Positions 1 to 64,000 of a DNA stretch of 64,000 nucleotides are shown here, one piece after another. The position numbers and the translations under genes are program-made. The notes under the pieces were generated by a model. It saw only the letters and a program-made list of their open reading frames with translations, did no database searches and was not told the DNA's origin. The first letter of the stretch is position 1, and every line of letters begins with the position of its first letter. Where the stretch lies: IMG/VR virus record IMGVR_UViG_3300035212_003113, positions 1 to 64,000 of that record; one strand, given 5' to 3'.

Positions 1-29
1 CATTAGACTGCCTTTGCACGGAGGACAAA

Positions 30-494
30 ATGAAACTAGACGTCTGGTCTCTCCTCGATGCTGGTGGCGTCTTTCAATACGGAAGGTACGAGATCAGGAA
101 CAGTAATGGCTTGCTTCACCGGGATGACGGCCCTGCTGCCATCTTTCCTGATGGCACTCAGCTTTGGTACCGGAATGGCTTGCTTCACCGGGATGATGGC
201 CCTGCTGCCATAGAGTCTAATGGTATACGATACTGGTACCGGAATGGCGAGCGTCACCGGGATGACGCCCCTGCTATCATCTGTCCTGATGGTAGTTGTC
301 ATTGGTACCGTGATGGCCAGCGTCACCGGGATGACGGGCCTGCTGCTATCTATCCGGATGGTACTCGGCTTTGGTATCGGCATGGCATGCGTCACCGGGA
401 AGACGGCCCAGCTATCATCTATCCTGATGGTAAGGGGTCTTGGCACCTGAATGGCGCCTATCAACACAAGGTAGGATGGATAAGTGAAACTTGA
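30..494 (+). CDS. HRxDGPA-repeat protein (5 repeats)
   Basis: 23-aa HR(D/E)DGPAxxYPDGxxxWYRNG repeats; N-term MKLDVW-SLLDAGG (lacks the ~5-aa EAISS-type segment of its paralogs). Confidence 0.85.
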   Translation: MKLDVWSLLDAGGVFQYGRYEIRNSNGLLHRDDGPAAIFPDGTQLWYRNGLLHRDDGPAAIESNGIRYWYRNGERHRDDAPAIICPDGSCHWYRDGQRHRDDGPAAIYPDGTRLWYRHGMRHREDGPAIIYPDGKGSWHLNGAYQHKVGWISET

Positions 495-951
495 TGCCTG
501 GGAAGCCATCTCATCCCTCATTGCAGCCGGCGGTGTCTTTCAATACGGAAGGTATCAGATTGTAGATAGTAATGGCGAGCTTCACCGGGAAGACGGACCT
601 GCTGTTGTATATCCACACGGTACTCAGTATTGGTATCGTAGCGACCAGCTACACAGGGATGATGGTCCTGCTATTATCTATCCGGATGGTAGTCAGGAAT
701 GGTACAGGAATGGCAAGCTCCACCGGGACAATGGGCCTGCTGTTGTATATCCAGATGGCACTCAGCATTGGTACCGGAACGACGAGCCTCACCGGGATGA
801 CGGGCCTGCTACCATCTATTCAAATGGCACTCAGAAATGGTACCGGGATGGCAAGCCTCACCGAGAAGACGGGCCTGCTATCATTTATTCAGACGGTACT
901 AAATCCTGGTATTTGAATGGCAAACTCCAGAAATGGCAAAATCCAGAGTAA
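484..951 (+). CDS. HRxDGPA-repeat protein (5 repeats)
   Basis: GTG start, MKLDAWEAISSLIAAGG N-term, 23-aa repeats. Confidence 0.85.
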   Translation: MKLDAWEAISSLIAAGGVFQYGRYQIVDSNGELHREDGPAVVYPHGTQYWYRSDQLHRDDGPAIIYPDGSQEWYRNGKLHRDNGPAVVYPDGTQHWYRNDEPHRDDGPATIYSNGTQKWYRDGKPHREDGPAIIYSDGTKSWYLNGKLQKWQNPE

Positions 952-958
952 AAAATAA

Positions 959-1282
959 ATGAAACTAGATGTCTGGGAAGCAATATCTTCCCTCCTCGAT
1001 GCCGGCGGTAAGTTTCAAGACGATAGGTATGAGGTCCGGGCTAGTAATGGCCATCTCCATCGGGGCGACGGGCCTGCTATCATATATGCAGACGGCACTC
1101 AGGAATGGTACCGGAATGGCGCGCTTCATCGGGGCGACGGCCCTGCGGTCATACTACCTAATGGCACTCAAAGCTGGTACCGGAATGGCCTGCGTCACCG
1201 GGCCGACGGTCCTGCTATCATCTATCCAGATGGTGATCAGGAATGGTACCGGGATGGCAATCGTCACTGGGTAGATAAATGA
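959..1282 (+). CDS. HRxDGPA-repeat protein (3 repeats)
   Basis: shared N-term plus repeats. Confidence 0.85.
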   Translation: MKLDVWEAISSLLDAGGKFQDDRYEVRASNGHLHRGDGPAIIYADGTQEWYRNGALHRGDGPAVILPNGTQSWYRNGLRHRADGPAIIYPDGDQEWYRDGNRHWVDK

Positions 1283-1575
1283 AACTAGAAGTCTGGGAAG
1301 ACATATTCTCCCTCATTGAAGCAGGCGGTACCTTTCAAAACGGAAGGTACGAGCTTACAAATAATAATGGAAAGATTCACCGGGATGGCGGCCCAGCTCT
1401 GATATATCTGGACGGTAGGCGCTATTGGTACCAGAATGGCCTGCGTCACCGGGCCTACGGTCCTGCTCTTACATATCCCGATGGCAGACAGTATTGGTAC
1501 TGGAACGGCGCGCTTGTTGATGAGCGGATCGGGGAGGGTTATCGTCAATCCGGTTCCACCGGGAAGATAAAATGA
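1279..1575 (+). CDS. HRxDGPA-repeat protein (2 repeats)
   Basis: shared N-term plus repeats; ATGA overlap. Confidence 0.85.
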   Translation: MKLEVWEDIFSLIEAGGTFQNGRYELTNNNGKIHRDGGPALIYLDGRRYWYQNGLRHRAYGPALTYPDGRQYWYWNGALVDERIGEGYRQSGSTGKIK

Positions 1576-1967
1576 AACTAGATCTCTGGGAAGCCTTGTC
1601 ATCTATCATCGAAGCAGGTGGTGTCTTTCGAAACGGAATATATGAGATCAGGAATAGTAATGGCATGATTCACCGGGATGACGGACCTGCCATTATATCT
1701 CAAGACGGTAGGCACTATTGGTACCGGGATGGCGTGCTTCATCGGGAAGACGGGCCTGCTATCGCATGTCCAGACGGTACTCAGGAGTGGTACCGGAACG
1801 GTACTATTCATCGGGATGGCGGGCCTGCTCTTATATATCAGGATGGTACTCAGGTTTGGTATCAGAATGATGAGATTCACCGTGATGATGGCCCTGCTAT
1901 TATCCATCCAGATGGCACTGAGATTTGGTGCCAGGATGGCCAGCGTAAACATAAGGCAGGAGACTAG
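1572..1967 (+). CDS. HRxDGPA-repeat protein (4 repeats)
   Basis: shared N-term plus repeats; ATGA overlap. Confidence 0.85.
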   Translation: MKLDLWEALSSIIEAGGVFRNGIYEIRNSNGMIHRDDGPAIISQDGRHYWYRDGVLHREDGPAIACPDGTQEWYRNGTIHRDGGPALIYQDGTQVWYQNDEIHRDDGPAIIHPDGTEIWCQDGQRKHKAGD

Positions 1968-2495
1968 ATGAAACTAGACGTCTGGAAAGCAATATCCTCC
2001 CTCCTCGATGCTGGCGGTAAGTTTGAGCACGGAAGATACCAGATCAGGAACAGTAAGGGCCATCTTCACCGGGAAGACGGGCCTGCTGAGGTATTCCCTG
2101 ACGGCTTCCAATACTGGTACCGGAATGGCGTGCTCCACCGTGATGACGGGCCTGCTGAGGTATTCCCTGACGGTAGGCAATGCTGGTACCGGAATGGCCA
2201 GCTACACCGGGAAGACGGGCCTGCCATTGTAGATCCGGATGGCAGTCATCATTGGTACCGGAATGACAAGATTCATCGGGATGATGGACCAGCTATCATT
2301 CATCCAGATGGTGAACAGCATTGGTACCAGAACGACGAGCCTCACCGGGAAGATGGGCCTGCTGTTATATTTTCAGACGGCAAACAATTTTGGTACCGGA
2401 ATGGCAAGCCTCACCGGGATGATGGACCAGCTATCATCTATCCAGACGGTACTCAGAAATGGTATCTGAATGGCAAACTTCAGAGTAAAAAATAA
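1968..2495 (+). CDS. HRxDGPA-repeat protein (6 repeats)
   Basis: shared N-term plus repeats. Confidence 0.85.
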   Translation: MKLDVWKAISSLLDAGGKFEHGRYQIRNSKGHLHREDGPAEVFPDGFQYWYRNGVLHRDDGPAEVFPDGRQCWYRNGQLHREDGPAIVDPDGSHHWYRNDKIHRDDGPAIIHPDGEQHWYQNDEPHREDGPAVIFSDGKQFWYRNGKPHRDDGPAIIYPDGTQKWYLNGKLQSKK

Positions 2496-2843
2496 ATGAA
2501 ACTAGATCTCTGGGAGGCTATCTCATCTCTCCTCCAAGCCGGAGGTGCCTTTCAACACATGAGGTACGAGATCAGGAATAATCATGGCGGGCTTCACCGG
2601 GATGATGGACCTGCTGTCATATATCCAAATGGCAAGCAGGAGTGGTACCGTAATGGCCAGCTTCACCGGGATGATGGACCTGCCGTCATATATCCAAGTA
2701 GTCAATACTGGTATCGCAATGGCCTGATTCATAGGGATGATGGTCCAGCAATTACATATTCAGATGGTGCTCAGTTCTGGTACCTGAATGGCAAGCGCTT
2801 TGGGGAAGATGAAAATGAAGATCCCGAGGAATACTTCCTGTAA
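2496..2843 (+). CDS. HRxDGPA-repeat protein (3 repeats)
   Basis: shared N-term plus repeats; acidic tail. Confidence 0.85.
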   Translation: MKLDLWEAISSLLQAGGAFQHMRYEIRNNHGGLHRDDGPAVIYPNGKQEWYRNGQLHRDDGPAVIYPSSQYWYRNGLIHRDDGPAITYSDGAQFWYLNGKRFGEDENEDPEEYFL

Positions 2844-2944
2844 GGCAAACTACTCCAGTAATCCACACATGAGGCATGCTGGCACACCATGTCCACAAAA
2901 AAGAAAATACTCACAGGACTGAGAGCTGACACGACGACCCGGCC

Positions 2945-2970
2945 CTAAAGCCGGAGTCCCCCGATCCTGA
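2945..2970 (+). promoter_or_regulatory. CTAAA-N13-GATCCTGA motif copy 1
   Basis: CTAAA gccggagtccccc GATCCTGA aggt CGA; promoter role inferred. Confidence 0.65.
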
Positions 2971-3018
2971 AGGTCGAACCCGCCGCAATCGACCGCATCA
3001 CTAACCAGCAACAATAGG

Positions 3019-3231
3019 ATGGTTATGTACGACGACAACTTTGATCACGACAACTATTGCTTTGCAGATCCAGGTGGTAACTCCGCATTGCGTGCAGCTA
3101 CACGCCGCAATCCACGCAACATCCCTTGCCCGACTTGCAAGGAACCAAACCGCTTGACTCCTGCTGATAAAGCTCGCGGCTATCAGTGCGACTCATGCGC
3201 AGATAGGGATGAACGCGGCGGGGACTACTGA
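3019..3231 (+). CDS. small CxxC-CxxC zinc-ribbon-like protein
   Basis: CPTC...CDSC; paralog of 38141..38323. Confidence 0.7.
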   Translation: MVMYDDNFDHDNYCFADPGGNSALRAATRRNPRNIPCPTCKEPNRLTPADKARGYQCDSCADRDERGGDY

Positions 3232-3274
3232 GTAAGAAATATCTATTCTTGTACAGCACTAACAAGGACGGCAT

Positions 3275-3571
3275 ATGAAACACGTTATTTCTGGCAGCGG
3301 CGCTCATCGTATCGAGTGGGGTTCTGCCATTGGTGAGATGACCGGGTATCGTGGCATTGCACAACTCGAGATTGATGGCAAAGTATTCTGCGCTACCACT
3401 GAATACTGGGCGGGAACCCTGCCACCCTTCTTTGAGATCCGGCCTGTTGCCTATACGGAAGACTATCGAAAAGATGGCATCACTGAGGCTGACCAAAGAA
3501 GTCTAAAGGCTTCGATGGATTTCATTAGCCGCTCTTTCTCTGGTGTATCTAACCACAGCCCGAAAGAATAA
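3275..3571 (+). CDS. hypothetical protein
   Basis: ORF with AAGGA SD. Confidence 0.7.
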   Translation: MKHVISGSGAHRIEWGSAIGEMTGYRGIAQLEIDGKVFCATTEYWAGTLPPFFEIRPVAYTEDYRKDGITEADQRSLKASMDFISRSFSGVSNHSPKE

Positions 3572-3572
3572 A

Positions 3573-3887
3573 ATGATTTCTCTACCATTTCATTCCATCA
3601 GCGAGCGACGCCCTAGCGACGGGCAAGAAGTGGCCTGGATTAGACGTGGAGCGGCATTTGGTTTTGATTCTTTCGAGATTCGCTATGATACCGCAGATTA
3701 TTGCTGGTTTGAACTAGGCGAAGATGGCGAGCACAACGGCACCCAGATCGGCTACAGCGGCGAAGAATCTCTTGAAGGTTGCCGCCTAGAAGTAATGTTC
3801 GGGAATGAAACCGCAGACCCGGAAACTCTCTGGTGTTCCATGGAAGAAATCTGGAAGATTCTTGACACAGAAAATCCGCAGCCGTGA
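3573..3887 (+). CDS. hypothetical protein
   Basis: ORF tiling between neighbours; start at second Met of track ORF. Confidence 0.7.
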   Translation: MISLPFHSISERRPSDGQEVAWIRRGAAFGFDSFEIRYDTADYCWFELGEDGEHNGTQIGYSGEESLEGCRLEVMFGNETADPETLWCSMEEIWKILDTENPQP

Positions 3888-4147
3888 AGCTGGATGACTG
3901 GGAGATGCGGGTCGCATTTGCTAAGGAAGACTGGCCGGAGGTTATTTCTATTATGGAATCTACCTTCGGTATCTCCCTGGTTGGCAGACCTACAAGAATC
4001 AATAGAGGCTTTTCTCAGTACCCAGAGATCTGGATCTGCATGCCACGCGGCGGCGCTGAATACGGTTGGTCAGGCCGATCCGGCTTTACCCAGGGACCGC
4101 TAGGCATTCCGATAGGCGAAGATATACAAATCTTTACCACAAAATAA
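3884..4147 (+). CDS. family A paralog
   Basis: MKLDDWEMRVAFAKEDW...TFG...YGW...GF. Confidence 0.8.
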   Translation: MKLDDWEMRVAFAKEDWPEVISIMESTFGISLVGRPTRINRGFSQYPEIWICMPRGGAEYGWSGRSGFTQGPLGIPIGEDIQIFTTK

Positions 4148-4160
4148 ATCAGGAGCAATC

Positions 4161-4634
4161 ATGCTGAGCAGCCGTACCCTCACGATCATGCGTGGCCTGC
4201 CCGGTAGCGGCAAGAGCCACCTCGCACACGCCCTTGCAAACATTCCCGGAGTTTCTCCCGCTCCGGTCTTCTCCACCGATGATTTCTTCATGGTGGATGG
4301 GGAGTACCGCTTTGACGGCAAGCTCCTCGGCAAACACCATGCGGCTAATCTGGCCCGTGCGGTTGCTGCTATGGATGCAGGAACTTCCCATATTATTATT
4401 GACAATACTAACACGCAGGCTTGGGAAGCCCGCGAGTATGTTCGTAACGCGGAGCGATGTGGATATCGCGTACAGTTTATTGAGCCTGCAACCGCATGGG
4501 CGCGAGATCCTGAAGAGTGTGCCCGCCGCAACTCTCATGGCGTACCGTTGCATGCTATTCGTAGTATGTTGGCCCGCTGGGAGACAGATCTGACTGTCGA
4601 GGCCTGCCTGGCAGCCAAGGCCCCCTGGGAATAA
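4161..4634 (+). CDS. P-loop kinase (AAA_33 / polynucleotide-kinase-like)
   Basis: MRGLPGSGKS Walker A, IIIDNTN, RNSHGVP motifs. Confidence 0.8.
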   Translation: MLSSRTLTIMRGLPGSGKSHLAHALANIPGVSPAPVFSTDDFFMVDGEYRFDGKLLGKHHAANLARAVAAMDAGTSHIIIDNTNTQAWEAREYVRNAERCGYRVQFIEPATAWARDPEECARRNSHGVPLHAIRSMLARWETDLTVEACLAAKAPWE

Positions 4635-4649
4635 TCAAGATAGAAAATC

Positions 4650-5036
4650 ATGAAACTTGATACCTGGGAAACTATTTCTTCAATCATTGAAGCCGGTGGT
4701 GTTTACAAAAACGGGTATTACTGCGTTCGCAACAGCAGGGGCCGGCTTCACCGGGATGACGGACCCGCTGCCATATATCCAGATGGTACTCAGTGTTGGT
4801 ACCAGGATGGCGGGCTTCACCGGGGTGATGGGCCAGCTATTATCTATCCAGATGGTACTCAATACTGGTGCCGGAATGGCAAGCGTCACCGGGATAACGG
4901 ACCAGCTATTATCTATCCAGATGGTACTCAGGAATGGTACAGGGCTGGACAGAGAGTGCCAGCCCCGCCCGCCCTAAAGCCGGACCCGCCCGATCCTGAG
5001 CGGTGCCCCGAACGCCACCAACAAGGAGCAATATGA
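4650..5036 (+). CDS. HRxDGPA-repeat protein (3 repeats)
   Basis: shared N-term plus repeats; C-term reads through motif copy 2. Confidence 0.85.
   Translation: MKLDTWETISSIIEAGGVYKNGYYCVRNSRGRLHRDDGPAAIYPDGTQCWYQDGGLHRGDGPAIIYPDGTQYWCRNGKRHRDNGPAIIYPDGTQEWYRAGQRVPAPPALKPDPPDPERCPERHQQGAI
4974..4999 (+). promoter_or_regulatory. motif copy 2
   Basis: CTAAA gccggacccgccc GATCCTGA. Confidence 0.6.
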
Positions 5037-5221
5037 ACAGCGCCAAGCGAATGTCTGATCTTTTTCTGAACGTCGTACTGATGCATGGCTTCCGCGAGAC
5101 GGATGAGCGCTTTTTCACAGCCTTCAATAACGGGGGCGACTTTGACCCGTTCGCGTTTGATGCCACCTATGACGTACTCATCGAGGACGTGCAGCGCTAT
5201 ATCCTCCCGCAGGAAGCATGA
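5033..5221 (+). CDS. hypothetical protein
   Basis: AAGGAG SD, ATGA overlaps. Confidence 0.65.
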   Translation: MNSAKRMSDLFLNVVLMHGFRETDERFFTAFNNGGDFDPFAFDATYDVLIEDVQRYILPQEA

Positions 5222-5454
5222 TGCTCACCATTATTGCTGCCCTTCTTGCCGGCGCTGTAGTAGGCCGCGTCACGGCAGCCCTGGCCGGAGAAACGATGAT
5301 CTCGAGCTACTGGATCTTCGTCATCGCCTGTCTCTGGCTGTTGGATCGCACGGTTGGTGTGACCATCACAGAGACGTGGCGAAGTGTTCTGGCTGAAAAG
5401 AGGCGCATCCGTGAAGAAGAAAGAGCACGGCACGCACTCGAGGGAGACGTATGA
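5218..5454 (+). CDS. small membrane protein
   Basis: two hydrophobic segments. Confidence 0.6.
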   Translation: MMLTIIAALLAGAVVGRVTAALAGETMISSYWIFVIACLWLLDRTVGVTITETWRSVLAEKRRIREEERARHALEGDV

Positions 5455-5568
5455 CCACACTCGTCCAGCTCACAAAGAATGCGACTCTGTAGTATTCATC
5501 CGAAATTCATAGACAAAGCTGGCCTCGGCACGCTGCCCGCCTATTCCTAATCTACCAAGGAGTCCCCC

Positions 5569-5931
5569 ATGACCGCTGATATCCTGCCTATCCGTGGAAA
5601 AACGCTTACCGATATTACCGGTATCAAGGATGATGACGTCCGCTTTCATTGCGATGATGGTACCGTTTATCGGATGCGCCACCATCAGTCATGCTGCGAG
5701 AGCGTTGGCATCGAGCAGGTCGATGGCGAAATCTCGGATCTTATTGGACCGCCACTCTCTATTGCAGAGGTGGTGTTCAAGGAGCGAGACTCGGAATACG
5801 GCAGCGAAGGCTGGACCTTTTACCGCTTTGCTACGGTCAAAGGCTATGTCACAATCCGCTGGAGCGGCAGCTCTAATGGCTATTACTCCATCCGCGTAGA
5901 CTTTGATCAGGATGATGGTGATGACTACTAG
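5569..5931 (+). CDS. phage-type hypothetical protein
   Basis: CCESV...WTFY...SNGYYS pattern recalled from phage hypotheticals; AAGGAG SD. Confidence 0.75.
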   Translation: MTADILPIRGKTLTDITGIKDDDVRFHCDDGTVYRMRHHQSCCESVGIEQVDGEISDLIGPPLSIAEVVFKERDSEYGSEGWTFYRFATVKGYVTIRWSGSSNGYYSIRVDFDQDDGDDY

Positions 5932-6175
5932 AGGTCAAAAGTTTGTGTCTTTTGTACTGCGCGGGCACGCCCTGCCCGATCAGTATGTGCATGAATCTCG
6001 TACCAGGCTTGTTCTACTTGATGCAGGCGATAGCCATTGGCGAGCTTTCTATAAGGAACGCCGCCTTTGGAACAAGCCGCTATCTGATTGGGACTATGAT
6101 TATCTACGTCCGCTGGGCGTAGCCTTCTCGGACACAGGCGCTGCTATACGCTGGGCTTCTGGCGGGAAGGCATAA
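5921..6175 (+). CDS. hypothetical protein
   Basis: 11-nt overlap with upstream stop. Confidence 0.6.
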   Translation: MTTRGQKFVSFVLRGHALPDQYVHESRTRLVLLDAGDSHWRAFYKERRLWNKPLSDWDYDYLRPLGVAFSDTGAAIRWASGGKA

Positions 6176-6188
6176 GGGGGAATCGCTT

Positions 6189-6383
6189 ATGAGCCATAAT
6201 GAAAAGATGCAGCTTTGGATTCAGGATGCCGGCTGGCGAGGCTGCTGCATTGTCATCGCCCTAGATGAAGCCGCTGCCCGCGCTATGATGGCAGCAGAAA
6301 CCTGGAACTATTCTGCTGATGAGCCGCTGCGCGCTTATGATCTGGATGCCGGTTTCAAGCATGTGAATATCGGCGACCAGTGA
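6189..6383 (+). CDS. hypothetical protein
   Basis: ORF with GGGGG SD. Confidence 0.6.
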   Translation: MSHNEKMQLWIQDAGWRGCCIVIALDEAAARAMMAAETWNYSADEPLRAYDLDAGFKHVNIGDQ

Positions 6384-6476
6384 AGAAGTTTCTTTTCTTT
6401 ATAAACAGTAATAACCTTTGCTGTAAGGTCTACTTGTTAGACAGCCGATATCGGCAGAAAGAACAGGTAGAAGTAA

Positions 6477-6908
6477 ATGAATAAGTTGGAAAAGATTGTT
6501 GAAGGCGGCGTCGTAAAGGTTCGAGTTGTCGGCTCTCCCGGCAAGGCAAGTCATCCACTAATGTCTAGCAATGGACAATTCTTCATAAATGTAGGGGCCG
6601 CAGCCAAGGCCTTTGTCCTTAGCTCAGCAACTATAAACAACGCAATCAAGAGTGGCCGTCCTGTAAAAGGACAAACAATTAGGCTTGCCACTGAGCAAGA
6701 AGTCGACCGGTTTATTGCAGTTAAAATCTCTGCACCAGCTCATTTGCCACCTAGCCCTGCACCAAATAAGCTAGACTTTGCCCCCGGTAAACTCTATGAG
6801 GGTAAGATCGCTGCCGATGGTAGCGTAACACTGACACGCCGCCTTGCAGGTCTTGCAGAAGTGCCAAGGGATATTCTAAATGATATTGAATGGAATACCT
6901 CTGCCTAA
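6477..6908 (+). CDS. hypothetical protein
   Basis: 143-aa ORF. Confidence 0.65.
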   Translation: MNKLEKIVEGGVVKVRVVGSPGKASHPLMSSNGQFFINVGAAAKAFVLSSATINNAIKSGRPVKGQTIRLATEQEVDRFIAVKISAPAHLPPSPAPNKLDFAPGKLYEGKIAADGSVTLTRRLAGLAEVPRDILNDIEWNTSA

Positions 6909-6911
6909 AAA

Positions 6912-7118
6912 ATGAAACTATTTGCTGAATACCTACTGGTAGATAGGGATCGCAAGTTTGTGCTGAGATTTGGCAGCGACACGTCCTCTCATCACATGCT
7001 ACATATGCGGGATGTTTATAGCGTTATCTATAGGCATCTTGCCCCGCTGCACATAGCTGCGGTAGATGTATTAGGTGAGCTGCATGTTCTAGATCTGGAC
7101 CGGCATGAAGCTGATTAG
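6912..7118 (+). CDS. family B paralog
   Basis: MKLFAEY...DVLGEL. Confidence 0.7.
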   Translation: MKLFAEYLLVDRDRKFVLRFGSDTSSHHMLHMRDVYSVIYRHLAPLHIAAVDVLGELHVLDLDRHEAD

Positions 7119-7302
7119 CTTTTATCAGATACGCACCGACAGCGGCTTGCGCTACTCGCAAGTACACGGCTCACATACCCGCGAAGAGGCAATTTTAGAA
7201 TACCATAGACTGCAATGGTTTCAGGATCGTCCGCTGCGACTGTATGAAATAAGCGTGCTAGGCGATGAGCGCGACATAACTCCAGAGGGCTTTAGATCAT
7301 GA
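7105..7302 (+). CDS. family B paralog
   Basis: MKLISFY...SVLGDER; 14-nt overlap. Confidence 0.7.
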   Translation: MKLISFYQIRTDSGLRYSQVHGSHTREEAILEYHRLQWFQDRPLRLYEISVLGDERDITPEGFRS

Positions 7303-7547
7303 GTGTTTGCAATCACCTTCCGGGCACGTTCTGTCACGACTGCTATAGCATTGCCGCTACGCCCCATGCCGATGGCACCCTTTCTACTGGTGCGCTGCCG
7401 CAGTCTACCAGTCCTGCCGAAGCAGATATCCTAAAACAACTACAGGAGCTGCGCGACGAAGTGGAAGAAATCCAGGAAGATTTACGCTACCTGCTATCGC
7501 ATGTGGCACCGGCAGGCAGCCGCCGTCGCTATAAAAAGCGGACATAG
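7299..7547 (+). CDS. hypothetical protein (Cys-rich N-term, coiled coil)
   Basis: ATGA overlap. Confidence 0.6.
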   Translation: MSVCNHLPGTFCHDCYSIAATPHADGTLSTGALPQSTSPAEADILKQLQELRDEVEEIQEDLRYLLSHVAPAGSRRRYKKRT

Positions 7548-7548
7548 T

Positions 7549-7758
7549 ATGAAGCTAATCAGTCACTATCTAGTATACGATAACCGCAATCTCCTGCGAG
7601 GAAGCATTCCACCGGAAAGGTTTACCACGCAAACCCGCGCGCAAATAACCGCATACTTCTTATCCGGTCTAGCCTACTTTGTTCGCAGACGCATGTTGCC
7701 TCTGCGCTTTATTGAGGTTAACGTACTAGGCGACCAGCGCGAGGTAAGTTTAGACTGA
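7549..7758 (+). CDS. family B paralog
   Basis: MKLISHY...NVLGDQR. Confidence 0.7.
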   Translation: MKLISHYLVYDNRNLLRGSIPPERFTTQTRAQITAYFLSGLAYFVRRRMLPLRFIEVNVLGDQREVSLD

Positions 7759-7967
7759 TGGAATCCCCACACGCCAGCAACATAGACTTCATGATAAAAG
7801 CTCTGGAGTCTAATCCAGATAAGAAGTTTATTGTTCTAGAAGGCAGCGGTCCCGGAGATACTCTGCTGATTGTCTGGCGGAGCGCCAACGAACGAGCGCC
7901 CGGACAATACTACGAGATCCGCGTTGCAGAGATCAAAGAAACTGCTTTCATTCAGGTGAGCAAATGA
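7758..7967 (+). CDS. hypothetical protein
   Basis: TGATG overlap. Confidence 0.6.
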   Translation: MESPHASNIDFMIKALESNPDKKFIVLEGSGPGDTLLIVWRSANERAPGQYYEIRVAEIKETAFIQVSK

Positions 7968-8272
7968 AACTGGACGCTTTCGCTTTGCGAAACGCTGTTG
8001 CAAACAAGGACATAAAAACAATCCTTGATTTGTTCGCAGTGCATTTTGAAGACATAGCCCGCCGGAAGGATGAGCAATGGCAAATAAAGATTTGTCCGTG
8101 GGAACCGCTAGGAATGCTGCGACTAAGAACATCTAGCGGATCTTCCTGCTGGAACGGCCTTGATTACTTCAATGACAGTAAGCTTTACTCTCGTAATGGG
8201 ATAAACCTCATTATGTTTGCCCCGGATTTCTGTAGTGAAACTTGTTCTATTGTTACTGGCACAACTAGATGA
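7964..8272 (+). CDS. family A paralog
   Basis: MKLDAFALRNAV...HF...CW. Confidence 0.7.
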   Translation: MKLDAFALRNAVANKDIKTILDLFAVHFEDIARRKDEQWQIKICPWEPLGMLRLRTSSGSSCWNGLDYFNDSKLYSRNGINLIMFAPDFCSETCSIVTGTTR

Positions 8273-8483
8273 CGCCGGCGATAAGACAGGCATGATTGCC
8301 GCCATAGCCCACTACTTTGGTATCCCTCTACCAAACAATGTCCGCGACATGCGCGACAAGGGAGATGCGTGGAGCCTGCTTGTGATTAGCTATGGCAACA
8401 ATTGCTATTATTTTTACGCTAATGGATCGTCTTCAGTTATTGATTTCAAAGCACCGCTAGATAATATAGGTACCATCTTCTAG
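8235..8483 (+). CDS. family A paralog (divergent)
   Basis: GTG MKLV...AHYFGI. Confidence 0.6.
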   Translation: MKLVLLLLAQLDDAGDKTGMIAAIAHYFGIPLPNNVRDMRDKGDAWSLLVISYGNNCYYFYANGSSSVIDFKAPLDNIGTIF

Positions 8484-8485
8484 CC

Positions 8486-8752
8486 ATGAAGCTACTTGAC
8501 CTCCAACTGGACGAAGCATTTGCTGTCCGTGATTATGACGGCATGGTGACGCTAGTTGCGCAGCACCTAAGCATACGGCTCCCAAGAGAGAGGGCGGCTA
8601 TAGATACATCTAGTCCCGGCAACTGGCGCTGGGGCCGAGTGGTTATTTATCAAGATGGCTCCCGCTATATCTATTGCCGTGGTGGTGGCAGTAGAACAAG
8701 TCCTACTGTTTCCATCTTTGATTGCGGAATCATATCAGAGTTGCCAAGATGA
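8486..8752 (+). CDS. family A paralog
   Basis: MKLLDLQLDEAF..RDY...HL. Confidence 0.7.
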   Translation: MKLLDLQLDEAFAVRDYDGMVTLVAQHLSIRLPRERAAIDTSSPGNWRWGRVVIYQDGSRYIYCRGGGSRTSPTVSIFDCGIISELPR

Positions 8753-9039
8753 AGCTAGAGTCGTATGCTATGCGCGAGGCGCTGGAGGCCGGAGATACGG
8801 CCACCGCTGTGCGCGTGCTTGCGACCTACTATGGCTTTCCTGATCCGGTAGAAATACCGATTACCGTAATCGGCAAAAACATGCCGCCTTTTGAAAGAGA
8901 AAGACGCCTGCTATTCTGGTGCGGCGACGACTTCTATGAGTGGAGTTCTGAGTCCGGCTTTGACCGGGGCGTGCATCCTTATTCCCTAGGCAGCGACGTA
9001 GCACCGAGCCGCATAGAAAGCATCATTCTTTGGAAATAG
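8749..9039 (+). CDS. family A paralog
   Basis: MKLESYAMREAL...YYG...YEW...GF. Confidence 0.8.
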   Translation: MKLESYAMREALEAGDTATAVRVLATYYGFPDPVEIPITVIGKNMPPFERERRLLFWCGDDFYEWSSESGFDRGVHPYSLGSDVAPSRIESIILWK

Positions 9040-9099
9040 CATATGCTGGCTACCAGACGCCGCCCGCCCCTTTTGCTATGAATACTCGAGTGACTTGTC

Positions 9100-9660
9100 A
9101 TGAGTAACAGCTTTAAGTTATTTAAAAAAGCCGATAGTGAGACGGCTACCGGCCTGGCTACCTCTGTAGTCAGCAAAGCCCTTCCACATTTTGCTCCGGT
9201 CAATAAAGTAAAAAAGCTAAAGGATTTACTGCGGGTTATATCTAAATTCAAAAAAGGCACAAGCCTCACCATGAATATTCAAGATGAGGATGTGGGAGGA
9301 GCCATTCAGGATGCGATAAGCCTGATTCCAAATCCTGTTGCTCGTTCCTTGTCCACCGGCCTTGCCGTAGGCAGGATGCTGGGTGATGCAGGCGTTGACA
9401 GTGCTATTTCAACGATCATGGATATATCATTCGATAGCGGAGAGCAGCTTGCGCTTGAAGCAATCGGCGACTCTGTTATGCGGGCAGTCGAATCAAAAGA
9501 CAGGGATCATGCCCGTGCTTTACTTGGATCAGCCACCCGAGCAATCCAAGGACTAAAAGACCGGGTAGATGCCCGCACTAGTGGCCCTAAGTTCGAAATG
9601 CTTGTTGCGATTGCAGATCTACAGTCAAAGATACAGCAGGTCTTGTCCAAGCTAAACTAG
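9100..9660 (+). CDS. hypothetical protein, possibly late/virion
   Basis: helical ORF preceded by CTATGAAT. Confidence 0.7.
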   Translation: MSNSFKLFKKADSETATGLATSVVSKALPHFAPVNKVKKLKDLLRVISKFKKGTSLTMNIQDEDVGGAIQDAISLIPNPVARSLSTGLAVGRMLGDAGVDSAISTIMDISFDSGEQLALEAIGDSVMRAVESKDRDHARALLGSATRAIQGLKDRVDARTSGPKFEMLVAIADLQSKIQQVLSKLN

Positions 9661-9727
9661 TCAAACAGCCGATTGGCAAACGCTTTTTATTTATTACTTC
9701 TCTAGTGATCTCAGGGATGGATGGCTC

Positions 9728-10009
9728 ATGAAGCTACAGTCTATCTTAGTAGCTGAACGGCTTGCTTCCAACGATATGCGAGGCGCATGCAATGCCCTGC
9801 TAGCGAACTTCAACCTCAGTGATCTGCCCACAGGTGCAGAAGTAAGAGTAAATCCCAGCGAAGTTCATGGGGATCATATAATTATTTACACTGCTGGGCA
9901 CTGGTACGAGTGGGGCGAGCGCATGGGATTCAGGACTGGACTGTCTTCTAGTTTCAGCCTACCAGCTACCCGTGCTGTAATCTGGTTGCGGAAGAGGAAG
10001 CCGACATGA
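9728..10009 (+). CDS. family A paralog
   Basis: MKLQS...NFNL...YEW...GF. Confidence 0.75.
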   Translation: MKLQSILVAERLASNDMRGACNALLANFNLSDLPTGAEVRVNPSEVHGDHIIIYTAGHWYEWGERMGFRTGLSSSFSLPATRAVIWLRKRKPT

Positions 10010-10109
10010 TGCTGCTTGCTGGATTACTTGGTGTTGTTATTGTTGCTGCGGGCTTTCGAGAGGCTGCCCGCAAGCGGTTCCAAGGCACAGCGATAAAGGT
10101 ATTGCCACC

Positions 10110-10367
10110 ATGAAGCTAGACCGGTCTGCAATCATTCACGCCCTAGAGTCCGGCAACAATACAGGGGCCGTGCAAGTCTTGTTTCACTACTTCCGGCTTG
10201 GAGAAGTACCGGGGGATTTGCAAATAATAAGGCGCGTATCTCCTACTATGGAGATGATTTACTATAATGCGGAGTGGTATGGCTGGACAGCCGCACACGG
10301 CTTTCGCAAAAGCCGACTGCCACAAGTGCAAGATCCCCCGCTAGTACAGATATGGTTTCCGCTATGA
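10110..10367 (+). CDS. family A paralog
   Basis: MKLDRS...HYF...YGW...GF. Confidence 0.8.
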   Translation: MKLDRSAIIHALESGNNTGAVQVLFHYFRLGEVPGDLQIIRRVSPTMEMIYYNAEWYGWTAAHGFRKSRLPQVQDPPLVQIWFPL

Positions 10368-10651
10368 AGCTGGAATCCTATGTACTACAAAACGCTATCT
10401 ATGAAGGGCGGCACGAAGAAGCAGTCCGAGGTCTGCTGCAACATTTTGGCATAAACTTACCGGATGCACAGCTGAACATACAGGCAGCAACCGATTCATG
10501 TTATGGCATTTACGTATGGGTAAGCACTAAGTACTTTGAATGGTACGAGGGTAGCTTTTTCTCTGCAAGCTCTTATGTGAGAGGAACGCCATTGCGCGCA
10601 GAAGTAGTAATCGCAACGGTATGGATACGAAGCAAAAATGAAAATCTCTGA
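10364..10651 (+). CDS. family A paralog
   Basis: MKLESYVLQNAIYEG; close to 11566. Confidence 0.8.
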   Translation: MKLESYVLQNAIYEGRHEEAVRGLLQHFGINLPDAQLNIQAATDSCYGIYVWVSTKYFEWYEGSFFSASSYVRGTPLRAEVVIATVWIRSKNENL

Positions 10652-10832
10652 GTGGGCAGTACAGGATGCAGTAGACAGCGGAGACTTCTCCCGCATACTA
10701 CCCATTCTGATTGAGCATTATGGCGTAGGCAGGATTCCCGACTGGGCTGATCCGCAACACGAGCATCCACTTAGTTGCCGCATATGTCAGATGATCCGCC
10801 CTTGGTTGTTTGCAAAAATGGACAGCAAGTGA
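10638..10832 (+). CDS. family A paralog (short, lacks YxW-GF half)
   Basis: MKISEWAVQDAV...EHYG. Confidence 0.6.
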   Translation: MKISEWAVQDAVDSGDFSRILPILIEHYGVGRIPDWADPQHEHPLSCRICQMIRPWLFAKMDSK

Positions 10833-11083
10833 AACTAGATACCTGGGAAGCCGTATCTTCTCTCCTCGATGCCGGTGGTAAGTTTTTTATCGATAAGTAT
10901 TGCCTTGTAAATGACAAAGGTCACTATCATCGGGAAGACGGCCCAGCTGTCATATATCCTAATGGCGATCAGTTTTGGTTGCGCAACGATAAGCTTCACC
11001 GGGAAGACGGCCCGGCTGTCGTCTATTCAGATGGTAAAAAACATTGGTACCTGGATGGTCGACTCCAGCGGGCAGACAAATGA
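10829..11083 (+). CDS. HRxDGPA-repeat protein (2 repeats)
   Basis: GTG MKLDTWEAVSSLLDAGG. Confidence 0.85.
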   Translation: MKLDTWEAVSSLLDAGGKFFIDKYCLVNDKGHYHREDGPAVIYPNGDQFWLRNDKLHREDGPAVVYSDGKKHWYLDGRLQRADK

Positions 11084-11484
11084 AACTTGATATCTGGGGT
11101 GCAATAGATTCTATCCTTGAAGCTGGTGGAAAGTTTTATCAAGGAAAGTATGTCTTTCTAAATGATAATGGTGAGCTTCACCGGGAAGATGGGCCTGCTG
11201 TTATAGAGCCGGATGGTACTCAGGAGTGGTGCCGAAATAACAAGCTTCATCGTGATGATGGACCTGCTATTATATGCCCTGATGGTAGTCAATATTGGTA
11301 CCAGAATGGTGAGCTTCACCGGGATAAAGGTCCCGCTGTATTGTATCCAGATGGTAGTCAGCTTTGGTACCGGAATGGCGAGATTCATCGGGATGGCGGG
11401 CCTGCTGCCGTTTATCCGGATGGCACTCAGCTTTGGTACCGTAATGGCAAGAAGCGCCGTACCGGGCCGGGCAGCAAAGGATAA
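11080..11484 (+). CDS. HRxDGPA-repeat protein (4 repeats)
   Basis: MKLDIWGAIDSILEAGG. Confidence 0.85.
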   Translation: MKLDIWGAIDSILEAGGKFYQGKYVFLNDNGELHREDGPAVIEPDGTQEWCRNNKLHRDDGPAIICPDGSQYWYQNGELHRDKGPAVLYPDGSQLWYRNGEIHRDGGPAAVYPDGTQLWYRNGKKRRTGPGSKG

Positions 11485-11565
11485 TGCCCTACTTTCTTGA
11501 TGAGCTGATCCTCTCTAAGTAGTACGAGCAAGCAGTCCGCATAGCAGCCCGAGGATTAGGAATAT

Positions 11566-11859
11566 ATGAAGCTGGAATCCTATGTACTGCAAAGCGCCAT
11601 CTACGAAGGCCAGTACGAAGAAGCGGTGCGCCTGCTGCTGCAACATTTCGGCATAAACTTACCAGGTGTGCAGCTCATCATACAGACCGAACATGATATA
11701 GGCTACGGCATTAGGGCTTGGGTTGGCTCAGATCCCTATGAATGGTATGAAGGTAATTTTTATTTTCCTGCGCCTGACTGGAACACTGACCGGGATTACA
11801 GCAGAGTAAAGATCGTAAGCGCTACGGTTTGGAGCAAGTACAAGCTCAAGAACTCATGA
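11566..11859 (+). CDS. family A paralog
   Basis: MKLESYVLQSAIYEG; close to 10364. Confidence 0.8.
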   Translation: MKLESYVLQSAIYEGQYEEAVRLLLQHFGINLPGVQLIIQTEHDIGYGIRAWVGSDPYEWYEGNFYFPAPDWNTDRDYSRVKIVSATVWSKYKLKNS

Positions 11860-11889
11860 TATACAACTTACTGACAGGTCGGGCCGGCC

Positions 11890-11915
11890 CTAAAGCCGGT
11901 GCCGCCCGATCCTGT
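11890..11915 (+). promoter_or_regulatory. motif copy 3
   Basis: CTAAA gccggtgccgccc GATCCTGT aggt CGA. Confidence 0.65.
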
Positions 11916-12023
11916 AGGTCGAGCCGGTCGCCGCCTCCGGTAAATGCAAGTGGCGGAGAGACAGGAACCAAAACCCCTAATGGTTAGGGGCTAGGCGAAT
12001 GTCCATCAGAAAAGGAAGAGCAC

Positions 12024-12440
12024 ATGCTCGTCAAGACGAATACGGTCGCTGTTGCCAATAACGCCAATGCCGATGTTGCGGATCTCCTGCGACGTTTGCA
12101 GGCTGCTGAGGCTGCGGTAGCCGCTGAAAAGGCCCGTGCTGATGCCGCTGAGGCTGCCAAGGCAGCGTCTCGTGGCTACTCGGCAAAGGTTTCGGAGAAG
12201 GGTGCGATCTCCATCTTTGGAGTGAATACCAAGTTCCCGGTTACTCTTTACGCCCCGCACTTCGTGGGGATTGTTCTCGATCTCATCGCTACCGATAAGG
12301 GCGTGGCTTTCCTCCGGGAAAATGCCGACCGCCTCTCGGTAAAGGTGGGCGGTGATTCCCAGGCCGGTACTGATGCTGCCCGTGGGGAAGTCAACCGCCT
12401 CGCTGATCGCTTGGCCGATGTTGTTGCTCGGCTGAAGTGA
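12024..12440 (+). CDS. hypothetical protein, Ala-rich coiled N-term
   Basis: AGGAAG SD, followed by terminator-like hairpin. Confidence 0.8.
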   Translation: MLVKTNTVAVANNANADVADLLRRLQAAEAAVAAEKARADAAEAAKAASRGYSAKVSEKGAISIFGVNTKFPVTLYAPHFVGIVLDLIATDKGVAFLRENADRLSVKVGGDSQAGTDAARGEVNRLADRLADVVARLK

Positions 12441-12451
12441 TCAGGGGGTTT

Positions 12452-12481
12452 GCCCCTTCCCTATAAAAAGGGGCGCTTTTT
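12452..12481 (+). terminator. intrinsic terminator candidate
   Basis: GCCCCTT...AAGGGGC hairpin then T run. Confidence 0.5.
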
Positions 12482-12551
12482 ATCGGCATAGCTTAGTAGC
12501 AAAGCCCCGCATTGTCTGCGGGAGATGCAGGTGCGAGCCCTGCTGCCGGTT
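12482..12551 (+). tRNA. tRNA-like element with aberrant anticodon arm (Asp/Thr-like, possibly pseudo)
   Basis: acceptor ATCGGCA/TGCCGGT, D stem GCTT/AAGC, T arm GCAGG-TGCGAGC-CCTGC; anticodon loop non-canonical. Confidence 0.5.
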
Positions 12552-12572
12552 TCTATTTCACAGGAATAGCAA

Positions 12573-12788
12573 ATGAACAACCGCACAATCTATGAGCGCC
12601 TACATAGCCATGCCGTTGCCAACTATAGCAATGGAGGCTGGGATTACTTTGTAGAGTGCTGCGGGTTCGATGACTTCTGCCGTATTGCTGACAGGCATAA
12701 CTGGCAGACCTATGAAGCTGCTCTCCAACACTACCAGCACATTTACTGCACTCTCGACTCTGTTCGTCAAGACATCAAAGCGGCATAA
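12573..12788 (+). CDS. hypothetical protein
   Basis: ORF with SD. Confidence 0.65.
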   Translation: MNNRTIYERLHSHAVANYSNGGWDYFVECCGFDDFCRIADRHNWQTYEAALQHYQHIYCTLDSVRQDIKAA

Positions 12789-12797
12789 GGAGCGAGC

Positions 12798-13001
12798 ATG
12801 AAAGTTTGGGTTGTCGAGGAAGGCGCGGACTATGAAGGAGCCAGTGTCCGTGCGATCTGCTCTTCAAGGGAGTCCGCCCGTCGTATCGCTGGCGAGATGT
12901 TTGCCGCTTTGGATCCGCACGGCAAGATCCAGGTAGACGCAGATCATTGGAGAAATTGGTTGCGACGACTTAGCGTAACCGAGCACGAAGTGGTAGATTG
13001 A
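12798..13001 (+). CDS. hypothetical protein
   Basis: MKVWVV...YEG; resembles 19162. Confidence 0.65.
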   Translation: MKVWVVEEGADYEGASVRAICSSRESARRIAGEMFAALDPHGKIQVDADHWRNWLRRLSVTEHEVVD

Positions 13002-13008
13002 GGTAGCA

Positions 13009-13377
13009 ATGAAGCTAAGCACCGCCGCTATTATTCCTACGATTATTCGCTACGCTGCCGTATACGTTCACTCCCGCTTTGACCCGGCTGACACCGCTGC
13101 GTTTGCTGCGGCATCTAATCCCCGGCTCTGGAAGCGCACCTCTAAATCCCGCCTAAAGAAAATGATGGCTGACAACGGGCTGTCGCTTGCCGGCCTCGCT
13201 GCGGACGACCTGACGTGGGCCAGCGAGTGGGATGACATATTAGATCCGCAACTACTTACCGAGGATTGCTATTGCCGGCATTTCATTAATGATGTACTGA
13301 ACGACGGGCTAGATCCACTAGTGATCACAGATCCTACCGATAGCAAAATTCTCCGCATCTTTTGGCACGCGGATTGA
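13009..13377 (+). CDS. hypothetical protein (MKL start)
   Basis: GAGG SD. Confidence 0.7.
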   Translation: MKLSTAAIIPTIIRYAAVYVHSRFDPADTAAFAAASNPRLWKRTSKSRLKKMMADNGLSLAGLAADDLTWASEWDDILDPQLLTEDCYCRHFINDVLNDGLDPLVITDPTDSKILRIFWHAD

Positions 13378-13386
13378 AAGGCATTT

Positions 13387-13770
13387 GTGTCGCTCACTAT
13401 TGAACAGGCTGATGCTGCTATTCGTGAAGCCTTCTACAACATGGAAGAGTACGTCGAATATATCTTTAATGACTTTTGGTTTAGTGAGGCAAATCGTGTT
13501 CGCAAGGAATACGGTTATTCTCTTTTGAACAATAAGCAGGATTATATCTTCTCTCGCGAGGGCAATGGACTTTACGTACACCATAATTTTGTTTTTGATT
13601 TTGGTGGAAAGGATAATCTCGCCCTCTCCTTTGCCCTAGGTCGCCCCTACTTCCTCGCCGCCTTCGCCTTCGCGCTGCAACATAGCGGTATTGAAAAGCT
13701 CAAGGAAGACACTTGTGCGGGCAAGGTTGTAGAGATTGACGGTCGTAAGTATAAGCTGATTGCTGTCTGA
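13387..13770 (+). CDS. hypothetical protein
   Basis: 127-aa ORF. Confidence 0.7.
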   Translation: MSLTIEQADAAIREAFYNMEEYVEYIFNDFWFSEANRVRKEYGYSLLNNKQDYIFSREGNGLYVHHNFVFDFGGKDNLALSFALGRPYFLAAFAFALQHSGIEKLKEDTCAGKVVEIDGRKYKLIAV

Positions 13771-13806
13771 ACATCCAGCAAAACCCACGACCCCGCCGGA
13801 GTGCCC

Positions 13807-14076
13807 GTGAAGCTGGCTGACTACGAGATTCGAGAAGCGCTATCCCGTAAAGATTGGTCCGCTGCTGTTGCCGCCCTCGCACGCCATTACGGGGTAGACA
13901 TGCCGCCTGAGTATAGGATGGACGTAATGCGCGGCGGGTCCTACGTGAAGACTTTCCAAGTAAAGATCTTTTCGCCCCATTGGATATATGCTTGGTGCGA
14001 GGAAAAAGGACTCCACTGCTGGGAGCGCCAGCACTCTCCCGTAGAACGGACATCAGCAGACATCTGGATTCGCTAG
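13807..14076 (+). CDS. family A paralog
   Basis: GTG MKLADYEIREALSRKDW...HYG...YAW. Confidence 0.8.
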   Translation: MKLADYEIREALSRKDWSAAVAALARHYGVDMPPEYRMDVMRGGSYVKTFQVKIFSPHWIYAWCEEKGLHCWERQHSPVERTSADIWIR

Positions 14077-14091
14077 CAGAGCGCCCCGGCC

Positions 14092-14117
14092 CTAAAGCCG
14101 GCGGCTCCCGATCCTGA
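14092..14117 (+). promoter_or_regulatory. motif copy 4
   Basis: CTAAA gccggcggctccc GATCCTGA ccgt CGA. Confidence 0.65.
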
Positions 14118-14155
14118 CCGTCGAACCGCCCCGCACCGCTAACCCCGGAGTGCTT

Positions 14156-14572
14156 GTGAAACTTTCCAATATTCCGCATGTGCGCGCTGACGCTATTGAC
14201 GCTGCTCTCACCAACTTCTTTGCCGCTAATGATCTGAAGCCGCTCGCCCTTGGCAAGCGCCGCCTCAAGAACCTTGTGCATTGGCTGGAATGGGAGAACA
14301 AGCGGATTGCTAGCATGAACGAGCAACGCCGTCAGCAAGGCTGGGTAAACTTCATTGAGCGCACCTCCGCAGAGAATCAAGCTATTTTTCTCAGGTGGAG
14401 CACCCAGGATGATGGCATGTGGATCGAGACTAGCAAGTGGACCAATCTTGTCGCACTTGACTCCCTGCGCCTTAGCCCTCTTGTGCGCGCTACTGTCTCG
14501 CAAGCCAGCTCTTTCAAAGTGCGAGTCTACAATACCACCGGGCGCTGCACCTATTTTCTCTGGAAGCTTTGA
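14156..14572 (+). CDS. hypothetical protein (MKL start)
   Basis: GGAG SD, GTG start. Confidence 0.7.
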   Translation: MKLSNIPHVRADAIDAALTNFFAANDLKPLALGKRRLKNLVHWLEWENKRIASMNEQRRQQGWVNFIERTSAENQAIFLRWSTQDDGMWIETSKWTNLVALDSLRLSPLVRATVSQASSFKVRVYNTTGRCTYFLWKL

Positions 14573-14624
14573 GGTCTGCCGCTTTTAATCGGGCGCCTCT
14601 AAGAGCCACTTTTGAAAGGAACCT

Positions 14625-15332
14625 ATGAAGAAGACGCAAATTGCTCGTGAGCTTGTTGCCATTGCAAATGAACTTGATGCCGCCGGCAACACCGCAGCGG
14701 CCGATAAGGTTGATGCCGTTCTAGAGCAAACGGCGGCAGAGCCAGACGCTAAACAGCTTGTTGCCTCAGCTATCGAAGGCGCAGAAAAATCCGGTTATCT
14801 TGCGAATATTCTTGATCAGCGCAATCCATCTTCACCAAACCGACTCGGATCTTTCTTTGTAGAAGATCAAAGCGCCAGTAGCCTAAAGTCTGCCAACTGG
14901 AAGCCCTACTCGCACAAAGACATCATCCCTCCTGCAAAGGGCTACGTCGCAGATATTCCTGGCACAGTAGGAATGATAGGTCTCAACACGCTCCCGCCTG
15001 ACATGATTATTACTGCCTCAGATCCAAAGGGAACCCATGGCACTAAAGGTGGCGGCTACTCAGTGGAGGTTCCTCTGGACCCCTCTAAGTTGCCGCAGGC
15101 GTCACAGACCACCGCGATAATTGGGCCTGGTCAGAATAAAGAAGATCCTCTTGCTCTCTGGACGATTTTTCCCGGCACGCCTTTTGAGGGCGTTATTGTA
15201 GGCACTCACGAGCTGTCGCCCATCCAGGCAAAGAATCCCGAGAAGTTTGACACTAGCACCGGCTCGTTTCAGCTTACTGTACAGGAAGCACTCGATCAGG
15301 GATTCAAGTATGGCAAGGTTGCCCTAAAGTGA
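14625..15332 (+). CDS. leader-family protein (LDxxG...AD), putative virion cargo
   Basis: MKKTQIARELVAIANELDAAGNTAAADKVDAVL. Confidence 0.75.
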   Translation: MKKTQIARELVAIANELDAAGNTAAADKVDAVLEQTAAEPDAKQLVASAIEGAEKSGYLANILDQRNPSSPNRLGSFFVEDQSASSLKSANWKPYSHKDIIPPAKGYVADIPGTVGMIGLNTLPPDMIITASDPKGTHGTKGGGYSVEVPLDPSKLPQASQTTAIIGPGQNKEDPLALWTIFPGTPFEGVIVGTHELSPIQAKNPEKFDTSTGSFQLTVQEALDQGFKYGKVALK

Positions 15333-15495
15333 AACCATCAGCGGTTGAGTGTGGAATCCGCGCCTACGAAAAACACCACGGTTTATACCGGCACGAAAGA
15401 GTAGGCAGTTTGCCCGTCTGTAAAAAACGGGCAGCTTTTCTATCTGTTGTAAAGAAGGTTGTAGATCGGTAACGAGAAGTTGTAGAAATAGATAT

Positions 15496-15572
15496 GGGCA
15501 ATGGGACTGCTGAGGGTGGTCGCCTGATTTGCACTCAGGATATTCAGCTCGGTGCAAATCCGAGATTGTCCA
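15496..15572 (+). tRNA. tRNA-Ala(UGC)
   Basis: cloverleaf, CCTGA-TTTGCAC-TCAGG, G3:U70 and A73 alanine determinants; no encoded CCA. Confidence 0.85.
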
Positions 15573-15587
15573 CAAATATTGATTAGT

Positions 15588-15618
15588 AAAAAAGCCAGAG
15601 AAATCTGGCTTTTATTTT
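15588..15618. terminator. bidirectional terminator candidate
   Basis: AAAAGCCAGA-GAAA-TCTGGCTTTT with A/T tracts. Confidence 0.65.
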
Positions 15619-16136
15619 TACTTGCGTTTGCCGCCGTATCTTCCGGTACCCGTCAAGTAGTGATGTTCCTCGTGGCAATTAGGACAAAGTATTTGCAAGT
15701 TACTCACAGCGTTGTTTGATCTGTCGTGATCAATGTGATGAACATGCAAGACTTCTTTGTGCTCGCAGTATCCGCAGACCGCGCATTTATTGTCCTGCAC
15801 TCTGAATGCCACCTCTCTGTACGAAGAGGTCTGTCCGGTATAGTGCTCCGGCCATATCTCGCTGTGCCCGTTCTCCTGGCGCTTGAAAAGCCCTTGATGT
15901 TCTATTGAGCAAAAATAGAGGCCGGACTTGCTCGTCTTATGGGCTTTACGCAGTAGCGGAGTTTGGCACCAGGCACAGGCGCAAGATAGCAGCTTCTTTG
16001 GTTTGTTCTTGTTGCTATATACTGTGCCACAGGATTGGCAGCAGAACTTTGCCCGGCCACGCTTGACGTCTGCTTTTCTGGCAGAGAATACGCCGCCGCA
16101 GTTCAAACATACCTGGTCTACATTAGAGTTGTTCAT
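15618..16136 (-). CDS. HNH endonuclease with Cys-rich N-term
   Basis: HVHHIDHDRSNN...NLQILCPNCH; CxxC repeats. Confidence 0.85.
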   Translation of the reverse strand: MNNSNVDQVCLNCGGVFSARKADVKRGRAKFCCQSCGTVYSNKNKPKKLLSCACAWCQTPLLRKAHKTSKSGLYFCSIEHQGLFKRQENGHSEIWPEHYTGQTSSYREVAFRVQDNKCAVCGYCEHKEVLHVHHIDHDRSNNAVSNLQILCPNCHEEHHYLTGTGRYGGKRK

Positions 16137-16686
16137 TTTGTCTTTCGGCAACAAGATGGTGAATGGAGTGGCAGCGCGGACATAGCATCTCTAGGTTAGA
16201 GATATGGTTATTGTCCCTATTGCTGTCTTTATGATGAACCTGTAGTATGGCAGGGTATTTGTCATATCCGCATTTGCTGCATTTAGGTTCTAGAGATTCC
16301 TTTGCGGTTTTGCGATAACTGGTTCTGGTATCAGGGTCGACCCGCTCTACATAAGTTCCATCAACTTTGTGCTTGCCATAGTGATCCGGCCATATGGCTT
16401 TGATGCCGTGCTCTAGCTGTTGCCCTTTGTCTCTGTGATCCTTGCAGCAGAATCTCAAGCCGCTCTTTGCCTCAGAGAATTTCTTTCTGAAGAATTCCAC
16501 TCCGCAATATGCGCATGTAGCATTAGGAGGTTGCTCGCCTGTGGACTTTGGTTTTCGATCTAACGCTAGACAGTCGCGGGAACAATACTTGCCACCGCCG
16601 CGTGCAACGTCCTTGGCTTTTGCCTTGAAGTGCGCCTTGCAATAAACGCACTCTCTATCTAGCAGCGGTGCTTTGTAACGTGGCAT
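16123..16686 (-). CDS. HNH endonuclease with Cys-rich N-term
   Basis: QVHHKDSNRDNN...NLEMLCPRCH; start at MPRYK. Confidence 0.85.
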   Translation of the reverse strand: MPRYKAPLLDRECVYCKAHFKAKAKDVARGGGKYCSRDCLALDRKPKSTGEQPPNATCAYCGVEFFRKKFSEAKSGLRFCCKDHRDKGQQLEHGIKAIWPDHYGKHKVDGTYVERVDPDTRTSYRKTAKESLEPKCSKCGYDKYPAILQVHHKDSNRDNNHISNLEMLCPRCHSIHHLVAERQNEQL

Positions 16687-16718
16687 AAAAAACCTTTTAC
16701 AAAACTTACACCCACCCA

Positions 16719-16816
16719 TGCCCGTTCTCGCGCTACTTGCCGTAGCTGGGAGAGCCGCCTTGAAAGAGTCCGGCAAGGGATTCTCCTCGGTCCCGGTTCG
16801 ATTCCGGGGCGGGCAG
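16719..16816 (+). ncRNA. atypical tRNA-like RNA
   Basis: TGCCCGT/GCGGGCA acceptor, CCCGG-TTCGATT-CCGGG T arm; interior not a standard cloverleaf. Confidence 0.45.
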
Positions 16817-16843
16817 ACAGTGCCTCAACCAAGGAACTGAGCG

Positions 16844-17122
16844 ATGAATTCGCATCACGTTAAAATGATAGCTGCATTTGAGAGCCAAGATGCAGATGCA
16901 GTGTGTGATATCATTCACGAACATTTCGGACTGAGCCACACCGAGACTCAGACATCCATCAACCGTAGTCGTTTACTCAAGAGGAGTGAAGTTGGGCTCT
17001 TTAAAGATGGCCAATTGTACTCATGGAACTACGACGGGTTTAGTCATCTGGAGCTAGAACCAAATCCAGAAGACGACACCGACATGGCGCGATGCGTCTT
17101 GCTTATCAAGGAGATAGCGTAA
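16844..17122 (+). CDS. family A paralog without MKL start
   Basis: MNSHHVKMIAAF...EHFGL...YSW...GF. Confidence 0.75.
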   Translation: MNSHHVKMIAAFESQDADAVCDIIHEHFGLSHTETQTSINRSRLLKRSEVGLFKDGQLYSWNYDGFSHLELEPNPEDDTDMARCVLLIKEIA

Positions 17123-17186
17123 AATATCCCTGTTCTTCTTGCGGAGTTAAAAGACCAAAAGCATGGCATACGACCGCTGATGGCAC

Positions 17187-17672
17187 TTGCATACGGGCGT
17201 GAGCTTTGCAGTATACGGAGGAATACATATGTACCGCAGCATTGCTGTCATGCCTCTCCAGCCATGGATGATGTATTACGTGGACGAAGAGGACGGTAGG
17301 GAGGAGAATCGCTATCCTCCGTACCAACCTATCATGCACCGCGACGGCTGGTTCTGGGATCGTATTGCCAAGCGCGAATGGTACGAGTACAGCGGCCAAG
17401 CTTTCCTGATCAGCAATAACGGCGGGCAATTTCGCTACGAGTTAGGGCTGGCAAACACCCGCGTTCTTTCTGCTCGTGAGGTGCGCGCTTACCAGGAGAT
17501 CTTGCGTACCCGGCCGCCCAAGGCAATTCGCGTAAGAATTCAAGAGGCGCTTGCGAGCGATGCTGAGGTAAAGTTTTTGGCAGGTATTCGCAGGGACGCG
17601 CTACGCATCAGCCGCAGATTCCGGTTGCGGCTACAACAGGCGCGAGCCGCATCACAGTCAAATAACTCGTGA
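17187..17672 (+). CDS. hypothetical protein (start uncertain)
   Basis: 161-aa ORF. Confidence 0.55.
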   Translation: MHTGVSFAVYGGIHMYRSIAVMPLQPWMMYYVDEEDGREENRYPPYQPIMHRDGWFWDRIAKREWYEYSGQAFLISNNGGQFRYELGLANTRVLSAREVRAYQEILRTRPPKAIRVRIQEALASDAEVKFLAGIRRDALRISRRFRLRLQQARAASQSNNS

Positions 17673-17679
17673 GGTGAAC

Positions 17680-17865
17680 ATGGATAGCGATGACATTGTG
17701 CCGTTTTTGATCGGGAGCCTTCTCACTACACTAGCTGCTCTCGCAATTATCGTGGGCGCCATAGAAGCAACTAAGGCCGATACACTGGAGAGAGCCTGTG
17801 GGGCTTGCGAACCCAAAGGAAAAATTTGCGGGGAGTATGTCTGCACGCAACACGGCTGGGAGTAA
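17680..17865 (+). CDS. small membrane protein with Cys-rich tail
   Basis: GAGGTG SD, hydrophobic helix. Confidence 0.6.
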   Translation: MDSDDIVPFLIGSLLTTLAALAIIVGAIEATKADTLERACGACEPKGKICGEYVCTQHGWE

Positions 17866-17887
17866 TCGGTAGCAGGACCGCCCGGCC

Positions 17888-17913
17888 CTAAAGGCGGCCC
17901 GGCCCGATCCTGA
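17888..17913 (+). promoter_or_regulatory. motif copy 5
   Basis: CTAAA ggcggcccggccc GATCCTGA. Confidence 0.65.
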
Positions 17914-17929
17914 AGCGGCGAAGGACGAC

Positions 17930-18229
17930 GTGAAACTCGAAACAGGGGAAATGATACTGCTGTTTGGCGAAGGCCGATACGAGGTAATCATCGGGAGGAT
18001 TGCCGAGCACTTCGACTTAGCCATCCCCGCTGATCCAGTAATAAGCGTTATGGATAGCCATCGTAGCGACTACGCCTTGCAAGACGATGACAAAGAAGGA
18101 GTGTTGGCCGCCCAGATATGGGGGACGTTCTTAGTGTTCGAGTGGTCCACCCTGTACGGCTTTCGATCAGTAAGCCGAGCTGCATACTTCTGCGATCCGA
18201 AGCTAGGCCTGTACAGAGTATATAAGTAG
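17930..18229 (+). CDS. family A paralog
   Basis: MKLETGEM...EHFDL...FEW...GF. Confidence 0.75.
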   Translation: MKLETGEMILLFGEGRYEVIIGRIAEHFDLAIPADPVISVMDSHRSDYALQDDDKEGVLAAQIWGTFLVFEWSTLYGFRSVSRAAYFCDPKLGLYRVYK

Positions 18230-18387
18230 GGATTTCATAGCAAGCAGTAGTCCGGCACTGTAATAAACATATGCGAGCACGGATACAGGTCTTATGTCGT
18301 CAAGGATATGGGCAAGCACAATCCAAAATTCGTCGGAGAAGAGTTTGAAAAGTTTGTAGAATGGTGTAAGGATTTATCAGAAGTTTT

Positions 18388-18465
18388 CCGCTGTTAGCTA
18401 AATTGGTGACGGCAGCCCGCTCATAACGGGAAGATATGTAGGTTCGAGTCCTACACAGCGGACCA
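18388..18465 (+). tRNA. tRNA(CAU), probably Ile2
   Basis: cloverleaf, CTCATAA loop, encoded CCA, C4:G69 and C29:G41, directly upstream of tilS. Confidence 0.85.
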
Positions 18466-18468
18466 TTG

Positions 18469-18499
18469 CGCCCTCCCCGGCCAATAACCGGGGAGGGCT
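18469..18499 (+). other. GC-rich hairpin between tRNA and tilS
   Basis: GCCCTCCCCGG-CCAATAA-CCGGGGAGGGC. Confidence 0.55.
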
Positions 18500-18506
18500 A
18501 TTTACA

Positions 18507-19139
18507 ATGATTAAATTCAAGCTTAAAATTCCTTTAGATGTTACCGTCGCTTGCAGCGGAGGCGTTGACAGCATGGCGGTACTTCATTTTCTTTCACAAA
18601 GAAAAACCAGACCTAGGGTTGCCTACATGCACCACGGCACGGAGCACGGAGAGGAAGCTTACCAGTTTGTCAAGCAGTATTGCGCCGACAACAATCTAGA
18701 GCTGTCTGTTGGCAACTTGCTTAGGGACAGGCAGCGCGACGAGTCACCAGAAGAATTCTGGAGAATTCAACGCTATGCCTTTCTTCACGGTATCCCCGGA
18801 ACAGTTGTCATGGCGCATCATCTCGATGATAATATGGAATCATGGCTGCTCAGCGCACTGCATGGCAAGCCCTCCGTAATGCCGATCCGAAACAGGAACG
18901 TCATCCGGCCATTTATGATGACCAAGAAATCTGAATTAATGGATTGGTGCTGCCGCCATAGCGTGCCATATGTCCACGACAAGAGTAATGAAGATACTAA
19001 GTACGCCAGGAATAGAATTCGTAATAACATTATTCCAGAGGCACTTGCGGTAAACCCAGGATTGCACAAGGTAGTTGGCAAGCTCGTGGCGGCGCAATAT
19101 GCCAAAGAGGCCGAGAGCGGCAGTGTGCTGCCCGCGTAA
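18507..19139 (+). CDS. tilS: tRNA(Ile)-lysidine synthase, minimal catalytic form
   Basis: SGGVDS PP-loop, AHHLDD, DxSN...YxRNRIR. Confidence 0.85.
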   Translation: MIKFKLKIPLDVTVACSGGVDSMAVLHFLSQRKTRPRVAYMHHGTEHGEEAYQFVKQYCADNNLELSVGNLLRDRQRDESPEEFWRIQRYAFLHGIPGTVVMAHHLDDNMESWLLSALHGKPSVMPIRNRNVIRPFMMTKKSELMDWCCRHSVPYVHDKSNEDTKYARNRIRNNIIPEALAVNPGLHKVVGKLVAAQYAKEAESGSVLPA

Positions 19140-19161
19140 CAAGACACAAGGACCCACCCGT

Positions 19162-19422
19162 ATGAAAGTCTACGCAGTAATGCACGGCTGCCTCTACGAG
19201 GGCGGCGATTTACATTCCGTTCACGCTAGCCGAGAGTCGGCGCTCGTTGCCGTGACCTCCCTGTTGAAAGAGGAGGCGGACCAGCTAGCGGCTTACCGGG
19301 CGGAGGATTCGTGGTGGAACGACCCCTGCCTTGAATTCAGCAAAGTGAAAGAGGGCTTCTGGAAAAATAACGGCGGCTATATTTCTATTGTAGAGCATGA
19401 GCTGCTCGGCGCAAGGTCTTAG
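19162..19422 (+). CDS. hypothetical protein
   Basis: MKVYAV...YEG; resembles 12798. Confidence 0.65.
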   Translation: MKVYAVMHGCLYEGGDLHSVHASRESALVAVTSLLKEEADQLAAYRAEDSWWNDPCLEFSKVKEGFWKNNGGYISIVEHELLGARS

Positions 19423-19502
19423 CCGGCTGTAATAAATGTTCCGTTGTCTATCAAAGTGTCCGGTCTTTTGGGGCACTTGTTTAGATATTTAGGAGCATTA
19501 CA

Positions 19503-20234
19503 ATGAGCTATAAGAAGTTTGCGCAGGATCTATACGCGGTTGCCAGCCAGTTGGATGCGCTTGGAAAGCGTGGACTTGCAGACCGGGTTGACGGCATTGC
19601 AAATAAAATAATTTCCTCGGCAGCCCCAAGGGCAGTTAGTGATGAGCTGCGTCAACATCTAGTTGATAGTTTTCTGAAGTTATTTCCTAATGGCAGTGAC
19701 AAGCAGTTTTCTAAGTATCTGGAAGACATAGGCATGAAAAATTCGGGCCTTGGAGATACTCGGCCGGGCAGAATGGGTATTTCTATTCCCGAAGAAATAA
19801 AGATGTCAGAAATGCTGCAAGAGAAAAGACTTCGAGCAAAGATGAGCCCTTCGCCATCTATAGCAGGCGCTGTCTCTAAGGTGAAGCCATCTCCAGCCGG
19901 CATCGGCCATATGCCAAAGGGAAAAGCGGCTGCGATTATTGCAGCAGTAGGCGTAGCGGCTGCGGCCATAGCTGGTTACTTTATGCAGAGCTCCAATGAT
20001 AGCGAGCGTCTTGACACAGAGATGCAGGCACTCAAGGCAATGGTAGAAAGAGCGGCCGACAAGGATGATGCCGCTGTTAATCGCATCGCGGATTACGGGC
20101 TTTTGAAAGTAAAAGATATTCGCGGCAAGATAGGCAAAGAGCCTGGTTACGAAGCTGCGCCAGAGCAAATGCAGGCGCTAAGATCACTAGAAAAAGCACT
20201 TGTGGAGATCAAAGACGATATCGCCATGGACTGA
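19503..20234 (+). CDS. leader-family protein with one hydrophobic segment
   Basis: MSYKKFAQDLYAVASQLDALGKRGLADRVDGI. Confidence 0.75.
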   Translation: MSYKKFAQDLYAVASQLDALGKRGLADRVDGIANKIISSAAPRAVSDELRQHLVDSFLKLFPNGSDKQFSKYLEDIGMKNSGLGDTRPGRMGISIPEEIKMSEMLQEKRLRAKMSPSPSIAGAVSKVKPSPAGIGHMPKGKAAAIIAAVGVAAAAIAGYFMQSSNDSERLDTEMQALKAMVERAADKDDAAVNRIADYGLLKVKDIRGKIGKEPGYEAAPEQMQALRSLEKALVEIKDDIAMD

Positions 20235-20253
20235 TTGCAGTGGCCATAATGAT

Positions 20254-20285
20254 AAAAAGAGAGGCGCGTTGCGCCTCTTTTATTT
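20254..20285. terminator. bidirectional terminator between convergent genes
   Basis: AAAAGAGAGGCGC-GTT-GCGCCTCTTTT. Confidence 0.7.
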
Positions 20286-21308
20286 CTTCCGTCTTAGTGT
20301 TCGTCCCATCTTTGCCGATCTCTGATCGAACAGGTCTTGCATTTCTTGGGGCAGGGCTCCTCGCACCGCGCCAATTGCATTCATCATATTGGCAACGCCA
20401 TCTAGCTCTTTTCGGTTCAGCTCCCCTGCGTATTCTTTTTCATACATATCGAGGCCCAGCTGAGCTTTGCTGAGGTTCCTGATTACATCATCAGCGTTTT
20501 GTGAATTCATGGCCGCCTCAAGCCATCCCCAAATCTGATCGGTAAGTGTCTCGTCATGCGTACCAATTGCCTTCTGGACCCAGCCGGCGCCGAAAGACCC
20601 GAGAGAGGGAAAGGCTTTGACTAGTAAGGTTCCGACTGCAACCCCTAGCGCCCCTGCTAGAGCAACGCCAGCGGCTCCTGCTGCGCCAGCACCGGCCAGA
20701 GTGCCTTTGGCTGCGGCAAGTCCAGCACCTGCCATCTCGGTGGCCTTGGCGCCTGCTGCCCAGCCGCCTATAGCCCCTGCTACGCCGCCAGTCTCTCCTC
20801 CCAATTCATAGCCGATCTGCTCGCCAACCATACTGCCCGCCAGCCCTCCGGCGGCGCCCGGTAATCGGCCAACAAGCCCTCTTGCCGTAGCTGCTCCCGG
20901 ACCTGACATCAGCCGCTTGGCTGCTTCTCCAGCAAGCATTTCCCCGCCAACTGCTCCCGCATTTCCTGCTAGGTTGGCATTCCATTCTTTCTCTGAGTGC
21001 GACGAGCCAGATTGATCGCCGACTATCCCTCCTGCTACTGCGCCTGCTATGCCACCAACTATGCCTGCGGCAGTTGGTATGCGCGTGCGTGCTTTGCTAG
21101 GATTTATAATTTTAGTACGGGTCTTGGCTCCACTGGCTCCCTTTGACCCAGCGCTCCATGTCCTTGTCTTTATCTTGGTCTCTTTTGCTACTGAGACGAG
21201 CACTTCTTCTAGGATTGCGTCGCAAGCGTCTGCCGCTTTTTCTAGACCTGCGGCATCTAAGTCTGCCGCTACGATGCGAATATCTTCCATTATTTTCTTA
21301 ATTGACAT
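20280..21308 (-). CDS. leader-family protein with glycine-zipper region
   Basis: MSIKKIMEDIRIVAADLDAAGLEKAADACDAI; GxxxG arrays. Confidence 0.75.
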   Translation of the reverse strand: MSIKKIMEDIRIVAADLDAAGLEKAADACDAILEEVLVSVAKETKIKTRTWSAGSKGASGAKTRTKIINPSKARTRIPTAAGIVGGIAGAVAGGIVGDQSGSSHSEKEWNANLAGNAGAVGGEMLAGEAAKRLMSGPGAATARGLVGRLPGAAGGLAGSMVGEQIGYELGGETGGVAGAIGGWAAGAKATEMAGAGLAAAKGTLAGAGAAGAAGVALAGALGVAVGTLLVKAFPSLGSFGAGWVQKAIGTHDETLTDQIWGWLEAAMNSQNADDVIRNLSKAQLGLDMYEKEYAGELNRKELDGVANMMNAIGAVRGALPQEMQDLFDQRSAKMGRTLRRKK

Positions 21309-21353
21309 GGTCGCTCCCTTGATAGACTCGTGATTATTATTAGCGAGAAAGAC

Positions 21354-21566
21354 ATGAAACTGTGGACCGGCAACTACCAGATACAGGATCGGTACGGGCG
21401 CGTACTATATAGATTTGAAGATTCCACGCTTCAGACAATGCAGGAATATATGGACGCTTTTACAGCAGGCTACTCGCATGTGCTGCCTCTCCGTCTCCTG
21501 GCTGAAGATGCTCTAGGCGAGTTAGTAGAGATTAGTCGGCGAGAGGACTGTGATGAAACTGCGTGA
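21354..21566 (+). CDS. family B paralog
   Basis: MKLWTGNY...DALGEL. Confidence 0.65.
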   Translation: MKLWTGNYQIQDRYGRVLYRFEDSTLQTMQEYMDAFTAGYSHVLPLRLLAEDALGELVEISRREDCDETA

Positions 21567-21873
21567 CGGGGCCATCCGGCTAGTCCTTGAAGACTGGGTT
21601 TCTGGGTCAGAAGGGCGTGTGTATGCCCTTCGCTCTGATCACATGACCTATTGGTACGGCAGGGCTATTTACATAGTCATGCAGAATCATGAGCGAGTTG
21701 GCGTTAGCTTTGCTGCTCGTAATACCGGAATAGGTTTGCCTGCATTTTGGCCCGATCCGTACGCGCTAAGCGTTGACAATCTGCGGCAATTAGATGCGGA
21801 TATTGCGGCTTGCCGGCATGAAGAAATAGTTTCAATTCTTATTGCCTTCAAGAAAGAGGTGTGCGCCCAATGA
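21553..21873 (+). CDS. hypothetical protein (MKL start)
   Basis: 14-nt overlap. Confidence 0.65.
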   Translation: MKLRDGAIRLVLEDWVSGSEGRVYALRSDHMTYWYGRAIYIVMQNHERVGVSFAARNTGIGLPAFWPDPYALSVDNLRQLDADIAACRHEEIVSILIAFKKEVCAQ

Positions 21874-22085
21874 AACTCTCATGCTCTTCTTGCGGGCCGA
21901 TTGAGGCTTGTAACTGCACTGTGTCATATGCTGAGTATCTGCGACTGGTTCATCTGCTGACTAGGCTGAAAGACTGGGTTGACTATCCTACTCCGCCAGA
22001 GCTAATAGACGAGCTGCATCGCGCTATCAGCGAAGCGGATGTGCCGTGGACGCCTGCTGTACAGGAAGGCGGCAATGAAACTTAG
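21870..22085 (+). CDS. hypothetical protein (MKL start)
   Basis: ATGA overlap. Confidence 0.6.
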   Translation: MKLSCSSCGPIEACNCTVSYAEYLRLVHLLTRLKDWVDYPTPPELIDELHRAISEADVPWTPAVQEGGNET

Positions 22086-22386
22086 TAGAGTAGAGATCGA
22101 GATTGCAGTCGGAGAGGGGGATTGGGCCGGTGTGCTCGGTGCGTTTTCACGGCACTTTGGCGTGCCAGCAATCGGGGATATGACTACACGTCCTTCAATA
22201 TACAAGCGCAGTCAGGCGTCGCTGTACCTGCCCACTCCTCGCAATCTCGCTGCGATTATTTATATAAGGTGTGGAGGGCGGGAGTACAGATCGGATTTCA
22301 TGGGCATCTACGATCTCGATGCCTTGCCCGGTACGCCTGACTCATTTGTAATTGTGCAGCTGGTCGATAAGCATGAAACTGAGTAG
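22075..22386 (+). CDS. family A paralog
   Basis: MKLSRVEIEIAVGEGDW...RHFG. Confidence 0.75.
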   Translation: MKLSRVEIEIAVGEGDWAGVLGAFSRHFGVPAIGDMTTRPSIYKRSQASLYLPTPRNLAAIIYIRCGGREYRSDFMGIYDLDALPGTPDSFVIVQLVDKHETE

Positions 22387-22498
22387 TAGCTGTGACTACG
22401 AGGTTCTTACTGCGCGCCTGAGCCACTTCTATGTCCATCCGTACACGATATTGCACTGGCACGCCAACCCCGACACGTCCCAGTCCTAGGAAATCATC

Positions 22499-23074
22499 AT
22501 GACCCAGGTGAGCTTTTCGTGCCGCATTTGCGGGGCTTTTGTATCAAGGCCTGATCGCAGTAGATCCGGCGGCTGTTGTTCGCCGAAGTGCTCTGCGCAT
22601 ATTCGTCATGCCGCTGCCGTAAGCCGCAATAGATTTGCCGCAATGTGCACAAGCCCAGATCCCGTAGACAGCAAGATAAATCTGGCTCCAGATTGCAGTG
22701 CCATTGATGCGCTACCAGTCCTGACCCAGGAAGATCTCTGGATCTTCCTGCTGCATATCGCAGCCACCTGCTGTACCGCTAGGCAGGCGGAGTGCATCCG
22801 GTTGCATTTTGGTTCTGGCTTGACCCAGAGGGAGATCGCCAATGAGATCGGTCTGAATCAGTCTACGGTTGCTCATTCGCTATATGGCATCAAGCTAACT
22901 TCCAATCGGGAGCAAGATGCAAAAAATCAAGGAAAGTATTATGGCGGCGCCATAAGGAGCATCAGGAAGCAGCTGCTTGATAAGTCAAAGCAAGAACAGC
23001 TACAGGCTTTGCTGACCCGCGCCGGTACGCTAGTAGAGCGCCCCGGCCCTAAAGCCGGGCCGCCCCGATCCTGA
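22499..23074 (+). CDS. Cys-rich N-term plus sigma-70 region 4-like HTH protein
   Basis: TARQAECIRLHFGSGLTQREIANEIGLNQSTV. Confidence 0.7.
   Translation: MTQVSFSCRICGAFVSRPDRSRSGGCCSPKCSAHIRHAAAVSRNRFAAMCTSPDPVDSKINLAPDCSAIDALPVLTQEDLWIFLLHIAATCCTARQAECIRLHFGSGLTQREIANEIGLNQSTVAHSLYGIKLTSNREQDAKNQGKYYGGAIRSIRKQLLDKSKQEQLQALLTRAGTLVERPGPKAGPPRS
23049..23074 (+). promoter_or_regulatory. motif copy 6
   Basis: CTAAA gccgggccgcccc GATCCTGA agga CGA. Confidence 0.65.
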
Positions 23075-23105
23075 AGGACGACCCCGAACCACGGCAAAGG
23101 ATGTT

Positions 23106-23522
23106 ATGAAGATCAAGGATGCTTCGGTTTTCGCTAATCGTGAATCTATTCTTCAGGCCCTCAAGGAGCACTCATTTCCCCACGTTCGAGTATATTACTG
23201 CGGTAGTGGCGACAGCGGTGGTATTGAAGAAATCGAAGTAGAAGGCATGAAGGGGGACGGCCCGGAAGTTAAATTCATTCACAGTAAGACTGCCTGGGAC
23301 CGCGCCCGAGAGAGCTGGAATGAATCTATTGTAGAAGAGTCGATGCCGCTTGCAAAAGCAATCGAGCAGCATTGCTACGACCTGATCGAGCGCGAGCATG
23401 GTGGCTGGGAAAATAATGACGGCGGCAGCGGCGAGTTCATCTTTGATACCGAAAACGGCAAGATCAACTGGACGCATAACGAGTATTATACCGAGCAAAA
23501 AACCAGTGAGCACGAGGTCTGA
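23106..23522 (+). CDS. conserved hypothetical (DUF6878-like, from recall)
   Basis: GSGDSGGIE...GWENNDGGSGEF; usual partner of the next gene. Confidence 0.7.
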   Translation: MKIKDASVFANRESILQALKEHSFPHVRVYYCGSGDSGGIEEIEVEGMKGDGPEVKFIHSKTAWDRARESWNESIVEESMPLAKAIEQHCYDLIEREHGGWENNDGGSGEFIFDTENGKINWTHNEYYTEQKTSEHEV

Positions 23523-23871
23523 TGTGCATACCATTCATCATGCTGAAAACTCTGCACGCATCTTTGGCGGCGCTGCTGAGGATTATCAAGCCATTCATGA
23601 CTGGCTCGATGAGACGAAGATCGCGTATTGCGACTTCCGGCATCGCGCCCTGCGCCACCATTCTTTTGGAGTGTTTGAGGCCGAGCGAGTATTTGGCAAG
23701 TCTATCGTGAATAGCGAAGGGCGCAAGGTACCCGTGCGTTATATTGCAGAACAACACATCAAAGAAGATTGCGGCGGCCGTGTTCCTACTATTGAGGATT
23801 GGCTTAAGCATATGCAGCCGCAGGCTTGGATGACGCGCGGCTATAAGATTGATGCCCCTGCTAAGGAGTGA
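23522..23871 (+). CDS. conserved hypothetical (DUF6915-like, from recall)
   Basis: HHAENSAR.FGG...IHDWLD...RHRALRHH...EQHIKEDCG. Confidence 0.75.
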
Positions 23872-24512
23872 TAATGAGACGCCAGCAAACAGTTTGGGTG
23901 TGCCGTAAAACAGGAAGGGTCTTCTTGGATCGCGCAGAGTTTCAAGAGCATCTGCTTGCCCGCCGCGAGACCCAGCAGTACGAGCGCCGTCGTTCCCGTA
24001 TCATTGCTGCGGGCGATGAGTTTGCAGCTAACTGCGAGACCATCGCGGAGCTAGAGGCCTGGCTAAATAATAGCTCTTTCTTCCTGGACTTTGCCCTCCT
24101 GAATGATCCTGGCGCCAACTCAACGCTGACTGACTTTAGCTTTAGCGATATCTATGCTGGCAATTGCAGCAACTCGCACTCTGCGCCCCGTGGCCGCAGC
24201 ACAAACTGGTGGGGGCGTGGAGAAGCGGGCGAAGAGGGAGTGCCGCGCAGCTATCCCGGTATCTCTTGCAATATCCACTTCAAGGGCGATATTAAGTCAG
24301 AGGAGCATTGGGGCTGCCGGGCCACCGACTTCTTGAAAGCTATTGGCATTTGCACCGGCACAGGCGGAGGCGGGTCTCCCACTTACCGCTACGGCTGTAC
24401 CATCTGGGCGCAGCACTTTCCCAAGCTGTTTCGCAATCTGGCTGCCGCGGCAGTCGCTCGGAGCATTGGCATTGAAGCTACTGGCATTAGCGTGAGCACG
24501 TATGAAGCTTGA
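23868..24512 (+). CDS. hypothetical protein
   Basis: 214-aa ORF, GTGA overlap. Confidence 0.7.
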   Translation: MIMRRQQTVWVCRKTGRVFLDRAEFQEHLLARRETQQYERRRSRIIAAGDEFAANCETIAELEAWLNNSSFFLDFALLNDPGANSTLTDFSFSDIYAGNCSNSHSAPRGRSTNWWGRGEAGEEGVPRSYPGISCNIHFKGDIKSEEHWGCRATDFLKAIGICTGTGGGGSPTYRYGCTIWAQHFPKLFRNLAAAAVARSIGIEATGISVSTYEA

Positions 24513-24786
24513 CTTGAAAACAACCATTACCCACGGCAATCCTCAGCAGTTACAGGCCGTCATCCAGAAAGAATTTGGGGCCGATCTGCCTATCAAATTG
24601 CTGGAGGATTTCACCTGTAAGCCAGAAGCAGCAGTAGTGTTCCGCTGTAGCAACGGGCAGGTGACTGGCATTGTTCGCAGTCCAGGAGTGATTACTCGCG
24701 GGATCAGAGATGTGGCCAATAATATTAAAGCAATCTTTTACTGGCGAGAAGGCGGCAGCCTACAAGCAAAGATGCTGCAAGATTAA
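24502..24786 (+). CDS. family A-like paralog (divergent)
   Basis: MKLDL...KEFG; 11-nt overlap. Confidence 0.6.
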   Translation: MKLDLKTTITHGNPQQLQAVIQKEFGADLPIKLLEDFTCKPEAAVVFRCSNGQVTGIVRSPGVITRGIRDVANNIKAIFYWREGGSLQAKMLQD

Positions 24787-25058
24787 CGGGGTTTGTTGAC
24801 GTTGACTAGGCGTCGCAACTCTGATATCATTGCATACAGCTCAGCCGGGATAGTTATCTGCTTGGATATTATTATTTGCATGCCCGTATCAAAATGCTTC
24901 AGAGCCTCGCTGACTGCGGCCACCCAGTCGGGATGGCGCTGATCTGGGTTGCCGGCTGACTTAGTCAGGGATTCGATAATCGAATCAATCCGGTCGGCTG
25001 CTGCGTATTCGCCAGCTGCGTCTAGCTCGTTGGCCAGTGAAGAAAGTTTTTTAATCAT
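24783..25058 (-). CDS. leader-family protein (short)
   Basis: MIKKLSSLANELDAAGEYAAADRIDSII. Confidence 0.75.
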   Translation of the reverse strand: MIKKLSSLANELDAAGEYAAADRIDSIIESLTKSAGNPDQRHPDWVAAVSEALKHFDTGMQIIISKQITIPAELYAMISELRRLVNVNKPR

Positions 25059-25124
25059 GCGTGGTCACCTGTTTTATTTTGGATTGATTTAATAGGTGGA
25101 CGATTCCACAGATGATGGCGCCTT

Positions 25125-25212
25125 GGGAAAATGGCCGAGTGGCTTAAGGCACCGGATTACTAACCCGGCGTACCGCAAGGTACCGTGAGTTCGACTCTCA
25201 CTTTTCCCGCCA
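25125..25212 (+). tRNA. tRNA-Ser with ACU anticodon
   Basis: GGGAAAA/TTTTCCC acceptor, TT-ACT-AA loop, long variable arm, G73, encoded CCA. Confidence 0.8.
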
Positions 25213-25285
25213 TTGTATTGCTATCCAACGCGCTTTTTACTGGTACGGCATCTAGCAATTCTCCTGGATTAGCGGAGGAGATGCC

Positions 25286-26689
25286 ATGAAGATTGCAAAA
25301 GACTTGTTAAAGATTGCGCATGAGCTGGACGAGAGCGGACTGTATGATCTGGCGGATAGCATAGATTCGCTGGCTGTTAAGCTGGCTTTTGATTTAAACG
25401 AGCAAAAAAAACAGCAGTTAGCTGATCTTGCTAAAAGAGATATGTCCCAGATAAAGCCGCCTCTGCCAAAAAATTTAGATATTGGTCCAGAGATCAAGGA
25501 CTTTCCGGCAGAGCAAGGCAGGCCCAGAACTCCTAGCGACTGGTCTGAATCGGCGCAGAAGGCGGAGAGAGAGATCCATAAAGAGAGGATGAAGCTCGAC
25601 AAGAAGCTGAGGGCAGAGTTTGATAAAGAGCTTCGTAAATCTCCTGGCTGGGAAAAGGCCAATGCAGCTCAACGCAAAGAAATTATCGAGGCCGCCAAAG
25701 CTCGCGTAAGAGGCGCAATGGCGAATCTCCAAGAGGGCGCCCGGTCCGTAGGAGAAGCAGCAGGCAAGGCAAAAGCCTACAGAGCTGACCCAAGCAACTC
25801 TTGGAAGACAGGTCTTAAGGGTGCTAAGCCCGGAATGGTATCTGGTCTTCTTGGCGGCGCAGTAGGCACTCACGCTGGCGCAACTATAGGCGAGGCTATA
25901 GGCGGAGATACAGGAAAGCTGGTAGGCGGGATTGTAGGCGGCGTAGCAGGCGCAACAGTCGCTGGAACGCCTGTGGGCAAAGCCCTCCTCGCAGGTTGGG
26001 TAATAGGTACCGCTATAAATGAAGCTGGGCTGGGAGACGCGATCCAGCAAGCTTTGTCAGCCAAAGAAGATGCTTCAGCTGAAGCTGGCCAGCTCAAAGA
26101 CATGATTGAGATATTTGACAAGACTGCCAAGATCATCGACCACCCTGCTACGCCTATGGAGACCAAGGTCAAAAAATACCTCAATATAGAGAATCTGATA
26201 AACAACATCATAAAGCATCCGGCTGCATTGCCCGTGCTAGGTCAAGACGGAGTAGAGAAGTTCAGAGGATTGAAGGCAAAAATGGACGCAGATGTAGCTG
26301 CCGCTGCCTCGTCTGCGCCGGCAGTAATGGAGATAACGACTGAAGAACTGGCTGCTGCCAAGGCACCTCGAAAAGTAGCACCTTCTCCTGCCATTCGTCA
26401 GCTTCAAGTCAACCTAAACAAGCTTAACGAAGCAGGCAAGACGCCTCTGCCCGCCAAGCTAGTAGAAGACGGTCTGGTTGGCAAGTATACTCGTGGAGCA
26501 ATAAGCGCCTTCGATCCCGCTAGCGGCGGTCGCGTAACCCGCGATCTACTCAAACGCGTATCAGATGCAGCTGCTAATGCTGGCAGTGTCGAAAGTGATG
26601 TCGCTCCCGATGCAGCACCACCGATGTCCGTAGCAGCACCATTCATACCAAACACTCCTATGATGCAAGGCAGGCAAGCAATGCCATGA
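25286..26689 (+). CDS. leader-family protein: glycine zipper plus putative peptidoglycan-binding domain
   Basis: MKIAKDLLKIAHELDESGLYDLADSIDSL; IRQLQxxLN...EDGLVGKYTRGAI. Confidence 0.75.
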   Translation: MKIAKDLLKIAHELDESGLYDLADSIDSLAVKLAFDLNEQKKQQLADLAKRDMSQIKPPLPKNLDIGPEIKDFPAEQGRPRTPSDWSESAQKAEREIHKERMKLDKKLRAEFDKELRKSPGWEKANAAQRKEIIEAAKARVRGAMANLQEGARSVGEAAGKAKAYRADPSNSWKTGLKGAKPGMVSGLLGGAVGTHAGATIGEAIGGDTGKLVGGIVGGVAGATVAGTPVGKALLAGWVIGTAINEAGLGDAIQQALSAKEDASAEAGQLKDMIEIFDKTAKIIDHPATPMETKVKKYLNIENLINNIIKHPAALPVLGQDGVEKFRGLKAKMDADVAAAASSAPAVMEITTEELAAAKAPRKVAPSPAIRQLQVNLNKLNEAGKTPLPAKLVEDGLVGKYTRGAISAFDPASGGRVTRDLLKRVSDAAANAGSVESDVAPDAAPPMSVAAPFIPNTPMMQGRQAMP

Positions 26690-26708
26690 TGCGTGGACAT
26701 TTTCATTG

Positions 26709-26739
26709 AAAAAAGACCGGAGGCAACTCCGGTTTTTTT
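26709..26739 (+). terminator. intrinsic terminator
   Basis: ACCGGAG-GCAA-CTCCGGT then T run. Confidence 0.7.
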
Positions 26740-26766
26740 ATGTAAACTTTCTTCAAAGGAAATCTT

Positions 26767-27084
26767 GTGAGCGCCGAAGAGACTTGCCCATCTTGTGGGC
26801 GGACAGACCACGCGGCATACATGTGCTGGCGCGTCGGACGCCTGATTAATCTCTCCGCTGCCGAGGCTAATCAGGAGTACGCTATGCCAGTGGACAAGGA
26901 AGCGGCCCCTGCTTCGATTATCCAAGACAGCAGCTTGATACAGCGCATGAAAGAGCTGCAATCAGATAATGATCGTCTGCGCCGTGCCCTGCTGAATATC
27001 TCAGAATTTTGTGTAGCGTGTCCTGATACTGCGCATTTTGCCGCCCGTATTCTGGATGGCAGTGCGCGCCCAGAAAAGGAATAA
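26767..27084 (+). CDS. hypothetical protein
   Basis: AAGGA SD, GTG start. Confidence 0.6.
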   Translation: MSAEETCPSCGRTDHAAYMCWRVGRLINLSAAEANQEYAMPVDKEAAPASIIQDSSLIQRMKELQSDNDRLRRALLNISEFCVACPDTAHFAARILDGSARPEKE

Positions 27085-27086
27085 GC

Positions 27087-27599
27087 ATGACGCCGCTACT
27101 ACTGCTTGACTTTGACGGCGTATTGAATGCTCTGCTTGACAGGTGCGACTCCCCTAATCCCGATTGGCCGGACTGGGAAAAGTCTACAGCAGACGGCTTT
27201 ACTCTTTGGACAAGCAGGATCATGGCAGCGGCTGTCTCGTCAATCGCAGAGACACACTGGCTGACTACCTGGAACGAGGACGACAAAGCAAATACGCTGC
27301 TGTCACCACTGCTAGGCGTCGGCCCTTTTCCCGTGGCTGCGGCACCGCTTAACTATCCCGAGCGCGATGAGCTATGGAAGCCACGCGCTGTAGCTGCGGC
27401 CCTAAAGACTGGCCGGCCGGTTGTGTGGCTTGATGATGACTGTGAATTGCTGTGGGAGGAATGGCTGAAGGCCGCGCCCGAGTGGAAGCACGAGGGTACA
27501 AGCAATCTGCTCAAGCTTGCGCCCGACCATACGGTTGGCTTGACTGCCCAGCATCTGCGAGCCGTAAAGGATTGGCTGAGCGTTCATGAAGCTACATGA
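27087..27599 (+). CDS. HAD-superfamily phosphatase (RNA-repair-associated type)
   Basis: LLLDFDGVLN, WLTTW, VWLDD motifs. Confidence 0.8.
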   Translation: MTPLLLLDFDGVLNALLDRCDSPNPDWPDWEKSTADGFTLWTSRIMAAAVSSIAETHWLTTWNEDDKANTLLSPLLGVGPFPVAAAPLNYPERDELWKPRAVAAALKTGRPVVWLDDDCELLWEEWLKAAPEWKHEGTSNLLKLAPDHTVGLTAQHLRAVKDWLSVHEAT

Positions 27600-27855
27600 C
27601 TGGGTCATATGCGAAGCGCTGCGAGCGGGCGACTGGCTTGCGGCAGTCAACGAGGTTGCCGACCTGTTCGAGTTACCTAGATTTACTGCTAACCTTGATG
27701 CCATCAAAGGCATGAGGGTGAATATAGTTGGCGACAGCCTTCAGCAGATTCGCATAGGATTAAATGGCGAGCTATACATGTGGCAGCCAGGCATTACCAA
27801 GATGCGTAGTACCGCCATTGTCGGTCCATGGATAGTTATTTGGGCGCGCGGGTAA
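27586..27855 (+). CDS. family A paralog
   Basis: MKLHDWVICEALRAGDW; close to 27862. Confidence 0.8.
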   Translation: MKLHDWVICEALRAGDWLAAVNEVADLFELPRFTANLDAIKGMRVNIVGDSLQQIRIGLNGELYMWQPGITKMRSTAIVGPWIVIWARG

Positions 27856-27861
27856 ACCAGC

Positions 27862-28152
27862 ATGAAGTTGCACGACTGGGTTATACAGGAAGCTATAAGG
27901 AGCGGCGATATACTTGCCGCTGTGAACACGGCTGCTTTTGTACTAGGGTTGCCGCAGTATGCGCCGGATGATCCAGCTATACTCTCAATGGTTATCACTG
28001 GCAAGTTTTACTCTACTGTCCCTGAGCAAATTAGAATAGCTCACGGGGGCCTGGCATACACTTGGATTGCGGGTGAATCTCGTGCTCGTCCGTGGACCGA
28101 TACAGGTGGCACTCGCATAAGAATATGGACTGATCATTATGAAGTTAAATGA
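27862..28152 (+). CDS. family A paralog
   Basis: MKLHDWVIQEAIRSGD. Confidence 0.8.
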   Translation: MKLHDWVIQEAIRSGDILAAVNTAAFVLGLPQYAPDDPAILSMVITGKFYSTVPEQIRIAHGGLAYTWIAGESRARPWTDTGGTRIRIWTDHYEVK

Positions 28153-28498
28153 GTGGGACATTCGTGAACGCATCAGGGTCAATGTAAGCGAAGGCGAGAT
28201 CGCCATCTCTTCTATATGGGTATCGGTAGCAACAGACTCTCTGATTATTGTAGATATAGACTGCAAGAGCAAGTACCCGGTTATTGGCCCCGTGTCTTCG
28301 AATGAAATATTTCTTATCGCAAACGAAGAGACCTTGTTCGCCCGCAACAGCGACAACCCAACAATCATAGGCCTTGAGTTGCCCGATGGCTTTAGAATAG
28401 GTCCAGTAGAAAGCGGCAGGTATTCAGTGGAACTGTTTTGCCACAGAAGCGATGCGCGCGAGCAAGGACCTTCTGTTCTTATCTGGGAGCCCGCTTGA
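28139..28498 (+). CDS. hypothetical protein (family C-like start)
   Basis: MKLNEWDIRE; 14-nt overlap. Confidence 0.65.
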   Translation: MKLNEWDIRERIRVNVSEGEIAISSIWVSVATDSLIIVDIDCKSKYPVIGPVSSNEIFLIANEETLFARNSDNPTIIGLELPDGFRIGPVESGRYSVELFCHRSDAREQGPSVLIWEPA

Positions 28499-28815
28499 AG
28501 CTTGTGAGATGGGAGCTCAAAGAGTTGCTGAATGATTATGCTCGTGCTGCGGGCACTCGCAATTCCATGTACAAAATGTCTGGAATAGATTACTGGGCAG
28601 GGACCGCGCTTATAGCCGCCATGCATGCTGATGAGCCCATAGGGGTACAATTCTTTATCGGTGGCTATGCAATTGCTACGCCACACTACTGGCCAGATAT
28701 GGGCAAGCTCAGCCTACAGTTTTTGCTGGACACAGATAAAAAGATTGCATGCACCTATGACCGCTATTACCGCCAAGCGATCAGCGAACTACACAATAGC
28801 ACACGGCAACTATGA
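28495..28815 (+). CDS. hypothetical protein (MKL start, TTG)
   Basis: MKLVRWELKE; TTGA overlap. Confidence 0.6.
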   Translation: MKLVRWELKELLNDYARAAGTRNSMYKMSGIDYWAGTALIAAMHADEPIGVQFFIGGYAIATPHYWPDMGKLSLQFLLDTDKKIACTYDRYYRQAISELHNSTRQL

Positions 28816-29099
28816 AGCTAGATTATTACGAGATAACAGCCGCTCTTGCCGCCGGCAACTACGGCCAAGCTGTAGATATTCTTCTTGCGCATTTTGGCGA
28901 GAACTATAATCACTTGGCTTTTCAGATTGCCACTTGGTCGCGCGGGCCGACTTTTCCGCATTACTCTGTGCGCATATCTTATTATGATGGGAAGGAGCTA
29001 TCATGGAATGCCAAGACAGGCTTTGCCAAGGGAGCTTCATATGAACACATGCGCTCGATCAACAACGGCCTATTGGGCAGAGTAGTTATCTTAGCATGA
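28812..29099 (+). CDS. family A paralog
   Basis: MKLDYYEI...AHFG...SW...GF. Confidence 0.8.
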   Translation: MKLDYYEITAALAAGNYGQAVDILLAHFGENYNHLAFQIATWSRGPTFPHYSVRISYYDGKELSWNAKTGFAKGASYEHMRSINNGLLGRVVILA

Positions 29100-29386
29100 A
29101 GCTGGACTCTTATCTGATGCTGTGCGCTATGAAGGCCTGCGACTATATTGCTGCTGGCGATATAATGGCGGAGTACTTTAGTGTGCCAGAGATTGCGCGG
29201 ATAACCTCCACACTAAGTCCTGCTATTGGCAGGCTAGGTGCGAACGACACGCTTGAACACATGGCGTGTGTTACGTATCAAAATGTATCATACTATTGGT
29301 ACAACACAATAGGCTTCATTGGACCAAAACAAACAGTAGCCCGCCCTCAGTATTACCAAGCCTTTGACATCTGGGTGAAAGCATGA
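29096..29386 (+). CDS. family A paralog
   Basis: MKLDSYLM...YYW...GF. Confidence 0.8.
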   Translation: MKLDSYLMLCAMKACDYIAAGDIMAEYFSVPEIARITSTLSPAIGRLGANDTLEHMACVTYQNVSYYWYNTIGFIGPKQTVARPQYYQAFDIWVKA

Positions 29387-29634
29387 AGCTGGCCGCTGCG
29401 GAAATGTTTCTCGCTTTTGAAACCGAAGACTGGGCGAGGGCAATCAAGGTCATGTCAGAATATTTTGGCAAACCATTCGGCACTATCGCTAATGTTGGCC
29501 TGACAAAAGCTACCGTCGCACCTCTGGAAGTTAATATTATTCTTGATGGCAATCGCTATGTCTGGGAAGAATACGATGGGTTTTGGAGCAGGCCATCAGT
29601 ACCCGGCAGCTATGTCAGGATATTCGCTAGATGA
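29383..29634 (+). CDS. family A paralog
   Basis: MKLAAAEM...EDW...YFG...YVW...GF. Confidence 0.8.
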   Translation: MKLAAAEMFLAFETEDWARAIKVMSEYFGKPFGTIANVGLTKATVAPLEVNIILDGNRYVWEEYDGFWSRPSVPGSYVRIFAR

Positions 29635-29942
29635 AGCTGGACCATTACTGTATCAGTGAAGCATTCGAGCGCGAGGATTGGCCAGCGGCCATTGCAGCCC
29701 TCACTGCGCACTTTAATATCCCTATGCCAGCGGACTATCGGTTGTATCTGCTGCGTCACAATGGCTTCCAGCCGGAGATAGAGATCAATCACGGTAATCG
29801 CATCTACTCCTGGCGCAAGTCACTAGGCTTTGAAAGCTGGCCCAAATGGCGTAAGCTTTATCCCGAGAACAGCATCGTTGTAGATATTTATGCGCCGCCC
29901 GCAGAGGCCGCCGGGCCTAAAGCCGGGTCGCCCCGATCCTGA
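29631..29942 (+). CDS. family A paralog
   Basis: MKLDHY...EDW...HF...YSW...GF. Confidence 0.8.
   Translation: MKLDHYCISEAFEREDWPAAIAALTAHFNIPMPADYRLYLLRHNGFQPEIEINHGNRIYSWRKSLGFESWPKWRKLYPENSIVVDIYAPPAEAAGPKAGSPRS
29917..29942 (+). promoter_or_regulatory. motif copy 7
   Basis: CTAAA gccgggtcgcccc GATCCTGA accc CGA. Confidence 0.65.
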
Positions 29943-29963
29943 ACCCCGAACGCCGGAGGCACC

Positions 29964-30257
29964 ATGAAGCTACACAACTTCGGTATGCGTATTGCTTTTA
30001 GCGAGCGCAATTACCCGCTTGCAGTAAGACTGCTTGCCGGACACTTCGGGCTGGACGCAGAAGAAATCCGCCCAGAAGATATTAAGGTATTTTTTTCGCG
30101 CAGCGTATCAGAGGTTGCCATACATAAAGATGGCGCAACATATAGATGGTGGATAGGATCGGCAGGAAGCGTGAGAACTTATTTCGCTAGCACGGTTGCA
30201 TCTAGTCCAGGCACTCGTTCGCCTATTGCGGCGGTCATTACCGTGCCAGCGGAATAG
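29964..30257 (+). CDS. family A paralog
   Basis: MKLHNFGM...GHFGL...YRW. Confidence 0.8.
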   Translation: MKLHNFGMRIAFSERNYPLAVRLLAGHFGLDAEEIRPEDIKVFFSRSVSEVAIHKDGATYRWWIGSAGSVRTYFASTVASSPGTRSPIAAVITVPAE

Positions 30258-30258
30258 C

Positions 30259-30561
30259 ATGAAACTAGAGTCATACGCTTTTGTCGAAGCCATGGGTGCT
30301 GCCGATAGGCATTACGCACTGCGCCTCGTACTCGATCACTTTGGCCTAGGTCATCGCATAGGCGAAGCACTCCAGGCAAAACAGTTTCATACGGACGGGC
30401 ATCCGCAGCCGCAGCTAGTGGTTTACTTTGTAAACTCAGCTTTCATTACCTGTAGGGGCGGGCTTTTCCGTGATTCAAATTATGCGCCGCGGGGTCATCC
30501 CGACTGGGCAGACTTCAGTAAGTGCCCTATAAAATCTGTTAGGTTCTTGTTCAAGTACTAG
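30259..30561 (+). CDS. family A paralog
   Basis: MKLESYAF...DHFGL. Confidence 0.75.
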   Translation: MKLESYAFVEAMGAADRHYALRLVLDHFGLGHRIGEALQAKQFHTDGHPQPQLVVYFVNSAFITCRGGLFRDSNYAPRGHPDWADFSKCPIKSVRFLFKY

Positions 30562-30614
30562 GCGCGAAGCTACATAGCTACGGACGACCACCTTTTTAAA
30601 GTCTGGATAAGAGG

Positions 30615-30873
30615 ATGAAATTCGACCACTATCAAATGCTGGAAGCTTTCCAGCAGGCTGACACAGCAAAGGCCTGCGCAAATCTTACAAGACCATTTCT
30701 GTCTAAGCATTCAAGATCTGTTCATCGAGATTCATCCTACCAGTTTTCATGGGTACAAGATTCATATCTGGGATGGGCCAGGATATTATACCTGGTCGCC
30801 GACAACCGGCTTCTGTAAGTCTTTTTCCAAGTTTGATCGCAGAACATCTTGCGCCATTACTCTAAGGATATGA
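30615..30873 (+). pseudogene. frameshifted family A paralog
   Basis: removing one A at 30680-30682 gives CAILQDHFCL...YYTWSPTTGF. Confidence 0.7.
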
Positions 30874-30874
30874 G

Positions 30875-30952
30875 ATGAAGCTCCATCATTACAAGATGCT
30901 ACAAGTCTTTCGGGCCAGAGACGCCGCGGCTTGCTATGCAATCTTTTTGTGA
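30875..30952 (+). pseudogene. truncated family A remnant (25 aa)
   Basis: MKLHHYKMLQVFRARDAAACYAIFL*. Confidence 0.6.
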
Positions 30953-31032
30953 AAGGAAATTTTCCTCCGCACTTTCCACATGTCTTCATTTGCCCTCCGA
31001 TGTAACTTACATTACGAGTAAGACGTTTATAC

Positions 31033-31107
31033 GGCTCGTCTGACGGAATTCAGTGGCGGCTCTTCTAAAGCTGCATCAGGTAGGTTCGACTCCTACACGG
31101 GCTGCCA
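31033..31107 (+). tRNA. tRNA-Arg(UCU)
   Basis: CGGCT-CTTCTAA-AGCTG arm, GTAGG-TTCGACT-CCTAC, encoded CCA; weak D arm. Confidence 0.8.
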
Positions 31108-31322
31108 ACGAGGTTCGGTGTTCTTCCTATAAGAAATCAAAACACCACTTTTCGAACAAGCGCTTGCGGGCGCTTAACCGATAGCGCCAGTAACAATTCT
31201 AGAAAAAGTTACTGATCGCGAAAAGGGCTAGACCCTTCGGAAGCGGGAGCACTACCCGCGGTTTTATCGGGCGATGGCCGTAGCCTACCAGGAGTGCCGG
31301 CCGCTTTTTAATTGGAGCAACA

Positions 31323-31607
31323 TTGAAGCTCGACGAATACGAGATAGAGGCAGCGCTGCGTGCTGGTGACTGGCGACGCGCCGCCGATTGCTTAATCCGT
31401 CACTTTGATATAGTGGATGTTCTCCCGCCGCTAAATACATTTTCGTTTAAAGCAATTGATTGGACCTCTTGGTCCTTGTCAATTTATTATGGCACCACTG
31501 CTTGGCACTGGGATGATTTTGCTGGGTTTTATGCAGAGGACTTGGCAGAACCTAGCGCACCTAAAGCGACTATAACCTATTGCGAAGAATATCCCTGTGA
31601 AGATTGA
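31323..31607 (+). CDS. family A paralog
   Basis: MKLDEYEI...GDW...RHFDI; close to 31597. Confidence 0.8.
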   Translation: MKLDEYEIEAALRAGDWRRAADCLIRHFDIVDVLPPLNTFSFKAIDWTSWSLSIYYGTTAWHWDDFAGFYAEDLAEPSAPKATITYCEEYPCED

Positions 31608-31878
31608 AAACTACGAAATGCTGGAAGCGATACGCGCTCGTGACTGGCGGGCCGCGGTTTATTGCTTGATGCGTCACTTTGACATAATAGACCGGCTCCC
31701 GCCGCTAGATACTTTTAATGTACAGAGGTATGGCTCATTGCACGCGCCCCGGAGCATGACACTTTATTATAGGCGTACTGTTTGGCGCTGGGATGAGCTT
31801 TCTAGTTTTTATACATACTACGTGGATGAGGCTAGGTACAGTCCTCATGTCGCTCTAGAGTACTGCGATGAAGATTAG
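31597..31878 (+). CDS. family A paralog
   Basis: MKIENYEM...RDW...RHFDI. Confidence 0.8.
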   Translation: MKIENYEMLEAIRARDWRAAVYCLMRHFDIIDRLPPLDTFNVQRYGSLHAPRSMTLYYRRTVWRWDELSSFYTYYVDEARYSPHVALEYCDED

Positions 31879-32173
31879 AGAGTGGGAAATCAGGGAGCAC
31901 TTGCAAGAAGTTATTGGCGAATACGATGATGCTTTTGATAGATTGGACCCTGGCGGCATACTATATGCCTGGGTCGTTAAGCCTGGATTTAGAATATACC
32001 AGTTCGGTGAAAAGATAAGCATCGGCGGGTCAGTCATTAATACTGACTACTTCTCTCCTAATCTTGCCAAGATTACACAAAGCTCATTAGAGCTGGCGTA
32101 CCGTATGCTTGAGGATTCAGATGATGACGAAGGAACAACCAACCCTTATGTTGTTAAGAGGTTATTTTCTTAG
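31868..32173 (+). CDS. family C paralog
   Basis: WVVKPGFRIYQ...YF.P.LAKIT; matches 47327. Confidence 0.75.
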   Translation: MKIREWEIREHLQEVIGEYDDAFDRLDPGGILYAWVVKPGFRIYQFGEKISIGGSVINTDYFSPNLAKITQSSLELAYRMLEDSDDDEGTTNPYVVKRLFS

Positions 32174-32185
32174 CGCGGGCCGGGC

Positions 32186-32211
32186 CTAAAACCGGACGCG
32201 CCCGATCCTGT
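32186..32211 (+). promoter_or_regulatory. motif copy 8
   Basis: CTAAA accggacgcgccc GATCCTGT gcgg CGA. Confidence 0.65.
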
Positions 32212-32255
32212 GCGGCGACGGTCCCCGCCGCTATTTTAAATAGGACGCCTTCGCA

Positions 32256-32594
32256 ATGAAGCTAGATTCTTATGAGATAAAGAGCGCCATGATGGATGCT
32301 CGTTGGGACGAAGCAGCGATGGTCCTAGACCGGCACTTCGGACTCTCTGGGCTGGTGGCTGCGCTTGTTGCGAGGAACTCGCGCTTTCGTCTGTCCGCCG
32401 ATGGCGACGTCGCGGACTATGTAGTGATAGCCTATGTCAAGGGATGCGCAGAGAAAGCGGTCGGCTCCAAATCTTATTATTATGGCTGGAACAATGAAGA
32501 TGAATTTAAATGCTGGGGATGCACTACGAAGGAGTCCAAAATCATCTTCTATGCACCGCGAGATCTTTATATCAAGATAGGCATGATAGTATGA
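32256..32594 (+). CDS. family A paralog
   Basis: MKLDSYEI...RHFGL...YGW. Confidence 0.8.
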   Translation: MKLDSYEIKSAMMDARWDEAAMVLDRHFGLSGLVAALVARNSRFRLSADGDVADYVVIAYVKGCAEKAVGSKSYYYGWNNEDEFKCWGCTTKESKIIFYAPRDLYIKIGMIV

Positions 32595-32878
32595 AGCTAG
32601 ACAGCTACCTGATGCTCGAAGCCGTGCGAGAACGGAATGCATCCGCAATCATAAACATTTTTTCGCAGCGTTTCCCGGAGATTGATGCGCGTCGCGATAT
32701 GGACTGGCGCTGGGTGCGCGCTCCTTGGCAGATCGTAGAGGTCCGCCTCAAGACTCCTAGTGGCAGCTTTTGCTGGGATGATTTCCAGTTCATAGTAGAT
32801 CGCGGCGTTTTTTCTTTTGACGGCTCGCACAAAATATTAGTTCGAGATGATGTTTACGTAAAGGAACCTGCGCTATGA
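32591..32878 (+). CDS. family A paralog
   Basis: MKLDSYLMLEAV...FCW. Confidence 0.75.
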   Translation: MKLDSYLMLEAVRERNASAIINIFSQRFPEIDARRDMDWRWVRAPWQIVEVRLKTPSGSFCWDDFQFIVDRGVFSFDGSHKILVRDDVYVKEPAL

Positions 32879-33273
32879 AGCTTTATCGTGCACAGCGTAT
32901 TATTGCTGCGGCTGAACGCGACGCTATTCTTGGTATCTCTTCTTCCTATGAGCTGGGCGGCATTGAGAGCTTTACCGGACTGGACGTTGGCAGGCTGAAC
33001 ATCCTACTGGCAGCCGGTCATGCTGATCCATTCGAGCGCCATAATGATGGTCCTAGTATTGATGAATTTGCAAAATTTCTTACGGCGCACCCCCGTTTCA
33101 CAGCGCATGGGTACGCAGTCGGTCCAGATCGTTATGACTACCGGTTGTCAATTGAAGGCGTAGAGCTGAAGGCGCAGCCTACGGACGAGGAGCGCTCTGC
33201 TTTTGATGCGTTGTTTTATCAGGCAGATGAGCGTATGTGCAGCAACAAAGGGCTGTATTGCTGGTACGACTGA
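32875..33273 (+). CDS. phage-type hypothetical protein (MKL start)
   Basis: ATGA overlap; ends YCWYD. Confidence 0.7.
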   Translation: MKLYRAQRIIAAAERDAILGISSSYELGGIESFTGLDVGRLNILLAAGHADPFERHNDGPSIDEFAKFLTAHPRFTAHGYAVGPDRYDYRLSIEGVELKAQPTDEERSAFDALFYQADERMCSNKGLYCWYD

Positions 33274-33435
33274 TGGTCGCGCCGCTTTCGTGCGAGCCAT
33301 CCTCGGGCAACAGCGGGCGGTGGCAGTGGCTTGCATGATGTCGTCTAAACCAAACCCACCTTACCTCACTGCCGTTCTTGCCAACCCTACCTTGTTCCCA
33401 TCGCCCGACGACGTCGTGGCCGCACTGGAGAATGT

Positions 33436-33642
33436 ATGAGCAAACCGCTGACAGATTTTCAACGCCGCGTCGTCTTGGACAAGTACGAGCCGGACAGCGA
33501 CGTCGTCGGTATGGCGCTTGTTGCCGCCCTTGACCGCCTTGACTTCTTGGAGCGTAAGTTTATTGCAGCAGACAAGGTGGTCGATGCCGTGCGTACCATC
33601 GCGCCCTTGGTCGCCGCCGCCTATGACGAAGTGAAGCCATGA
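33436..33642 (+). CDS. hypothetical protein
   Basis: GGAG SD. Confidence 0.55.
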   Translation: MSKPLTDFQRRVVLDKYEPDSDVVGMALVAALDRLDFLERKFIAADKVVDAVRTIAPLVAAAYDEVKP

Positions 33643-33983
33643 GCAATCAAAAAATCCAATCGGCCCTCGACGCGGCAGGGACCGCCGCAGACTACTCGGC
33701 CAGAGCGACGTACCAGAGAGGCTACGAAGCCGGATGCGCCGTTAACTCTAGCACTGATATGACGGCAGACCTCAGTCGTACTATCGACTCCCTCACGCTC
33801 CAGCTTGAATCTGCACACAGAGAGGCTGAGCGCCTACGTACTGCCTGCGAGAAAATTCTGTCCTGGAGCACGATAGACACGGCTATCCTGCTATCTAACC
33901 CGCCTCAGAACGCAGCCTTGGTTAACGCACAAAGCGTGCTGCGCTCCGCACTTGTACGTGACAATTCTAATGATTCGCGATAA
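33639..33983 (+). CDS. hypothetical coiled-coil protein
   Basis: ATGA overlap. Confidence 0.6.
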   Translation: MSNQKIQSALDAAGTAADYSARATYQRGYEAGCAVNSSTDMTADLSRTIDSLTLQLESAHREAERLRTACEKILSWSTIDTAILLSNPPQNAALVNAQSVLRSALVRDNSNDSR

Positions 33984-34008
33984 GAATCGTACGCAGTCCC
34001 CGCCGGGC

Positions 34009-34034
34009 CTAAAGCCGGCCCCCGCCGATCCTGA
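34009..34034 (+). promoter_or_regulatory. motif copy 9
   Basis: CTAAA gccggcccccgcc GATCCTGA aggc CGA. Confidence 0.65.
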
Positions 34035-34064
34035 AGGCCGAACCCCGAACCCGGAGTGAGTACG

Positions 34065-34313
34065 ATGGATATCAAGTTTGTTTCTAGCCTGTCGCAGAGG
34101 ATTGGCCAGTCTGACAAAAATGCGTGGCAGATCGCAGGCAACTACCTGGATGCTGCGCCAAGCCGTGAGGCCGCTCTTTGCGCAGCCATTAGCGATCTTG
34201 TAAACGGCGTACTGCCCGATGTGCTCGTTGCTGATGGCACTGCACTTCCTGCGAAGGAAATTCTTTTCTTTATCTCTAGCCGCCCGACGAGTCGCAATGA
34301 ACCCAACGTTTAA
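34065..34313 (+). CDS. hypothetical protein
   Basis: GGAG SD after motif. Confidence 0.65.
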   Translation: MDIKFVSSLSQRIGQSDKNAWQIAGNYLDAAPSREAALCAAISDLVNGVLPDVLVADGTALPAKEILFFISSRPTSRNEPNV

Positions 34314-34500
34314 GAATCCAGATGGCATGGTAATTGATCGCGAGGCGGTAATCAATCTGGTGCAGATGCACAGCCTGATTAAACTAATCGCAACTTATGA
34401 AGATCCGCTTACGCCAGAGGGAGATGCAGGTCTTGCACAGTCCAGCATGAATGCTCTTGTAAAAGAGATTGAAGAAAACGTTCCCCGTGGGGAAGCATAA
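34297..34500 (+). CDS. hypothetical protein
   Basis: 67-aa ORF. Confidence 0.55.
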   Translation: MNPTFKNPDGMVIDREAVINLVQMHSLIKLIATYEDPLTPEGDAGLAQSSMNALVKEIEENVPRGEA

Positions 34501-34516
34501 AGGAAAGGAGTCAGGT

Positions 34517-35012
34517 ATGCGCTATACCGCTTTTGTAGGGCCTCGCTGAGTCGCTTGCTACTCAGTTTCGTGATGATTCTCTGCAACACCAGGTTGTTGC
34601 TTTTGCAATTCGAGGCGGCACCGTTTTGGGGTTCGGTGTAAATCAGCGGCGTTATTCTCGCGGCAGCTCGGTCTTCCGCCAGTCAATGCACGCTGAGATG
34701 GACCTGATTCGCAAGCTCGGTGATCGTACTGCCGGCGCCAAGATTTATATTTATCGTTTCAACAATGCAGACGGACCGCAATCCCGGTGCAATAAGAATG
34801 GTCGTCCGTGCATGCTGTGTCAGCACGCGCTTAAGGAGACGGGTGTGTCGCGTGTTGTTTACGTGAATGACGACGGGATTGTCAGCACGCTCAAGCCTCG
34901 TGACATGGTTGCTTTGATTGGGCATCCGACCGAGATCACGCGCCACTTCCTGAATAGGTATTCCGGCAACCACCACGGCAGGTTTGTTGCGCAGGATTTC
35001 CTTGCGGGATAG
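34517..35012 (+). CDS. zinc-dependent (cytidine/dCMP-type) deaminase with apparent frameshift near start
   Basis: HAE...PCMLC motifs; SD plus ATG at 34517 joins main frame only if one G of GTAGGGC (34538) is skipped. Confidence 0.75.
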
Positions 35013-35029
35013 CAGGTGTAATATGCAGC

Positions 35030-35548
35030 ATGCATATGCTGCTAGCTATGTTACTTGCAATCATGCCGCCTGCTAAGAGGGATGCGGCGATCCGCGAAGT
35101 ACACGGACAAGTAGAATTGCCGCACAGATTGTTTCTTGGCGACAGTCATGCTGTGGCGTTTGAGCGACTTTCCAAAGAGCATGGCTGCATATATATTTCT
35201 GTGCGACCACGAGCATTTTGGATTATAGAATGCAACGCAGGAAAGATAAGAGCTCTTGGACAATATGGAGTAGGGCTACTGCAATATGAAGAATACGATA
35301 GCGATCCTGCTGCGTTTATTGGGACGGTTTGCGGCGGGGATGAACACTGCTCTAGAAGCCGTAGATTTATTCTACTGGTGCCGGGCTGGCACCGTTGTAC
35401 AAAGACAACGGTCAAGCACCCGCGAAACGCAGTAGCCGAATACGATGCAACCACTCGCAGATTAATGTATCAAGAATGGATGCAATGGGATCTTGGAACA
35501 GATTTTTTAGATGCTTATCAACGTGATGAGTTTTGGAGCGGGAAGTGA
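35030..35548 (+). CDS. hypothetical protein
   Basis: 172-aa ORF, hydrophobic N-term. Confidence 0.6.
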   Translation: MHMLLAMLLAIMPPAKRDAAIREVHGQVELPHRLFLGDSHAVAFERLSKEHGCIYISVRPRAFWIIECNAGKIRALGQYGVGLLQYEEYDSDPAAFIGTVCGGDEHCSRSRRFILLVPGWHRCTKTTVKHPRNAVAEYDATTRRLMYQEWMQWDLGTDFLDAYQRDEFWSGK

Positions 35549-35618
35549 TCATCCTGCGCAGTCTGCGTGCCTCCTGTAAAAAGGCGCGGTAGTTTTCGGA
35601 CCTGCATAAAACCGATGA

Positions 35619-35704
35619 GCCCTGATGGTGGAATGGTTTACACAGCAGATTTAAAATCTGTCGCTCGCAAGAGTTTGTCGGTTCGAGTCCGACTCGGGGC
35701 ACCA
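35619..35704 (+). tRNA. tRNA-Leu(UAA)
   Basis: GCAGA-TTTAAAA-TCTGT, long variable arm, encoded CCA. Confidence 0.9.
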
Positions 35705-35812
35705 ACAGCAGGCTGAATGCTATTATGTAGATTGATCGCCTACATAAAAAAGCCAGCGCGGCTCTAGGCAGTAGAGATGCGGGCTCCCCTCGCAACAACA
35801 TGGGGAGGTTGC

Positions 35813-35886
35813 TGGGGAATCGTCCAATGGCAGGACAACGGATTCTGATTCCGTTTATCTAGGTTCGAGTCCTAGTTCCCCAACCA
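35813..35886 (+). tRNA. tRNA-Gln(CUG)
   Basis: U1:A72, ACGGA-TTCTGAT-TCCGT, encoded CCA. Confidence 0.9.
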
Positions 35887-36016
35887 TGATGGCGTCTGGA
35901 CGGTCCACAGGGATGCAGGCTCGAGAGTCCGGCATAATCCTGATAGCGGATGCAAGTCGGTCACACGGGTTCGCTGCTCCCGGTAAAAGCAGCTTTCTTT
36001 TTTACACGGAGTTAGT

Positions 36017-36253
36017 ATGCCAGTTGAAGCTAGCAAGTCGGCAATCGTTTTCTCTGGTGAAGATGGCGTTCGCCTTTTCCGCATGGCCACGATTGTCAGG
36101 GGCATGAAGCTGGAAATGGTGGGCATGCGCCTCACTGCCAAGGCTCCTTCTTGCTTCACTATCGCCCGCCGCGAGTTCGGATTGAAGGGAAACAAGGCAA
36201 AGATCCTTGCAGATATGACTGCGCTTTATGAGGCTGCAAAGACAGGGGCCTGA
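36017..36253 (+). CDS. hypothetical protein
   Basis: GGAG SD. Confidence 0.7.
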   Translation: MPVEASKSAIVFSGEDGVRLFRMATIVRGMKLEMVGMRLTAKAPSCFTIARREFGLKGNKAKILADMTALYEAAKTGA

Positions 36254-36277
36254 TAATTCTGTCAGGTCGCGCCGGGC

Positions 36278-36303
36278 CTAAAGCCCGGTGCCCCCGATCC
36301 TGA
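36278..36303 (+). promoter_or_regulatory. motif copy 10
   Basis: CTAAA gcccggtgccccc GATCCTGA agcc CGA. Confidence 0.65.
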
Positions 36304-36331
36304 AGCCCGAACCGCAACCCCGGAGTAAAAC

Positions 36332-36658
36332 ATGGACCGCATTGATGCCAAGCACCCTCTTGCTGCTGTCGCTCGCCGTGCTTTCCCCGGCTATAAAGGG
36401 CGTAAGTTTCGTGTAGTCGTTTCTGATCGCCCGCGCCGTCTCGCCTCTTACTGGGATGGCGGGAGCCGAGACACTTTTGTTGTTGTGCAGGACGGTCGAA
36501 CAATCTCCCCTCCTACCTGGGGACCGTTTGGTCGTGAGGGCGCGCCTGACTTTGCTCCGGTGTCTGGAGCAATTCTGATCGAGCATTCTGTATTCATGGG
36601 CAAAGATGCTGGCTGTACCATTTACTTGCATCCTGAAGATTCGAAGTTGTTCTCATAG
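36332..36658 (+). CDS. hypothetical protein
   Basis: GGAG SD after motif. Confidence 0.75.
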   Translation: MDRIDAKHPLAAVARRAFPGYKGRKFRVVVSDRPRRLASYWDGGSRDTFVVVQDGRTISPPTWGPFGREGAPDFAPVSGAILIEHSVFMGKDAGCTIYLHPEDSKLFS

Positions 36659-36769
36659 AACATAATATATTTGTGGGCCTCGGGTGGCTAGTTGTCACGA
36701 ACGATCTTATAAATCGCCTAAGCAGGAGGCAGTATCCTGGGGGGGCCTACCACTTCTGTGAGGATTTAA

Positions 36770-37030
36770 ATGGCGAGCAAACATTTCGTAATCTTTGATC
36801 GTCAACTGACGCGCAACAAGTCGTTTGAATTGCAGCTGTCATACTTTTCTCTTTCCAGTAGTCTGTTTGAGGCACGCCTGAAGTGGACTGTGCGCACACA
36901 TCACGCTGGGCCAGAGTTTCGCCTAGAGATACTTGGCTTTTATTTTGGCTTCGGCATCTATGATCATCGTCATTGGGATCATGATGCGAATGACTGGGCA
37001 AAGCCTGTTGCCGAAAAGGATGCAGCTTGA
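36770..37030 (+). CDS. hypothetical protein
   Basis: GAGG SD. Confidence 0.65.
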   Translation: MASKHFVIFDRQLTRNKSFELQLSYFSLSSSLFEARLKWTVRTHHAGPEFRLEILGFYFGFGIYDHRHWDHDANDWAKPVAEKDAA

Positions 37031-37245
37031 AAACATTAAATATCTCCAGCCGCAACTTAATTGCCCGCTTTCGTGATGCCTTTGATAATCTAGCTGAATG
37101 CGACGAGGACCTCATGGTCTTTCGCGCAACCTTCACAGAAGAAGAGTGGCGCCGATTTGTTAACCATGCTGCCGGGTTCATTACCTCATCTCTTTGGCTT
37201 TCAGAGGAAAGGCTGAATGCCGACGGCATAAAAGATGAAAATTAA
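37027..37245 (+). CDS. hypothetical protein
   Basis: TTGA overlap. Confidence 0.55.
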   Translation: MKTLNISSRNLIARFRDAFDNLAECDEDLMVFRATFTEEEWRRFVNHAAGFITSSLWLSEERLNADGIKDEN

Positions 37246-37639
37246 AGACTGGTTTGCACGCGAAGATATCTTCAAGGTAAATGCCGCAATCTCACATACC
37301 GAGGACCGCTGGCCGAATCTAGACCGGGTAATGGCGGCTCTAGAAAGCTTTCCTAGAACATCTGTATCCAAATCGGGCGCGTCTATTTTCATGGGATGGC
37401 GAAGCCTTTCGCATGAGTGGATATATCATCATGGCGTTTGCATTACGGATAGTCGCAATGGTAAAGGCCGTTATGGCTTTCATGATTGCAGCATAGAGGA
37501 TATCCCTCGACTACGGCTTGTGCCAGTCTACAATGTAGGTGACATTCCAGAGTCGGCTGCATTTCTTGATGTGCTAGAGTCAGCCGGAATAAAGCGAGTA
37601 GATATTGGTTGCGTAATGGTAAACCCTAAGATAAAATAA
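37235..37639 (+). CDS. hypothetical protein (MKI start)
   Basis: 11-nt overlap. Confidence 0.65.
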   Translation: MKIKDWFAREDIFKVNAAISHTEDRWPNLDRVMAALESFPRTSVSKSGASIFMGWRSLSHEWIYHHGVCITDSRNGKGRYGFHDCSIEDIPRLRLVPVYNVGDIPESAAFLDVLESAGIKRVDIGCVMVNPKIK

Positions 37640-37721
37640 AAACAGGAGTGCGGATGTGGTGGATTGCAGTTGCACTAGTTGGGATTGAGATAGTTATAGC
37701 CATGTTGTTTCCGAGGCAGCA

Positions 37722-38033
37722 ATGAAGCCCTTGCCGTGTCATTATTGTGGCAACCGCGATGTACAATACATTGAAGTTCAGCCGGACTATGAATTTAGCT
37801 TCGGGCCCGGTGGCTTTTCAGAGTTCCATATTACCTGTACACAGTGTGGTCTACGGGGCGGGTCTGCTTCGCTGCGAGACGTTCCAAGACCACGCGTAAC
37901 CAGCAAGTACAGGGTTAATACTTGGATGGGTACGTTTCCTGTAGAAGACTATGAACCGCAGGATACTGACGCAGAAATCCGGCGGATTGCTATTGAGAAA
38001 TGGAATGCGATGCCTGCCCGCTATGGCAGGTGA
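37722..38033 (+). CDS. Lar-like (restriction alleviation) zinc protein
   Basis: PCHYCG...ITCTQCG...AIEKWN pattern of the Lar family. Confidence 0.6.
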   Translation: MKPLPCHYCGNRDVQYIEVQPDYEFSFGPGGFSEFHITCTQCGLRGGSASLRDVPRPRVTSKYRVNTWMGTFPVEDYEPQDTDAEIRRIAIEKWNAMPARYGR

Positions 38034-38041
38034 AGCCGCCC

Positions 38042-38067
38042 CTAAAGCCCGCCCCCGCCGATCCTGC
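38042..38067 (+). promoter_or_regulatory. motif copy 11
   Basis: CTAAA gcccgcccccgcc GATCCTGC tgac CGA. Confidence 0.6.
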
Positions 38068-38140
38068 TGACCGAGCCCCGCAGCATCGCGGCGCTGTCCG
38101 TAAACAAGTAAACGCAAAAGCTAGCAAAGGATACTTCTTC

Positions 38141-38323
38141 TTGGCCAAGGTTAATTTTCTCGAGCTTGATGACGACGGTTTCTTTCCCCAGGATCGCCCC
38201 CGCTTCCGGGTGAAGGCGCCCAAGCGCAATATGCCGTGTACCTGCTGTGGTACGCCAAACCGCCTGACTGATGCCGAGTACACTACGGGCATCTCTTGTG
38301 AAGAGTGCGAGGAAGATGGATGA
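38141..38323 (+). CDS. small zinc-ribbon-like protein (start uncertain)
   Basis: RNMPCTCCGTPNRLT...CEEC; paralog of 3019. Confidence 0.6.
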   Translation: MAKVNFLELDDDGFFPQDRPRFRVKAPKRNMPCTCCGTPNRLTDAEYTTGISCEECEEDG

Positions 38324-38526
38324 GACCTCTCTCTGATCGCCTGAGCTACTGTGAGCCCGGTGAAGACGGCAGCGGCATTACCGTTACGGTAACTGTTGCA
38401 GAAGCAATTGAGCGACAGCGTGCGGCCTTGGCTGCCTCCAAGGTGGCTCGTCCTGGCTTTCAGTATGAGAGTGATGAGCAAGCTCTGGAAGATTTTATTA
38501 CCATTCATTGGGCATGGTGGGAGTGA
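38320..38526 (+). CDS. hypothetical protein
   Basis: ATGA overlap. Confidence 0.65.
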   Translation: MRPLSDRLSYCEPGEDGSGITVTVTVAEAIERQRAALAASKVARPGFQYESDEQALEDFITIHWAWWE

Positions 38527-38528
38527 TT

Positions 38529-38696
38529 ATGCGAATACTGGTAGGTGCTGCGTTGTTGCTTAGCGGCTGCGTTGATGAGCAGCAGGCAGCTGCCTGCTCT
38601 GCCGCTTGCGCTCCCTATCTCGTTTTGTCTAGCGACTATCAAGGCAAGTGCCTGTGTGATATGCGCTGCAAGCAGGTTGAGTCCGGAAGCAAATGA
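38529..38696 (+). CDS. small Cys-rich lipoprotein-like protein
   Basis: MRILVGAALLLSGC lipobox-like. Confidence 0.55.
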   Translation: MRILVGAALLLSGCVDEQQAAACSAACAPYLVLSSDYQGKCLCDMRCKQVESGSK

Positions 38697-38908
38697 AGTT
38701 ATATCGATATTATATAACTGGCATTTCATCTCCTGGTGGCAAGAAAGGCCTAAGCACAATTCCCTTTGACGAACTTTGCAGCTGCATTCGTATGCTGGCT
38801 AGCAAGCACGATCCCGAGCAGCTCCTGCGAGACGCCGGCAATCTGCTGCCTGGCCAGTATATGTATGCGCAGAACGTCGGCTGGATAATCTGCCTTTCTA
38901 TTTGCTAG
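38693..38908 (+). CDS. hypothetical protein (MKL start)
   Basis: ATGA overlap. Confidence 0.6.
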   Translation: MKLYRYYITGISSPGGKKGLSTIPFDELCSCIRMLASKHDPEQLLRDAGNLLPGQYMYAQNVGWIICLSIC

Positions 38909-38914
38909 GGATAT

Positions 38915-39202
38915 ATGAAGCTCGATCACGCGGAAATGAGCATTGCAATTGCTGCTTCTGACTGGGAGGCGGTTAAGCGATTGATGCTCAAGTACTCTGG
39001 CATGAAGCATTTGTCTCACACTAAAACATTTCCAGATATTATATGGGATGACAATGATAATCGTGCAATCGTCTGCGCGTCTGATTGGCAGAGGGTTGTG
39101 CGCTGGAGTAGTGATCACGGCTTTATTAGCACAGGCTATGCGTGGACTTATACTGCGTTTCAAATCCGCATCGGCAAGAAGTGGTGGGATACAAACGCAT
39201 GA
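38915..39202 (+). CDS. family A paralog
   Basis: MKLDHAEM...SDW...RW...GF. Confidence 0.8.
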   Translation: MKLDHAEMSIAIAASDWEAVKRLMLKYSGMKHLSHTKTFPDIIWDDNDNRAIVCASDWQRVVRWSSDHGFISTGYAWTYTAFQIRIGKKWWDTNA

Positions 39203-39498
39203 AGCTAGATGAGGCCGAGATCCGACTTGCACTGGATGCGAGAGATATTCGCGCTGCCGCAGGCGTTATCCTGCGACACTTCTCTATAGATGCCGACTTG
39301 CGTCGCTATGTCATCTCGAGCAAGGAAGGTGTCGGAATAAGCATGATGCCTAGCGAGCCAGTGCTGGCGATCTATTTTTTAGAAGGCGGCTTTGCGCTGT
39401 GGTCCGCCGATGATGGCTTTGTGCGGGATGAAACCAAATACACCTACATGTTCAAAGGCCATATAAGGCTAGAGGAGAGCTATGGCGACAATGTCTAG
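39199..39498 (+). CDS. family A paralog
   Basis: MKLDEAEI...RHF...LW...GF. Confidence 0.8.
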   Translation: MKLDEAEIRLALDARDIRAAAGVILRHFSIDADLRRYVISSKEGVGISMMPSEPVLAIYFLEGGFALWSADDGFVRDETKYTYMFKGHIRLEESYGDNV

Positions 39499-39763
39499 CG
39501 CTGAGACGCGCCCGCGCTTCTCTCACGACTGCGACCGGTGTTGCTTCACGGGCCATTACACTGCAGAAGGCAGGGAAGTAGATGGCTGGTTTTGCGCAGG
39601 CGCTGTTCTAGGTGGATCTATTATTTTGCGGTACGGGGATGACCCGCCTGACTATAGCAGTATCCCTCTTGTCGTAGCAATGAATTGTATTGATGATCAC
39701 CTAGATTCATACCGCCGCGTTCTAGCTGATTATAATAAGATGAGGCAGACGCCCCGGCCCTAA
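39491..39763 (+). CDS. hypothetical protein
   Basis: PRFSHDCDRC; stop is the TAA of motif copy 12. Confidence 0.65.
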   Translation: MSSAETRPRFSHDCDRCCFTGHYTAEGREVDGWFCAGAVLGGSIILRYGDDPPDYSSIPLVVAMNCIDDHLDSYRRVLADYNKMRQTPRP

Positions 39764-39785
39764 AGCCGGGGACCGCCGATCCTGA
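39760..39785 (+). promoter_or_regulatory. motif copy 12
   Basis: CTAAA gccggggaccgcc GATCCTGA aggc CGA. Confidence 0.65.
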
Positions 39786-39812
39786 AGGCCGAACCCCCGA
39801 CCCGGAGACGCA

Positions 39813-39980
39813 ATGAAGCGCAGTATTACTCTAGTTATTGATTTCGAGCTTGATGTAGATGACGAGCACGAGTCACAGGCCATCAAGGATGCTATGGTTG
39901 ATTTCTACACTGATCAGGCATCGCTCACTGCTTATGATTCGCCAGTAACAGACTTCAATGTAACGGCAACTATTAACTAA
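39813..39980 (+). CDS. small acidic hypothetical protein (55 aa, not in ORF track)
   Basis: GGAG SD after motif; MKRSITLVIDFELD. Confidence 0.55.
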   Translation: MKRSITLVIDFELDVDDEHESQAIKDAMVDFYTDQASLTAYDSPVTDFNVTATIN

Positions 39981-40138
39981 AAGGATTGCCATGCTCACAG
40001 CAATGCTTGCCATTCTTCTGCACGCATTTAGCCCCGTCCTTGCGAATGCTCTGCGTGTAAGGGAACCGCATATCGTTTGCTATCAGATTGGCGATAATCA
40101 GTACAGCTGTGATGCTTACTGGGAATAAAGGAAATAGC

Positions 40139-40402
40139 ATGGCAAAATATACAGCAAGTCGTATTCGAGATATTTCTGGACTCGGTACAAAAATCCTTTG
40201 GGAGCTGTGCCCGCCCCTTGATGGCAGCGCTTATGTCATCACATCGGCAGTAGTTGTGCCGTTCACTGGTCCAGAGACATACGTATTCCCTGCTACGCCT
40301 ACTGGAGAGATTGTAAGCTGGGAAGAGCTGAAGGGCTCGTACCGAGGCGGACTCTCAGCGGAAGAAGCTATTATAGGTGCTGGCTACAAGCCAGTAGAAT
40401 AA
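40139..40402 (+). CDS. hypothetical protein
   Basis: AAGGA SD. Confidence 0.7.
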   Translation: MAKYTASRIRDISGLGTKILWELCPPLDGSAYVITSAVVVPFTGPETYVFPATPTGEIVSWEELKGSYRGGLSAEEAIIGAGYKPVE

Positions 40403-40413
40403 CGGAGAACGCA

Positions 40414-40602
40414 ATGGAAGGCACTGCCGACAAGCAACTGGAAGCAGCAAATAAAAAGATTGAGCTGTTGGAAAGCCAAGTGGATAGACTGAAGGAAGTA
40501 ATTCTTCAGATCGCATGGGAGCTGGATATGCGAACAAAGCATACCTATATCACGAAGAAGGAAGAGGAATTTCTTCAGAAGCGCAATCGTCCTAGCAAGT
40601 GA
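40414..40602 (+). CDS. small coiled-coil protein
   Basis: GGAG SD. Confidence 0.55.
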   Translation: MEGTADKQLEAANKKIELLESQVDRLKEVILQIAWELDMRTKHTYITKKEEEFLQKRNRPSK

Positions 40603-40635
40603 TTCATCAGTCTAAGCGGACACGGCGCGTCGGCC

Positions 40636-40661
40636 CTAAACCCCGCACCGCCCGATCCCGA
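40636..40661 (+). promoter_or_regulatory. motif copy 13 (variant)
   Basis: CTAAA ccccgcaccgccc GATCCCGA. Confidence 0.6.
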
Positions 40662-40707
40662 ACGGCGGCGACCCCGCCACGCAGAATACCTAACCAGGAG
40701 CATAGTA

Positions 40708-41139
40708 ATGGTTCAGAGCATTGGTGGTCTTTCTCCTATTGAACTCGTTGCCCTCTCGCGTCTCAAGGCTGACGACGCACGGGATGCCGTGTCGCCAGGC
40801 AATCATGTTGTCGACTTCACTGTCCGAGTTCAGGGTGCCGTGAAGATCGGCGAAGATACCGAGAAGGCACCTACCGCCCGCCTTCCTCATCTTGCGGTCA
40901 TGGCACTCTTTATCCAGCGTATGGGCTTCCAGCGTGAGGCAGCGACGTCCGTGCTGCTTAGTTGTATGCATGATGCAATCGCCATGGACAAGAATGCTCG
41001 CGATACGCTGCTGGAAAATTTTCCAGAGATTGCTACTTGCGAGGAGAGCCTGCGCACTATGATGGCCAGCCTTCCTCCTATCCGTGAGCGTGGCCATGTC
41101 ACGGTCAAGCTGGCCGTGCAGCAGGTTGATCCTGCATGA
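40708..41139 (+). CDS. hypothetical protein
   Basis: AGGAG SD after motif. Confidence 0.8.
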   Translation: MVQSIGGLSPIELVALSRLKADDARDAVSPGNHVVDFTVRVQGAVKIGEDTEKAPTARLPHLAVMALFIQRMGFQREAATSVLLSCMHDAIAMDKNARDTLLENFPEIATCEESLRTMMASLPPIRERGHVTVKLAVQQVDPA

Positions 41140-41438
41140 GATATATGGATACGAAGTTCTGCGAGGCGTGCGATCAGGACTATGATTGGGCTGCGCCCGA
41201 ATGTCCTGGTTGCGCTTCTCGCAGGGCTTGGGAAGAGCAAGCGGTCAAACTGCGAGCGCTGCGAAAGGCCGCGCTCAGCGCTCTATCTGAGCTTGCCATC
41301 TTGCCAAGCTACCTTGATGCGCCAGATACCGACTGGCCTAATCTTGGATTAAAGGTGCTTGCCAAAGGTCATCGCAAAGCTCATGCCGAACTTGCAGAGG
41401 CGCTAGCTGCGTTCGATGCCCCGGCTGATAAGGAGTAG
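41136..41438 (+). CDS. hypothetical protein
   Basis: ATGA overlap. Confidence 0.6.
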   Translation: MRYMDTKFCEACDQDYDWAAPECPGCASRRAWEEQAVKLRALRKAALSALSELAILPSYLDAPDTDWPNLGLKVLAKGHRKAHAELAEALAAFDAPADKE

Positions 41439-41439
41439 C

Positions 41440-41772
41440 ATGGGAAAATTTACTCCGGGCCCATGGCAAGTGCACACCGACAAGGCAGAAGACGGCACGC
41501 CTTATATCCAAGTCTATCAGCGCCATCCCGATGGTTTTCATATAACCATCTGTACAATGGGCTGTAGCGACGGTGAAGCCTGGGGCGGTTATGTCGGCGA
41601 GGAAGAAGACGCTCGCCTTATTGCTGCCGCCCCTGCTCTGCTGCGAGCATGCAAGTCTACCCTGAGCGATCTAGAGGATCGCATTTTGGATGTGGATTCT
41701 CCCGGCACGCGACAAACCATGCAGGCAGAAATAAATTATCTTCGGCGAGTAATTGCTGAGGCAGAGGGCTAG
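41440..41772 (+). CDS. phage-type hypothetical protein
   Basis: FTPGPW...ARLIAAAPALL pattern common in phages. Confidence 0.75.
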   Translation: MGKFTPGPWQVHTDKAEDGTPYIQVYQRHPDGFHITICTMGCSDGEAWGGYVGEEEDARLIAAAPALLRACKSTLSDLEDRILDVDSPGTRQTMQAEINYLRRVIAEAEG

Positions 41773-41775
41773 CGC

Positions 41776-42057
41776 TTGAAGCTTGAATCCTACTTGATGC
41801 GCGAGGCTTTCCGGCAGAGCAATTGGGATTCTGCGACGCGCATGTTATGCCGAGCTGTTGGGCTTTCTGAGGAGGCGGTCTTAGGTATAATTAAGAAGCC
41901 GTTCGTAGATGATGCCCGAGGGCCAGACGAGAGCATATCCATAATCATTGGTGGAACCTATGCCTACTGGGATTCTTCCGAAGGCTTTGGACTTATATCT
42001 TTTCAGAAAAACGTACAGGGCCCCTCGATAAGGATATATAGGCGTGAAGCTGATTAA
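41776..42057 (+). CDS. family A paralog
   Basis: MKLESYLMREAF..SNW...YW...GF. Confidence 0.8.
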   Translation: MKLESYLMREAFRQSNWDSATRMLCRAVGLSEEAVLGIIKKPFVDDARGPDESISIIIGGTYAYWDSSEGFGLISFQKNVQGPSIRIYRREAD

Positions 42058-42337
42058 CGCAGAAATGATTATTGCAATCGGCGCAGAAGACTGGCATCGC
42101 GCATACGGCATCATGTGCCGGCATTTCCGCACAGAAGAGCAAATCGACCCGCGCATATATGTTAATGAGTCTTTTGCAAATGATCCGCATGTTGTACTAT
42201 TTCAGAACAACATGTCGTACAAGTGGTATCGCGGCATTGGTTTTCTTGAAGATGCGTATCATGCCCCAGAGAGAAGCGCCTCGATGTACATCAGAGTGCC
42301 GCGTAAAAAGCTGTGCACAGCGGGAGGTTGCAATTGA
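42044..42337 (+). CDS. family A paralog
   Basis: MKLINAEM...EDW...RHF...YKW...GF. Confidence 0.8.
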   Translation: MKLINAEMIIAIGAEDWHRAYGIMCRHFRTEEQIDPRIYVNESFANDPHVVLFQNNMSYKWYRGIGFLEDAYHAPERSASMYIRVPRKKLCTAGGCN

Positions 42338-42549
42338 AGAGTCGGGAAGAAATCATTTTTAGTATGTGCATGACCACAGATCATTCTTTTGGCCTAGTGG
42401 CCGATGATCCAGGTCAGTTCGGCACCCTGTCGCCGGCTGAGCGCCGTGCCATTTGGGATAATATGTCGCAGCTATATGATCATCATGTCGCGCCTCTCGT
42501 TGCAGAGATCGATACGCTGCGAGCAAGCATTGGTCGCAATGATGCCTGA
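42334..42549 (+). CDS. hypothetical protein (start uncertain)
   Basis: TTGA overlap. Confidence 0.55.
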   Translation: MKSREEIIFSMCMTTDHSFGLVADDPGQFGTLSPAERRAIWDNMSQLYDHHVAPLVAEIDTLRASIGRNDA

Positions 42550-42597
42550 ATAGTCTGAATTCATCAGGCACCGGCCAGCTGCTAGGCGGCGCCGGGC

Positions 42598-42623
42598 CTA
42601 AAGCCGGGCCGGGCCGATCCTGA
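42598..42623 (+). promoter_or_regulatory. motif copy 14
   Basis: CTAAA gccgggccgggcc GATCCTGA gcgg CGA. Confidence 0.65.
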
Positions 42624-42644
42624 GCGGCGACCGGCGGCCACCAC

Positions 42645-42737
42645 GGAGAACGCAGCGAGGCTGCTATACTGGGTCGTACCCAGCGTTCTCCTCTACGGCT
42701 TGCACCGGGTCGGAAGTGCAAGTCTCTTAACCCGACC
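42645..42737 (+). ncRNA. structured 5' leader candidate (three-way junction plus pseudoknot)
   Basis: GGAGAAC/GTTCTCC, GCAGC/GCTGC, CTGGGT/ACCCAG, CTTGCAC/GTGCAAG, GGTCGG/CCGACC. Confidence 0.45.
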
Positions 42738-42775
42738 GTCTATGACGCAGAGTAACACTAACCAAGGATAGTCAG

Positions 42776-43939
42776 ATGGATATCTCGCAGCTTGTTGATT
42801 TCGACGCACTTCTCCCGAACACCCAGGCCCGCCTGCTTACTGGCGACGCTGGTCTCGGCAAGTCGAGTATTGTGCGAATGATCGCTCAGAAGCGCGGCAT
42901 GCGGGTTGTCGACCTCCGTCTCTCGGAGCTTGAGCCCGCCGATCTTGTCGGTATGCCTTTCGTCGATAAGCTGGCGGACGGCACTGCTGTTACCCGCTAC
43001 GCTGCCCCGACGTGGTGGTACGATCTCGAGAACGCTGTTCTCTTCCTCGACGAGATCGACCGTGCTCGCGAGGACATGCAGCCTCTCGCCATGCAGCTGA
43101 CTCTCGACCGTCGTGCCGGTGGTCGCAACCTTCCCGACAGCACCATCGTGTTCGCTGCCGGTAACGGTCTGAAGTACCAGACTGCCACGCTTGACCAGGC
43201 GCTCTGCAATCGTTTTGCGATTGTCGACTTTACTCCGACCGCTTCGGAGTGGGTCAGCTGGGCCAGCGATCCTGCCAACGGCGTTCACTCTGCCGTTGTT
43301 CAGTTCATCACGCAACACAAGAATCTTCTGGATATTCCAGAGGGTAAGCGCGGCGTGCCGAACGAGCCTGTTACGAGCCGTCGTAGCTGGACGTTCCTCG
43401 GTCGTACCCTCATGAATCGCGAGGATACCCGCGAGTCGCTGCCAGAGGTTGCTGGTCGTGATAACCGTCTGATGGTTTACTCCGCGCCATTCATCGGCGA
43501 GGTTGCAGCCAACACGTTCTCTAGCTGGGTTCGTGATAACTTCAAGCCGCTGGATATCATGGATATCTTCAACGGCAAGCTGAAGAGCCCCAAGGGCTTC
43601 CAGCTGACGCAGGTTATCCAGGCTCTGCGCGATGTCATGGAGGTGATGAACCGCGATGACATCAAGGACGAGCAGCGTATCAATGCTGCCCTGTTCTACA
43701 GCCGCATGGGTCACGAGCCATTCTCGGCCTTCTTCGAGGCGCTTGATGATCGCCACGGTGATATCATCAACAAGAGCGCCGACCTGAAGGCTGCCGTCCG
43801 TGCCCTGCTTGATGCGAAGGCTAAGATCTACGCCAAGCCAGAGGCTGCTGCCGCTGATGCGACCGCTGCTACGGCCGACGCGACTACGGCTGACGCTAGC
43901 GATGCGGCCAAGAAGGGTCGCAAGAAGAAGAGCGTCTGA
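42776..43939 (+). CDS. MoxR-like AAA+ ATPase
   Basis: GDAGLGKS Walker A, VLFLDE Walker B, AAGN, adjacent vWA gene. Confidence 0.85.
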   Translation: MDISQLVDFDALLPNTQARLLTGDAGLGKSSIVRMIAQKRGMRVVDLRLSELEPADLVGMPFVDKLADGTAVTRYAAPTWWYDLENAVLFLDEIDRAREDMQPLAMQLTLDRRAGGRNLPDSTIVFAAGNGLKYQTATLDQALCNRFAIVDFTPTASEWVSWASDPANGVHSAVVQFITQHKNLLDIPEGKRGVPNEPVTSRRSWTFLGRTLMNREDTRESLPEVAGRDNRLMVYSAPFIGEVAANTFSSWVRDNFKPLDIMDIFNGKLKSPKGFQLTQVIQALRDVMEVMNRDDIKDEQRINAALFYSRMGHEPFSAFFEALDDRHGDIINKSADLKAAVRALLDAKAKIYAKPEAAAADATAATADATTADASDAAKKGRKKKSV

Positions 43940-43962
43940 TCTAATTGGTACCAGGCATATAC

Positions 43963-43990
43963 TGAATACCGGTCAGGTCGCCGGTATTCA
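43963..43990 (+). other. intercistronic hairpin
   Basis: TGAATACCGG/CCGGTATTCA 10-bp stem. Confidence 0.55.
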
Positions 43991-44020
43991 GATTTACTAA
44001 ACCCTTAACCAAGGAAGATT

Positions 44021-45187
44021 ATGACCTCGCTACTTAATCTCAAGTCACTCTCTACCGGCGAAATTGTAGAGATGACTGACCAAGAGCCGTTCATCGCTTA
44101 CTTCTTTCACCAGTCTTCAATTATCGAAGACGAAGAAATGAAGTTTGCTGCCGGCGTCTTTGTCAAGCACGGCAAGCCAACGCTGCTCATGAACCCGAAG
44201 ATGATGAACTCATTCTCGGTCCGTGAAAAGATTGGCGTTATCGTGCACGAGTATCTGCACGTGGCACTGAGCCACTGCACTACTCGTCTTACCATGGAGC
44301 CTGATCGCCGCAGGACGGAGAACATTGCCAAGGACATGGCAATCAATCAGCTCATCACAGATCCCCAGCATGGCAACTGGGATCTGCCCGAGGGTTGTAT
44401 CTCCCATACCGATCCGCGCTTCAACTTCCCTGCCGGTCTTTCTGCGGAAGAGTATTATGCTCTGATGAAGCAGAAGTTCACCGAGCAGGAGGTCGCCGAT
44501 CAGTTCGGCGATGGCATGGACGATCACTCCGGTTGGTCGGAGGAAGATGACACCACAGGCACGCGAGTTGTGAAGGAAATGGCTCGCCGCTACCTGATGG
44601 GTCGTAACGCTGACCGTGGCCGCACGCTTAAGGCCGGTAGCATGGCCGATTCAATGATTGAAGAAATTCTTTCGGTTGAATCGCATGATATCGACTGGCG
44701 AGCCAAGGCCCGCATGTGGATGGCTCGTATCGCAGACCCTAAGCGCCGCCTCACTTGGAAGCGCTTCAGCAAGCGGTACGGGTTCCCGTTCCAGGGCGAG
44801 AAGACAACTGTCAAGAATAAGATTCTTGCTATTGTCGATACCTCTGGCTCGATGAGCGATTCATATCTCGCTCACATCGGCGGTCAGCTTAACCTGATGA
44901 CGCGCATCATGCAAATTGATGTCGTCTTCTGCGATGCAGATGTTCACGGGAAGATTAAGAAGTTTCGCCCCTCGGCGCAGCTTGCCTTCCCTGGTCGTGG
45001 CGGCACGGACATGCAGCCCGGCTTTGATCTTGCTATCGCAGATGGTTATCGTGGCGTGGTATGCTTTACTGACGGCTACCTGTACCGCGAACCGACCTGT
45101 CCGATTACTACGCTCTGGGTTGTCGTAAACAACGATGGCTTCAAGGCGCCCTTTGGTGATGTTGTCAATGTGAAGTGGAAGGATTGA
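44021..45187 (+). CDS. metallopeptidase-like (HExxH) plus vWA-domain protein (DUF2201-type)
   Basis: HEYLH; DTSGSMS MIDAS, GGTD, FTDG. Confidence 0.85.
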   Translation: MTSLLNLKSLSTGEIVEMTDQEPFIAYFFHQSSIIEDEEMKFAAGVFVKHGKPTLLMNPKMMNSFSVREKIGVIVHEYLHVALSHCTTRLTMEPDRRRTENIAKDMAINQLITDPQHGNWDLPEGCISHTDPRFNFPAGLSAEEYYALMKQKFTEQEVADQFGDGMDDHSGWSEEDDTTGTRVVKEMARRYLMGRNADRGRTLKAGSMADSMIEEILSVESHDIDWRAKARMWMARIADPKRRLTWKRFSKRYGFPFQGEKTTVKNKILAIVDTSGSMSDSYLAHIGGQLNLMTRIMQIDVVFCDADVHGKIKKFRPSAQLAFPGRGGTDMQPGFDLAIADGYRGVVCFTDGYLYREPTCPITTLWVVVNNDGFKAPFGDVVNVKWKD

Positions 45188-45189
45188 AT

Positions 45190-45432
45190 ATGACTCTCTA
45201 TGGTATCATTCGTGAAATGCTCGCTCGTGGTGAACTGACAACAGCGCCAACCTACCATGCCCAAATGGGCAGCGGAGAGGCGCTTGTTTATAACGGCCAG
45301 CCCGTTCGGGTATTTACTGAAGTCAATACGCTGCGCGGCCTCGTGCCGCCTGAGAAGGTGATTGACTTTGATCGGCTTACTGATGTGCTCTGTGATCACG
45401 ACTTTAATGTGATTACGCACGCAGTCAGCTGA
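45190..45432 (+). CDS. hypothetical protein
   Basis: follows vWA gene, precedes terminator. Confidence 0.6.
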   Translation: MTLYGIIREMLARGELTTAPTYHAQMGSGEALVYNGQPVRVFTEVNTLRGLVPPEKVIDFDRLTDVLCDHDFNVITHAVS

Positions 45433-45439
45433 TCCTCGC

Positions 45440-45475
45440 GGGGAGGGCGGGTTGCTCCGCCCTCCCCTTTTTTAT
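45440..45475 (+). terminator. intrinsic terminator
   Basis: GGGAGGGCGG...CCGCCCTCCC then T run. Confidence 0.75.
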
Positions 45476-45488
45476 ATTAGGAGCCCGG

Positions 45489-45842
45489 ATGAAGCTATTA
45501 GATCAGGTTTTTAAAGTATATCCGCCAGCTGACTGGGCTGAACATTTGCCGCTACCGATGCCGCCATTATGGAGGGAAGCGACCGAAGACATTGCTACTG
45601 ACGAGATAGAAGTAGTCAACTGGAATTGCGGCTACCTGATGGTTGCCAAGTATTCGGCAGAAGATGCCGAGGAGCCATTTGTAAGCTACCGGGAGGCTAG
45701 CCCGCCTACGTCAGTAAGGATAACCTTTAAAGAGAATGTGCCCTGCGCTACTAAAAAGATTTTCAGCGAGAGCTTCTCTGGACGCACCATGCCTCACTCT
45801 TGTGGCTGCTGCATCACTCTATTTTACCCAGGAACAAAATGA
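45489..45842 (+). CDS. hypothetical protein (MKL start)
   Basis: AGGAG SD. Confidence 0.65.
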   Translation: MKLLDQVFKVYPPADWAEHLPLPMPPLWREATEDIATDEIEVVNWNCGYLMVAKYSAEDAEEPFVSYREASPPTSVRITFKENVPCATKKIFSESFSGRTMPHSCGCCITLFYPGTK

Positions 45843-46954
45843 AGATTTTTGAGAAGTCCAATAACGATCTCGGTTCTATTTATATCGTCTACGAGTCGCC
45901 TGTCAAGAACGAAGACCCACATCTGAAAGGTATGTCGCACCTGCTTGAGCACATGATCTGCTGCTCGCTGGACGATGTAGAGGAGCGGCTTGATCAGCAC
46001 TGCTTGACGTATAATGCTTATACCGGTGGTGATGAAGTAGTATTCTATCTGTCCGGCCTGAGCAGCGAGCTGGCCAAGTTCCGTGAGCTTTTCTTCGAGC
46101 GCATCCTGAGCTACCGTCCTACGCTGGAGCACTTCAACAAGGAAAAGAATATCGTCTTGCAGGAGTATGACGATGCCTATAGCGAGAGTGGCTTCTCCAG
46201 CTTTGCTAATTATTCAAGCGTTCGCTTTGGTTATGTAGGTCCGATTGGCGTTCGCTCTGCAATCGAGAGCGTAACGTTCGAGCAGATTTGTGATCTGCAT
46301 GCACGGGCTTTCTCGCGGCCATCAAAGGTTATCGTTGTAGACCAGAATGACGTAGATGTACAGACCGATTTTGCGGACACTAGCGCCTCGTCGTATACCG
46401 GTTATAAGCACGTTAATCACGAAGCACCAGTTGTGCCTAGCAGCATTAATGTTCTGAGCGCTTCGCCGCTACTGCCGTTGGACGGGGTATATCACCTGCA
46501 TATCGTTCAGTCTGTTCTGGGATACGGCCTTAAGAGCCCGCTTTATCAGGAGCTGCGCGAGAAGGCTTCGCTCTGTTATTGGGTATCTGCGGGTGGCTAT
46601 AAGATGAACGACGATCATATTATGGTCGTATCTACGTCTACGAAAGATACAAATGTGGCTCGCATCAAGGAATTGACACTGGACGTTCTCTCGAATCCCG
46701 AGCGCCATCTTACCCGTGATCGATTTGACATGATGATGCAGAATCGCCGCATCGCTAATAAGATTGCCGAGCAGAACCTTGCTGCTCATGCATACCGCAA
46801 GCATCTGAATTCGGCAAACGAGCGGGTGTCATTCCTGAAGAACATTGACAGGATTACTTATGAGTCTACGCTTGATTACTTCAACCGGAACCTGAATCCG
46901 CGCAACGTCGCATGGGAGCAGGTAGATGACCGAGATGTCCGTCAGATGAGCTGA
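45839..46954 (+). CDS. M16 family (insulinase-like) zinc peptidase
   Basis: HLLEH inverted motif, YNAYT, EKNIVLQE, LYQELREK..LCY. Confidence 0.85.
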   Translation: MKIFEKSNNDLGSIYIVYESPVKNEDPHLKGMSHLLEHMICCSLDDVEERLDQHCLTYNAYTGGDEVVFYLSGLSSELAKFRELFFERILSYRPTLEHFNKEKNIVLQEYDDAYSESGFSSFANYSSVRFGYVGPIGVRSAIESVTFEQICDLHARAFSRPSKVIVVDQNDVDVQTDFADTSASSYTGYKHVNHEAPVVPSSINVLSASPLLPLDGVYHLHIVQSVLGYGLKSPLYQELREKASLCYWVSAGGYKMNDDHIMVVSTSTKDTNVARIKELTLDVLSNPERHLTRDRFDMMMQNRRIANKIAEQNLAAHAYRKHLNSANERVSFLKNIDRITYESTLDYFNRNLNPRNVAWEQVDDRDVRQMS

Positions 46955-46960
46955 TGAGCG

Positions 46961-46999
46961 ACCAGTAGAGAAGAGGCTATCTACTTCTTCTCTACTGGT
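46961..46999. terminator. 14-bp hairpin after peptidase gene
   Basis: ACCAGTAGAGAAGA/TCTTCTCTACTGGT; no clear T tract. Confidence 0.5.
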
Positions 47000-47025
47000 T
47001 ATCTGGATTGCTTAGTGGAACGGCA

Positions 47026-47337
47026 ATGAAATTAGATCACTTCGAAGCACGCAGTCATGCGCTAGAGCAGTTCGGGCGTCCTGCGTTTGAATGTACTGCG
47101 TGGACTGCGTGGCGGCCATCCCGCAATGATTGTGGCATAGAGCTAATCCTGCGGCCTGATGGCCTGTTCTGCTTCGGCATAAATGGTAATCGCGGCTTTG
47201 CTTTTCGTGCCGATTATAGCAAGCTAACGGCTGCAAATCTCCGGAGTATTGCCTGGAGCACCGGCTTTAGTTGGACGGTGGCGGATGAGCTGGCCAGTAA
47301 GTTTGGCTGCGTAGTGGACCCGACCCGTGAAGCTTAG
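47026..47337 (+). CDS. family C-like protein
   Basis: MKLDHFE...DYSKLT. Confidence 0.6.
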   Translation: MKLDHFEARSHALEQFGRPAFECTAWTAWRPSRNDCGIELILRPDGLFCFGINGNRGFAFRADYSKLTAANLRSIAWSTGFSWTVADELASKFGCVVDPTREA

Positions 47338-47638
47338 AGACTGGGAGACGACGCAGCTCCTCACCGCCTTACTAGGAGCAGAGGAAGACGCCTATCTCGG
47401 AATAGCCAGCAGCAGCTTGAATGTGCGCAAGTGGATTGTGCGTCCTGGTTTCACGATCTATCAGAAAGGCGACGAGATCTGCATAGGGGTAGATGGCCTG
47501 CTAGGCAGTTACTTTGTACCCAGTCTGGATAAGATTACGGCAGAATCTATCGCAAAGGTTGGCCGAATGATAATAGATGCCTCTCTTGATGATGACGGCT
47601 GGGGTGATCCGCTTATCGCAGAGCGAGCTTTTACCTAG
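47327..47638 (+). CDS. family C paralog
   Basis: WIVRPGFTIYQ...YF.P.LDKIT; matches 31868. Confidence 0.75.
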   Translation: MKLRDWETTQLLTALLGAEEDAYLGIASSSLNVRKWIVRPGFTIYQKGDEICIGVDGLLGSYFVPSLDKITAESIAKVGRMIIDASLDDDGWGDPLIAERAFT

Positions 47639-47646
47639 TAGGGCAG

Positions 47647-47958
47647 ATGAAACTAGAATCATATGAAATGCGACAAGCATTCCTTGCCAACGACATAGCT
47701 GCTGTCATAAGTACCGCGGAAAAGGTTTTTCAAATTACTGCTCCGGCAAGCGCAAAGGCAAATGCAGCTATCTACACTGGTACTATCTTTAATTACGCGA
47801 TTGATATCTTCCTAGACAATGGCATACGAAGAATGCGTTATGTTTGGTATGAGTACGAGGGCTTCTTCTCTGTCAGGGTACCAGGACTTCTTGCATCCGC
47901 CGCCTACCGCAATACTCCTCTTATAAGAATCTGGCGAAAAACTGATGAAGCTGCTTGA
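47647..47958 (+). CDS. family A paralog
   Basis: MKLESYEMRQAF...YVW...GF. Confidence 0.8.
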   Translation: MKLESYEMRQAFLANDIAAVISTAEKVFQITAPASAKANAAIYTGTIFNYAIDIFLDNGIRRMRYVWYEYEGFFSVRVPGLLASAAYRNTPLIRIWRKTDEAA

Positions 47959-48235
47959 CTTCCAAATCCGGTCGGCACTTGCTGAGCACTCATGGGATGA
48001 GGCTGCTCGCTTACTAGCCGGCGCATTCGCAGAAAAATTCCCACAATTTAATTGTGAGAGCGCAATAGATGGTGCAAGCTTCTGCACTACGCCTAACGCT
48101 GGCAAGCTGCTCGAGGTACAGATCCGGTACCGACATGATGTTATCTTTTGGCAGAATGGCAAGACGGGATTCTACCACTATCCTGTTAACTATGTCACGC
48201 CCATGGTACTGATATTCGCGCCTGGCTGCCTATAG
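47945..48235 (+). CDS. family A paralog
   Basis: MKLLDFQI...SW...FW...GF. Confidence 0.8.
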   Translation: MKLLDFQIRSALAEHSWDEAARLLAGAFAEKFPQFNCESAIDGASFCTTPNAGKLLEVQIRYRHDVIFWQNGKTGFYHYPVNYVTPMVLIFAPGCL

Positions 48236-48236
48236 G

Positions 48237-48491
48237 CTAGCGCTTCTTCTCGCTTATCTTAAGCAGGATGTATGTTCCTATGATGCTGCCAACTACACTG
48301 AACGGCAGCATGCGATTATCGCCTACATATGCCAGGGTAATCCCTGAGTTAACCAGGCCCAATAGGCCGCTTGATAGCGCAGCCTTTATAGCATCGCCTT
48401 CGCCTATACGCCGAATGGTGTATGCCCATACTGCATTGGCGGCACAACTTAGAACAAGAATTCCGACGGCTTTGAGGCACAGCATTGACAT
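48237..48491 (-). CDS. small multi-pass membrane protein
   Basis: three hydrophobic segments; start at MSMLC. Confidence 0.6.
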   Translation of the reverse strand: MSMLCLKAVGILVLSCAANAVWAYTIRRIGEGDAIKAALSSGLLGLVNSGITLAYVGDNRMLPFSVVGSIIGTYILLKISEKKR

Positions 48492-48529
48492 TGTAAATTC
48501 CAGCGATAGAGAATGGGATCGGTGTCTGC

Positions 48530-48817
48530 ATGAAGCTAGACGACTATCGGATGCGACAACTATTGAATGCTGGAGAGTGGCAAGATGCACTTAGGCTGCT
48601 GGCAGAAGTTCATTCGCTTCCTGAGCTAGACTATCCGCTAAAAATCAATTTTATAGAGGCGGATGAACCCGATGATTTTGGCATCAGCCTTTATCATGCC
48701 GGCTACTATTATGACTGGGTTGCTGATAGCGGTGGCTTCTGGGGTCCGTGGCCAGCCAACATTCCGGTAGGCTCGCATGGCATATGCCGATTGCCCGCAG
48801 GCTGGAAGAAGGAATAA
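48530..48817 (+). CDS. family A paralog
   Basis: MKLDDYRM...EW...YDW...GF. Confidence 0.8.
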   Translation: MKLDDYRMRQLLNAGEWQDALRLLAEVHSLPELDYPLKINFIEADEPDDFGISLYHAGYYYDWVADSGGFWGPWPANIPVGSHGICRLPAGWKKE

Positions 48818-48819
48818 CC

Positions 48820-49227
48820 ATGAGCACGCTATTCAATCCTGAATGGGCAAAACGCAACGGCGAATGGGTGCTTGCATCCGCGCAACATATCGGCAAAGTG
48901 GCAGTACAGATTGCGCGAGACTACAGCTGGGCAGTATTCGGCATTGCGGATGGCGGGCAGGTAGCAGGCGGGACTGTGTCAGATTACATAGAAGCTTTTG
49001 CTGCGGCAGAAGCAGTCATGGGCTATAAGTACCTGCTTGATCCAGAATACGAAATGGATGCCGGCTGTCGCTGCGGTTCTTGTACCAGTCCTACTGGCAG
49101 GTGGATTGTATCTAATCGTGCAGATACGGTAGAAGAATATTTTAACAGCGAGGGCGAGGCAGTCGCCTGGATATTGGAGCAACATGGGTCCGCACTACCT
49201 GATGCAAGCCGGCGGGGTGATGAGTGA
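48820..49227 (+). CDS. hypothetical protein
   Basis: AAGGA SD. Confidence 0.6.
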   Translation: MSTLFNPEWAKRNGEWVLASAQHIGKVAVQIARDYSWAVFGIADGGQVAGGTVSDYIEAFAAAEAVMGYKYLLDPEYEMDAGCRCGSCTSPTGRWIVSNRADTVEEYFNSEGEAVAWILEQHGSALPDASRRGDE

Positions 49228-49906
49228 AGAAAAAATACTTATTGCCGCATCTGACAACAGGTACAGCCATGTTCCGTACGCAGACCTGCATCGCGTTGCC
49301 GTCAGGAGCGAAACAGTACCTGTCGGATCAGTAGAGTTTGTCCGGCGCTACGCAGAGATAAATGATGTTGTTCTGCCGCAGCTACCTACCTATCCTGCCG
49401 CACTAAACCATTATCTAGGTCGGCTAGTATGGCGCTGTCGGTATGCTGACGTACCAGCGGATGCCTTTTGCAAACCACTGCGAACAAAACTTTTTACCGG
49501 CGGCATCCGCTCTACCATTACGGAGACTGTGCCTGACGAAGAGATCGTCTTGGCAGCAGAATCCGTAGCATTTGATGCAGAGTTTCGATACTACATATTA
49601 GACGGCAGGATTATTGGCCACTCCAGGTATGACGCCGGAGATGAGCCGGCTGAGCCTGATCCGGCAGTGGTGCAGGCAATGGTTCGTGATTATGCCGATG
49701 CCCCTTGCGGGTATGCGCTTGATGTAGGTATTTGCGGCGGCAAGACGCTGCTCGTAGAGGTAAACGACGGCTGGTCTATTGGCTACTACCGCTGGGGCGA
49801 CATGAAGCCGCGAGCCTACATGGATCTGATCTCTGCTCGCTGGCAGGAAATACTTGCCGAGCAGACGGGGGCGGTCGGGCCTAAAACCGCCGGGTCGCGA
49901 TCATGA
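49220..49906 (+). CDS. ATP-grasp domain protein (DUF4343-type)
   Basis: FCKP..KLFTG, EFRYYI, YALDVG, LVEVND. Confidence 0.75.
   Translation: MSEEKILIAASDNRYSHVPYADLHRVAVRSETVPVGSVEFVRRYAEINDVVLPQLPTYPAALNHYLGRLVWRCRYADVPADAFCKPLRTKLFTGGIRSTITETVPDEEIVLAAESVAFDAEFRYYILDGRIIGHSRYDAGDEPAEPDPAVVQAMVRDYADAPCGYALDVGICGGKTLLVEVNDGWSIGYYRWGDMKPRAYMDLISARWQEILAEQTGAVGPKTAGSRS
49881..49906 (+). promoter_or_regulatory. motif copy 15 (variant)
   Basis: CTAAA accgccgggtcgc GATCATGA. Confidence 0.55.
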
Positions 49907-49922
49907 TGCGCCGAGGTTGCCA

Positions 49923-50228
49923 TTGAAGCTGCTGAGCTATGCTATCAAGTCTGCCATAGACGAGGCGCGCTGGGAAGATTCCTTGCAATTGCTGCTCAAC
50001 AGCTTTGGCCTAGAGCTGCCGTCTGCCACAAGGATAAGAGTACTAGGCGTCATATTCAATGACCCGGATATTCGCATGTGCGCGCATGATAGCATGTATG
50101 GCTGGAATCCGCACTCTGGAGCAATGCTCCTTTATAAAACAAGGCTGAAAATTTCACCTTATGCAGACATAACAGTCAAAAGCAGCGTGCCAATAATCTA
50201 TGGAACTCCACAACTTTGGAATCGCTGA
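49923..50228 (+). CDS. family A paralog
   Basis: TTG MKLLSYAI...RW...FGL...YGW. Confidence 0.75.
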   Translation: MKLLSYAIKSAIDEARWEDSLQLLLNSFGLELPSATRIRVLGVIFNDPDIRMCAHDSMYGWNPHSGAMLLYKTRLKISPYADITVKSSVPIIYGTPQLWNR

Positions 50229-50360
50229 AGCCCTAGGCGAAAGTCGCTGGACAGACTGCATGCCGGGCTTAAAGAAGCCTGTTGGTTTGAAACTGGCGAA
50301 ACCACATTATTATCCAGATCTCACGAGCTATACTCTGCTTATGTGTTCCTTAAGTAAAAT

Positions 50361-50621
50361 ATGAAGCTCGATAATTATCAAATGCTTGAGGCATTTCACG
50401 AAGAGAACTGGCGGAGCGCCATAGCTATGCTGAGGCAGCACTTCTGTCTGGAATCGCCCCCGCATCTTTGCTACGAGGTGCTAGAGCACGAACACCATGC
50501 TGAGTGCGTAGAGATCAGACAGGATAACGTGATCTATTATTGGCATGAATGCGATGGGTTTACGAATTCACGCAAGCTACCGACAACGAATGCAACGCTT
50601 ATATATTGCAGGCCGCCGTAG
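50361..50621 (+). CDS. family A paralog
   Basis: MKLDNYQM...NW...HF...YYW...GF. Confidence 0.8.
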   Translation: MKLDNYQMLEAFHEENWRSAIAMLRQHFCLESPPHLCYEVLEHEHHAECVEIRQDNVIYYWHECDGFTNSRKLPTTNATLIYCRPP

Positions 50622-50675
50622 AGTAAGTAACAGCAACAGTTTGGTGCGCGTACTATTGCGAACCAGCGAGGTAAT

Positions 50676-51050
50676 GTGATGACAGCAGAGGACATTAAAA
50701 GCGCAGATTTGTGCCCTGTTACAGTTACGGAAGAAGCTCTGCTGCAATTCCGGGCAGCCTATTCTGCGGACCCAGGTCCCGATGTCTTTGGCATTAGGAT
50801 CGGCGTAAAGGGCGGTGGTTGCTCTGGATTCATGCACAATCTTGAGTTCATCAAACGGGCGGATGTCGACCCGGAAGAAGATTCCATTTATCTTGTGGGC
50901 GGGCTACACTTTGTAATCGACTGCTTCAGCGAGCCGTATTTAAAAGGCACTACGGTTGACTATCTGCGCACACTACAAGAAAGCGGCTTCAAGTTCCGTT
51001 CTGACGAGATCCGGCGCACATGTGGTTGCGGCGCTTCTTTTTCCAAGTGA
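50676..51050 (+). CDS. iscA: HesB/IscA-family Fe-S cluster assembly protein
   Basis: GVKGGGCSG and CGCGASF motifs. Confidence 0.9.
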   Translation: MMTAEDIKSADLCPVTVTEEALLQFRAAYSADPGPDVFGIRIGVKGGGCSGFMHNLEFIKRADVDPEEDSIYLVGGLHFVIDCFSEPYLKGTTVDYLRTLQESGFKFRSDEIRRTCGCGASFSK

Positions 51051-51346
51051 AGCTGGCATCGTATCTCATGCGAGAAGCCTTTGATGCCCAAGACTGGGAC
51101 AGTGTAATTTCTATTTTAATAGATCATTTCGGCTTACAAAGCGCAACACAACTAATCCAATCTTCGGCGCCTAAACTAGGTACTGGTTACTGGGACACTG
51201 CATTTATCTACATGGGCAAATCGAAATACTGCTGGAATTCCTATTGTGGCTTTTATCGCGGTATTGTATTTAATAGCTCAGGCCTTGACGCATTCGTGTG
51301 TATTGCCAAGGGGATAGGCGACGTCCCTCACACGGTTAGCAAATGA
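51047..51346 (+). CDS. family A paralog
   Basis: GTG MKLASYLM...DW...HFGL...YCW...GF. Confidence 0.8.
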   Translation: MKLASYLMREAFDAQDWDSVISILIDHFGLQSATQLIQSSAPKLGTGYWDTAFIYMGKSKYCWNSYCGFYRGIVFNSSGLDAFVCIAKGIGDVPHTVSK

Positions 51347-51627
51347 AGCTAGCATCTTATGCGATAGCCGATGCTATTGAGAGAAGAGACTGGCTAGGCG
51401 CAGCGAGATGCCTCGCAGATCATTTTGGCATAACTGGCTCTCTCCCGCCTCTTGAGCAGATAAAGCTAAAGGTGGATTGCGATACGGGCAACGTATGCTG
51501 CATGAGTATATCAGTTGGGCATCGCATCTATTATTGGGAAGAGGGCGGATGCTTTGAGGGCGGCCTCCTGCGCTACCCACGAGAAGTTCCTAGCATTTTT
51601 ATAGAGTGCCGCAATGAAAATACTTGA
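51343..51627 (+). CDS. family A paralog
   Basis: MKLASYAI...DW...HFGI...YYW. Confidence 0.8.
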   Translation: MKLASYAIADAIERRDWLGAARCLADHFGITGSLPPLEQIKLKVDCDTGNVCCMSISVGHRIYYWEEGGCFEGGLLRYPREVPSIFIECRNENT

Positions 51628-51880
51628 CTATGCTGTAGCAGATGCACTCTCCCGCAGGTCATGGCAGGAAGCTCTGCGAATACTGTTTCTTAATTTTAAT
51701 CTCGATCCTAACGGTGCCTCTTCTATTTTCATAGAAGAGTATGTCGCCAGGCGCCCTAGTGTGGCCTACCACGACGGCAATCGCATTTACTCGTGGACAG
51801 AGGGCTTTGGCTGGAAATGTTCTGATGGATGGACCAGTGGTCGACCGCGAGCATGGATCAAGATACCGAAAACCAAATGA
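51614..51880 (+). CDS. family A paralog
   Basis: MKILDYAV...SW...YSW...GF. Confidence 0.8.
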   Translation: MKILDYAVADALSRRSWQEALRILFLNFNLDPNGASSIFIEEYVARRPSVAYHDGNRIYSWTEGFGWKCSDGWTSGRPRAWIKIPKTK

Positions 51881-52176
51881 AACTCAACCATTACCGGATG
51901 ATTTGCGCGTTCGAGAGCAAAGACTGGAAAAGTGCTGTCGCGATCCTAGTGGATCAGTTCAAGCTTACAGGCATTAGCCAGGTACAGCTAGAGCATTATC
52001 CTGTTGTTCGTTTTCCAGGTTACCGAGAAATATTTCTTACTTTGCCTGGTCATCAGGGCTATTCTTGGATGCCAGAGGATTCTTTCATCAGTGAGATCTG
52101 TGGACCGGTTACCTGCCCCACGGTCAGCCTATGGTACCCGTCATCAGTAAGGCATAGTGAGGTTCTAGATCTTTGA
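51877..52176 (+). CDS. family A paralog
   Basis: MKLNHYRM...DW...YSW. Confidence 0.8.
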   Translation: MKLNHYRMICAFESKDWKSAVAILVDQFKLTGISQVQLEHYPVVRFPGYREIFLTLPGHQGYSWMPEDSFISEICGPVTCPTVSLWYPSSVRHSEVLDL

Positions 52177-52196
52177 AGTGAGGGATTTGATTAGTC

Positions 52197-52838
52197 ATGG
52201 GAAAAAAGAAGTACACCGATATCTATATCGCTGAAGACAGTAATGGTCTTATTCGCATATCTTGCGAGCGCGACAATTCGCTAGCCAATGCCCGCTGGCG
52301 CAGTACTAAGGCCGTGACTATTTATGGACGCGGCAACAGTTGGGCTGGCAGCTGTCGCATGACCAAGTCCGCTCGCAAGGAGTACTACAGAGCAGGCTTG
52401 ACCCGTTCGATTGATACAGGCAGGTCCGTCTACATGGACGGCGCTATATGTGCATTTGCACAAGGACTTGTGCGACTAGAAGAACTAGGAAGTGGAAAAG
52501 CCGATTTGCCGCGCAGTGCCGATCTTTGTCTAGGAACATGGAATGATGACAATGGCAATGTGAATCTAGTAGTTAGGTACCGCGGCATCCTTGCAAAAGC
52601 GCTAACTGGTCCGCCAGACTATCCTTCCAATACTTATACTCTGATGCTCGCTGTGTACTGCGGTGGCAAGCTGAACAAGATGGTGCAACTAAAGCATCGC
52701 GCTCATAACAAGCAGGTCGCAGAGATCGCTGGCATTATAGATGAGGTGGCAGATGGCAGAAGAAAACGTAACAGTCGAAGACGTGGCGCTTCAGGAAGCC
52801 GTGCGAGTTCTGCGGCTAATCGCCGAACAGGGCGGTGA
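52197..52838 (+). CDS. hypothetical basic protein
   Basis: 213-aa ORF. Confidence 0.6.
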   Translation: MGKKKYTDIYIAEDSNGLIRISCERDNSLANARWRSTKAVTIYGRGNSWAGSCRMTKSARKEYYRAGLTRSIDTGRSVYMDGAICAFAQGLVRLEELGSGKADLPRSADLCLGTWNDDNGNVNLVVRYRGILAKALTGPPDYPSNTYTLMLAVYCGGKLNKMVQLKHRAHNKQVAEIAGIIDEVADGRRKRNSRRRGASGSRASSAANRRTGR

Positions 52839-53009
52839 CATAGTTGAGCCGTGGTCGACAGAGATGGCTCGGCTAGCCCTGTCGACAATTTTGCCCATTG
52901 GCAAATAGCGATTCGTTGGTACACTTGCCTTCTATGTAAAGCTTCCAGACTGCTTCTAATATTAGTTGTATAAAAAGACTGATATCAGAAAGATGCACCT
53001 GGAGGCGCC

Positions 53010-56000
53010 ATGACTATGATTTTTGATCCGGTAATGCTAGATCCCATGCCAGGAGACCGGTCTGGCGGACCTGCCTATGCCAGCGGCAGCATTGGCAATA
53101 TGCTGTATACTGCGGCTATGGCTGGTAGCGATGGCAACCTAATTGGCGTTACGCATAACCTAGCGCCCGCCACCTCTGCTGTAGCGGCCTCGCTAAGCAT
53201 TGACGGCATGACCTACCGCGCCCGCAACGCTGGAGTGGGCGGCAACTCTATAACGGTTCAACACAGCTCTGCGGCCATTGCAGCAATTGCAGCAGGCGCC
53301 ACCATAGGCGGCATCGCTTATACCGCAATAAGCTCTGGCGCTGCTGGTAATAATATATCAGTAACCGCATCGCTAGGCTCTGCTGCTGTTGCCGGCACCG
53401 CCACCCTAAATAGAAGCATTCCTTCTCTGGGAGTAGATTGGCCATTCACCATCACTGATAAGCCGGCTTACTATGGCGTACCAACAACTGTTCGCCTCAT
53501 GGGCAGCAGCATAGAGACGCCCTCTGCCGCTCTGCCTGCAACTGGCGTGAACGATCCGTATTTCGCAAATACTCCGATACTGGTTCGGGCCGGGTCAACG
53601 TCCACCGTAATTAACAACAATACCTTTCGCGATTCCAGCACCAATGCGCTGACAGTTTCTAGAACAGGAAACGTACAGCAGGGTACCTTCTCTCCGCATA
53701 CAAAGCCCGATGGATACTGGAGCACTTTCTTTAGCTCGAGTAGCGACTATATGTCGGTCACAGATAATGTGGCCTTCACGTTTACTGGCGACTTTACAAT
53801 TGAAGCCTGGATCAGTCCTACTGTTGCTGCATCTCAGTCGATAGTATCCCACTGGCAATCAGGCCTGGCCACCGGTTGCTCTTTTGCTCTTCATCTAACG
53901 GCAACGAATGCTCTTCGCTTTTCGTACGGGATTGGGCCGACTAACCTTGCCATTGAGAGCGCGGCCTCCGCAATAACCCTCAATCAGTGGAGCCATGTTG
54001 CGGTCTCACGCAGCGGAACATCTCTCATGATGTTCGTAAATGGTCAGCTAGTTAACAGCACCACGGCATCAGGGTCTCTTAACAATTGCCCTAACCCACT
54101 GTATATTGGAACCACAACAACCGATTTTTTTAGAGGATATATTTCGAACCTGCGCCTTGTCAAAGGCACTGCTGTCTACACTGGCGCCTTTAGTGTACCG
54201 ACGTCTCCTTTGACTGCTGTCTCAGGCACCTCGCTACTGACCTGCCAGAGCAACAACGTATTTGATCGATCAAGCAATGGATTTACGATTACGGCATCTT
54301 ATGCCAAGGTATTGCCAATCGGTCCTTTCGCTAGCCCAGAGTACACTGTCGCCACTAATGGCGCCAGCGCGTACTTTGATGGAGTTGGTGATCTGGCTGC
54401 CATATCAGATAACAATGCATTTACCCTATCTGGCAACTTCACAATTGAGGCATGGATCTACGCCGATCTATCAACGGGTGCGGCAGCAGAGCAGACTATT
54501 GCTGCTCATTGGCTAAGTGCTTCTGCGATTGCATCTTCGTTCATCCTTGCCACTACCTCTACAACGGGCGTTAAGTTCACGTACGCAGTCGGATCAACTA
54601 CTGCAACGCTAACTGGTGCTGCTGGCTCGCTGCGCTCAAGCGCATGGAACCATGTGGCAGTAACTCGCTCAAGCGGCAGCATACGCCTTTTTGCCAATGG
54701 CAGACAGGTTGCTTCCGGTTTTAGCGCATCGGCACTTAACAATAGCACAAGCAACCTGACCCTTGGCTACAGGACCTCGACAGAGACCTTTTATCTAAAA
54801 GGCTACGTGAGCGATTTCCGTGTGATAAATGGCTCTGCTGCTTATACTGCTGCCTTCGCTGTGCCGACAGCTCCTCTTACTGTTGCTCCCTCGACTGCTC
54901 TGCTGCTTAGCTTTGCAAACGCAGAGATACAGAATCTGGGCGGTTTATCAAATATTGAAACAGCTGGTAGCACAATTTCGTGGTCTATTGGTAATAAGTA
55001 CAACTCAAAGAGCGTCTACTTTGACGGCGTTGGAGATTACCTATCGATTGGCCCCGTAAACAATCCGCACCTTGCGATTGGCACGGCAGACTTTACAATT
55101 GAGGCGTGGATTTATAGAACTGCTGGTGGCAGCGGATTCCCGGCCCTATATGCTAACTATGGCGGATCCCGTAGCGGTGCCCACCTACTTAGAATAATAG
55201 GACCCACAAATAAAGCCGCATTCTATGTCTACCCGTCGACTGATGTCGTAACCTCTACCTCAGACATTGCCCTAAATACATGGACGCATATTGCTGTCTC
55301 AAGGTCTGGCTCTAACACGTACCTATATGTCAATGGTGTACTTGAGGCTTCTTCGACTACAGCTTATACTCTGACGTCAGACCCATTGCACCCAGCAACC
55401 TCTGGTGGCTACTGGCAATCAGCTGCCATAGAGCCTAATGGTTACTTCACAGGGCGTATTGAAGACTTGCGAGTGACGGTCGGTGTCGCGCGATACGAGG
55501 GTGCTACCTCTGTTACGCGTGAGCTTAGCGGCAGCACAGAAATTGTTCGCTTCCCAAATAATACAAGCGTCAACCAGATTCTAGCAGTAGTTGGAGATGG
55601 CGGCACCAATGTATCATCGCGGGTAAGCATTAGTGCTACGCCAAGCACAGCGACTCTATCGTTCACTGATCCTGCATCAAACCCAGGAGCAACGACATCT
55701 GGCGGATCTTCTGCGGCTCCTCTGTCAGTGGCAGTCACCGGCAGCGACATAAGCATAACTCTGTCGGCATCAGGTTCGACGTCAGCCGAGGTTTGCACTC
55801 TGCTGACAAATACTGCTAGCACTGCTGCTCTTGTCTCTGCTACTCCCTCTGTCGAGTCAGCAAGCGCTGCTGCTAAGACATTCCTGTCTGGTGGCGTCAA
55901 CGCAAGTGCAGGAGTCCTCGCAGCCTCGGCAAGTGGCGACGCAGTATCCATATCCGTACCGGTCGGCACAACAAATGTTGAACTCAAATCCTTCCTAGAG

Positions 56001-56300
56001 GGCGTAGAGAGCATTGCTGGTGCCAGCGGCATCATAGACCTTGTCGATCCAGCTGGTAGCGCTCCAGTATCAAGCGGACCTCTTGGTCTAGCTGGAGGCG
56101 CAGACCAGGTGCCAGGAGTTCTAGGAATTGCTGTAGTAGGAAATGCAGTATCTGTATCGGTTCCTGCCGGCACAGTTTCGGCAGACCTGGTAACGGCACT
56201 TAATGCGAACGCGCCATTTGCTGCGCTGGCGGTTGCTTCGGCATCGGATGCAGATCCGGTCGAAACAACTGGTACGGTTACGCTATCTGGCGGCCAGTGA
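53010..56300 (+). CDS. large Ala/Ser/Thr-rich protein with three LamG (ConA-like) domains, putative virion appendage
   Basis: three xFTIEAW...WxHxAVxRSxG modules; GGAGG SD. Confidence 0.8.
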   Translation: MTMIFDPVMLDPMPGDRSGGPAYASGSIGNMLYTAAMAGSDGNLIGVTHNLAPATSAVAASLSIDGMTYRARNAGVGGNSITVQHSSAAIAAIAAGATIGGIAYTAISSGAAGNNISVTASLGSAAVAGTATLNRSIPSLGVDWPFTITDKPAYYGVPTTVRLMGSSIETPSAALPATGVNDPYFANTPILVRAGSTSTVINNNTFRDSSTNALTVSRTGNVQQGTFSPHTKPDGYWSTFFSSSSDYMSVTDNVAFTFTGDFTIEAWISPTVAASQSIVSHWQSGLATGCSFALHLTATNALRFSYGIGPTNLAIESAASAITLNQWSHVAVSRSGTSLMMFVNGQLVNSTTASGSLNNCPNPLYIGTTTTDFFRGYISNLRLVKGTAVYTGAFSVPTSPLTAVSGTSLLTCQSNNVFDRSSNGFTITASYAKVLPIGPFASPEYTVATNGASAYFDGVGDLAAISDNNAFTLSGNFTIEAWIYADLSTGAAAEQTIAAHWLSASAIASSFILATTSTTGVKFTYAVGSTTATLTGAAGSLRSSAWNHVAVTRSSGSIRLFANGRQVASGFSASALNNSTSNLTLGYRTSTETFYLKGYVSDFRVINGSAAYTAAFAVPTAPLTVAPSTALLLSFANAEIQNLGGLSNIETAGSTISWSIGNKYNSKSVYFDGVGDYLSIGPVNNPHLAIGTADFTIEAWIYRTAGGSGFPALYANYGGSRSGAHLLRIIGPTNKAAFYVYPSTDVVTSTSDIALNTWTHIAVSRSGSNTYLYVNGVLEASSTTAYTLTSDPLHPATSGGYWQSAAIEPNGYFTGRIEDLRVTVGVARYEGATSVTRELSGSTEIVRFPNNTSVNQILAVVGDGGTNVSSRVSISATPSTATLSFTDPASNPGATTSGGSSAAPLSVAVTGSDISITLSASGSTSAEVCTLLTNTASTAALVSATPSVESASAAAKTFLSGGVNASAGVLAASASGDAVSISVPVGTTNVELKSFLEGVESIAGASGIIDLVDPAGSAPVSSGPLGLAGGADQVPGVLGIAVVGNAVSVSVPAGTVSADLVTALNANAPFAALAVASASDADPVETTGTVTLSGGQ

Positions 56301-56315
56301 AGCCAAGCTGATTAC

Positions 56316-56350
56316 TAAAAGGCGGCGGCTAGTCCGCCGCCTTTTTATTT
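56316..56350 (+). terminator. intrinsic terminator
   Basis: AAAAGGCGGCGG-CTAGT-CCGCCGCCTTTTT. Confidence 0.75.
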
Positions 56351-56372
56351 GCACTTGGCAGCGGGGGCGGCC

Positions 56373-56398
56373 CTAAAGCCGGACCCGCCCGATCCCGT
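56373..56398 (+). promoter_or_regulatory. motif copy 16 (variant)
   Basis: CTAAA gccggacccgccc GATCCCGT gtgg CGA. Confidence 0.6.
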
Positions 56399-56432
56399 GT
56401 GGCGACCGCCGCGCCCTATGCCGGAGCCTATT

Positions 56433-56696
56433 GTGAAACTACTTGATTATGAGATAGGCGAAGCTGCGACCGCAGGCTCTACTTTGGACATGGTGCGCAT
56501 AGCTGCGCGATACATGGGCCTTAATGCTAATGCCGCCAGTCTAGAAGTTAAAAGAAGCAGATACTTAATAGACCTGCGGGATTGGACAAGGATAGAGATT
56601 CCCTGCGGAGATACCATCCATATACTTTATACAGATGGATTCATTCGCAGAATAAAAAACGATGGCTGTGTCTCTGCTCTTATATCTGGGTGGTAA
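56433..56696 (+). CDS. family A paralog (divergent)
   Basis: GTG MKLLDYEIGEAA...YMGL. Confidence 0.7.
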   Translation: MKLLDYEIGEAATAGSTLDMVRIAARYMGLNANAASLEVKRSRYLIDLRDWTRIEIPCGDTIHILYTDGFIRRIKNDGCVSALISGW

Positions 56697-57070
56697 AAAC
56701 TATATGAACAATCATCCTGGTTGGACACGGGACGGACGATGTGTAGTCTGCGACACCCGAGAAGCGCGGATACCATGCACTTTCTTGAGCGACGAAAAGC
56801 AACAGCCTCAAGAGATGGAGCATGCAGATGACTGCCCGTGGTGGAGCGACTGGCACGCCTGCTCTTGCGGTGCGCTCGACTCAGGAGGATGAGCATGCCT
56901 TCGTAACCAGCGCAGCACCATTTTCTGATTGGTGTCGCCTAGTAGATTACGAGGGCATCATACAAGAAGGACCTGTCTGGGAATATTGGTGGGACGTTCC
57001 CGGCTGGTACTGCGGACTGTCATTTGAGTGGTAAGACTAACTAGCCGCCGAAGTGCTGCTAGGGAAATAA

Positions 57071-57340
57071 ATGAAATTCTGGCAGTATGAAATACTAGAT
57101 CGCTATCCAACATTTGATGGATGGATAGCCGAGTTTACTGAGGCAGCTACGCGAGGAGCCAGGTATCGGGCTCGCTATAGCAAGCCGGGGTTAGGTGCAA
57201 TATATCTTTTCTTTTCAGAAGATATGTCGCTCATCGACTGCTCTGGAACCCTGGACTTTTATTTTCAGATTGGGCCACAAGAATTAAAATGGGATCTTGA
57301 TTTCATACTAGGATCTTCACAGGTGAAGCGTTGGCACTAG
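57071..57340 (+). CDS. hypothetical protein (MKF start)
   Basis: 89-aa ORF. Confidence 0.6.
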   Translation: MKFWQYEILDRYPTFDGWIAEFTEAATRGARYRARYSKPGLGAIYLFFSEDMSLIDCSGTLDFYFQIGPQELKWDLDFILGSSQVKRWH

Positions 57341-57546
57341 ATATCAGGACAAGAAAGCGCAAAGGCTATACACCCAGTCCCGGTGATGTATTCCTTGACG
57401 ATAACGACGACCGCTATCTGCTTGCATTAGATGCTGCCGGCGGGCGCTTGGCAATATCTCTAGACACCTGGTTAGCGCTGCCCGCCAGCGAGATCAAACC
57501 TAAAGTATCTCTTGACGCAATTCTTATTCTGACGGAAGAGGATTGA
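57331..57546 (+). CDS. hypothetical protein
   Basis: AGGTG SD. Confidence 0.55.
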   Translation: MALDIRTRKRKGYTPSPGDVFLDDNDDRYLLALDAAGGRLAISLDTWLALPASEIKPKVSLDAILILTEED

Positions 57547-57770
57547 TGCAAACCTTTGGACAGTCTTCTGCTCCTGCTGCTAGGACCAGCATACATTCAT
57601 TCGACAAAGAGATTGTCATAGCCATATGGGATGACTATACTTATTATCACATAGATGATCGCGGCAAAACAACCATAGGCACAATGACGGCGCGCATGAT
57701 CCATGTCCTGCAATCTCTATTGGGCAATACTTCTCCGCTACACAACGCAGTTCTTTCGAGGGACAAATGA
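57543..57770 (+). CDS. hypothetical protein
   Basis: tiles with neighbours. Confidence 0.5.
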   Translation: MMQTFGQSSAPAARTSIHSFDKEIVIAIWDDYTYYHIDDRGKTTIGTMTARMIHVLQSLLGNTSPLHNAVLSRDK

Positions 57771-57921
57771 GCACTCTTGCTGGTCTATTCTTCGTTGCAT
57801 TTATCCTGATCGGAGTGATCAGTATAGTATCCATTCCTTTCTTCATGATATACACACTAGATGATGACCTGTCAGATGACGACCCCTTTGCAGACGAACT
57901 TGAGCAAGATCGGAGCAGCGA

Positions 57922-58245
57922 TTGAGTGAATTCATTAATGAGAACGACGGATTTTATGATGGCGAAGATGAGAAGGCCATCCTGGCTTCAATCGCAAGCA
58001 GCGAGCCTCATGTAGGATGCACCGTGCGCTTTGCCCCCGACTCTTTCTTTGCCAAGCGCGGGGGCCAGCTGCTGGCAACGGTAACAGGCGTTATAGAGCC
58101 GAGTGACGGTGATCGCGGACAGATAAATGTAAAGTGTTTGCCTGGAACGGATTGCTATCTGTCGCCTGGTGAAAGCGAAGTGTTCCCGTTGCTAGGCTGG
58201 GAAAAGACACTCGAGATTGTACAGCCTGCAAAGGAGAGCGAATGA
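57922..58245 (+). CDS. hypothetical protein
   Basis: GGAG SD. Confidence 0.65.
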   Translation: MSEFINENDGFYDGEDEKAILASIASSEPHVGCTVRFAPDSFFAKRGGQLLATVTGVIEPSDGDRGQINVKCLPGTDCYLSPGESEVFPLLGWEKTLEIVQPAKESE

Positions 58246-58511
58246 TTTATCTTGCACTTGTACCCAGCGTACCTGACTTTGGATGGGTTCTTGATTTCGG
58301 CGATAGCAGGGTACGACCTGCGCCAACTTGGTATTCTGCGGAGCACAGCCAGCTTGTTGTCAGCAGCACAGATATGTCGCGCCTACCACGAGAACATATC
58401 GCCATGATCGAGCACTATGAGGCCGCAATGATTGCCCATATTGCCGAGTGCGAAAGTGCCCGGCATATGCGCCCGTTTGTATGTTCTGAATCTCCGGAAG
58501 CGTGCTCATGA
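58242..58511 (+). CDS. hypothetical protein
   Basis: ATGA overlap. Confidence 0.6.
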   Translation: MIYLALVPSVPDFGWVLDFGDSRVRPAPTWYSAEHSQLVVSSTDMSRLPREHIAMIEHYEAAMIAHIAECESARHMRPFVCSESPEACS

Positions 58512-58684
58512 ATTTGTTACGAGCGGTTTCTCTTGTTGAAGGAGACGCAGAGGCTGAGAGCGAGGAAGAGGTTGTTTCTGCCTGGCAATATCTGCATGAT
58601 AGCGGAGCCGCATACAGCCTGCAAGGCTGGTATGGACGTACTGCAATCTACCTATTGCAGCGTGGCGTTATCAGGGGTCAGTGA
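58508..58684 (+). CDS. small hypothetical protein
   Basis: AWQYLHDSG...LQGWYGRTA pattern. Confidence 0.65.
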   Translation: MNLLRAVSLVEGDAEAESEEEVVSAWQYLHDSGAAYSLQGWYGRTAIYLLQRGVIRGQ

Positions 58685-59468
58685 GTTCGTATTCTGCAAA
58701 ATCTATGAGCACCGGTTGCCCGCCTCTAGACATCAGGTTCTCTTCGTGAAGATCGTTCCATGACACGCCATTCTCTAGGAGATCGCACAGCGCTTGCCTG
58801 ATATCTTCGCCGACCTCATCGCAGAGGTGTACATGTCGACTGCTTGCAGGTATGCTTTTTGCGCCTGCTATTCTAGTGACTGCCAGGTTGGCCAAATGCC
58901 TTGCGGTATCGACATGGGTACCGGCCGTAGTACGCACCACCTCTTCTGCTATACGCTGTACGCACTCGCCGTCATATGTCTCTGGTATACCGCGGGCTGC
59001 TAGCCGTTGGGCTACACAGCGTACTACGCTGTCTGCTAGCAGATTGCTGCTCGCCATCTGATAAAGACTGGATGCAATCATATGAAGAAAAGGCTCATTG
59101 TTTAGGCATGCCCGCTGCTCTTTCTTGCTTCTGTTGCATAGCGGAGCAAACAACCGCTCTGAAGCCGCTGGGCTGAGTGGCTCTAATGCTTCCATTAGCA
59201 CATAGCCACCGTGACCCACGAGCCAATCTGCTTCGTATATGTCTGGCAGGATGGCGGCCGCGAATGGACTTATTGTGCTTTTTATACTTTGTATTTTTCT
59301 AGTAGCCCGCAACTCTTGATCTGCAACAGACCTGCCTATTATTTTTAGCGCTGCCGGCGAGTCGTGCCATGAAGCGGCATATACCTTTCCATGCGCGCCT
59401 TCTCCTAGCACAGCACCGGCACCAGTTCTGCTTATGATCTCTTGATCGTTATACCGAGGGCTGTCCAT
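58671..59468 (-). CDS. protein-kinase-like (ePK/APH fold) protein
   Basis: LGEGAHGKVY, ALKII, DLHEENLM, LIDF. Confidence 0.7.
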   Translation of the reverse strand: MDSPRYNDQEIISRTGAGAVLGEGAHGKVYAASWHDSPAALKIIGRSVADQELRATRKIQSIKSTISPFAAAILPDIYEADWLVGHGGYVLMEALEPLSPAASERLFAPLCNRSKKEQRACLNNEPFLHMIASSLYQMASSNLLADSVVRCVAQRLAARGIPETYDGECVQRIAEEVVRTTAGTHVDTARHLANLAVTRIAGAKSIPASSRHVHLCDEVGEDIRQALCDLLENGVSWNDLHEENLMSRGGQPVLIDFAEYELTDP

Positions 59469-59492
59469 GGAGTCTTGTACAACCGGGCGGGC

Positions 59493-59518
59493 CTAAAGCC
59501 CGCGTCGCTCGATCCTGA
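59493..59518 (+). promoter_or_regulatory. motif copy 17
   Basis: CTAAA gcccgcgtcgctc GATCCTGA agcc CGA. Confidence 0.65.
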
Positions 59519-59549
59519 AGCCCGAAAACGAACTGTAGGAGAACCTTTT

Positions 59550-59927
59550 ATGGGACTTGATCAAAATGCTTATTACTGCAAGCCGCAAAGCATCGGGACA
59601 GCAGTCGTAGACTTCGGGCAGCCCGAGGATGCAAAAGATTTCTTTTACTGGCGCAAGCACCCAAACCTTCAGGGTTGGATGCGTCGGCTTTATGAAGCCA
59701 AGGGCGGCAAAGAGGAATTCAATTGCGTTCCTGTCCTGCTGACTGAGGCCGATCTTTCTGAGCTTGAACTGGATATCTTACGCGGCGCTCTGCCGCATAC
59801 CAATGGTTTCTTTTTTGGTTCATCCCGCAACGACGAAGACGAACAAGAGCGGGATCTTCAATTCATTCGACAGGCGCGTGAGCTGATCGTAAATGGCAGC
59901 GCTGTTTTTTATTCTTCTTGGTGGTGA
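59550..59927 (+). CDS. conserved phage hypothetical protein
   Basis: MGLDQ...YWRKHPNLQGWM...FFFG...YSSWW. Confidence 0.8.
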   Translation: MGLDQNAYYCKPQSIGTAVVDFGQPEDAKDFFYWRKHPNLQGWMRRLYEAKGGKEEFNCVPVLLTEADLSELELDILRGALPHTNGFFFGSSRNDEDEQERDLQFIRQARELIVNGSAVFYSSWW

Positions 59928-60082
59928 TATGATTCGTAGCATTTTTATTATCTGTATTCTTTCTGTTGCCTGTGGTCAAGTGCAGGAGCCAGCTCCTCGG
60001 CAGAGCCCAATCCCCGAAGTAAAGGTGATCGAGTCAGAGGTGGTTATCACCTACCTTTCGTCAAAATGAAACCGGAGGCCGT

Positions 60083-60739
60083 GTGAAGATATTTCATATT
60101 TCTGATACGCACGGCTCAGGCTTCTGGGATACGCCGCTAGGAGCAGACATCGATGTTGTTGTTCATAGCGGCGATGCCTTTCCTAACTCTACTCGTGGTC
60201 ATGTTGCAACCGAGCAGGTATATCAGTCCGGCTGGCTTAAACAGTTTGTAGAACCAATACGGACATGGTTGAATGGTCGCCCATTCATTTATGTACCGGG
60301 TAATCATGACTATATCGAGTTTGCAGACTTCCTACCTGCGCACCGAATTGATACAGACCCTATTCATGTGGCAGGCAAGTCCTGGCGAGGATTTCGCCAG
60401 ATACCATGGATTCGCGGGGAGTGGGCGGGTGAAATACATGCGCCAGACATGCAGGATATAATCGAAAGCATCTTCGACTGCGATAGTTCACTCTCTGCCC
60501 CAGAGGGCGACGTACTGGTGTGTCACTCTCCACCCGCCGGTGTATTTGATGCCAGCCCTAATGGCCTTTTCCATTACGGTATCAGCGCACTGAGCAATGC
60601 CCTTCAATATAGGAACCACGCTTTCAAGGCTGTGCTTTTCGGTCACGTACACCAGGAAAAGTACTGCCAGATGCGAAGGATGGGTATTATATTTAGCAAT
60701 GCCGCAGACAATCCTGGCGGCACCGTGGAGCTGCCTTGA
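60083..60739 (+). CDS. calcineurin-like metallophosphoesterase
   Basis: SDTH, SGD, GNHD, HSPP, GHVH. Confidence 0.85.
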   Translation: MKIFHISDTHGSGFWDTPLGADIDVVVHSGDAFPNSTRGHVATEQVYQSGWLKQFVEPIRTWLNGRPFIYVPGNHDYIEFADFLPAHRIDTDPIHVAGKSWRGFRQIPWIRGEWAGEIHAPDMQDIIESIFDCDSSLSAPEGDVLVCHSPPAGVFDASPNGLFHYGISALSNALQYRNHAFKAVLFGHVHQEKYCQMRRMGIIFSNAADNPGGTVELP

Positions 60740-61293
60740 AGCTTTCTGCTGCCGCTGCCCTAGTTGGAATTCCTGATGACTTCAGGCCAGCTAAGATAGG
60801 AGATCCATATAATTATCGTACCAAGATATTTGTACGCAATCGAGAATACATAAGAATCTTCTTACTGCAAGACGGCTCACTTTATTCAAAAGAATATGGC
60901 TACATGGCCAAGACTGATGGCGGGCGACTGACCCCAGACAGCTCTGTATCCAGAGGGCCGGCTATCCTAGTGTACTATCAGGATGGCTCCCCTTCTTCGC
61001 AGGCGTGGGCACGCGAGGGCGAGATTCATCGTGACAGCAGCAATGGTCCAGCACTGGTAAAGTATCACAAAGATGGAGATATGTATTCTGCTGAGTATCG
61101 GAATGGCGGGCGACTGCATCGTCCAAGGAAGCGAGGACCGGCTCTTTATTATGAGCGCGGCAGCGGTGATATTTACTTTGGCTTTTGGGAGGATGGCATC
61201 TGCATTGCAGAGTTCGAAGGGCCAATCCTAAAAGATTATGATCAGCCATTAGAGTTTTTTGAATCTAGTTATAAGAAAGTGCGGAGAAGTTAA
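60736..61293 (+). CDS. family D: MKL start plus divergent HRxxGPA repeats
   Basis: HRDSSNGPA, HRPRKRGPA. Confidence 0.7.
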   Translation: MKLSAAAALVGIPDDFRPAKIGDPYNYRTKIFVRNREYIRIFLLQDGSLYSKEYGYMAKTDGGRLTPDSSVSRGPAILVYYQDGSPSSQAWAREGEIHRDSSNGPALVKYHKDGDMYSAEYRNGGRLHRPRKRGPALYYERGSGDIYFGFWEDGICIAEFEGPILKDYDQPLEFFESSYKKVRRS

Positions 61294-61526
61294 TGAAGAA
61301 CGATATCCTTGGAATTGCACTACTTGCTGCTACGGCAGTTAACATTGCTATGTTTTTTGCCATCGCTGTTCCAGCGCTCGGTCTAGACGATGACGAAGAG
61401 AAGCCTGATCCGCCTGTGCCAGAGTTCAATTACACTGAGTCCCAGGTCCATTTTCTGCGGCGTGTGACAGATCCGGTAGAGACCGGCGGTTTGCAATGCT
61501 CCCGTTCTTATGCCTGTGAACCTTGA
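61293..61526 (+). CDS. small membrane-anchored protein
   Basis: N-terminal hydrophobic helix. Confidence 0.55.
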   Translation: MKNDILGIALLAATAVNIAMFFAIAVPALGLDDDEEKPDPPVPEFNYTESQVHFLRRVTDPVETGGLQCSRSYACEP

Positions 61527-61888
61527 TCGGGTTTTTCCGCAACTGCGCGCACCCAGACCTTTTCCGGCATCTCTGCGATGTTAGGCTCGTAGTATTCTTC
61601 TTCCTGATCAAACCGGATCTCATATCCGGTTGCAGTACCCATTTCTGCGCGTAGCTTGGCCTTGGCCTGCTCTTTGGCAACCGTAACTCCGCGATCTACA
61701 TCGCTGCCTTGGATATCTGCATAGCCTACTGCTGCCACCTCGCCCGCTTTTAATCCTGCGTTTGGGCTGGCAATCCAGTCTGGCTTGTCCTGAGCCAGGC
61801 GCATAATAACGCCATCCAAGGCACTGGCGGCTTCAGTATGGCCGCGCTCGTCCAGAAAGTTTGCGATTTTTATCAGGTCTTTTAGCAT
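61508..61888 (-). CDS. leader-family protein
   Basis: MLKDLIKIANFLDERGHTEAASALDGVI. Confidence 0.75.
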   Translation of the reverse strand: MLKDLIKIANFLDERGHTEAASALDGVIMRLAQDKPDWIASPNAGLKAGEVAAVGYADIQGSDVDRGVTVAKEQAKAKLRAEMGTATGYEIRFDQEEEYYEPNIAEMPEKVWVRAVAEKPDQGSQA

Positions 61889-61927
61889 AGCATCCTCGCT
61901 CCATATCCAATAAATTCATAGTAAGAC

Positions 61928-62227
61928 ATGAAGCTGAACCTGGCCAGAATCATACTTGATGCGCCCGAAGGCTGGGCGGTGCGTAACATCGGCAGGCAGC
62001 TAATCCTACTAAGTCCTCATGGTAAACATCCGAACTGCGAAATAGTTTTTACACTGCGAAAAGATGGATCTTTAATCTATAAAGACTACTACGAAAACGG
62101 CATCTTCCACCGCGAAGACGGCCCAGCAGTAACTGTATATAGCGAGTGCGGTAATACTGCAGAAGAGCTTTTCTACTGTCAGGGAAAGCTGTTAAACAGA
62201 AAGTGCTACAAGGATGAAGCTGAATAA
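61928..62227 (+). CDS. family D paralog
   Basis: MKLNLA...PEGW...HREDGPA. Confidence 0.75.
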   Translation: MKLNLARIILDAPEGWAVRNIGRQLILLSPHGKHPNCEIVFTLRKDGSLIYKDYYENGIFHREDGPAVTVYSECGNTAEELFYCQGKLLNRKCYKDEAE

Positions 62228-62528
62228 AGCGGCGGTGATTGCCGGACTACCTGACGGCTGGGAGCTGCAATACGATGGCGATATCATTTTGTATCAGATG
62301 GGAGACGCAGCAGTACAGCATGAATTCAGCGGCAACAACTTAATCAGTATTTCACATTTCCTAGAAGGAGAGCTGCACCGCGACCCTGTCAACGGGCCAG
62401 CTTATATTTGGTGGGTCGGCGATCAGGTTTATGAGAAATACTTTTTTGCTGGACTGCCTGCTGCCAGTCCCGCTGGCCACTACGGCGTGGTAAAAAAAGA
62501 TGACGGCAGCGTGCTACTTACTTACTAG
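62214..62528 (+). CDS. family D paralog
   Basis: MKLNKA...PDGW...HRDPVNGPA. Confidence 0.75.
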   Translation: MKLNKAAVIAGLPDGWELQYDGDIILYQMGDAAVQHEFSGNNLISISHFLEGELHRDPVNGPAYIWWVGDQVYEKYFFAGLPAASPAGHYGVVKKDDGSVLLTY

Positions 62529-62540
62529 AGCTGGCCGGAC

Positions 62541-62566
62541 CTAAAGACCGGTCGGGCCGATCCTGA
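62541..62566 (+). promoter_or_regulatory. motif copy 18
   Basis: CTAAA gaccggtcgggcc GATCCTGA. Confidence 0.6.
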
Positions 62567-62576
62567 CGGAGCGAAG

Positions 62577-62960
62577 ATGCAAAAACTAGACGAGGTACTA
62601 GACGCCTTGCGGGCAGAACGTGCCGATAACGACCGGCTTATCCGGGCGCTAGACAAGTCAGAGGCATATGCTGCCGACTGTGCACAGCAGTGTGGAGACC
62701 TGGCAGAAGGCGTAGCGAAGGCACTAGGTATGGGCTATGTCCTTGTTGTGCCAGATGATGTCCGTATAATTGAGCGGGCAACCACTACTGTGACACAACT
62801 GCGTAACGCTACCGCCCTACTCGCAGAGGCGCTAGGTCAACTAGAGACTCACTCCGGCTTTAGTGCTTATAGCAGAATTCATTCTATGGCCGGAGAAAAG
62901 CTGGCCGCCCGTATACATTGCTTTCTCGGAGAACTAGATGCGAGCAGAATCAAGGACTGA
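62577..62960 (+). CDS. hypothetical coiled-coil protein
   Basis: first ORF after motif copy 18. Confidence 0.6.
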   Translation: MQKLDEVLDALRAERADNDRLIRALDKSEAYAADCAQQCGDLAEGVAKALGMGYVLVVPDDVRIIERATTTVTQLRNATALLAEALGQLETHSGFSAYSRIHSMAGEKLAARIHCFLGELDASRIKD

Positions 62961-63456
62961 GCGCTATCGACGCAAGCTGCCTACGGCAGACCTATTGCCC
63001 GTGGAGGTAACTAGCGTCAACTTCCGCTGCGAAGAGAATATCGCTTACCTCATCCGTGCAGCAGCTTGCTTTGGCGCATCAGCCGTAAATGTAATCGGCT
63101 CCTGTCCTCCTCCCGGATTACTGCGTGAACTTTCGGGCACTACTTCGGACTTAGTTACGATTCGTAATTTTTCCTCGCCTGGAGACTTCCTGCAATTCTG
63201 CCGCGACAACAATAGGAGAATTGTCTGCGCGGAGCTGGCAAATGATGCCACAAGCTTGCATGACTATGCCTTTGACCATAGCGCAATCACCTGTATTGTT
63301 ATTGGTCACGAGCAGCTGGGCGTTCCAGTTGACATCCTGCATCACGGCGACGTAGTGCAGATCCCAATGCCAGGCTTTGGCTACTCGCTTAATGCTGCTC
63401 AGTCCGGTAATATCATGCTTTACGAATATGCGAAACAGTTCGCGCGGAGTTGCTAA
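62938..63456 (+). CDS. SpoU/TrmH-family RNA 2'-O-methyltransferase
   Basis: ENIAYLIRAAACFG, VIGHEQLGV, IPM.G...SLNAAQS. Confidence 0.85.
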   Translation: MRAESRTERYRRKLPTADLLPVEVTSVNFRCEENIAYLIRAAACFGASAVNVIGSCPPPGLLRELSGTTSDLVTIRNFSSPGDFLQFCRDNNRRIVCAELANDATSLHDYAFDHSAITCIVIGHEQLGVPVDILHHGDVVQIPMPGFGYSLNAAQSGNIMLYEYAKQFARSC

Positions 63457-64000
63457 TGGTTGGCTTTCATGAATCTCTCGCTGCAACACAAGCATATCTC
63501 CGCGAAGGAGGTTCGCTAGAAAGGTTTGAGAGCGAGCATGGTATTGCCGGCAAGAGCGACGGACAGCACCTCATTCTGGATTATGACCAGATCACTGTCA
63601 AGTGGACCGAGCCTTATGCCTATGCCTGTCGTGGCCTTGTGCTCGATGCGGTTACGTTTGACGTGATTGCTGCGCCAATCAAAAAGTTTTTCAACGCGGG
63701 CGAGCACTATGCAGATACTATCGACTGGAGTTCTGCCACGGTCTTTGAAAAGATTGATGGCACAATGGTCAACCGTTGGTGGAGTCCGCATACCGAACGT
63801 TTTGAATATAGTACCCGGTTTCAGTTGCCGGCTGGCCTAGAAAGCTCTGCCGTTAATTCCGGCATGATGAAGTGGGGCGATATGATTCGCCGATGCATGG
63901 CATCGCTTGACACGGCGTTTTTAGAGTCTCAGCCAAAGGACGAGACTTGGACTTTCGAGGTATGCTCGCCGCATAATATGGTTGTTGTGCGACATGCTGC
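63456..64000 (+). CDS. T4 Rnl1-like RNA ligase (partial, runs off window; absent from ORF track)
   Basis: own translation: MVGFHES...CRGLVLD...KKFFNAGE...IDW...EKIDG. Confidence 0.85.
   Translation, partial: MVGFHESLAATQAYLREGGSLERFESEHGIAGKSDGQHLILDYDQITVKWTEPYAYACRGLVLDAVTFDVIAAPIKKFFNAGEHYADTIDWSSATVFEKIDGTMVNRWWSPHTERFEYSTRFQLPAGLESSAVNSGMMKWGDMIRRCMASLDTAFLESQPKDETWTFEVCSPHNMVVVRHA

What the first reader, a model, noticed from the sequence alone, without database searches (positions are those of the whole stretch)
30..62528. Universal MKL start junction that also supplies the upstream stop
Roughly 70 genes from at least five unrelated families and many singletons start (A/G/T)TGAA(G/A)(C/A)T. 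About 40 of them overlap the previous stop by exactly 4 (RTGA), 11 (e.g. ATGAAGCTTGA 24502, GTGAAACTTGA 484) or 14 nt (e.g. ATGAAGCTACATGA 27586, GTGAAGCTGATTAA 42044). Upstream proteins therefore end in forced tails such as ISET, HEAD, DETA, GNET, TYEA, HEAT, READ, TREA, DEAA, DEAE. The 11-mer carries stops in both other frames, so any gene placed upstream is terminated and translationally coupled without needing an SD. Alternative explanations are a shared N-terminal protein signal or simple selection for A-rich starts.
Basis: partly seen in the sequence, partly recalled or inferred. Interest (0 to 1): 0.78.

Follow-up and report, generated by a model that had tools for sequence, protein, structure and literature searches.

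The report
Shared MKL start of phage gene families
About 70 small genes in this stretch of a 372-kb lake-water jumbo phage begin with the same three amino acids, Met-Lys-Leu, because a few hugely multiplied protein families share a conserved N-terminal helix; the stop-start overlaps are an ordinary by-product, not a purpose-built gene junction.

Summary
DTGAARMT occurs 112 times against 27.7 ± 5 expected, 90 of them on the + strand. About 72 of roughly 166 + strand ORFs start with it, and 36 of 69 overlap the previous stop by 4, 11 or 14 nt, with exactly the tails listed.

About three quarters of these genes belong to two paralogue families: A (about 95 aa, at least 43 copies) and B (MORN-like repeats, 13 copies).

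The constraint acts on the peptide. Only wobble sites vary (AAR, CTN), with near-maximal codon entropy. K2 and L3 are as conserved as the core Trp across 156 divergent sequences. MKL is kept equally in the 32 genes that overlap nothing.

Stops at 11 or 14 nt are local accommodations: 15 of 16 starts that need one have one, against 10 of 53 that do not. SD-like cores are as frequent as at other genes. No DNA similarity exists beyond the 8-mer.

AlphaFold2 places MKL at the start of a confident N-terminal helix in both A and B.

One puzzle remains. Families A, B, C, D and F share only this 13-14-residue helix, and B's relatives outside this phage clade lack it.

The parts
30..2843 (+). Tandem array of seven family B genes (MORN-like repeats). 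Starts are at 30, 484, 959, 1279, 1572, 1968 and 2496. All begin MKL(D/E)xW. Junction spacings are -11, +7, -4, -4, 0 and 0.
   Evidence: (Pfam DUF6745 E 7.5e-11)
4650..5036 (+). Family B gene (MKLDTWETISS).
10829..11484 (+). Two family B genes, at 10829 (GTG start) and 11080 (ATGA overlap).
60736..62528 (+). Three B-related genes with a second kind of MKL N-terminus (MKLxxAxxIxGxPDGW): 60736, 61928 and 62214. 62214 overlaps 61928 by 14 nt (tail DEAE).
3884..4147 (+). Family A gene (GTG start, GTGA overlap).
7964..10832 (+). Family A array: 7964, 8235, 8486, 8749, 9728, 10110, 10364, and a partial copy at 10638.
11566..11859 (+). Family A gene, a close paralogue of 10364.
13807..14076 (+). Family A gene (GTG start).
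16844..17122 (+). Family A member that does not start with MKL (MNSHH). Its lineage is the one genuine exception in the family.
17930..18229 (+). Family A gene (GTG start).
22075..22386 (+). Family A gene. It overlaps the upstream ORF by 11 nt (ATGAAACTTAG, tail GNET).
24502..24786 (+). Divergent A-like gene ('family I'; hhalign probability 88% over 52 columns). 11-nt overlap ATGAAGCTTGA, upstream tail TYEA.
27586..30561 (+). Largest family A array: 27586, 27862 (Leu coded by TTG), 28812, 29096, 29383, 29631, 29964 and 30259. ORFans that share only the N-terminal helix are interleaved: 28139 (family F) and 28495 (family D).
30615..30949 (+). Decayed family A copies: a frameshifted copy at 30615-30870 and a 25-codon stump at 30875-30949.
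31323..32878 (+). Family A genes at 31323, 31597, 32256 and 32591, plus family C gene 31868. Two 11-nt overlaps (31597, 31868).
38915..39498 (+). Two family A genes joined by ATGA.
41776..42337 (+). Two family A genes with a 14-nt overlap, GTGAAGCTGATTAA (tail READ).
47327..48817 (+). Family C gene 47327 (11-nt overlap, tail TREA) followed by family A genes 47647, 47945 (14-nt overlap, tail DEAA) and 48530.
49923..52176 (+). Family A array: 49923, a fragment at 50200, 50361, 51047, 51343, 51614 (MKI) and 51877.
56433..56696 (+). Family A gene (GTG start). The independent gene caller uses the same start.
6912..7758 (+). Small 'family E' genes of 65-70 aa (6912, 7105, 7549) that share only MKL with the other families. 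21354 is a paralogue.
21553..21873 (+). Family D gene, paralogue of 28495. 14-nt overlap (tail DETA).

Best explanation
Shown: the window is nt 1-64000 of a 371,675-bp viral contig found in lake-water metagenomes. I read it as a jumbo phage. The window lies in a hyper-variable zone packed with tandemly multiplied small accessory genes.

NTGAARMT is the back-translation of a conserved N-terminal peptide, Met-Lys-Leu. In many of the genes the peptide continues as MKL(D/E)x(Y/W)(E)(I/M)x(E)A(L/F). In the models it is the first turns of an N-terminal amphipathic helix. Selection acts on the amino acids, not on the DNA.

Most copies exist because two families were amplified: A with at least 43 copies in the window, and B with 13. 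Smaller families carry the same N-terminal helix.

The overlaps follow from ordinary rules in a compact genome. A Lys codon makes every start NTGA, so an upstream gene in that frame ends by position 4. GAA and RCT cannot be stops, so an upstream gene in the other frame can end no earlier than position 11 or 14. It does so only where codons 3-5 of the downstream gene happen to accommodate a stop.

Inferred, not shown: MKL is kept because it starts a helix that is part of the fold, and possibly also because Lys followed by an aliphatic residue favours early translation.
For: Genome. The identity of the contig is given. The runs that hold it are lake-water metagenomes.

Families. blastp and HMM clustering give family A with 40 members (36 with the motif) and family B with 13 (all with the motif). 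Further A copies and pseudogene fragments were found in a six-frame search. A profile search of 1.84 billion representative proteins found 359 hits. Among the best 150 were 126 small proteins, of which 117 start (M/L/V)K(L/I). Most exceptions are miscalled or cut starts.

Conservation. K2 is present in 154 of 156 sequences and L3 in 145 of 156, on a par with the core W61 at 150 of 156.

Synonymous sites. In 88 distinct family A genes from the window and five related loci, K2 is AAG 64 and AAA 23. L3 is CTA 35, CTG 23, CTT 13, CTC 10 and TTR 4. Both entropies are close to those of body codon usage and of other conserved residues.

Structure. AlphaFold2 gives family A a mean pLDDT of 91.5 with a helix at residues 2-13 (pLDDT 92). 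Family B has a mean pLDDT of 93.5 with a helix at residues 3-14.

Junctions.
- MKL is kept whether or not there is an overlap.
- Early phase-1 stops occur only where they are needed.
- SD-like cores are present.
- There is no extended DNA similarity around the starts.

Distribution.
- None of the genes with a Pfam hit outside A and B starts MKL: AAA, VWA, SpoU, RNA ligases, R2K, LamG.
- In the 28 kb upstream of the window only 2 of 49 genes start MKL, against about 36% in the window plus the 29 kb downstream (79 of 222).
- Related phages carry the same arrays.

Background. 4-nt overlaps are the commonest overlap in prokaryotes and need only an A after the start codon. Long overlaps are set by the first out-of-frame stop in the downstream gene (PMC3887535).
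Against: - Descent within a family cannot be the whole story. Family B's homologues outside this clade have other N-termini (MK[LI] in 1 of 95), so B acquired the MKL helix.
- Families C, D and F share only residues 1-14 with A (hhalign E 4e-5 to 4e-4; PSSM of positions 4-14, p = 6e-4).
- About 16 further ORFs share only MK(L/I).
- An invariant Lys at position 2 is unusual for a purely structural role.
- Wobble sites are free but not neutral. CTA is 41% at codon 3 against 17% in gene bodies, and TTR is 5% against 18%.
Confidence: 0.6

Rival explanations
1. NTGAARCT(TGA) is a DNA/RNA junction module kept by selection because it supplies stops in both other frames and couples translation without an SD. 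On this view any gene can be dropped in upstream.
For: - Every motif start contains NTGA, and 36 of 69 junctions use stops inside the first 14 nt.
- 4-nt overlaps are more frequent at motif genes (21 of 69) than at others (12 of 94; p = 0.01).
- SD-like cores are rarer at overlapping junctions (30%) than after gaps above 20 nt (61%; p = 0.04).
- The codon bias at Leu3 shows some selection below the amino-acid level.
Against: - The conservation pattern follows the genetic code exactly: AAR, CTN.
- 32 non-overlapping genes keep MKL.
- Only about 10 of 70 starts have stops in both other frames.
- The CTT-GA form is depleted.
- 64% of starts without a phase-1 neighbour have no phase-1 stop within 35 nt.
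- SD frequency equals that of other genes.
- There is no conserved DNA beyond the 8-mer.
- The lower SD frequency at overlaps is also seen at non-motif genes.
Confidence: 0.08
2. MKL, with the helix it starts, is a portable N-terminal recognition tag that this phage clade places on otherwise unrelated accessory proteins. It could serve packaging into the capsid, as the T4 capsid targeting sequence does. It could also serve processing, turnover or docking to a common partner.
For: - Families A, B, C, D and F share only the first 13-14 residues.
- B's homologues outside the clade lack the helix.
- Further N-terminal types downstream also begin with MKL.
- K2 is invariant.
- The consensus has (I/M)-x-E at positions 8-10. 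From my own knowledge, this resembles the T4 prohead protease site L/I-x-E.
- The genome encodes ClpS, an N-terminal recognin, and M16 peptidases.
Against: - E10 is present in only 44% of family A, and the position is Ser in B, so there is no conserved cleavage site.
- AlphaFold2 models the helix confidently as part of both proteins rather than as a loose leader.
- More than 70 tagged genes per 64 kb is far beyond any known set of packaged proteins.
- No head genes or prohead protease were seen in the 120 kb sampled.
- The ClpS and M16 links are guesses.
Confidence: 0.17
3. MKL is selected for protein yield. Lys at codon 2 and an aliphatic residue at codon 3 would make an efficient initiation and early-elongation 'ramp'. 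Genes in these arrays, many of them reinitiating after an upstream stop, would then converge on it or retain it.
For: - Lys is strongly favoured at codon 2 in bacteria for efficient initiation (PMC2034453, abstract seen).
- The identity of residues 3-5 changes yield strongly. Lys or Asn followed by Ile or Tyr is best, whatever the synonymous codon (PMC6920384). That would give a peptide-level signature like the one seen.
- 29% of non-A/B genes here also have Lys at codon 2.
- Some MKI starts are on ordinary enzymes.
Against: - AAA, the codon usually favoured for initiation, is not enriched: 26% at codon 2 against 37% in gene bodies.
- Leu was not among the best early residues in that study.
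- Genes with Pfam hits in the same operons do not use MKL.
- This does not explain the shared residues 4-14.
Confidence: 0.15

Closest known systems
ATGA / NTGA 4-nt stop-start overlaps and translational coupling by termination-reinitiation (PMC3887535, PMC6728339); adenine enrichment at the fourth CDS site (PMC5850271)
   Same: The genes are co-directional and the upstream TGA sits inside NTGA of the next start. There are 21 such junctions at motif genes. All that is needed is an A after the start codon, which the Lys codon supplies.
   Different: Here the A is fixed as part of an invariant Lys codon, and that codon is conserved whether or not an upstream gene uses it. Coupling itself was not measured.
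Long 'phase 1' unidirectional overlaps set by the first out-of-frame stop in the downstream gene (PMC3887535)
   Same: The 11- and 14-nt overlaps lie in that phase and end at the first available stop.
   Different: The fixed MKL codons exclude 5- and 8-nt overlaps, so the lengths pile up at 11 and 14. The stops sit in the variable codons 3-5 and are present mainly where they are used.
Capsid targeting sequence of the T-even phage internal proteins (PMC3012670)
   Same: A hyper-variable set of small phage proteins shares a conserved N-terminal peptide of about 10 residues starting MK. Some of the families are otherwise unrelated.
   Different: No conserved protease site was found, and no evidence of packaging. 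The helix is modelled as part of the fold. The copy number is an order of magnitude higher. Relatedness of this phage to T4 was not established.
Lineage-specific expansions of small proteins in jumbo phages, for example about 35 zinc-ribbon copies in Bacillus phage G (PMC7824862)
   Same: One small domain is multiplied in tandem to dozens of copies within one jumbo phage genome.
   Different: The domain is different. Family A has no Pfam family and no structural neighbour. Several families share one N-terminal helix.
SUKH / SMI1-KNR4 immunity proteins in tandem 'polyimmunity' arrays (PMC3113570)
   Same: Both are small alpha+beta proteins in long tandem arrays of divergent paralogues. There is a weak sequence resemblance around HFG(L/I)xLP.
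   Different: Only 1 of 37 members gives a sub-threshold Pfam hit. The confident model matches no SUKH structure. No toxin genes were seen nearby.

Membership tests
NTGA 4-nt overlapping gene pairs | Co-directional genes with the upstream TGA sharing TG with the downstream start codon. | tested here: met
   21 motif genes and 12 other genes. An independent gene caller gives the same coordinates.
NTGA 4-nt overlapping gene pairs | Translation of the downstream gene depends on termination of the upstream one (coupling). | not testable with these tools
   This needs reporters or ribosome profiling. SD-like cores are less frequent at overlaps (30%) than after gaps (61%), which is compatible with coupling but not specific to it.
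   Only non-synonymous positions are fixed. Identity over the 15 nt upstream is 0.26-0.28, which is random, and no cross-family pair exceeds 20 of 36 nt downstream.
   The frame-2 stop is always present. A frame-3 stop within 14 nt is present in only 10 of 53 starts that do not use it. CTT-GA is depleted.
SUKH / SMI1-KNR4 superfamily (for family A) | Significant profile match to SUKH families. | tested here: not met
   PF09346 scores E 9e-5 and 23.5 bits, below the 25.4-bit cut-off, in 1 of 37 members. Language-model look-alikes are SUKH clusters at 0.91-0.92, but with fewer than 170 shared features.
SUKH / SMI1-KNR4 superfamily (for family A) | SUKH fold. | tested here: not met
   The model has pLDDT 91.5. 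No PDB match was found by Foldseek (E > 0.28) or VIA-align (Z at most 3.3). AFDB, BFVD and ESM Atlas matches have TM at most 0.45. A missing match does not prove that the folds differ.
MORN-like repeat proteins / DUF6745 (for family B) | Repeats of the type WYxNGxLHRxDGPA and a profile match above threshold. | tested here: met
   PF20530 scores E 7.5e-11 and 42.2 bits against a 27-bit cut-off. The repeats are visible in the alignments. 106 homologues were found. The model is made of beta-hairpin repeats.
T4-type capsid targeting sequence | A conserved N-terminal leader shared by otherwise unrelated proteins. | tested here: inconclusive
   Residues 1-14 are shared by families A, C, D and F, and more weakly by B. 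However, 75% of the carriers belong to two families.
T4-type capsid targeting sequence | A conserved prohead-protease cleavage site at the end of the leader. | tested here: not met
   Position 8 is I/M/V/L in 99% of family A, but position 10 is Glu in only 44% of A and Ser in B.
T4-type capsid targeting sequence | The proteins are present in virions, and the genome has a T4-like head module. | not tested
   Only about 120 kb of the 372 kb was read, and no head genes were seen in it.
Sec or lipoprotein signal peptide (a common source of MK(K/L) starts) | A hydrophobic core of 10 or more residues after the basic N-terminus. | tested here: not met
   Positions 4, 7 and 10 are mostly D or E. The segment is modelled as an amphipathic helix in a soluble domain. 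No signal-peptide predictor was run.

The most novel reading that the evidence does not exclude
MKL plus the helix it starts could be a clade-specific, transferable N-terminal tag. The phage would put it on unrelated accessory proteins (family A, the MORN-like family B, and several ORFan families) so that one piece of machinery can handle them all. That machinery could act in packaging, as with the T4 capsid targeting sequence, or in N-terminal processing or turnover involving the phage's own M16 peptidases and ClpS. B acquiring the tag while its outgroup lacks it would be one visible grafting event.
Probability: 0.15. Interest if true: 0.8.

Novelty: new variant of a known kind. Interest (0 to 1): 0.42.

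Why it matters
The junction idea as stated mostly dissolves into known rules: paralogue amplification, a conserved N-terminus, and ATGA and first-stop overlaps. That is a useful caution for motif-based scans. A motif whose free positions are exactly the wobble sites is a peptide, not a DNA signal.

Three things remain of interest.
1. About a third of the genes over at least 90 kb of a 372-kb phage begin with the same tripeptide.
2. Several families that are not detectably related share one 13-14-residue N-terminal helix, and one of them acquired it.
3. The main family, with at least 43 copies in 64 kb, has a confident predicted fold with no known neighbour.

If the helix proves to be a handling tag, it would be a second natural example of the principle behind the T4 capsid targeting sequence. 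It would also be a handle for finding the accessory proteins of uncultured jumbo phages.

Tried and rejected
1. MKL ORFans as frameshifted derivatives of family A. A six-frame HMM search found out-of-frame hits only at true decayed A copies (30615-30949), and none over families C, D or E.
2. Recent exchange or gene conversion of 5' ends. No cross-family pair shows raised DNA identity, and the upstream 15 nt are random. Codon entropies at conserved residues are near maximal.
3. CTA-G as a back-up TAG stop for upstream genes ending in NTGA. CTA is no more frequent at 4-nt overlaps (7 of 21) than elsewhere.
4. SUKH identity of family A. This was not upheld.
5. Identifying families C and D through the ESM Atlas gave no informative hits. 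PHROGs gave nothing for ten representatives.
A megablast against phage records found nothing.
7. An outgroup test for a second MKL family (45489) found only close relatives.
8. BLAST clustering after removing the first 14 residues shattered family A, so it could not be used to count families.
10. The host is unknown, so no host baseline was possible. The only outside baseline is MK(L/I) in 1 of 95 family B homologues from other genomes.

Full report
WHAT THE WINDOW IS

The window equals nt 1-64000 of a 371,675-bp contig that is held three times in public collections: IMG/VR UViG 3300035212_003113, NCBI JBFDDO010002112.1 and an ENA assembly. The sequencing runs that contain it are lake-water and river metagenomes. 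It has about 51% G+C, and almost all its genes are on the + strand. Five tRNA genes are scattered among them. Nothing in 50,697 phage records is close to it.

The recognisable genes are typical of very large phages:
- a MoxR-type AAA ATPase;
- a DUF2201 metallopeptidase-VWA protein;
- an M16 peptidase;
- an R2K ATP-grasp protein;
- a 1096-aa Laminin_G_3 protein;
- a metallophosphoesterase.

SpoU methylase lies at the right-hand end of the window, and two RNA ligases lie just downstream of it. 'Jumbo phage' is my inference from these genes and from the IMG/VR listing. No head or tail genes were seen in the roughly 120 kb I could read.

DTGAARMT occurs 112 times against 27.7 ± 5.0 in dinucleotide shuffles. 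Of these, 90 are on the + strand and 22 on the - strand.

In a simple model of 164 + strand ORFs, 70 start with the motif. Two further family members that the model had missed bring this to about 72. The gene calls stored with the public contig were made independently of me, and they use the same starts: 19 of 32 genes in the first 11 kb.

Of the 69 motif genes with an upstream neighbour, 21 overlap it by 4 nt, 7 by 11 nt, 8 by 14 nt and 1 by 38 nt.

MOST CARRIERS BELONG TO TWO FAMILIES

blastp and iterated HMM searches put 40 ORFs in family A and 13 in family B.
- Family A proteins are about 95 aa long. Their consensus is MKLxxYxMxEAFxxxDWxxAVxxLxxHFG(L/I)...YxWxxxxGF. 36 of the 40 have the motif.
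- Family B proteins are MORN-like repeats of the type WYRNGxLHRDDGPA. They match Pfam DUF6745 above threshold. All 13 have the motif.

A six-frame search added more A copies at 10110, 48530 and 10638, and decayed copies at 30615-30949. The gene at 24502 is a divergent A relative (hhalign probability 88% over 52 columns). So about three quarters of the 'universal' starts are paralogues of two families.

Family A is a real family and is restricted in range. A profile search of 1.84 billion representative proteins gave 359 hits. Some of these are spurious matches to giant low-complexity proteins. Of the 126 small proteins among the best 150, 107 start MKL, 7 start MKI and 3 use GTG or TTG before KL. 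Nearly all the rest have miscalled or truncated starts.

THE CONSTRAINT IS ON THE PEPTIDE

Across 156 sequences that are typically 25-45% identical, K2 (154 of 156) and L3 (145 of 156) are as conserved as the core tryptophan (150 of 156).

I examined 88 distinct family A genes from the window and from loci of related phages.
- Lys is AAG 64 times and AAA 23 times.
- Leu is CTA 35, CTG 23, CTT 13, CTC 10 and TTR 4.
- Codon entropies are 0.83 of 0.95 bits for Lys and 2.07 of 2.44 bits for Leu, similar to those at other conserved residues (A11, D16, A20, F28, Y59, G66, F67).

Position 6 is restricted to purines, exactly as a Lys codon requires. This is the signature of amino-acid selection.

The wobble sites are nevertheless not neutral. 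CTA is over-used at codon 3 (41% against 17% in gene bodies). TTR is under-used (5% against 18%). I have no explanation for this bias. It is not linked to 4-nt overlaps.

THE JUNCTION PROPERTIES ARE GENERIC

Because codon 2 is AAR, every start reads NTGA, so an upstream gene in that frame ends by position 4. This is the commonest overlap in prokaryotes and needs only an A after the start codon (PMC3887535).

In the other frame, GAA and RCT cannot be stops, so 5- and 8-nt overlaps are impossible and the first options are 11 and 14 nt. Those stops are not built into the motif. They lie within 14 nt in 15 of 16 starts whose upstream gene is in that frame, but in only 10 of 53 other motif starts (Fisher p = 8e-8). 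64% of those others have no such stop within 35 nt.

MKL is equally conserved in the 32 genes that overlap nothing, including genes after gaps of 145, 401 and 504 nt.

SD-like cores lie upstream of 40% of motif genes, 47% of other genes and 12.5% of random positions, with a G peak at -9 to -6 in both gene classes. They are rarer at overlapping junctions (30%) than after gaps above 20 nt (61%), and the same trend holds for non-motif genes.

Upstream of the starts, pairwise DNA identity is random (0.26-0.28). No cross-family pair shows raised identity downstream. There is therefore no cassette-boundary element beyond the 8-mer.

WHAT MKL DOES IN THE PROTEINS

AlphaFold2 with the 37 paralogues gives family A a confident model: mean pLDDT 91.5 and pTM 0.80. 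It has a helix at residues 2-13, a helix at 17-28 and five strands. The first ten residues have pLDDT 92.

Family B gives a mean pLDDT of 93.5, with a helix at residues 3-14 followed by beta-hairpin repeats.

MKL is thus the start of an N-terminal amphipathic helix. That the helix is needed for the fold is inference, because I could not read the coordinates.

The family A model has no neighbour in PDB, AFDB clusters, BFVD or the ESM Atlas. Two weak leads had suggested a SUKH assignment: one sub-threshold Pfam hit and language-model look-alikes. The assignment is not upheld, and I do not file family A under SUKH.

WHAT PARALOGY DOES NOT EXPLAIN

1. Of 106 homologues of family B, only the 11 from this phage clade start MKL and carry MKLDxWEAISSLLxAGG. 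The other 95 have unrelated N-termini, with MK(L/I) in one of them. The MORN-like family therefore gained the helix in this lineage.
2. Families C (31868, 47327), D (21553, 28495) and F (28139) align to family A only over residues 1-14 (hhalign E 4e-5 to 4e-4).
3. A scoring matrix of family A positions 4-14, leaving out MKL itself, scores non-A/B MK(L/I) proteins above other proteins (p = 6e-4) and scores family B higher still (p = 1e-6). Family C also keeps the YxWxxxxGF motif of A, so it may be a rearranged relative.
4. About 16 further ORFs share only MK(L/I). Some are ordinary enzymes: MKI on the M16 peptidase and on the metallophosphoesterase. A few rest on my motif-biased choice of start.

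Genes with Pfam hits outside A and B never start MKL.

The distribution is regional.
- In the 28 kb upstream of the window, 2 of 49 genes start MKL.
- In the window plus the 29 kb downstream, the share is 79 of 222 (36%).
- The downstream stretch contains yet another N-terminal type, MKLxxAAALIxxP(D/E), on ORFans of 130-165 aa.

Related phages at about 93% and about 70% protein identity, and more distant contigs, show the same arrays and junction types.

VERDICT

The sequence feature is real and far beyond chance. It is best read as a conserved N-terminal peptide of amplified accessory-protein families. The stop-start overlaps are ordinary consequences of a Lys codon at position 2 and of genome compaction.

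Three readings remain open, and only experiments can separate them:
- the shared helix is only structural and inherited, my preferred reading (0.6);
- it is a handling tag analogous to the T4 capsid targeting sequence (PMC3012670) (about 0.17);
- it is a favourable early-translation sequence (PMC6920384; PMC2034453) (about 0.15).

Noticed in passing
L017:12481-12783 (about 11 kb downstream of the window end; ENA contig 302507-302809): The phage encodes a full-length ClpS homologue, the adaptor that recognises N-terminal Leu, Phe, Tyr and Trp for ClpAP (Pfam PF02617, E 2.7e-26). This is an unusual gene for a phage. It is curious in a genome where a third of nearby proteins start Met-Lys-Leu, but no link has been shown.
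   Followed up: partly
window 29631-29942 as representative; all family A genes: Family A has a high-confidence AlphaFold2 model (pLDDT 91.5): two N-terminal helices and a five-stranded sheet. It has no structural neighbour in PDB, AFDB clusters, BFVD or the ESM Atlas, and no Pfam or PHROG family. It may be an undescribed fold.
   Followed up: partly
window 42776-46954: A conserved module of MoxR-type AAA ATPase, DUF2201 metallopeptidase-VWA protein, two small ORFs and an M16 peptidase. The relative L014 keeps the module and has a second M16 gene (L014:8624-9724).
   Followed up: no
window 12482-12551, 18388-18465, 25125-25212, 35619-35704, 35813-35886: Five tRNA genes lie singly among the small accessory genes rather than in one cluster: Thr-TGT, Met-CAT, Ser-ACT, Leu-TAA and Gln-CTG.
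   Followed up: no
window 30615-30949: A frameshifted family A copy and a 25-codon stump lie in a 500-nt gene-poor gap. This shows that the arrays lose copies as well as gain them.
   Followed up: partly
codon 3 of family A genes throughout the window: Leu is coded by CTA 2.5 times more often than in gene bodies. TTA/TTG and CTT before GA are avoided. The cause is unknown.
   Followed up: partly
window 14625-15332, 19503-20234, 25286-26689; L017:14414-15109; L014:13456-14241: Another family with its own conserved N-terminus (M(K/R)xxxAxxLxxIAxEL) recurs in the window, downstream of it and in a relative. Conserved N-termini are therefore not peculiar to the MKL families.
   Followed up: no
L018 and L020 (28 kb upstream of the window): The genome is organised differently here. 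Spacers are 100-300 nt long, several genes are on the - strand, one ORF exceeds 2378 aa, and almost no gene starts MKL (2 of 49).
   Followed up: partly
window 58671-59468 and 61508-61888, - strand: These are the only two - strand genes called in the window (265 and 126 aa). Small + strand ORFs that my model placed over them are probably spurious.
   Followed up: no
L011:3588-4046: A more distant relative carries a gene with a Pfam Tad3 hit (a family of anti-defence proteins) next to its family A array.
   Followed up: no

What the first reader, a model, noticed from the sequence alone, without database searches (positions are those of the whole stretch)
2945..62566. Eighteen copies of a strictly spaced tripartite motif CTAAA-N13-GATCCTGA-N4-CGA
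CTAAA starts at 2945, 4974, 11890, 14092, 17888, 23049, 29917, 32186, 34009, 36278, 38042, 39760, 40636, 42598, 49881, 56373, 59493 and 62541. The spacer is exactly 13 nt and GC-rich in all 18. CGA follows GATCCTGN after exactly 4 nt in 13 of 18. All copies are on the + strand, and most lie about 10-110 nt upstream of a start (~150 nt for copy 14). The boxes resemble the sigmaD/sigma28 consensus (CTAAA-N16-CCGATAT), but here CTAAA to CCGAT is only 11 nt. That points to a distinct sigma factor, phage RNA polymerase or activator.
Basis: partly seen in the sequence, partly recalled or inferred. Interest (0 to 1): 0.85.

Follow-up and report, generated by a model that had tools for sequence, protein, structure and literature searches.

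The report
Phage-specific promoter cassettes, jumbo phage
The repeated motif is real and is most likely the promoter that an uncultivated 372-kb freshwater phage places in front of about 76 early or middle genes; its sequence matches no known host or phage promoter type, and the protein that reads it was not identified.

Summary
In detail: 18 + strand copies against 0.27 expected by chance.

- **Source:** The window is part of a circular 371.7-kb jumbo-phage genome.
- **Extent:** I read 171 kb of contiguous sequence. It holds 76 copies (75 on +, 1 on -), all inside one 144-kb block of co-oriented small genes.
- **Consensus:** The true consensus is longer than reported: CCGG-n-C-CTAAA-RMC ... 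YY-GATC(C/T)TG(A/T)-nnGnC(G/A).
- **Spacing:** The spacing is absolute. In this genome and its relatives, 130 copies have N13 and none has N9-12 or N14-18.
- **What is not essential:** The GC-rich spacer and the CCGAT are not essential. About 27 upstream copies ("class A") have AT-rich spacers, and half of those scanned follow an intrinsic terminator.
- **Window copies ("class B"):** These embed the CTAAA box in the loop of a GC-rich hairpin.
- **Position:** The motif ends a median 36 nt before a Shine-Dalgarno start codon.
- **Conservation:** Both boxes are 92-93% conserved between related phages, against 58-71% for the flanks.

Best reading: a core promoter with sigma-70-family geometry, packaged in terminator/stem-loop-promoter cassettes like the PeSLs of T4-type phages, but with a non-sigma-70 consensus. 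No RNA polymerase or complete sigma gene was found in the roughly 185 kb read. The only lead is a Zn-ribbon protein with a sigma-region-4-like domain. The sigma-28 resemblance does not hold.

The parts
2939..2977 (+). Motif copy 1 (class B). CTAAA at 2945; next SD-preceded ATG at 3025.
   Evidence: 49.3 bits
4968..5006 (+). Motif copy 2. CTAAA at 4974; TGC in place of CGA; weak hairpin; next ATG at 5033.
11884..11922 (+). Motif copy 3. CTAAA at 11890; long hairpin in which CAGG pairs with CCTG; gene start at 12024; orthologous copy at L198:1020.
14086..14124 (+). Motif copy 4. CTAAA at 14092; upstream stop codon at -18; gene start at 14156; orthologous copy at L198:4091; homology to the relative breaks just after the motif.
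17882..17920 (+). Motif copy 5. CTAAA at 17888; gene start at 17930; orthologous copy at L198:6295.
23043..23081 (+). Motif copy 6. CTAAA at 23049; overlaps the last 12 codons of the sigma4-like ORF, whose stop codon is the TGA of GATCCTGA; next gene at 23106; homology to relative L198 ends inside the motif.
29911..29949 (+). Motif copy 7. CTAAA at 29917; the upstream ORF stops at the motif's TGA; gene start at 29964.
32180..32218 (+). Motif copy 8 (CTAAAA variant). CTAAA at 32186; gene start at 32256.
34003..34041 (+). Motif copy 9. CTAAA at 34009; gene start at 34065.
36272..36310 (+). Motif copy 10. CTAAA at 36278; perfect 9-bp stem around the CTAAA loop plus an outer TCAGG/CCTGA stem; gene start at 36332.
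38036..38074 (+). Motif copy 11. CTAAA at 38042; poor hairpin; downstream start uncertain (TTG at 38141).
39754..39792 (+). Motif copy 12. CTAAA at 39760; the upstream ORF stops at the TAA inside CTAAA; gene start at 39813.
40630..40668 (+). Motif copy 13 (GATCCCG variant). CTAAA at 40636; gene start at 40708.
42592..42630 (+). Motif copy 14. CTAAA at 42598; 152 nt upstream of the MoxR-type AAA ATPase gene (start 42776).
49875..49913 (+). Motif copy 15, the weakest (GATCATG, 26.5 bits). CTAAA at 49881; the R2K ATP-grasp ORF stops at the motif's TGA.
56367..56405 (+). Motif copy 16 (GATCCCG variant). CTAAA at 56373; follows the 1096-aa Laminin_G_3 gene and a terminator-like hairpin with a T-run; gene start at 56433 agrees with the public gene call.
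59487..59525 (+). Motif copy 17. CTAAA at 59493; lies 25 nt beyond the start of a - strand gene (58671-59468), so it opens a new + strand unit; gene start at 59550 agrees with the public gene call.
62535..62573 (+). Motif copy 18. CTAAA at 62541; only 10 nt from the motif end to the ATG at 62577.
22499..23074 (+). ORF of 191 aa: an N-terminal Cys-rich Zn-ribbon followed by a sigma-70 region-4-type helix-turn-helix (residues about 85-130), with no region 2. It is a candidate DNA-binding transcription factor; a link to the motif is only inferred.
   Evidence: Pfam Sigma70_r4 E=2.3e-6; PHROG 'sigma factor' E=3.8e-5; conserved at full length in relatives; AF2 pLDDT 73.7; best but non-significant Foldseek hits are sigma factors and sigma4 domains; Atlas gives LuxR/GerE/sigma4 HTH

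Best explanation
Each copy is most likely the core promoter of a phage transcription unit, packaged as a compact intergenic cassette.

Proposed geometry. The two invariant boxes, CCGGnC-CTAAA-RMC and YY-GATC(C/T)TG(A/T), are held exactly 13 nt apart. That places them about two helical turns apart, centre to centre. This is the geometry of a sigma-70-family promoter, or of an activator-plus-'-10' promoter like T4 middle promoters. The 5' leaders would then be about 5-100 nt, median about 30 nt, and they are C-rich and end in a GGAG-type Shine-Dalgarno sequence.

Two subclasses.
- Class A lies upstream of the window. Its spacer is AT-rich and it often follows a strong intrinsic terminator by 32-40 nt.
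- Class B includes all 18 window copies. Its spacer is GC-rich and pairs with the sequence 5' of CTAAA. A hairpin of about -13 to -17 kcal/mol carries CTAAA in its loop and usually begins right after the upstream stop codon.

What is shown: the motif, its strict spacing, strand bias, positions, terminators, hairpin complementarity and conservation.

What is inferred: that it is a promoter, where transcription starts, and that a sigma-like or activator protein reads it. That protein could be phage-encoded or virion-delivered. The Zn-ribbon/sigma4-like protein at 22499-23074 is a candidate only.
For: 1. Non-random and all-or-none. There are 18 copies against 0.27 expected. A weight-matrix scan of 142 kb gives 73 + and 1 - hits at 25 bits or more, and nothing weaker.
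2. Absolute spacing. Across this phage and its relatives, 130 copies have N13 and none has N9-12 or N14-18.
3. Position. The median distance from motif end to an SD-preceded start is 36 nt, interquartile range 28-59. The copies are intergenic or overlap only the last codons of the upstream ORF.
4. Orientation. 75 of the 76 copies share the strand of the genes.
5. Strand switches. The first copy of the block lies in the divergent gap directly after - strand genes (L191:9920). Window copy 17 likewise follows a - strand gene.
6. Terminators. In the class A stretch scanned, 10 of 20 copies have a GC-rich stem plus T-run ending 15-80 nt upstream, 7 of them at 32-40 nt. Transcription must therefore restart there.
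7. No other conserved element lies within -40 to +70. Sigma-70-like sites are not enriched: 17 found against 22 expected.
8. Purifying selection. In 7 orthologous pairs the boxes are 92-93% identical, against 58-71% for flanks and spacer.
9. Spread. The motif occurs in at least 25 further metagenome stretches with the same strand bias.
10. Restricted distribution. All copies lie in one 144-kb block of small early/middle-type genes (tRNAs, RNA repair, rII-like, topoisomerase, ligase). No GC-rich-spacer copy occurs in the rest of the genome.
11. Candidate reader. A sigma-region-4-type DNA-binding protein is encoded in the block.
Against: - No transcript 5' ends are available, so promoter activity and the start site are inferred.
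- No RNA polymerase, complete sigma factor, gp55, MotA or AsiA homologue was found in the roughly 185 kb read. About half of the genome remains unread.
- If these are the earliest promoters, a non-host consensus needs a factor that is present at injection. Nothing supports that directly.
- Three + strand genes that follow - strand genes have no copy (starts at 16844, 21330 and 61928), so at least one other promoter type or read-through must exist.
- Some tandem copies in L043 have no ORF behind them.
- The two boxes share G-R-n-CCT-R, 22 bp apart. That would also fit two copies of one DNA-binding domain rather than sigma regions 4 and 2.
Confidence: 0.75

Rival explanations
1. Binding site of a phage regulator (activator or repressor) laid over an otherwise host-type promoter. 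The boxes would be an operator or activator site rather than the elements that the polymerase's specificity subunit reads. The two G-R-n-CCT-R half-sites, 22 bp apart, would bind two copies of one HTH protein such as the sigma4-like ORF.
For: The two boxes are a direct repeat (GGTCCTA / GATCCTG) two helical turns apart. An HTH protein of the sigma4/LuxR type is encoded in the block. GATCCT has A and T where a sigma-70 -10 hexamer needs A-11 and T-7 if transcription starts at the conserved C, 6 nt downstream.
Against: No -35/-10-like consensus exists anywhere else in the aligned flanks. Sigma-70-like sites are not enriched. The start codon can be as close as 10-17 nt to the second box, which leaves no room for a separate core promoter downstream. 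This rival shades into the best explanation in its T4-middle-promoter-like form.
Confidence: 0.12
2. An RNA-level signal on read-through transcripts: a processing site, a 3'-end stabilising hairpin, or a T-tract-less terminator between genes. The CUAAA loop and GAUCCUG would be read by a phage RNA-binding protein or nuclease.
For: Class B copies form GC-rich hairpins with CTAAA in the loop. Cognate arms pair better than non-cognate arms: -13.5 against -11.9 kcal/mol, p=0.0007, n=39. Compensatory arm changes occur between orthologues. The hairpin often starts right after the upstream stop codon. The region is rich in RNA-repair genes.
Against: The 27 class A copies have the same boxes but no hairpin, about -0.8 kcal/mol. 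Many of them sit just after efficient-looking intrinsic terminators and so would seldom be transcribed from upstream. The first copy of the block has no upstream co-oriented gene. The motif tracks the downstream start codon tightly. The hairpin may be an added function of class B rather than the function of the motif.
Confidence: 0.08
3. Primarily a recombination or mobility signal: repeated cassettes that mediate gene shuffling, like PeSL-mediated exchange, or the target of the HNH endonucleases encoded nearby. Any promoter activity would be secondary.
For: Homology between the window and relative L198 breaks at or just after two copies, 14092 and 23049, with different genes downstream. The copies flank ORFan-type small genes. 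PeSLs of T4-type phages are proposed to do this (PMC4122927).
Against: Only two breakpoints were seen, and other indels do not coincide with copies. Exact N13 spacing and the fixed distance to start codons are not needed for recombination. In PeSLs, recombination is a by-product of regulatory repeats.
Confidence: 0.04
4. Replication, partition or packaging sites (iterons, parS-like or pac-like repeats).
For: There are tandem arrays without ORFs at L043:2615-3381 and 4295-4633, the latter with 59-81 bp spacing.
Against: The 76 copies are spread over 144 kb, almost all co-oriented with genes and placed 10-110 nt before start codons. Such sites are normally clustered at one locus.
Confidence: 0.01

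Closest known systems
PeSL / PmSL cassettes of T4-type phages: composite terminator or stem-loop plus early or middle promoter motifs (Arbiol et al. 2010, PMC2839356; Comeau et al. 2014, PMC4122927)
   Same: They are repeated intergenic cassettes, co-oriented with genes, made of a stem-loop or terminator directly upstream of a bipartite promoter and followed by a Shine-Dalgarno sequence and start codon. They are concentrated in regions of small ORFan genes. Homology breakpoints between related phages fall at some copies. The genome also carries rII-like and type II topoisomerase genes, as T4-type phages do.
   Different: PeSL promoters are sigma-70-like (TTGACA-N17-TATAAT and variants), and PmSLs carry a MotA box. 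Here neither box resembles them. In class B copies the stem-loop is superimposed on the upstream box, with CTAAA in the loop, instead of lying upstream of it, and it has no T-tract. No gp55, MotA or AsiA homologue was found in the part of the genome read.
Sigma-28 (FliA/SigD) promoters, TAAA-N15-GCCGATAA (consensus from my own knowledge)
   Same: There is a TAAA-containing upstream box. In GC-rich-spacer copies a CCGAT appears. The weak, non-significant structural hits of the sigma4-like ORF include WhiG and sigma-28.
   Different: CCGAT is absent from the AT-rich-spacer copies, which have TTGATC or CTGATC. It also lies 5 nt too close to TAAA. The invariant bases are GATCYTG, not GCCGATAA.
ECF-type promoters such as the PvdS iron-starvation box, TAAAT-N16-CGT (PMC2235872)
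   Same: There is a TAAA(T)-type -35 box and a short -10 element. The overall length is almost the same: TAAA-N17-CTG here against TAAA-N17-CGT there. The predicted start falls 6-8 nt downstream.
   Different: The -10 triplet differs (CTG within an invariant GATCYTG). The upstream box is longer (CCGGnCCTAAARMC). No ECF sigma with a region 2 was found.
T4 middle promoters (MotA box centred at -30 plus a sigma-70 -10; sigma appropriation by MotA/AsiA; review PMC2988021 was listed but not read, so the details are from my own knowledge)
   Same: The upstream box is centred near -30 rather than -33, and a strict short distance separates it from a -10-region element. The genes served are of the early/middle type.
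   Different: There is no TGCTT box, no TAnnnT -10, and no MotA or AsiA Pfam hit in the regions read.
N4 virion-RNA-polymerase hairpin promoters (from my own knowledge)
   Same: There is a conserved sequence in and around a DNA hairpin upstream of the start site of early genes, and the consensus is not host-like.
   Different: The hairpin is absent from class A copies that carry the same boxes. The stems are longer and the loop is 5-7 nt. No giant RNA-polymerase-like protein was detected: the 2378-aa and roughly 1100-aa proteins look like tail fibres.

Membership tests
Sigma-28 / FliA-type promoter | -10 element GCCGATAA (core CGA/CCGAT) conserved in all members | tested here: not met
   CCGAT is present in 16 of 18 window copies but absent from the AT-rich-spacer copies, which have TTGATC or CTGATC. 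The conserved bases are GATCYTG.
Sigma-28 / FliA-type promoter | TAAA -35 box separated from GCCGATAA by about 15 nt | tested here: not met
   TAAA is present, but the distance to CCGAT is 12 nt and to GATC 13-14 nt, with no variation.
Housekeeping sigma-70 promoter | TTGACA-N16-18-TATAAT-like hexamers upstream of the genes | tested here: not met
   No such consensus appears in the 110-nt alignment of 65 copies. Sigma-70-like sites number 17 against 22 expected in window 1-20000.
PeSL-type terminator/promoter cassette (T4-type phages) | Stem-loop or terminator directly upstream of the promoter boxes | tested here: met
   In class A, GC-rich stems with T-runs end 32-40 nt upstream at 7 copies and 15-80 nt upstream at 10 of 20. 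In class B, a hairpin overlaps the upstream box.
PeSL-type terminator/promoter cassette (T4-type phages) | Shine-Dalgarno sequence and start codon at the 3' end; location among small variable genes | tested here: met
   The median distance to an SD-preceded start is 36 nt. The block consists mostly of ORFs under 150 aa without Pfam hits.
PeSL-type terminator/promoter cassette (T4-type phages) | Promoter part is sigma-70-like (or MotA-box middle type) | tested here: not met
   It therefore works like a PeSL but is not a member in the strict sense.
PeSL-type terminator/promoter cassette (T4-type phages) | Copies coincide with indel or replacement breakpoints between close relatives | tested here: inconclusive
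   Two breakpoints fall at copies 14092 and 23049, and others fall elsewhere. Only one 17-kb relative was compared.
ECF-sigma promoter (e.g. PvdS IS box TAAAT-N16-CGT) | Conserved -10 CGT (or GTC) at a fixed distance, and a cognate ECF sigma with regions 2 and 4 | tested here: not met
   CTG stands at the equivalent position. Only a region-4-like protein without region 2 was found.
N4-type hairpin promoter | Hairpin required in every promoter, plus a virion RNA polymerase gene | tested here: not met
   Class A copies have no hairpin potential. No RNA polymerase was detected in about 185 kb. The rest of the genome was not read.
T7-type single-subunit RNA polymerase promoter | One contiguous conserved block of about 17-23 bp spanning the start site | tested here: not met
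   The two boxes are separated by a variable spacer and the total span is about 32-38 bp.
Phage promoter in general | Transcripts start a few nt downstream of the motif | not testable with these tools
   No transcriptome data are available here.

The most novel reading that the evidence does not exclude
A clade of freshwater jumbo phages transcribes about 160 kb of early and middle genes from promoters with no resemblance to host sigma-70 promoters, although no phage RNA polymerase was found in the half of the genome read. This would need a new specificity device. It could be a virion-delivered or very early sigma-like factor, possibly split, with the Zn-ribbon/sigma-region-4 protein reading the CCGGnCCTAAA box near -30. 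The hairpin that presents CTAAA in its loop would then distinguish a later, regulated class B from an immediate class A.
Probability: 0.2. Interest if true: 0.75.

Novelty: new variant of a known kind. Interest (0 to 1): 0.55.

Why it matters
Promoter consensus sequences are the handle by which new sigma factors, sigma-appropriation systems and phage polymerases have been found (T4 MotA/AsiA, SPO1 gp28, N4, phiKZ, AR9). This one is crisp: 76 copies in the sequence read from one genome, and about 200 more in relatives. It has absolute spacing, a non-host consensus and two structural subclasses, in an uncultivated jumbo-phage clade. The motif gives an immediate operon map of about 160 kb of unannotated genes. 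It also gives a bait sequence for identifying the protein that reads it. Finally, it offers a test of whether PeSL-like cassettes drive gene shuffling outside the classical T4-like phages.

Tried and rejected
- **Sigma-28 reading:** rejected, because CCGAT is not conserved outside the GC-rich-spacer subclass.
- **Consensus RNA structure on the ungapped alignment (RNAalifold):** only 3 invariant pairs, uninformative because the stem registers differ.
- **First arm-swap test with the 18 window copies:** not significant (p 0.04-0.24). It became significant only with 39 copies.
- **Rfam:** only the tRNAs.
- **Nucleotide and protein searches against GenBank phages:** no close relative. Only distant hits of TilS and MoxR-type genes to PA5oct and to 634-642 kb uncultured phages. 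PA5oct promoters are sigma-70-like.
- **Giant 2378-aa and 1177-aa proteins as hidden virion RNA polymerases:** collagen-like or tail-fibre hits, or nothing.
- **tblastn with T4 gp55, gp45, gp44, gp62 and rpbA:** no significant match in 171 kb.
- **Regex for the DFDGD and GDK..HGNKG motifs of multisubunit polymerases** in all six frames of everything fetched: nothing.
- **ORFs next to the sigma4-like gene:** no region 2.
- **One contig look-up:** failed because the ORF start I guessed was wrong.
- **A second motif, TATAG-n-GGGCGG, upstream of two - strand genes:** not general.
- **Bacterial genome scan:** a single hit on a 2.9-kb contig of a Geobacteraceae MAG that is itself a phage fragment, so it is only a weak host hint.

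Full report
**1.
Shuffles give 0.27 expected.
- CGA follows 4 nt after the 8-mer in 13 of 18 copies. Three copies carry a variant 8-mer.
- Distances to the next Shine-Dalgarno-preceded start codon are 10-108 nt, and 152 nt for copy 14. Three of those starts coincide with independent public gene calls.

**2. Where the window comes from.**
- Exact-pattern scans of IMG/VR place the window on IMGVR_UViG_3300035212_003113, a 371,675-bp contig.
- The same genome was assembled three times at 371,645-371,689 bp in different circular permutations. It is therefore a complete circular or circularly permuted jumbo-phage genome.
- It has no close relative among GenBank phages.
- By chaining contig look-ups I read about 185 kb of it: ENA coordinates 196.7-371.7 kb, plus about 10 kb of the tail-fibre region just beyond, read from a closely related contig. 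The window is ENA 227.4-291.4 kb.
- From 206.6 to about 369.9 kb almost all genes are on one strand. Most are small ORFs without Pfam hits. Also present:
  - five tRNAs and a TilS-like PP-loop enzyme;
  - RNA ligases, Thg1 and a SpoU methylase;
  - MoxR/VWA pairs and rII-like genes;
  - type II topoisomerase, DNA ligase, Lon and GroEL.
- Tail-fibre-like giants on the other strand or side flank the block.

**3. The motif is larger, sharper and more widespread than reported.**
- The 171 kb of contiguous sequence holds 75 + strand copies and one - strand copy.
- A weight matrix separates them cleanly. Every hit scores 25 bits or more, nothing scores 10-25 bits, and nothing scores in a shuffle.
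- The alignment of 65 copies gives CCGG-n-C-CTAAA-R-M-C ... Y-Y-GATC-(C/T)-T-G-(A/T)-n-n-G-n-C-(G/A). C-1 and C+7 are invariant, and C-5, G-4 and G-3 are 88-97% conserved. No other conserved element lies between -40 and +70.
- A scan of JGI metagenomes with a 22-base class B pattern found 25 further stretches from several freshwater data sets. These carry 195 copies (146 distinct), with the same strong strand bias within each stretch.
- Across everything fetched, the spacing CCTAAA-N-GATCYTG is 13 in 130 cases and never 9-12 or 14-18.
- An unsaturated IMG/VR scan for the GC-rich-spacer form found no copy in the other roughly 60% of this genome.

**4. There are two subclasses.**
- Class A runs from ENA 206.6 to 219.5 kb, just upstream of the window. 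Copies lie about 400 bp apart. They read CCGGTC-CTAAA-AACATTnTCTTTT-GATCCTGT, with an AT-rich spacer and no CCGAT.
- Class B takes over from about 220 kb, at 0.8-7 kb intervals, out to 350.6 kb. All 18 window copies belong to it, and its spacer is 77-100% G+C.
- The GC-rich spacer and the sigma-28-like CCGAT are therefore features of one subclass, not of the motif.

**5. Class B copies form a hairpin.**
- In class B the spacer pairs with the sequence 5' of CTAAA (CCGG with CCGG, often CAGG with the CCTG of the second box). CTAAA then sits in the loop of a GC-rich hairpin.
- With 39 copies, cognate arms pair better than swapped arms: -13.5 against -11.9 kcal/mol, p=0.0007. Class A has no such potential, at about -0.8 kcal/mol.
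- Orthologous copies in relatives keep the hairpin through changes in both arms.
- The effect is modest because all arms are similar, and the test with only 18 copies was not significant.

**6. Evidence that it is a promoter.**
- The motif ends a median 36 nt before an SD-preceded start codon.
- It is co-oriented with the genes in 75 of 76 cases.
- The first copy of the block lies in the divergent gap directly after - strand genes. Window copy 17 likewise follows a - strand gene.
- In the class A stretch, strong intrinsic terminators (GCCCCGGC-loop-GCCGGGGC plus a T-run) end 32-40 nt upstream of CTAAA at 7 copies. Terminator-like sites end 15-80 nt upstream at 10 of 20 copies. Transcription that stops there must restart.
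- Sigma-70-like sites are not enriched.
- In seven orthologous pairs from two related phages the boxes are 92-93% identical. The flanks are 58-67% identical and the spacer core 71%.
- Upstream ORFs frequently end at stop codons inside the motif: the TAA of CTAAA, the TGA of GATCCTGA or of TTGATC. Others end at -18 or -15, just before the hairpin. The boxes are therefore not conserved for coding reasons, and the packing is extremely tight.

**7. Geometry.**
- If transcription starts at the conserved C-(G/A)-A, 5-7 nt after the second box, CTAAA is centred near -30 and GATCCT spans roughly -13 to -7.
- TAAA-N17-CTG has almost the same length as the PvdS iron-starvation box TAAAT-N16-CGT. Counted from TAAA to the end of the second box, it is 2 nt shorter than TAAA-N15-GCCGATAA of sigma-28.
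- The layout is thus compatible with a sigma-70-family holoenzyme or with a T4-middle-type activator-plus-'-10' arrangement.
- It does not fit a contiguous T7-type promoter. It does not fit an obligatory N4-type hairpin promoter either, because class A has no hairpin.
- The boxes also share G-R-n-CCT-R, 22 bp apart. This keeps open a reading in which two copies of one DNA-binding domain bind them.

**8. Who reads it.**
- I found no RNA polymerase, no sigma region 2, and no gp55, MotA or AsiA in the roughly 185 kb read. This rests on Pfam run on 205 ORFs, precomputed Pfam in the gene tables, tblastn with T4 proteins, and catalytic-motif regexes.
- The one lead is window ORF 22499-23074, 191 aa. 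It has a Cys-rich Zn-ribbon followed by a sigma region-4-type helix-turn-helix (Pfam Sigma70_r4 2.3e-6; PHROG 'sigma factor' 3.8e-5).
- Its full length is conserved in relatives at 63-83% identity, but no more distant homologues were found.
- The AlphaFold model has pLDDT 73.7. It has no significant PDB match, and its best weak matches are sigma factors and isolated sigma4 domains. The ESM Atlas places it among LuxR/GerE/sigma4 HTH proteins.
- It is a plausible reader of one box, but nothing links it to the motif directly. Its last 12 codons overlap copy 6.

**9. Comparison with what is known.**
- The closest known system in architecture is the PeSL/PmSL cassette of T4-type phages: a stem-loop or terminator directly upstream of an early or middle promoter, followed by SD and start codon. 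PeSLs are repeated among small variable genes and implicated in modular shuffling (PMC4122927; PMC2839356).
- Class A copies have exactly that layout. Class B copies compress it by superimposing the stem-loop on the upstream box.
- The promoter itself is not sigma-70-like, so this works like a PeSL but fails that defining feature.
- Homology between the window and a 17-kb relative breaks at two copies, with different genes downstream. That is suggestive of shuffling, but too little to conclude.

**10. Rivals.**
- An RNA-level signal fits the class B hairpin. It does not fit class A, the upstream terminators, or the first copy of the block.
- A regulator site over a host-type promoter is hard to separate from the activator version of the main explanation. 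It lacks any host-type consensus and any room for one.
- Replication or packaging sites do not fit the dispersed, gene-linked distribution.

**11. Verdict.**
- The motif is real, and it is very probably the main early/middle promoter of this phage clade. It has a new consensus and an unidentified reader.
- That makes it a new variant of a known kind of element.

Noticed in passing
L043:2615-3381 and L043:4295-4633 (ENA about 217.5-219.5 kb, 8-10 kb upstream of the window): Tandem arrays of motif copies with no ORF behind them. Six copies lie 59-81 bp apart and are each followed by T-rich sequence. Seven copies lie 48-208 bp apart and are followed by a repeated gtcaacgggacaaccgggg(a/g)cggg segment. 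They could be promoter arrays for short non-coding RNAs or polymerase sinks.
   Followed up: partly
L043 - strand copy at about 2844 (ENA 217,727), facing the + copy at L043:2723: This is the only opposite-strand copy. It is convergent with a + copy about 90 bp away, so the two would give overlapping antisense transcripts. Five of the dense loci of relatives also carry exactly one opposite-strand copy (L210, L212, L216, L225, L226), so the arrangement looks conserved.
   Followed up: partly
window 30-2843, 4161-4634, 10274-11083: Nine ORFs match Pfam DUF6745. This is a tandemly amplified paralogue family at the start of the window.
   Followed up: no
L130:3013-5100 (ENA about 206.6-208.7 kb): Four class A copies are followed by a near-identical 5' leader, gacaggg...ccccttccccctgtctgtgagg, which can form a hairpin (gacaggg/ccctgtc) just before the Shine-Dalgarno sequence of paralogous small genes.
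   Followed up: no
window 12482-35886; 18507-19139; 27087-27599; 62938-63456; L187 10519-14362; L194 8116-8862 and 16438-16908: A large RNA and tRNA maintenance set. It holds five tRNAs (one called tRNA-Ser with the unusual anticodon ACT), a TilS-like PP-loop protein, a HAD_SAK_2-like protein, a SpoU methylase, T4 Rnl1-like and Rnl2-like ligases, Thg1 and a 2'-5' RNA ligase.
   Followed up: no
window 42776-45187 and L194 5529-8112: Two separate MoxR-type AAA ATPase plus DUF2201 (VWA/metallopeptidase) gene pairs occur in one phage genome. The first pair is followed by an M16 peptidase-like gene (45800-46954).
   Followed up: no
window 15618-16776 (-), 20280-21308 (-), 58671-59468 (-), 61508-61888 (-): Isolated - strand genes interrupt the + block. 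One is an HNH endonuclease (16123-16773) and one has weak kinase/APH-like hits (58671-59465). Relative L198 is 1.6 kb and 0.9 kb shorter over the two intervals that hold the first two of these, so they look like insertions. The + genes right after three of them (starts 16844, 21330, 61928) have no motif copy.
   Followed up: partly
L191 about 9280-9300 and 9810-9830, - strand (ENA 205,994 and 206,530): TATAG-(n)-GGGCGG occurs upstream of two - strand genes next to the tail-fibre gene. It could be a different (late?) promoter type, but no further copies were found in the 171 kb read.
   Followed up: partly
L204 (CAJBRY010000167.1, 2.9 kb, binned in an uncultured Geobacteraceae MAG): This is the only hit of the class B pattern in 185,579 bacterial and archaeal genomes. 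The contig is about 70% identical to two genes of this phage, so it is a phage fragment. It is a weak host hint or a binning artefact.
   Followed up: partly
L230 1-13534 (just beyond the + block): Four consecutive proteins of about 1100 aa (1122+, 1081, 1082, 1177 aa), one with a weak Peptidase_S74 hit, plus a 2378-aa collagen-like protein at L191:700-7836. This is an unusually large set of fibre or spike candidates.
   Followed up: partly
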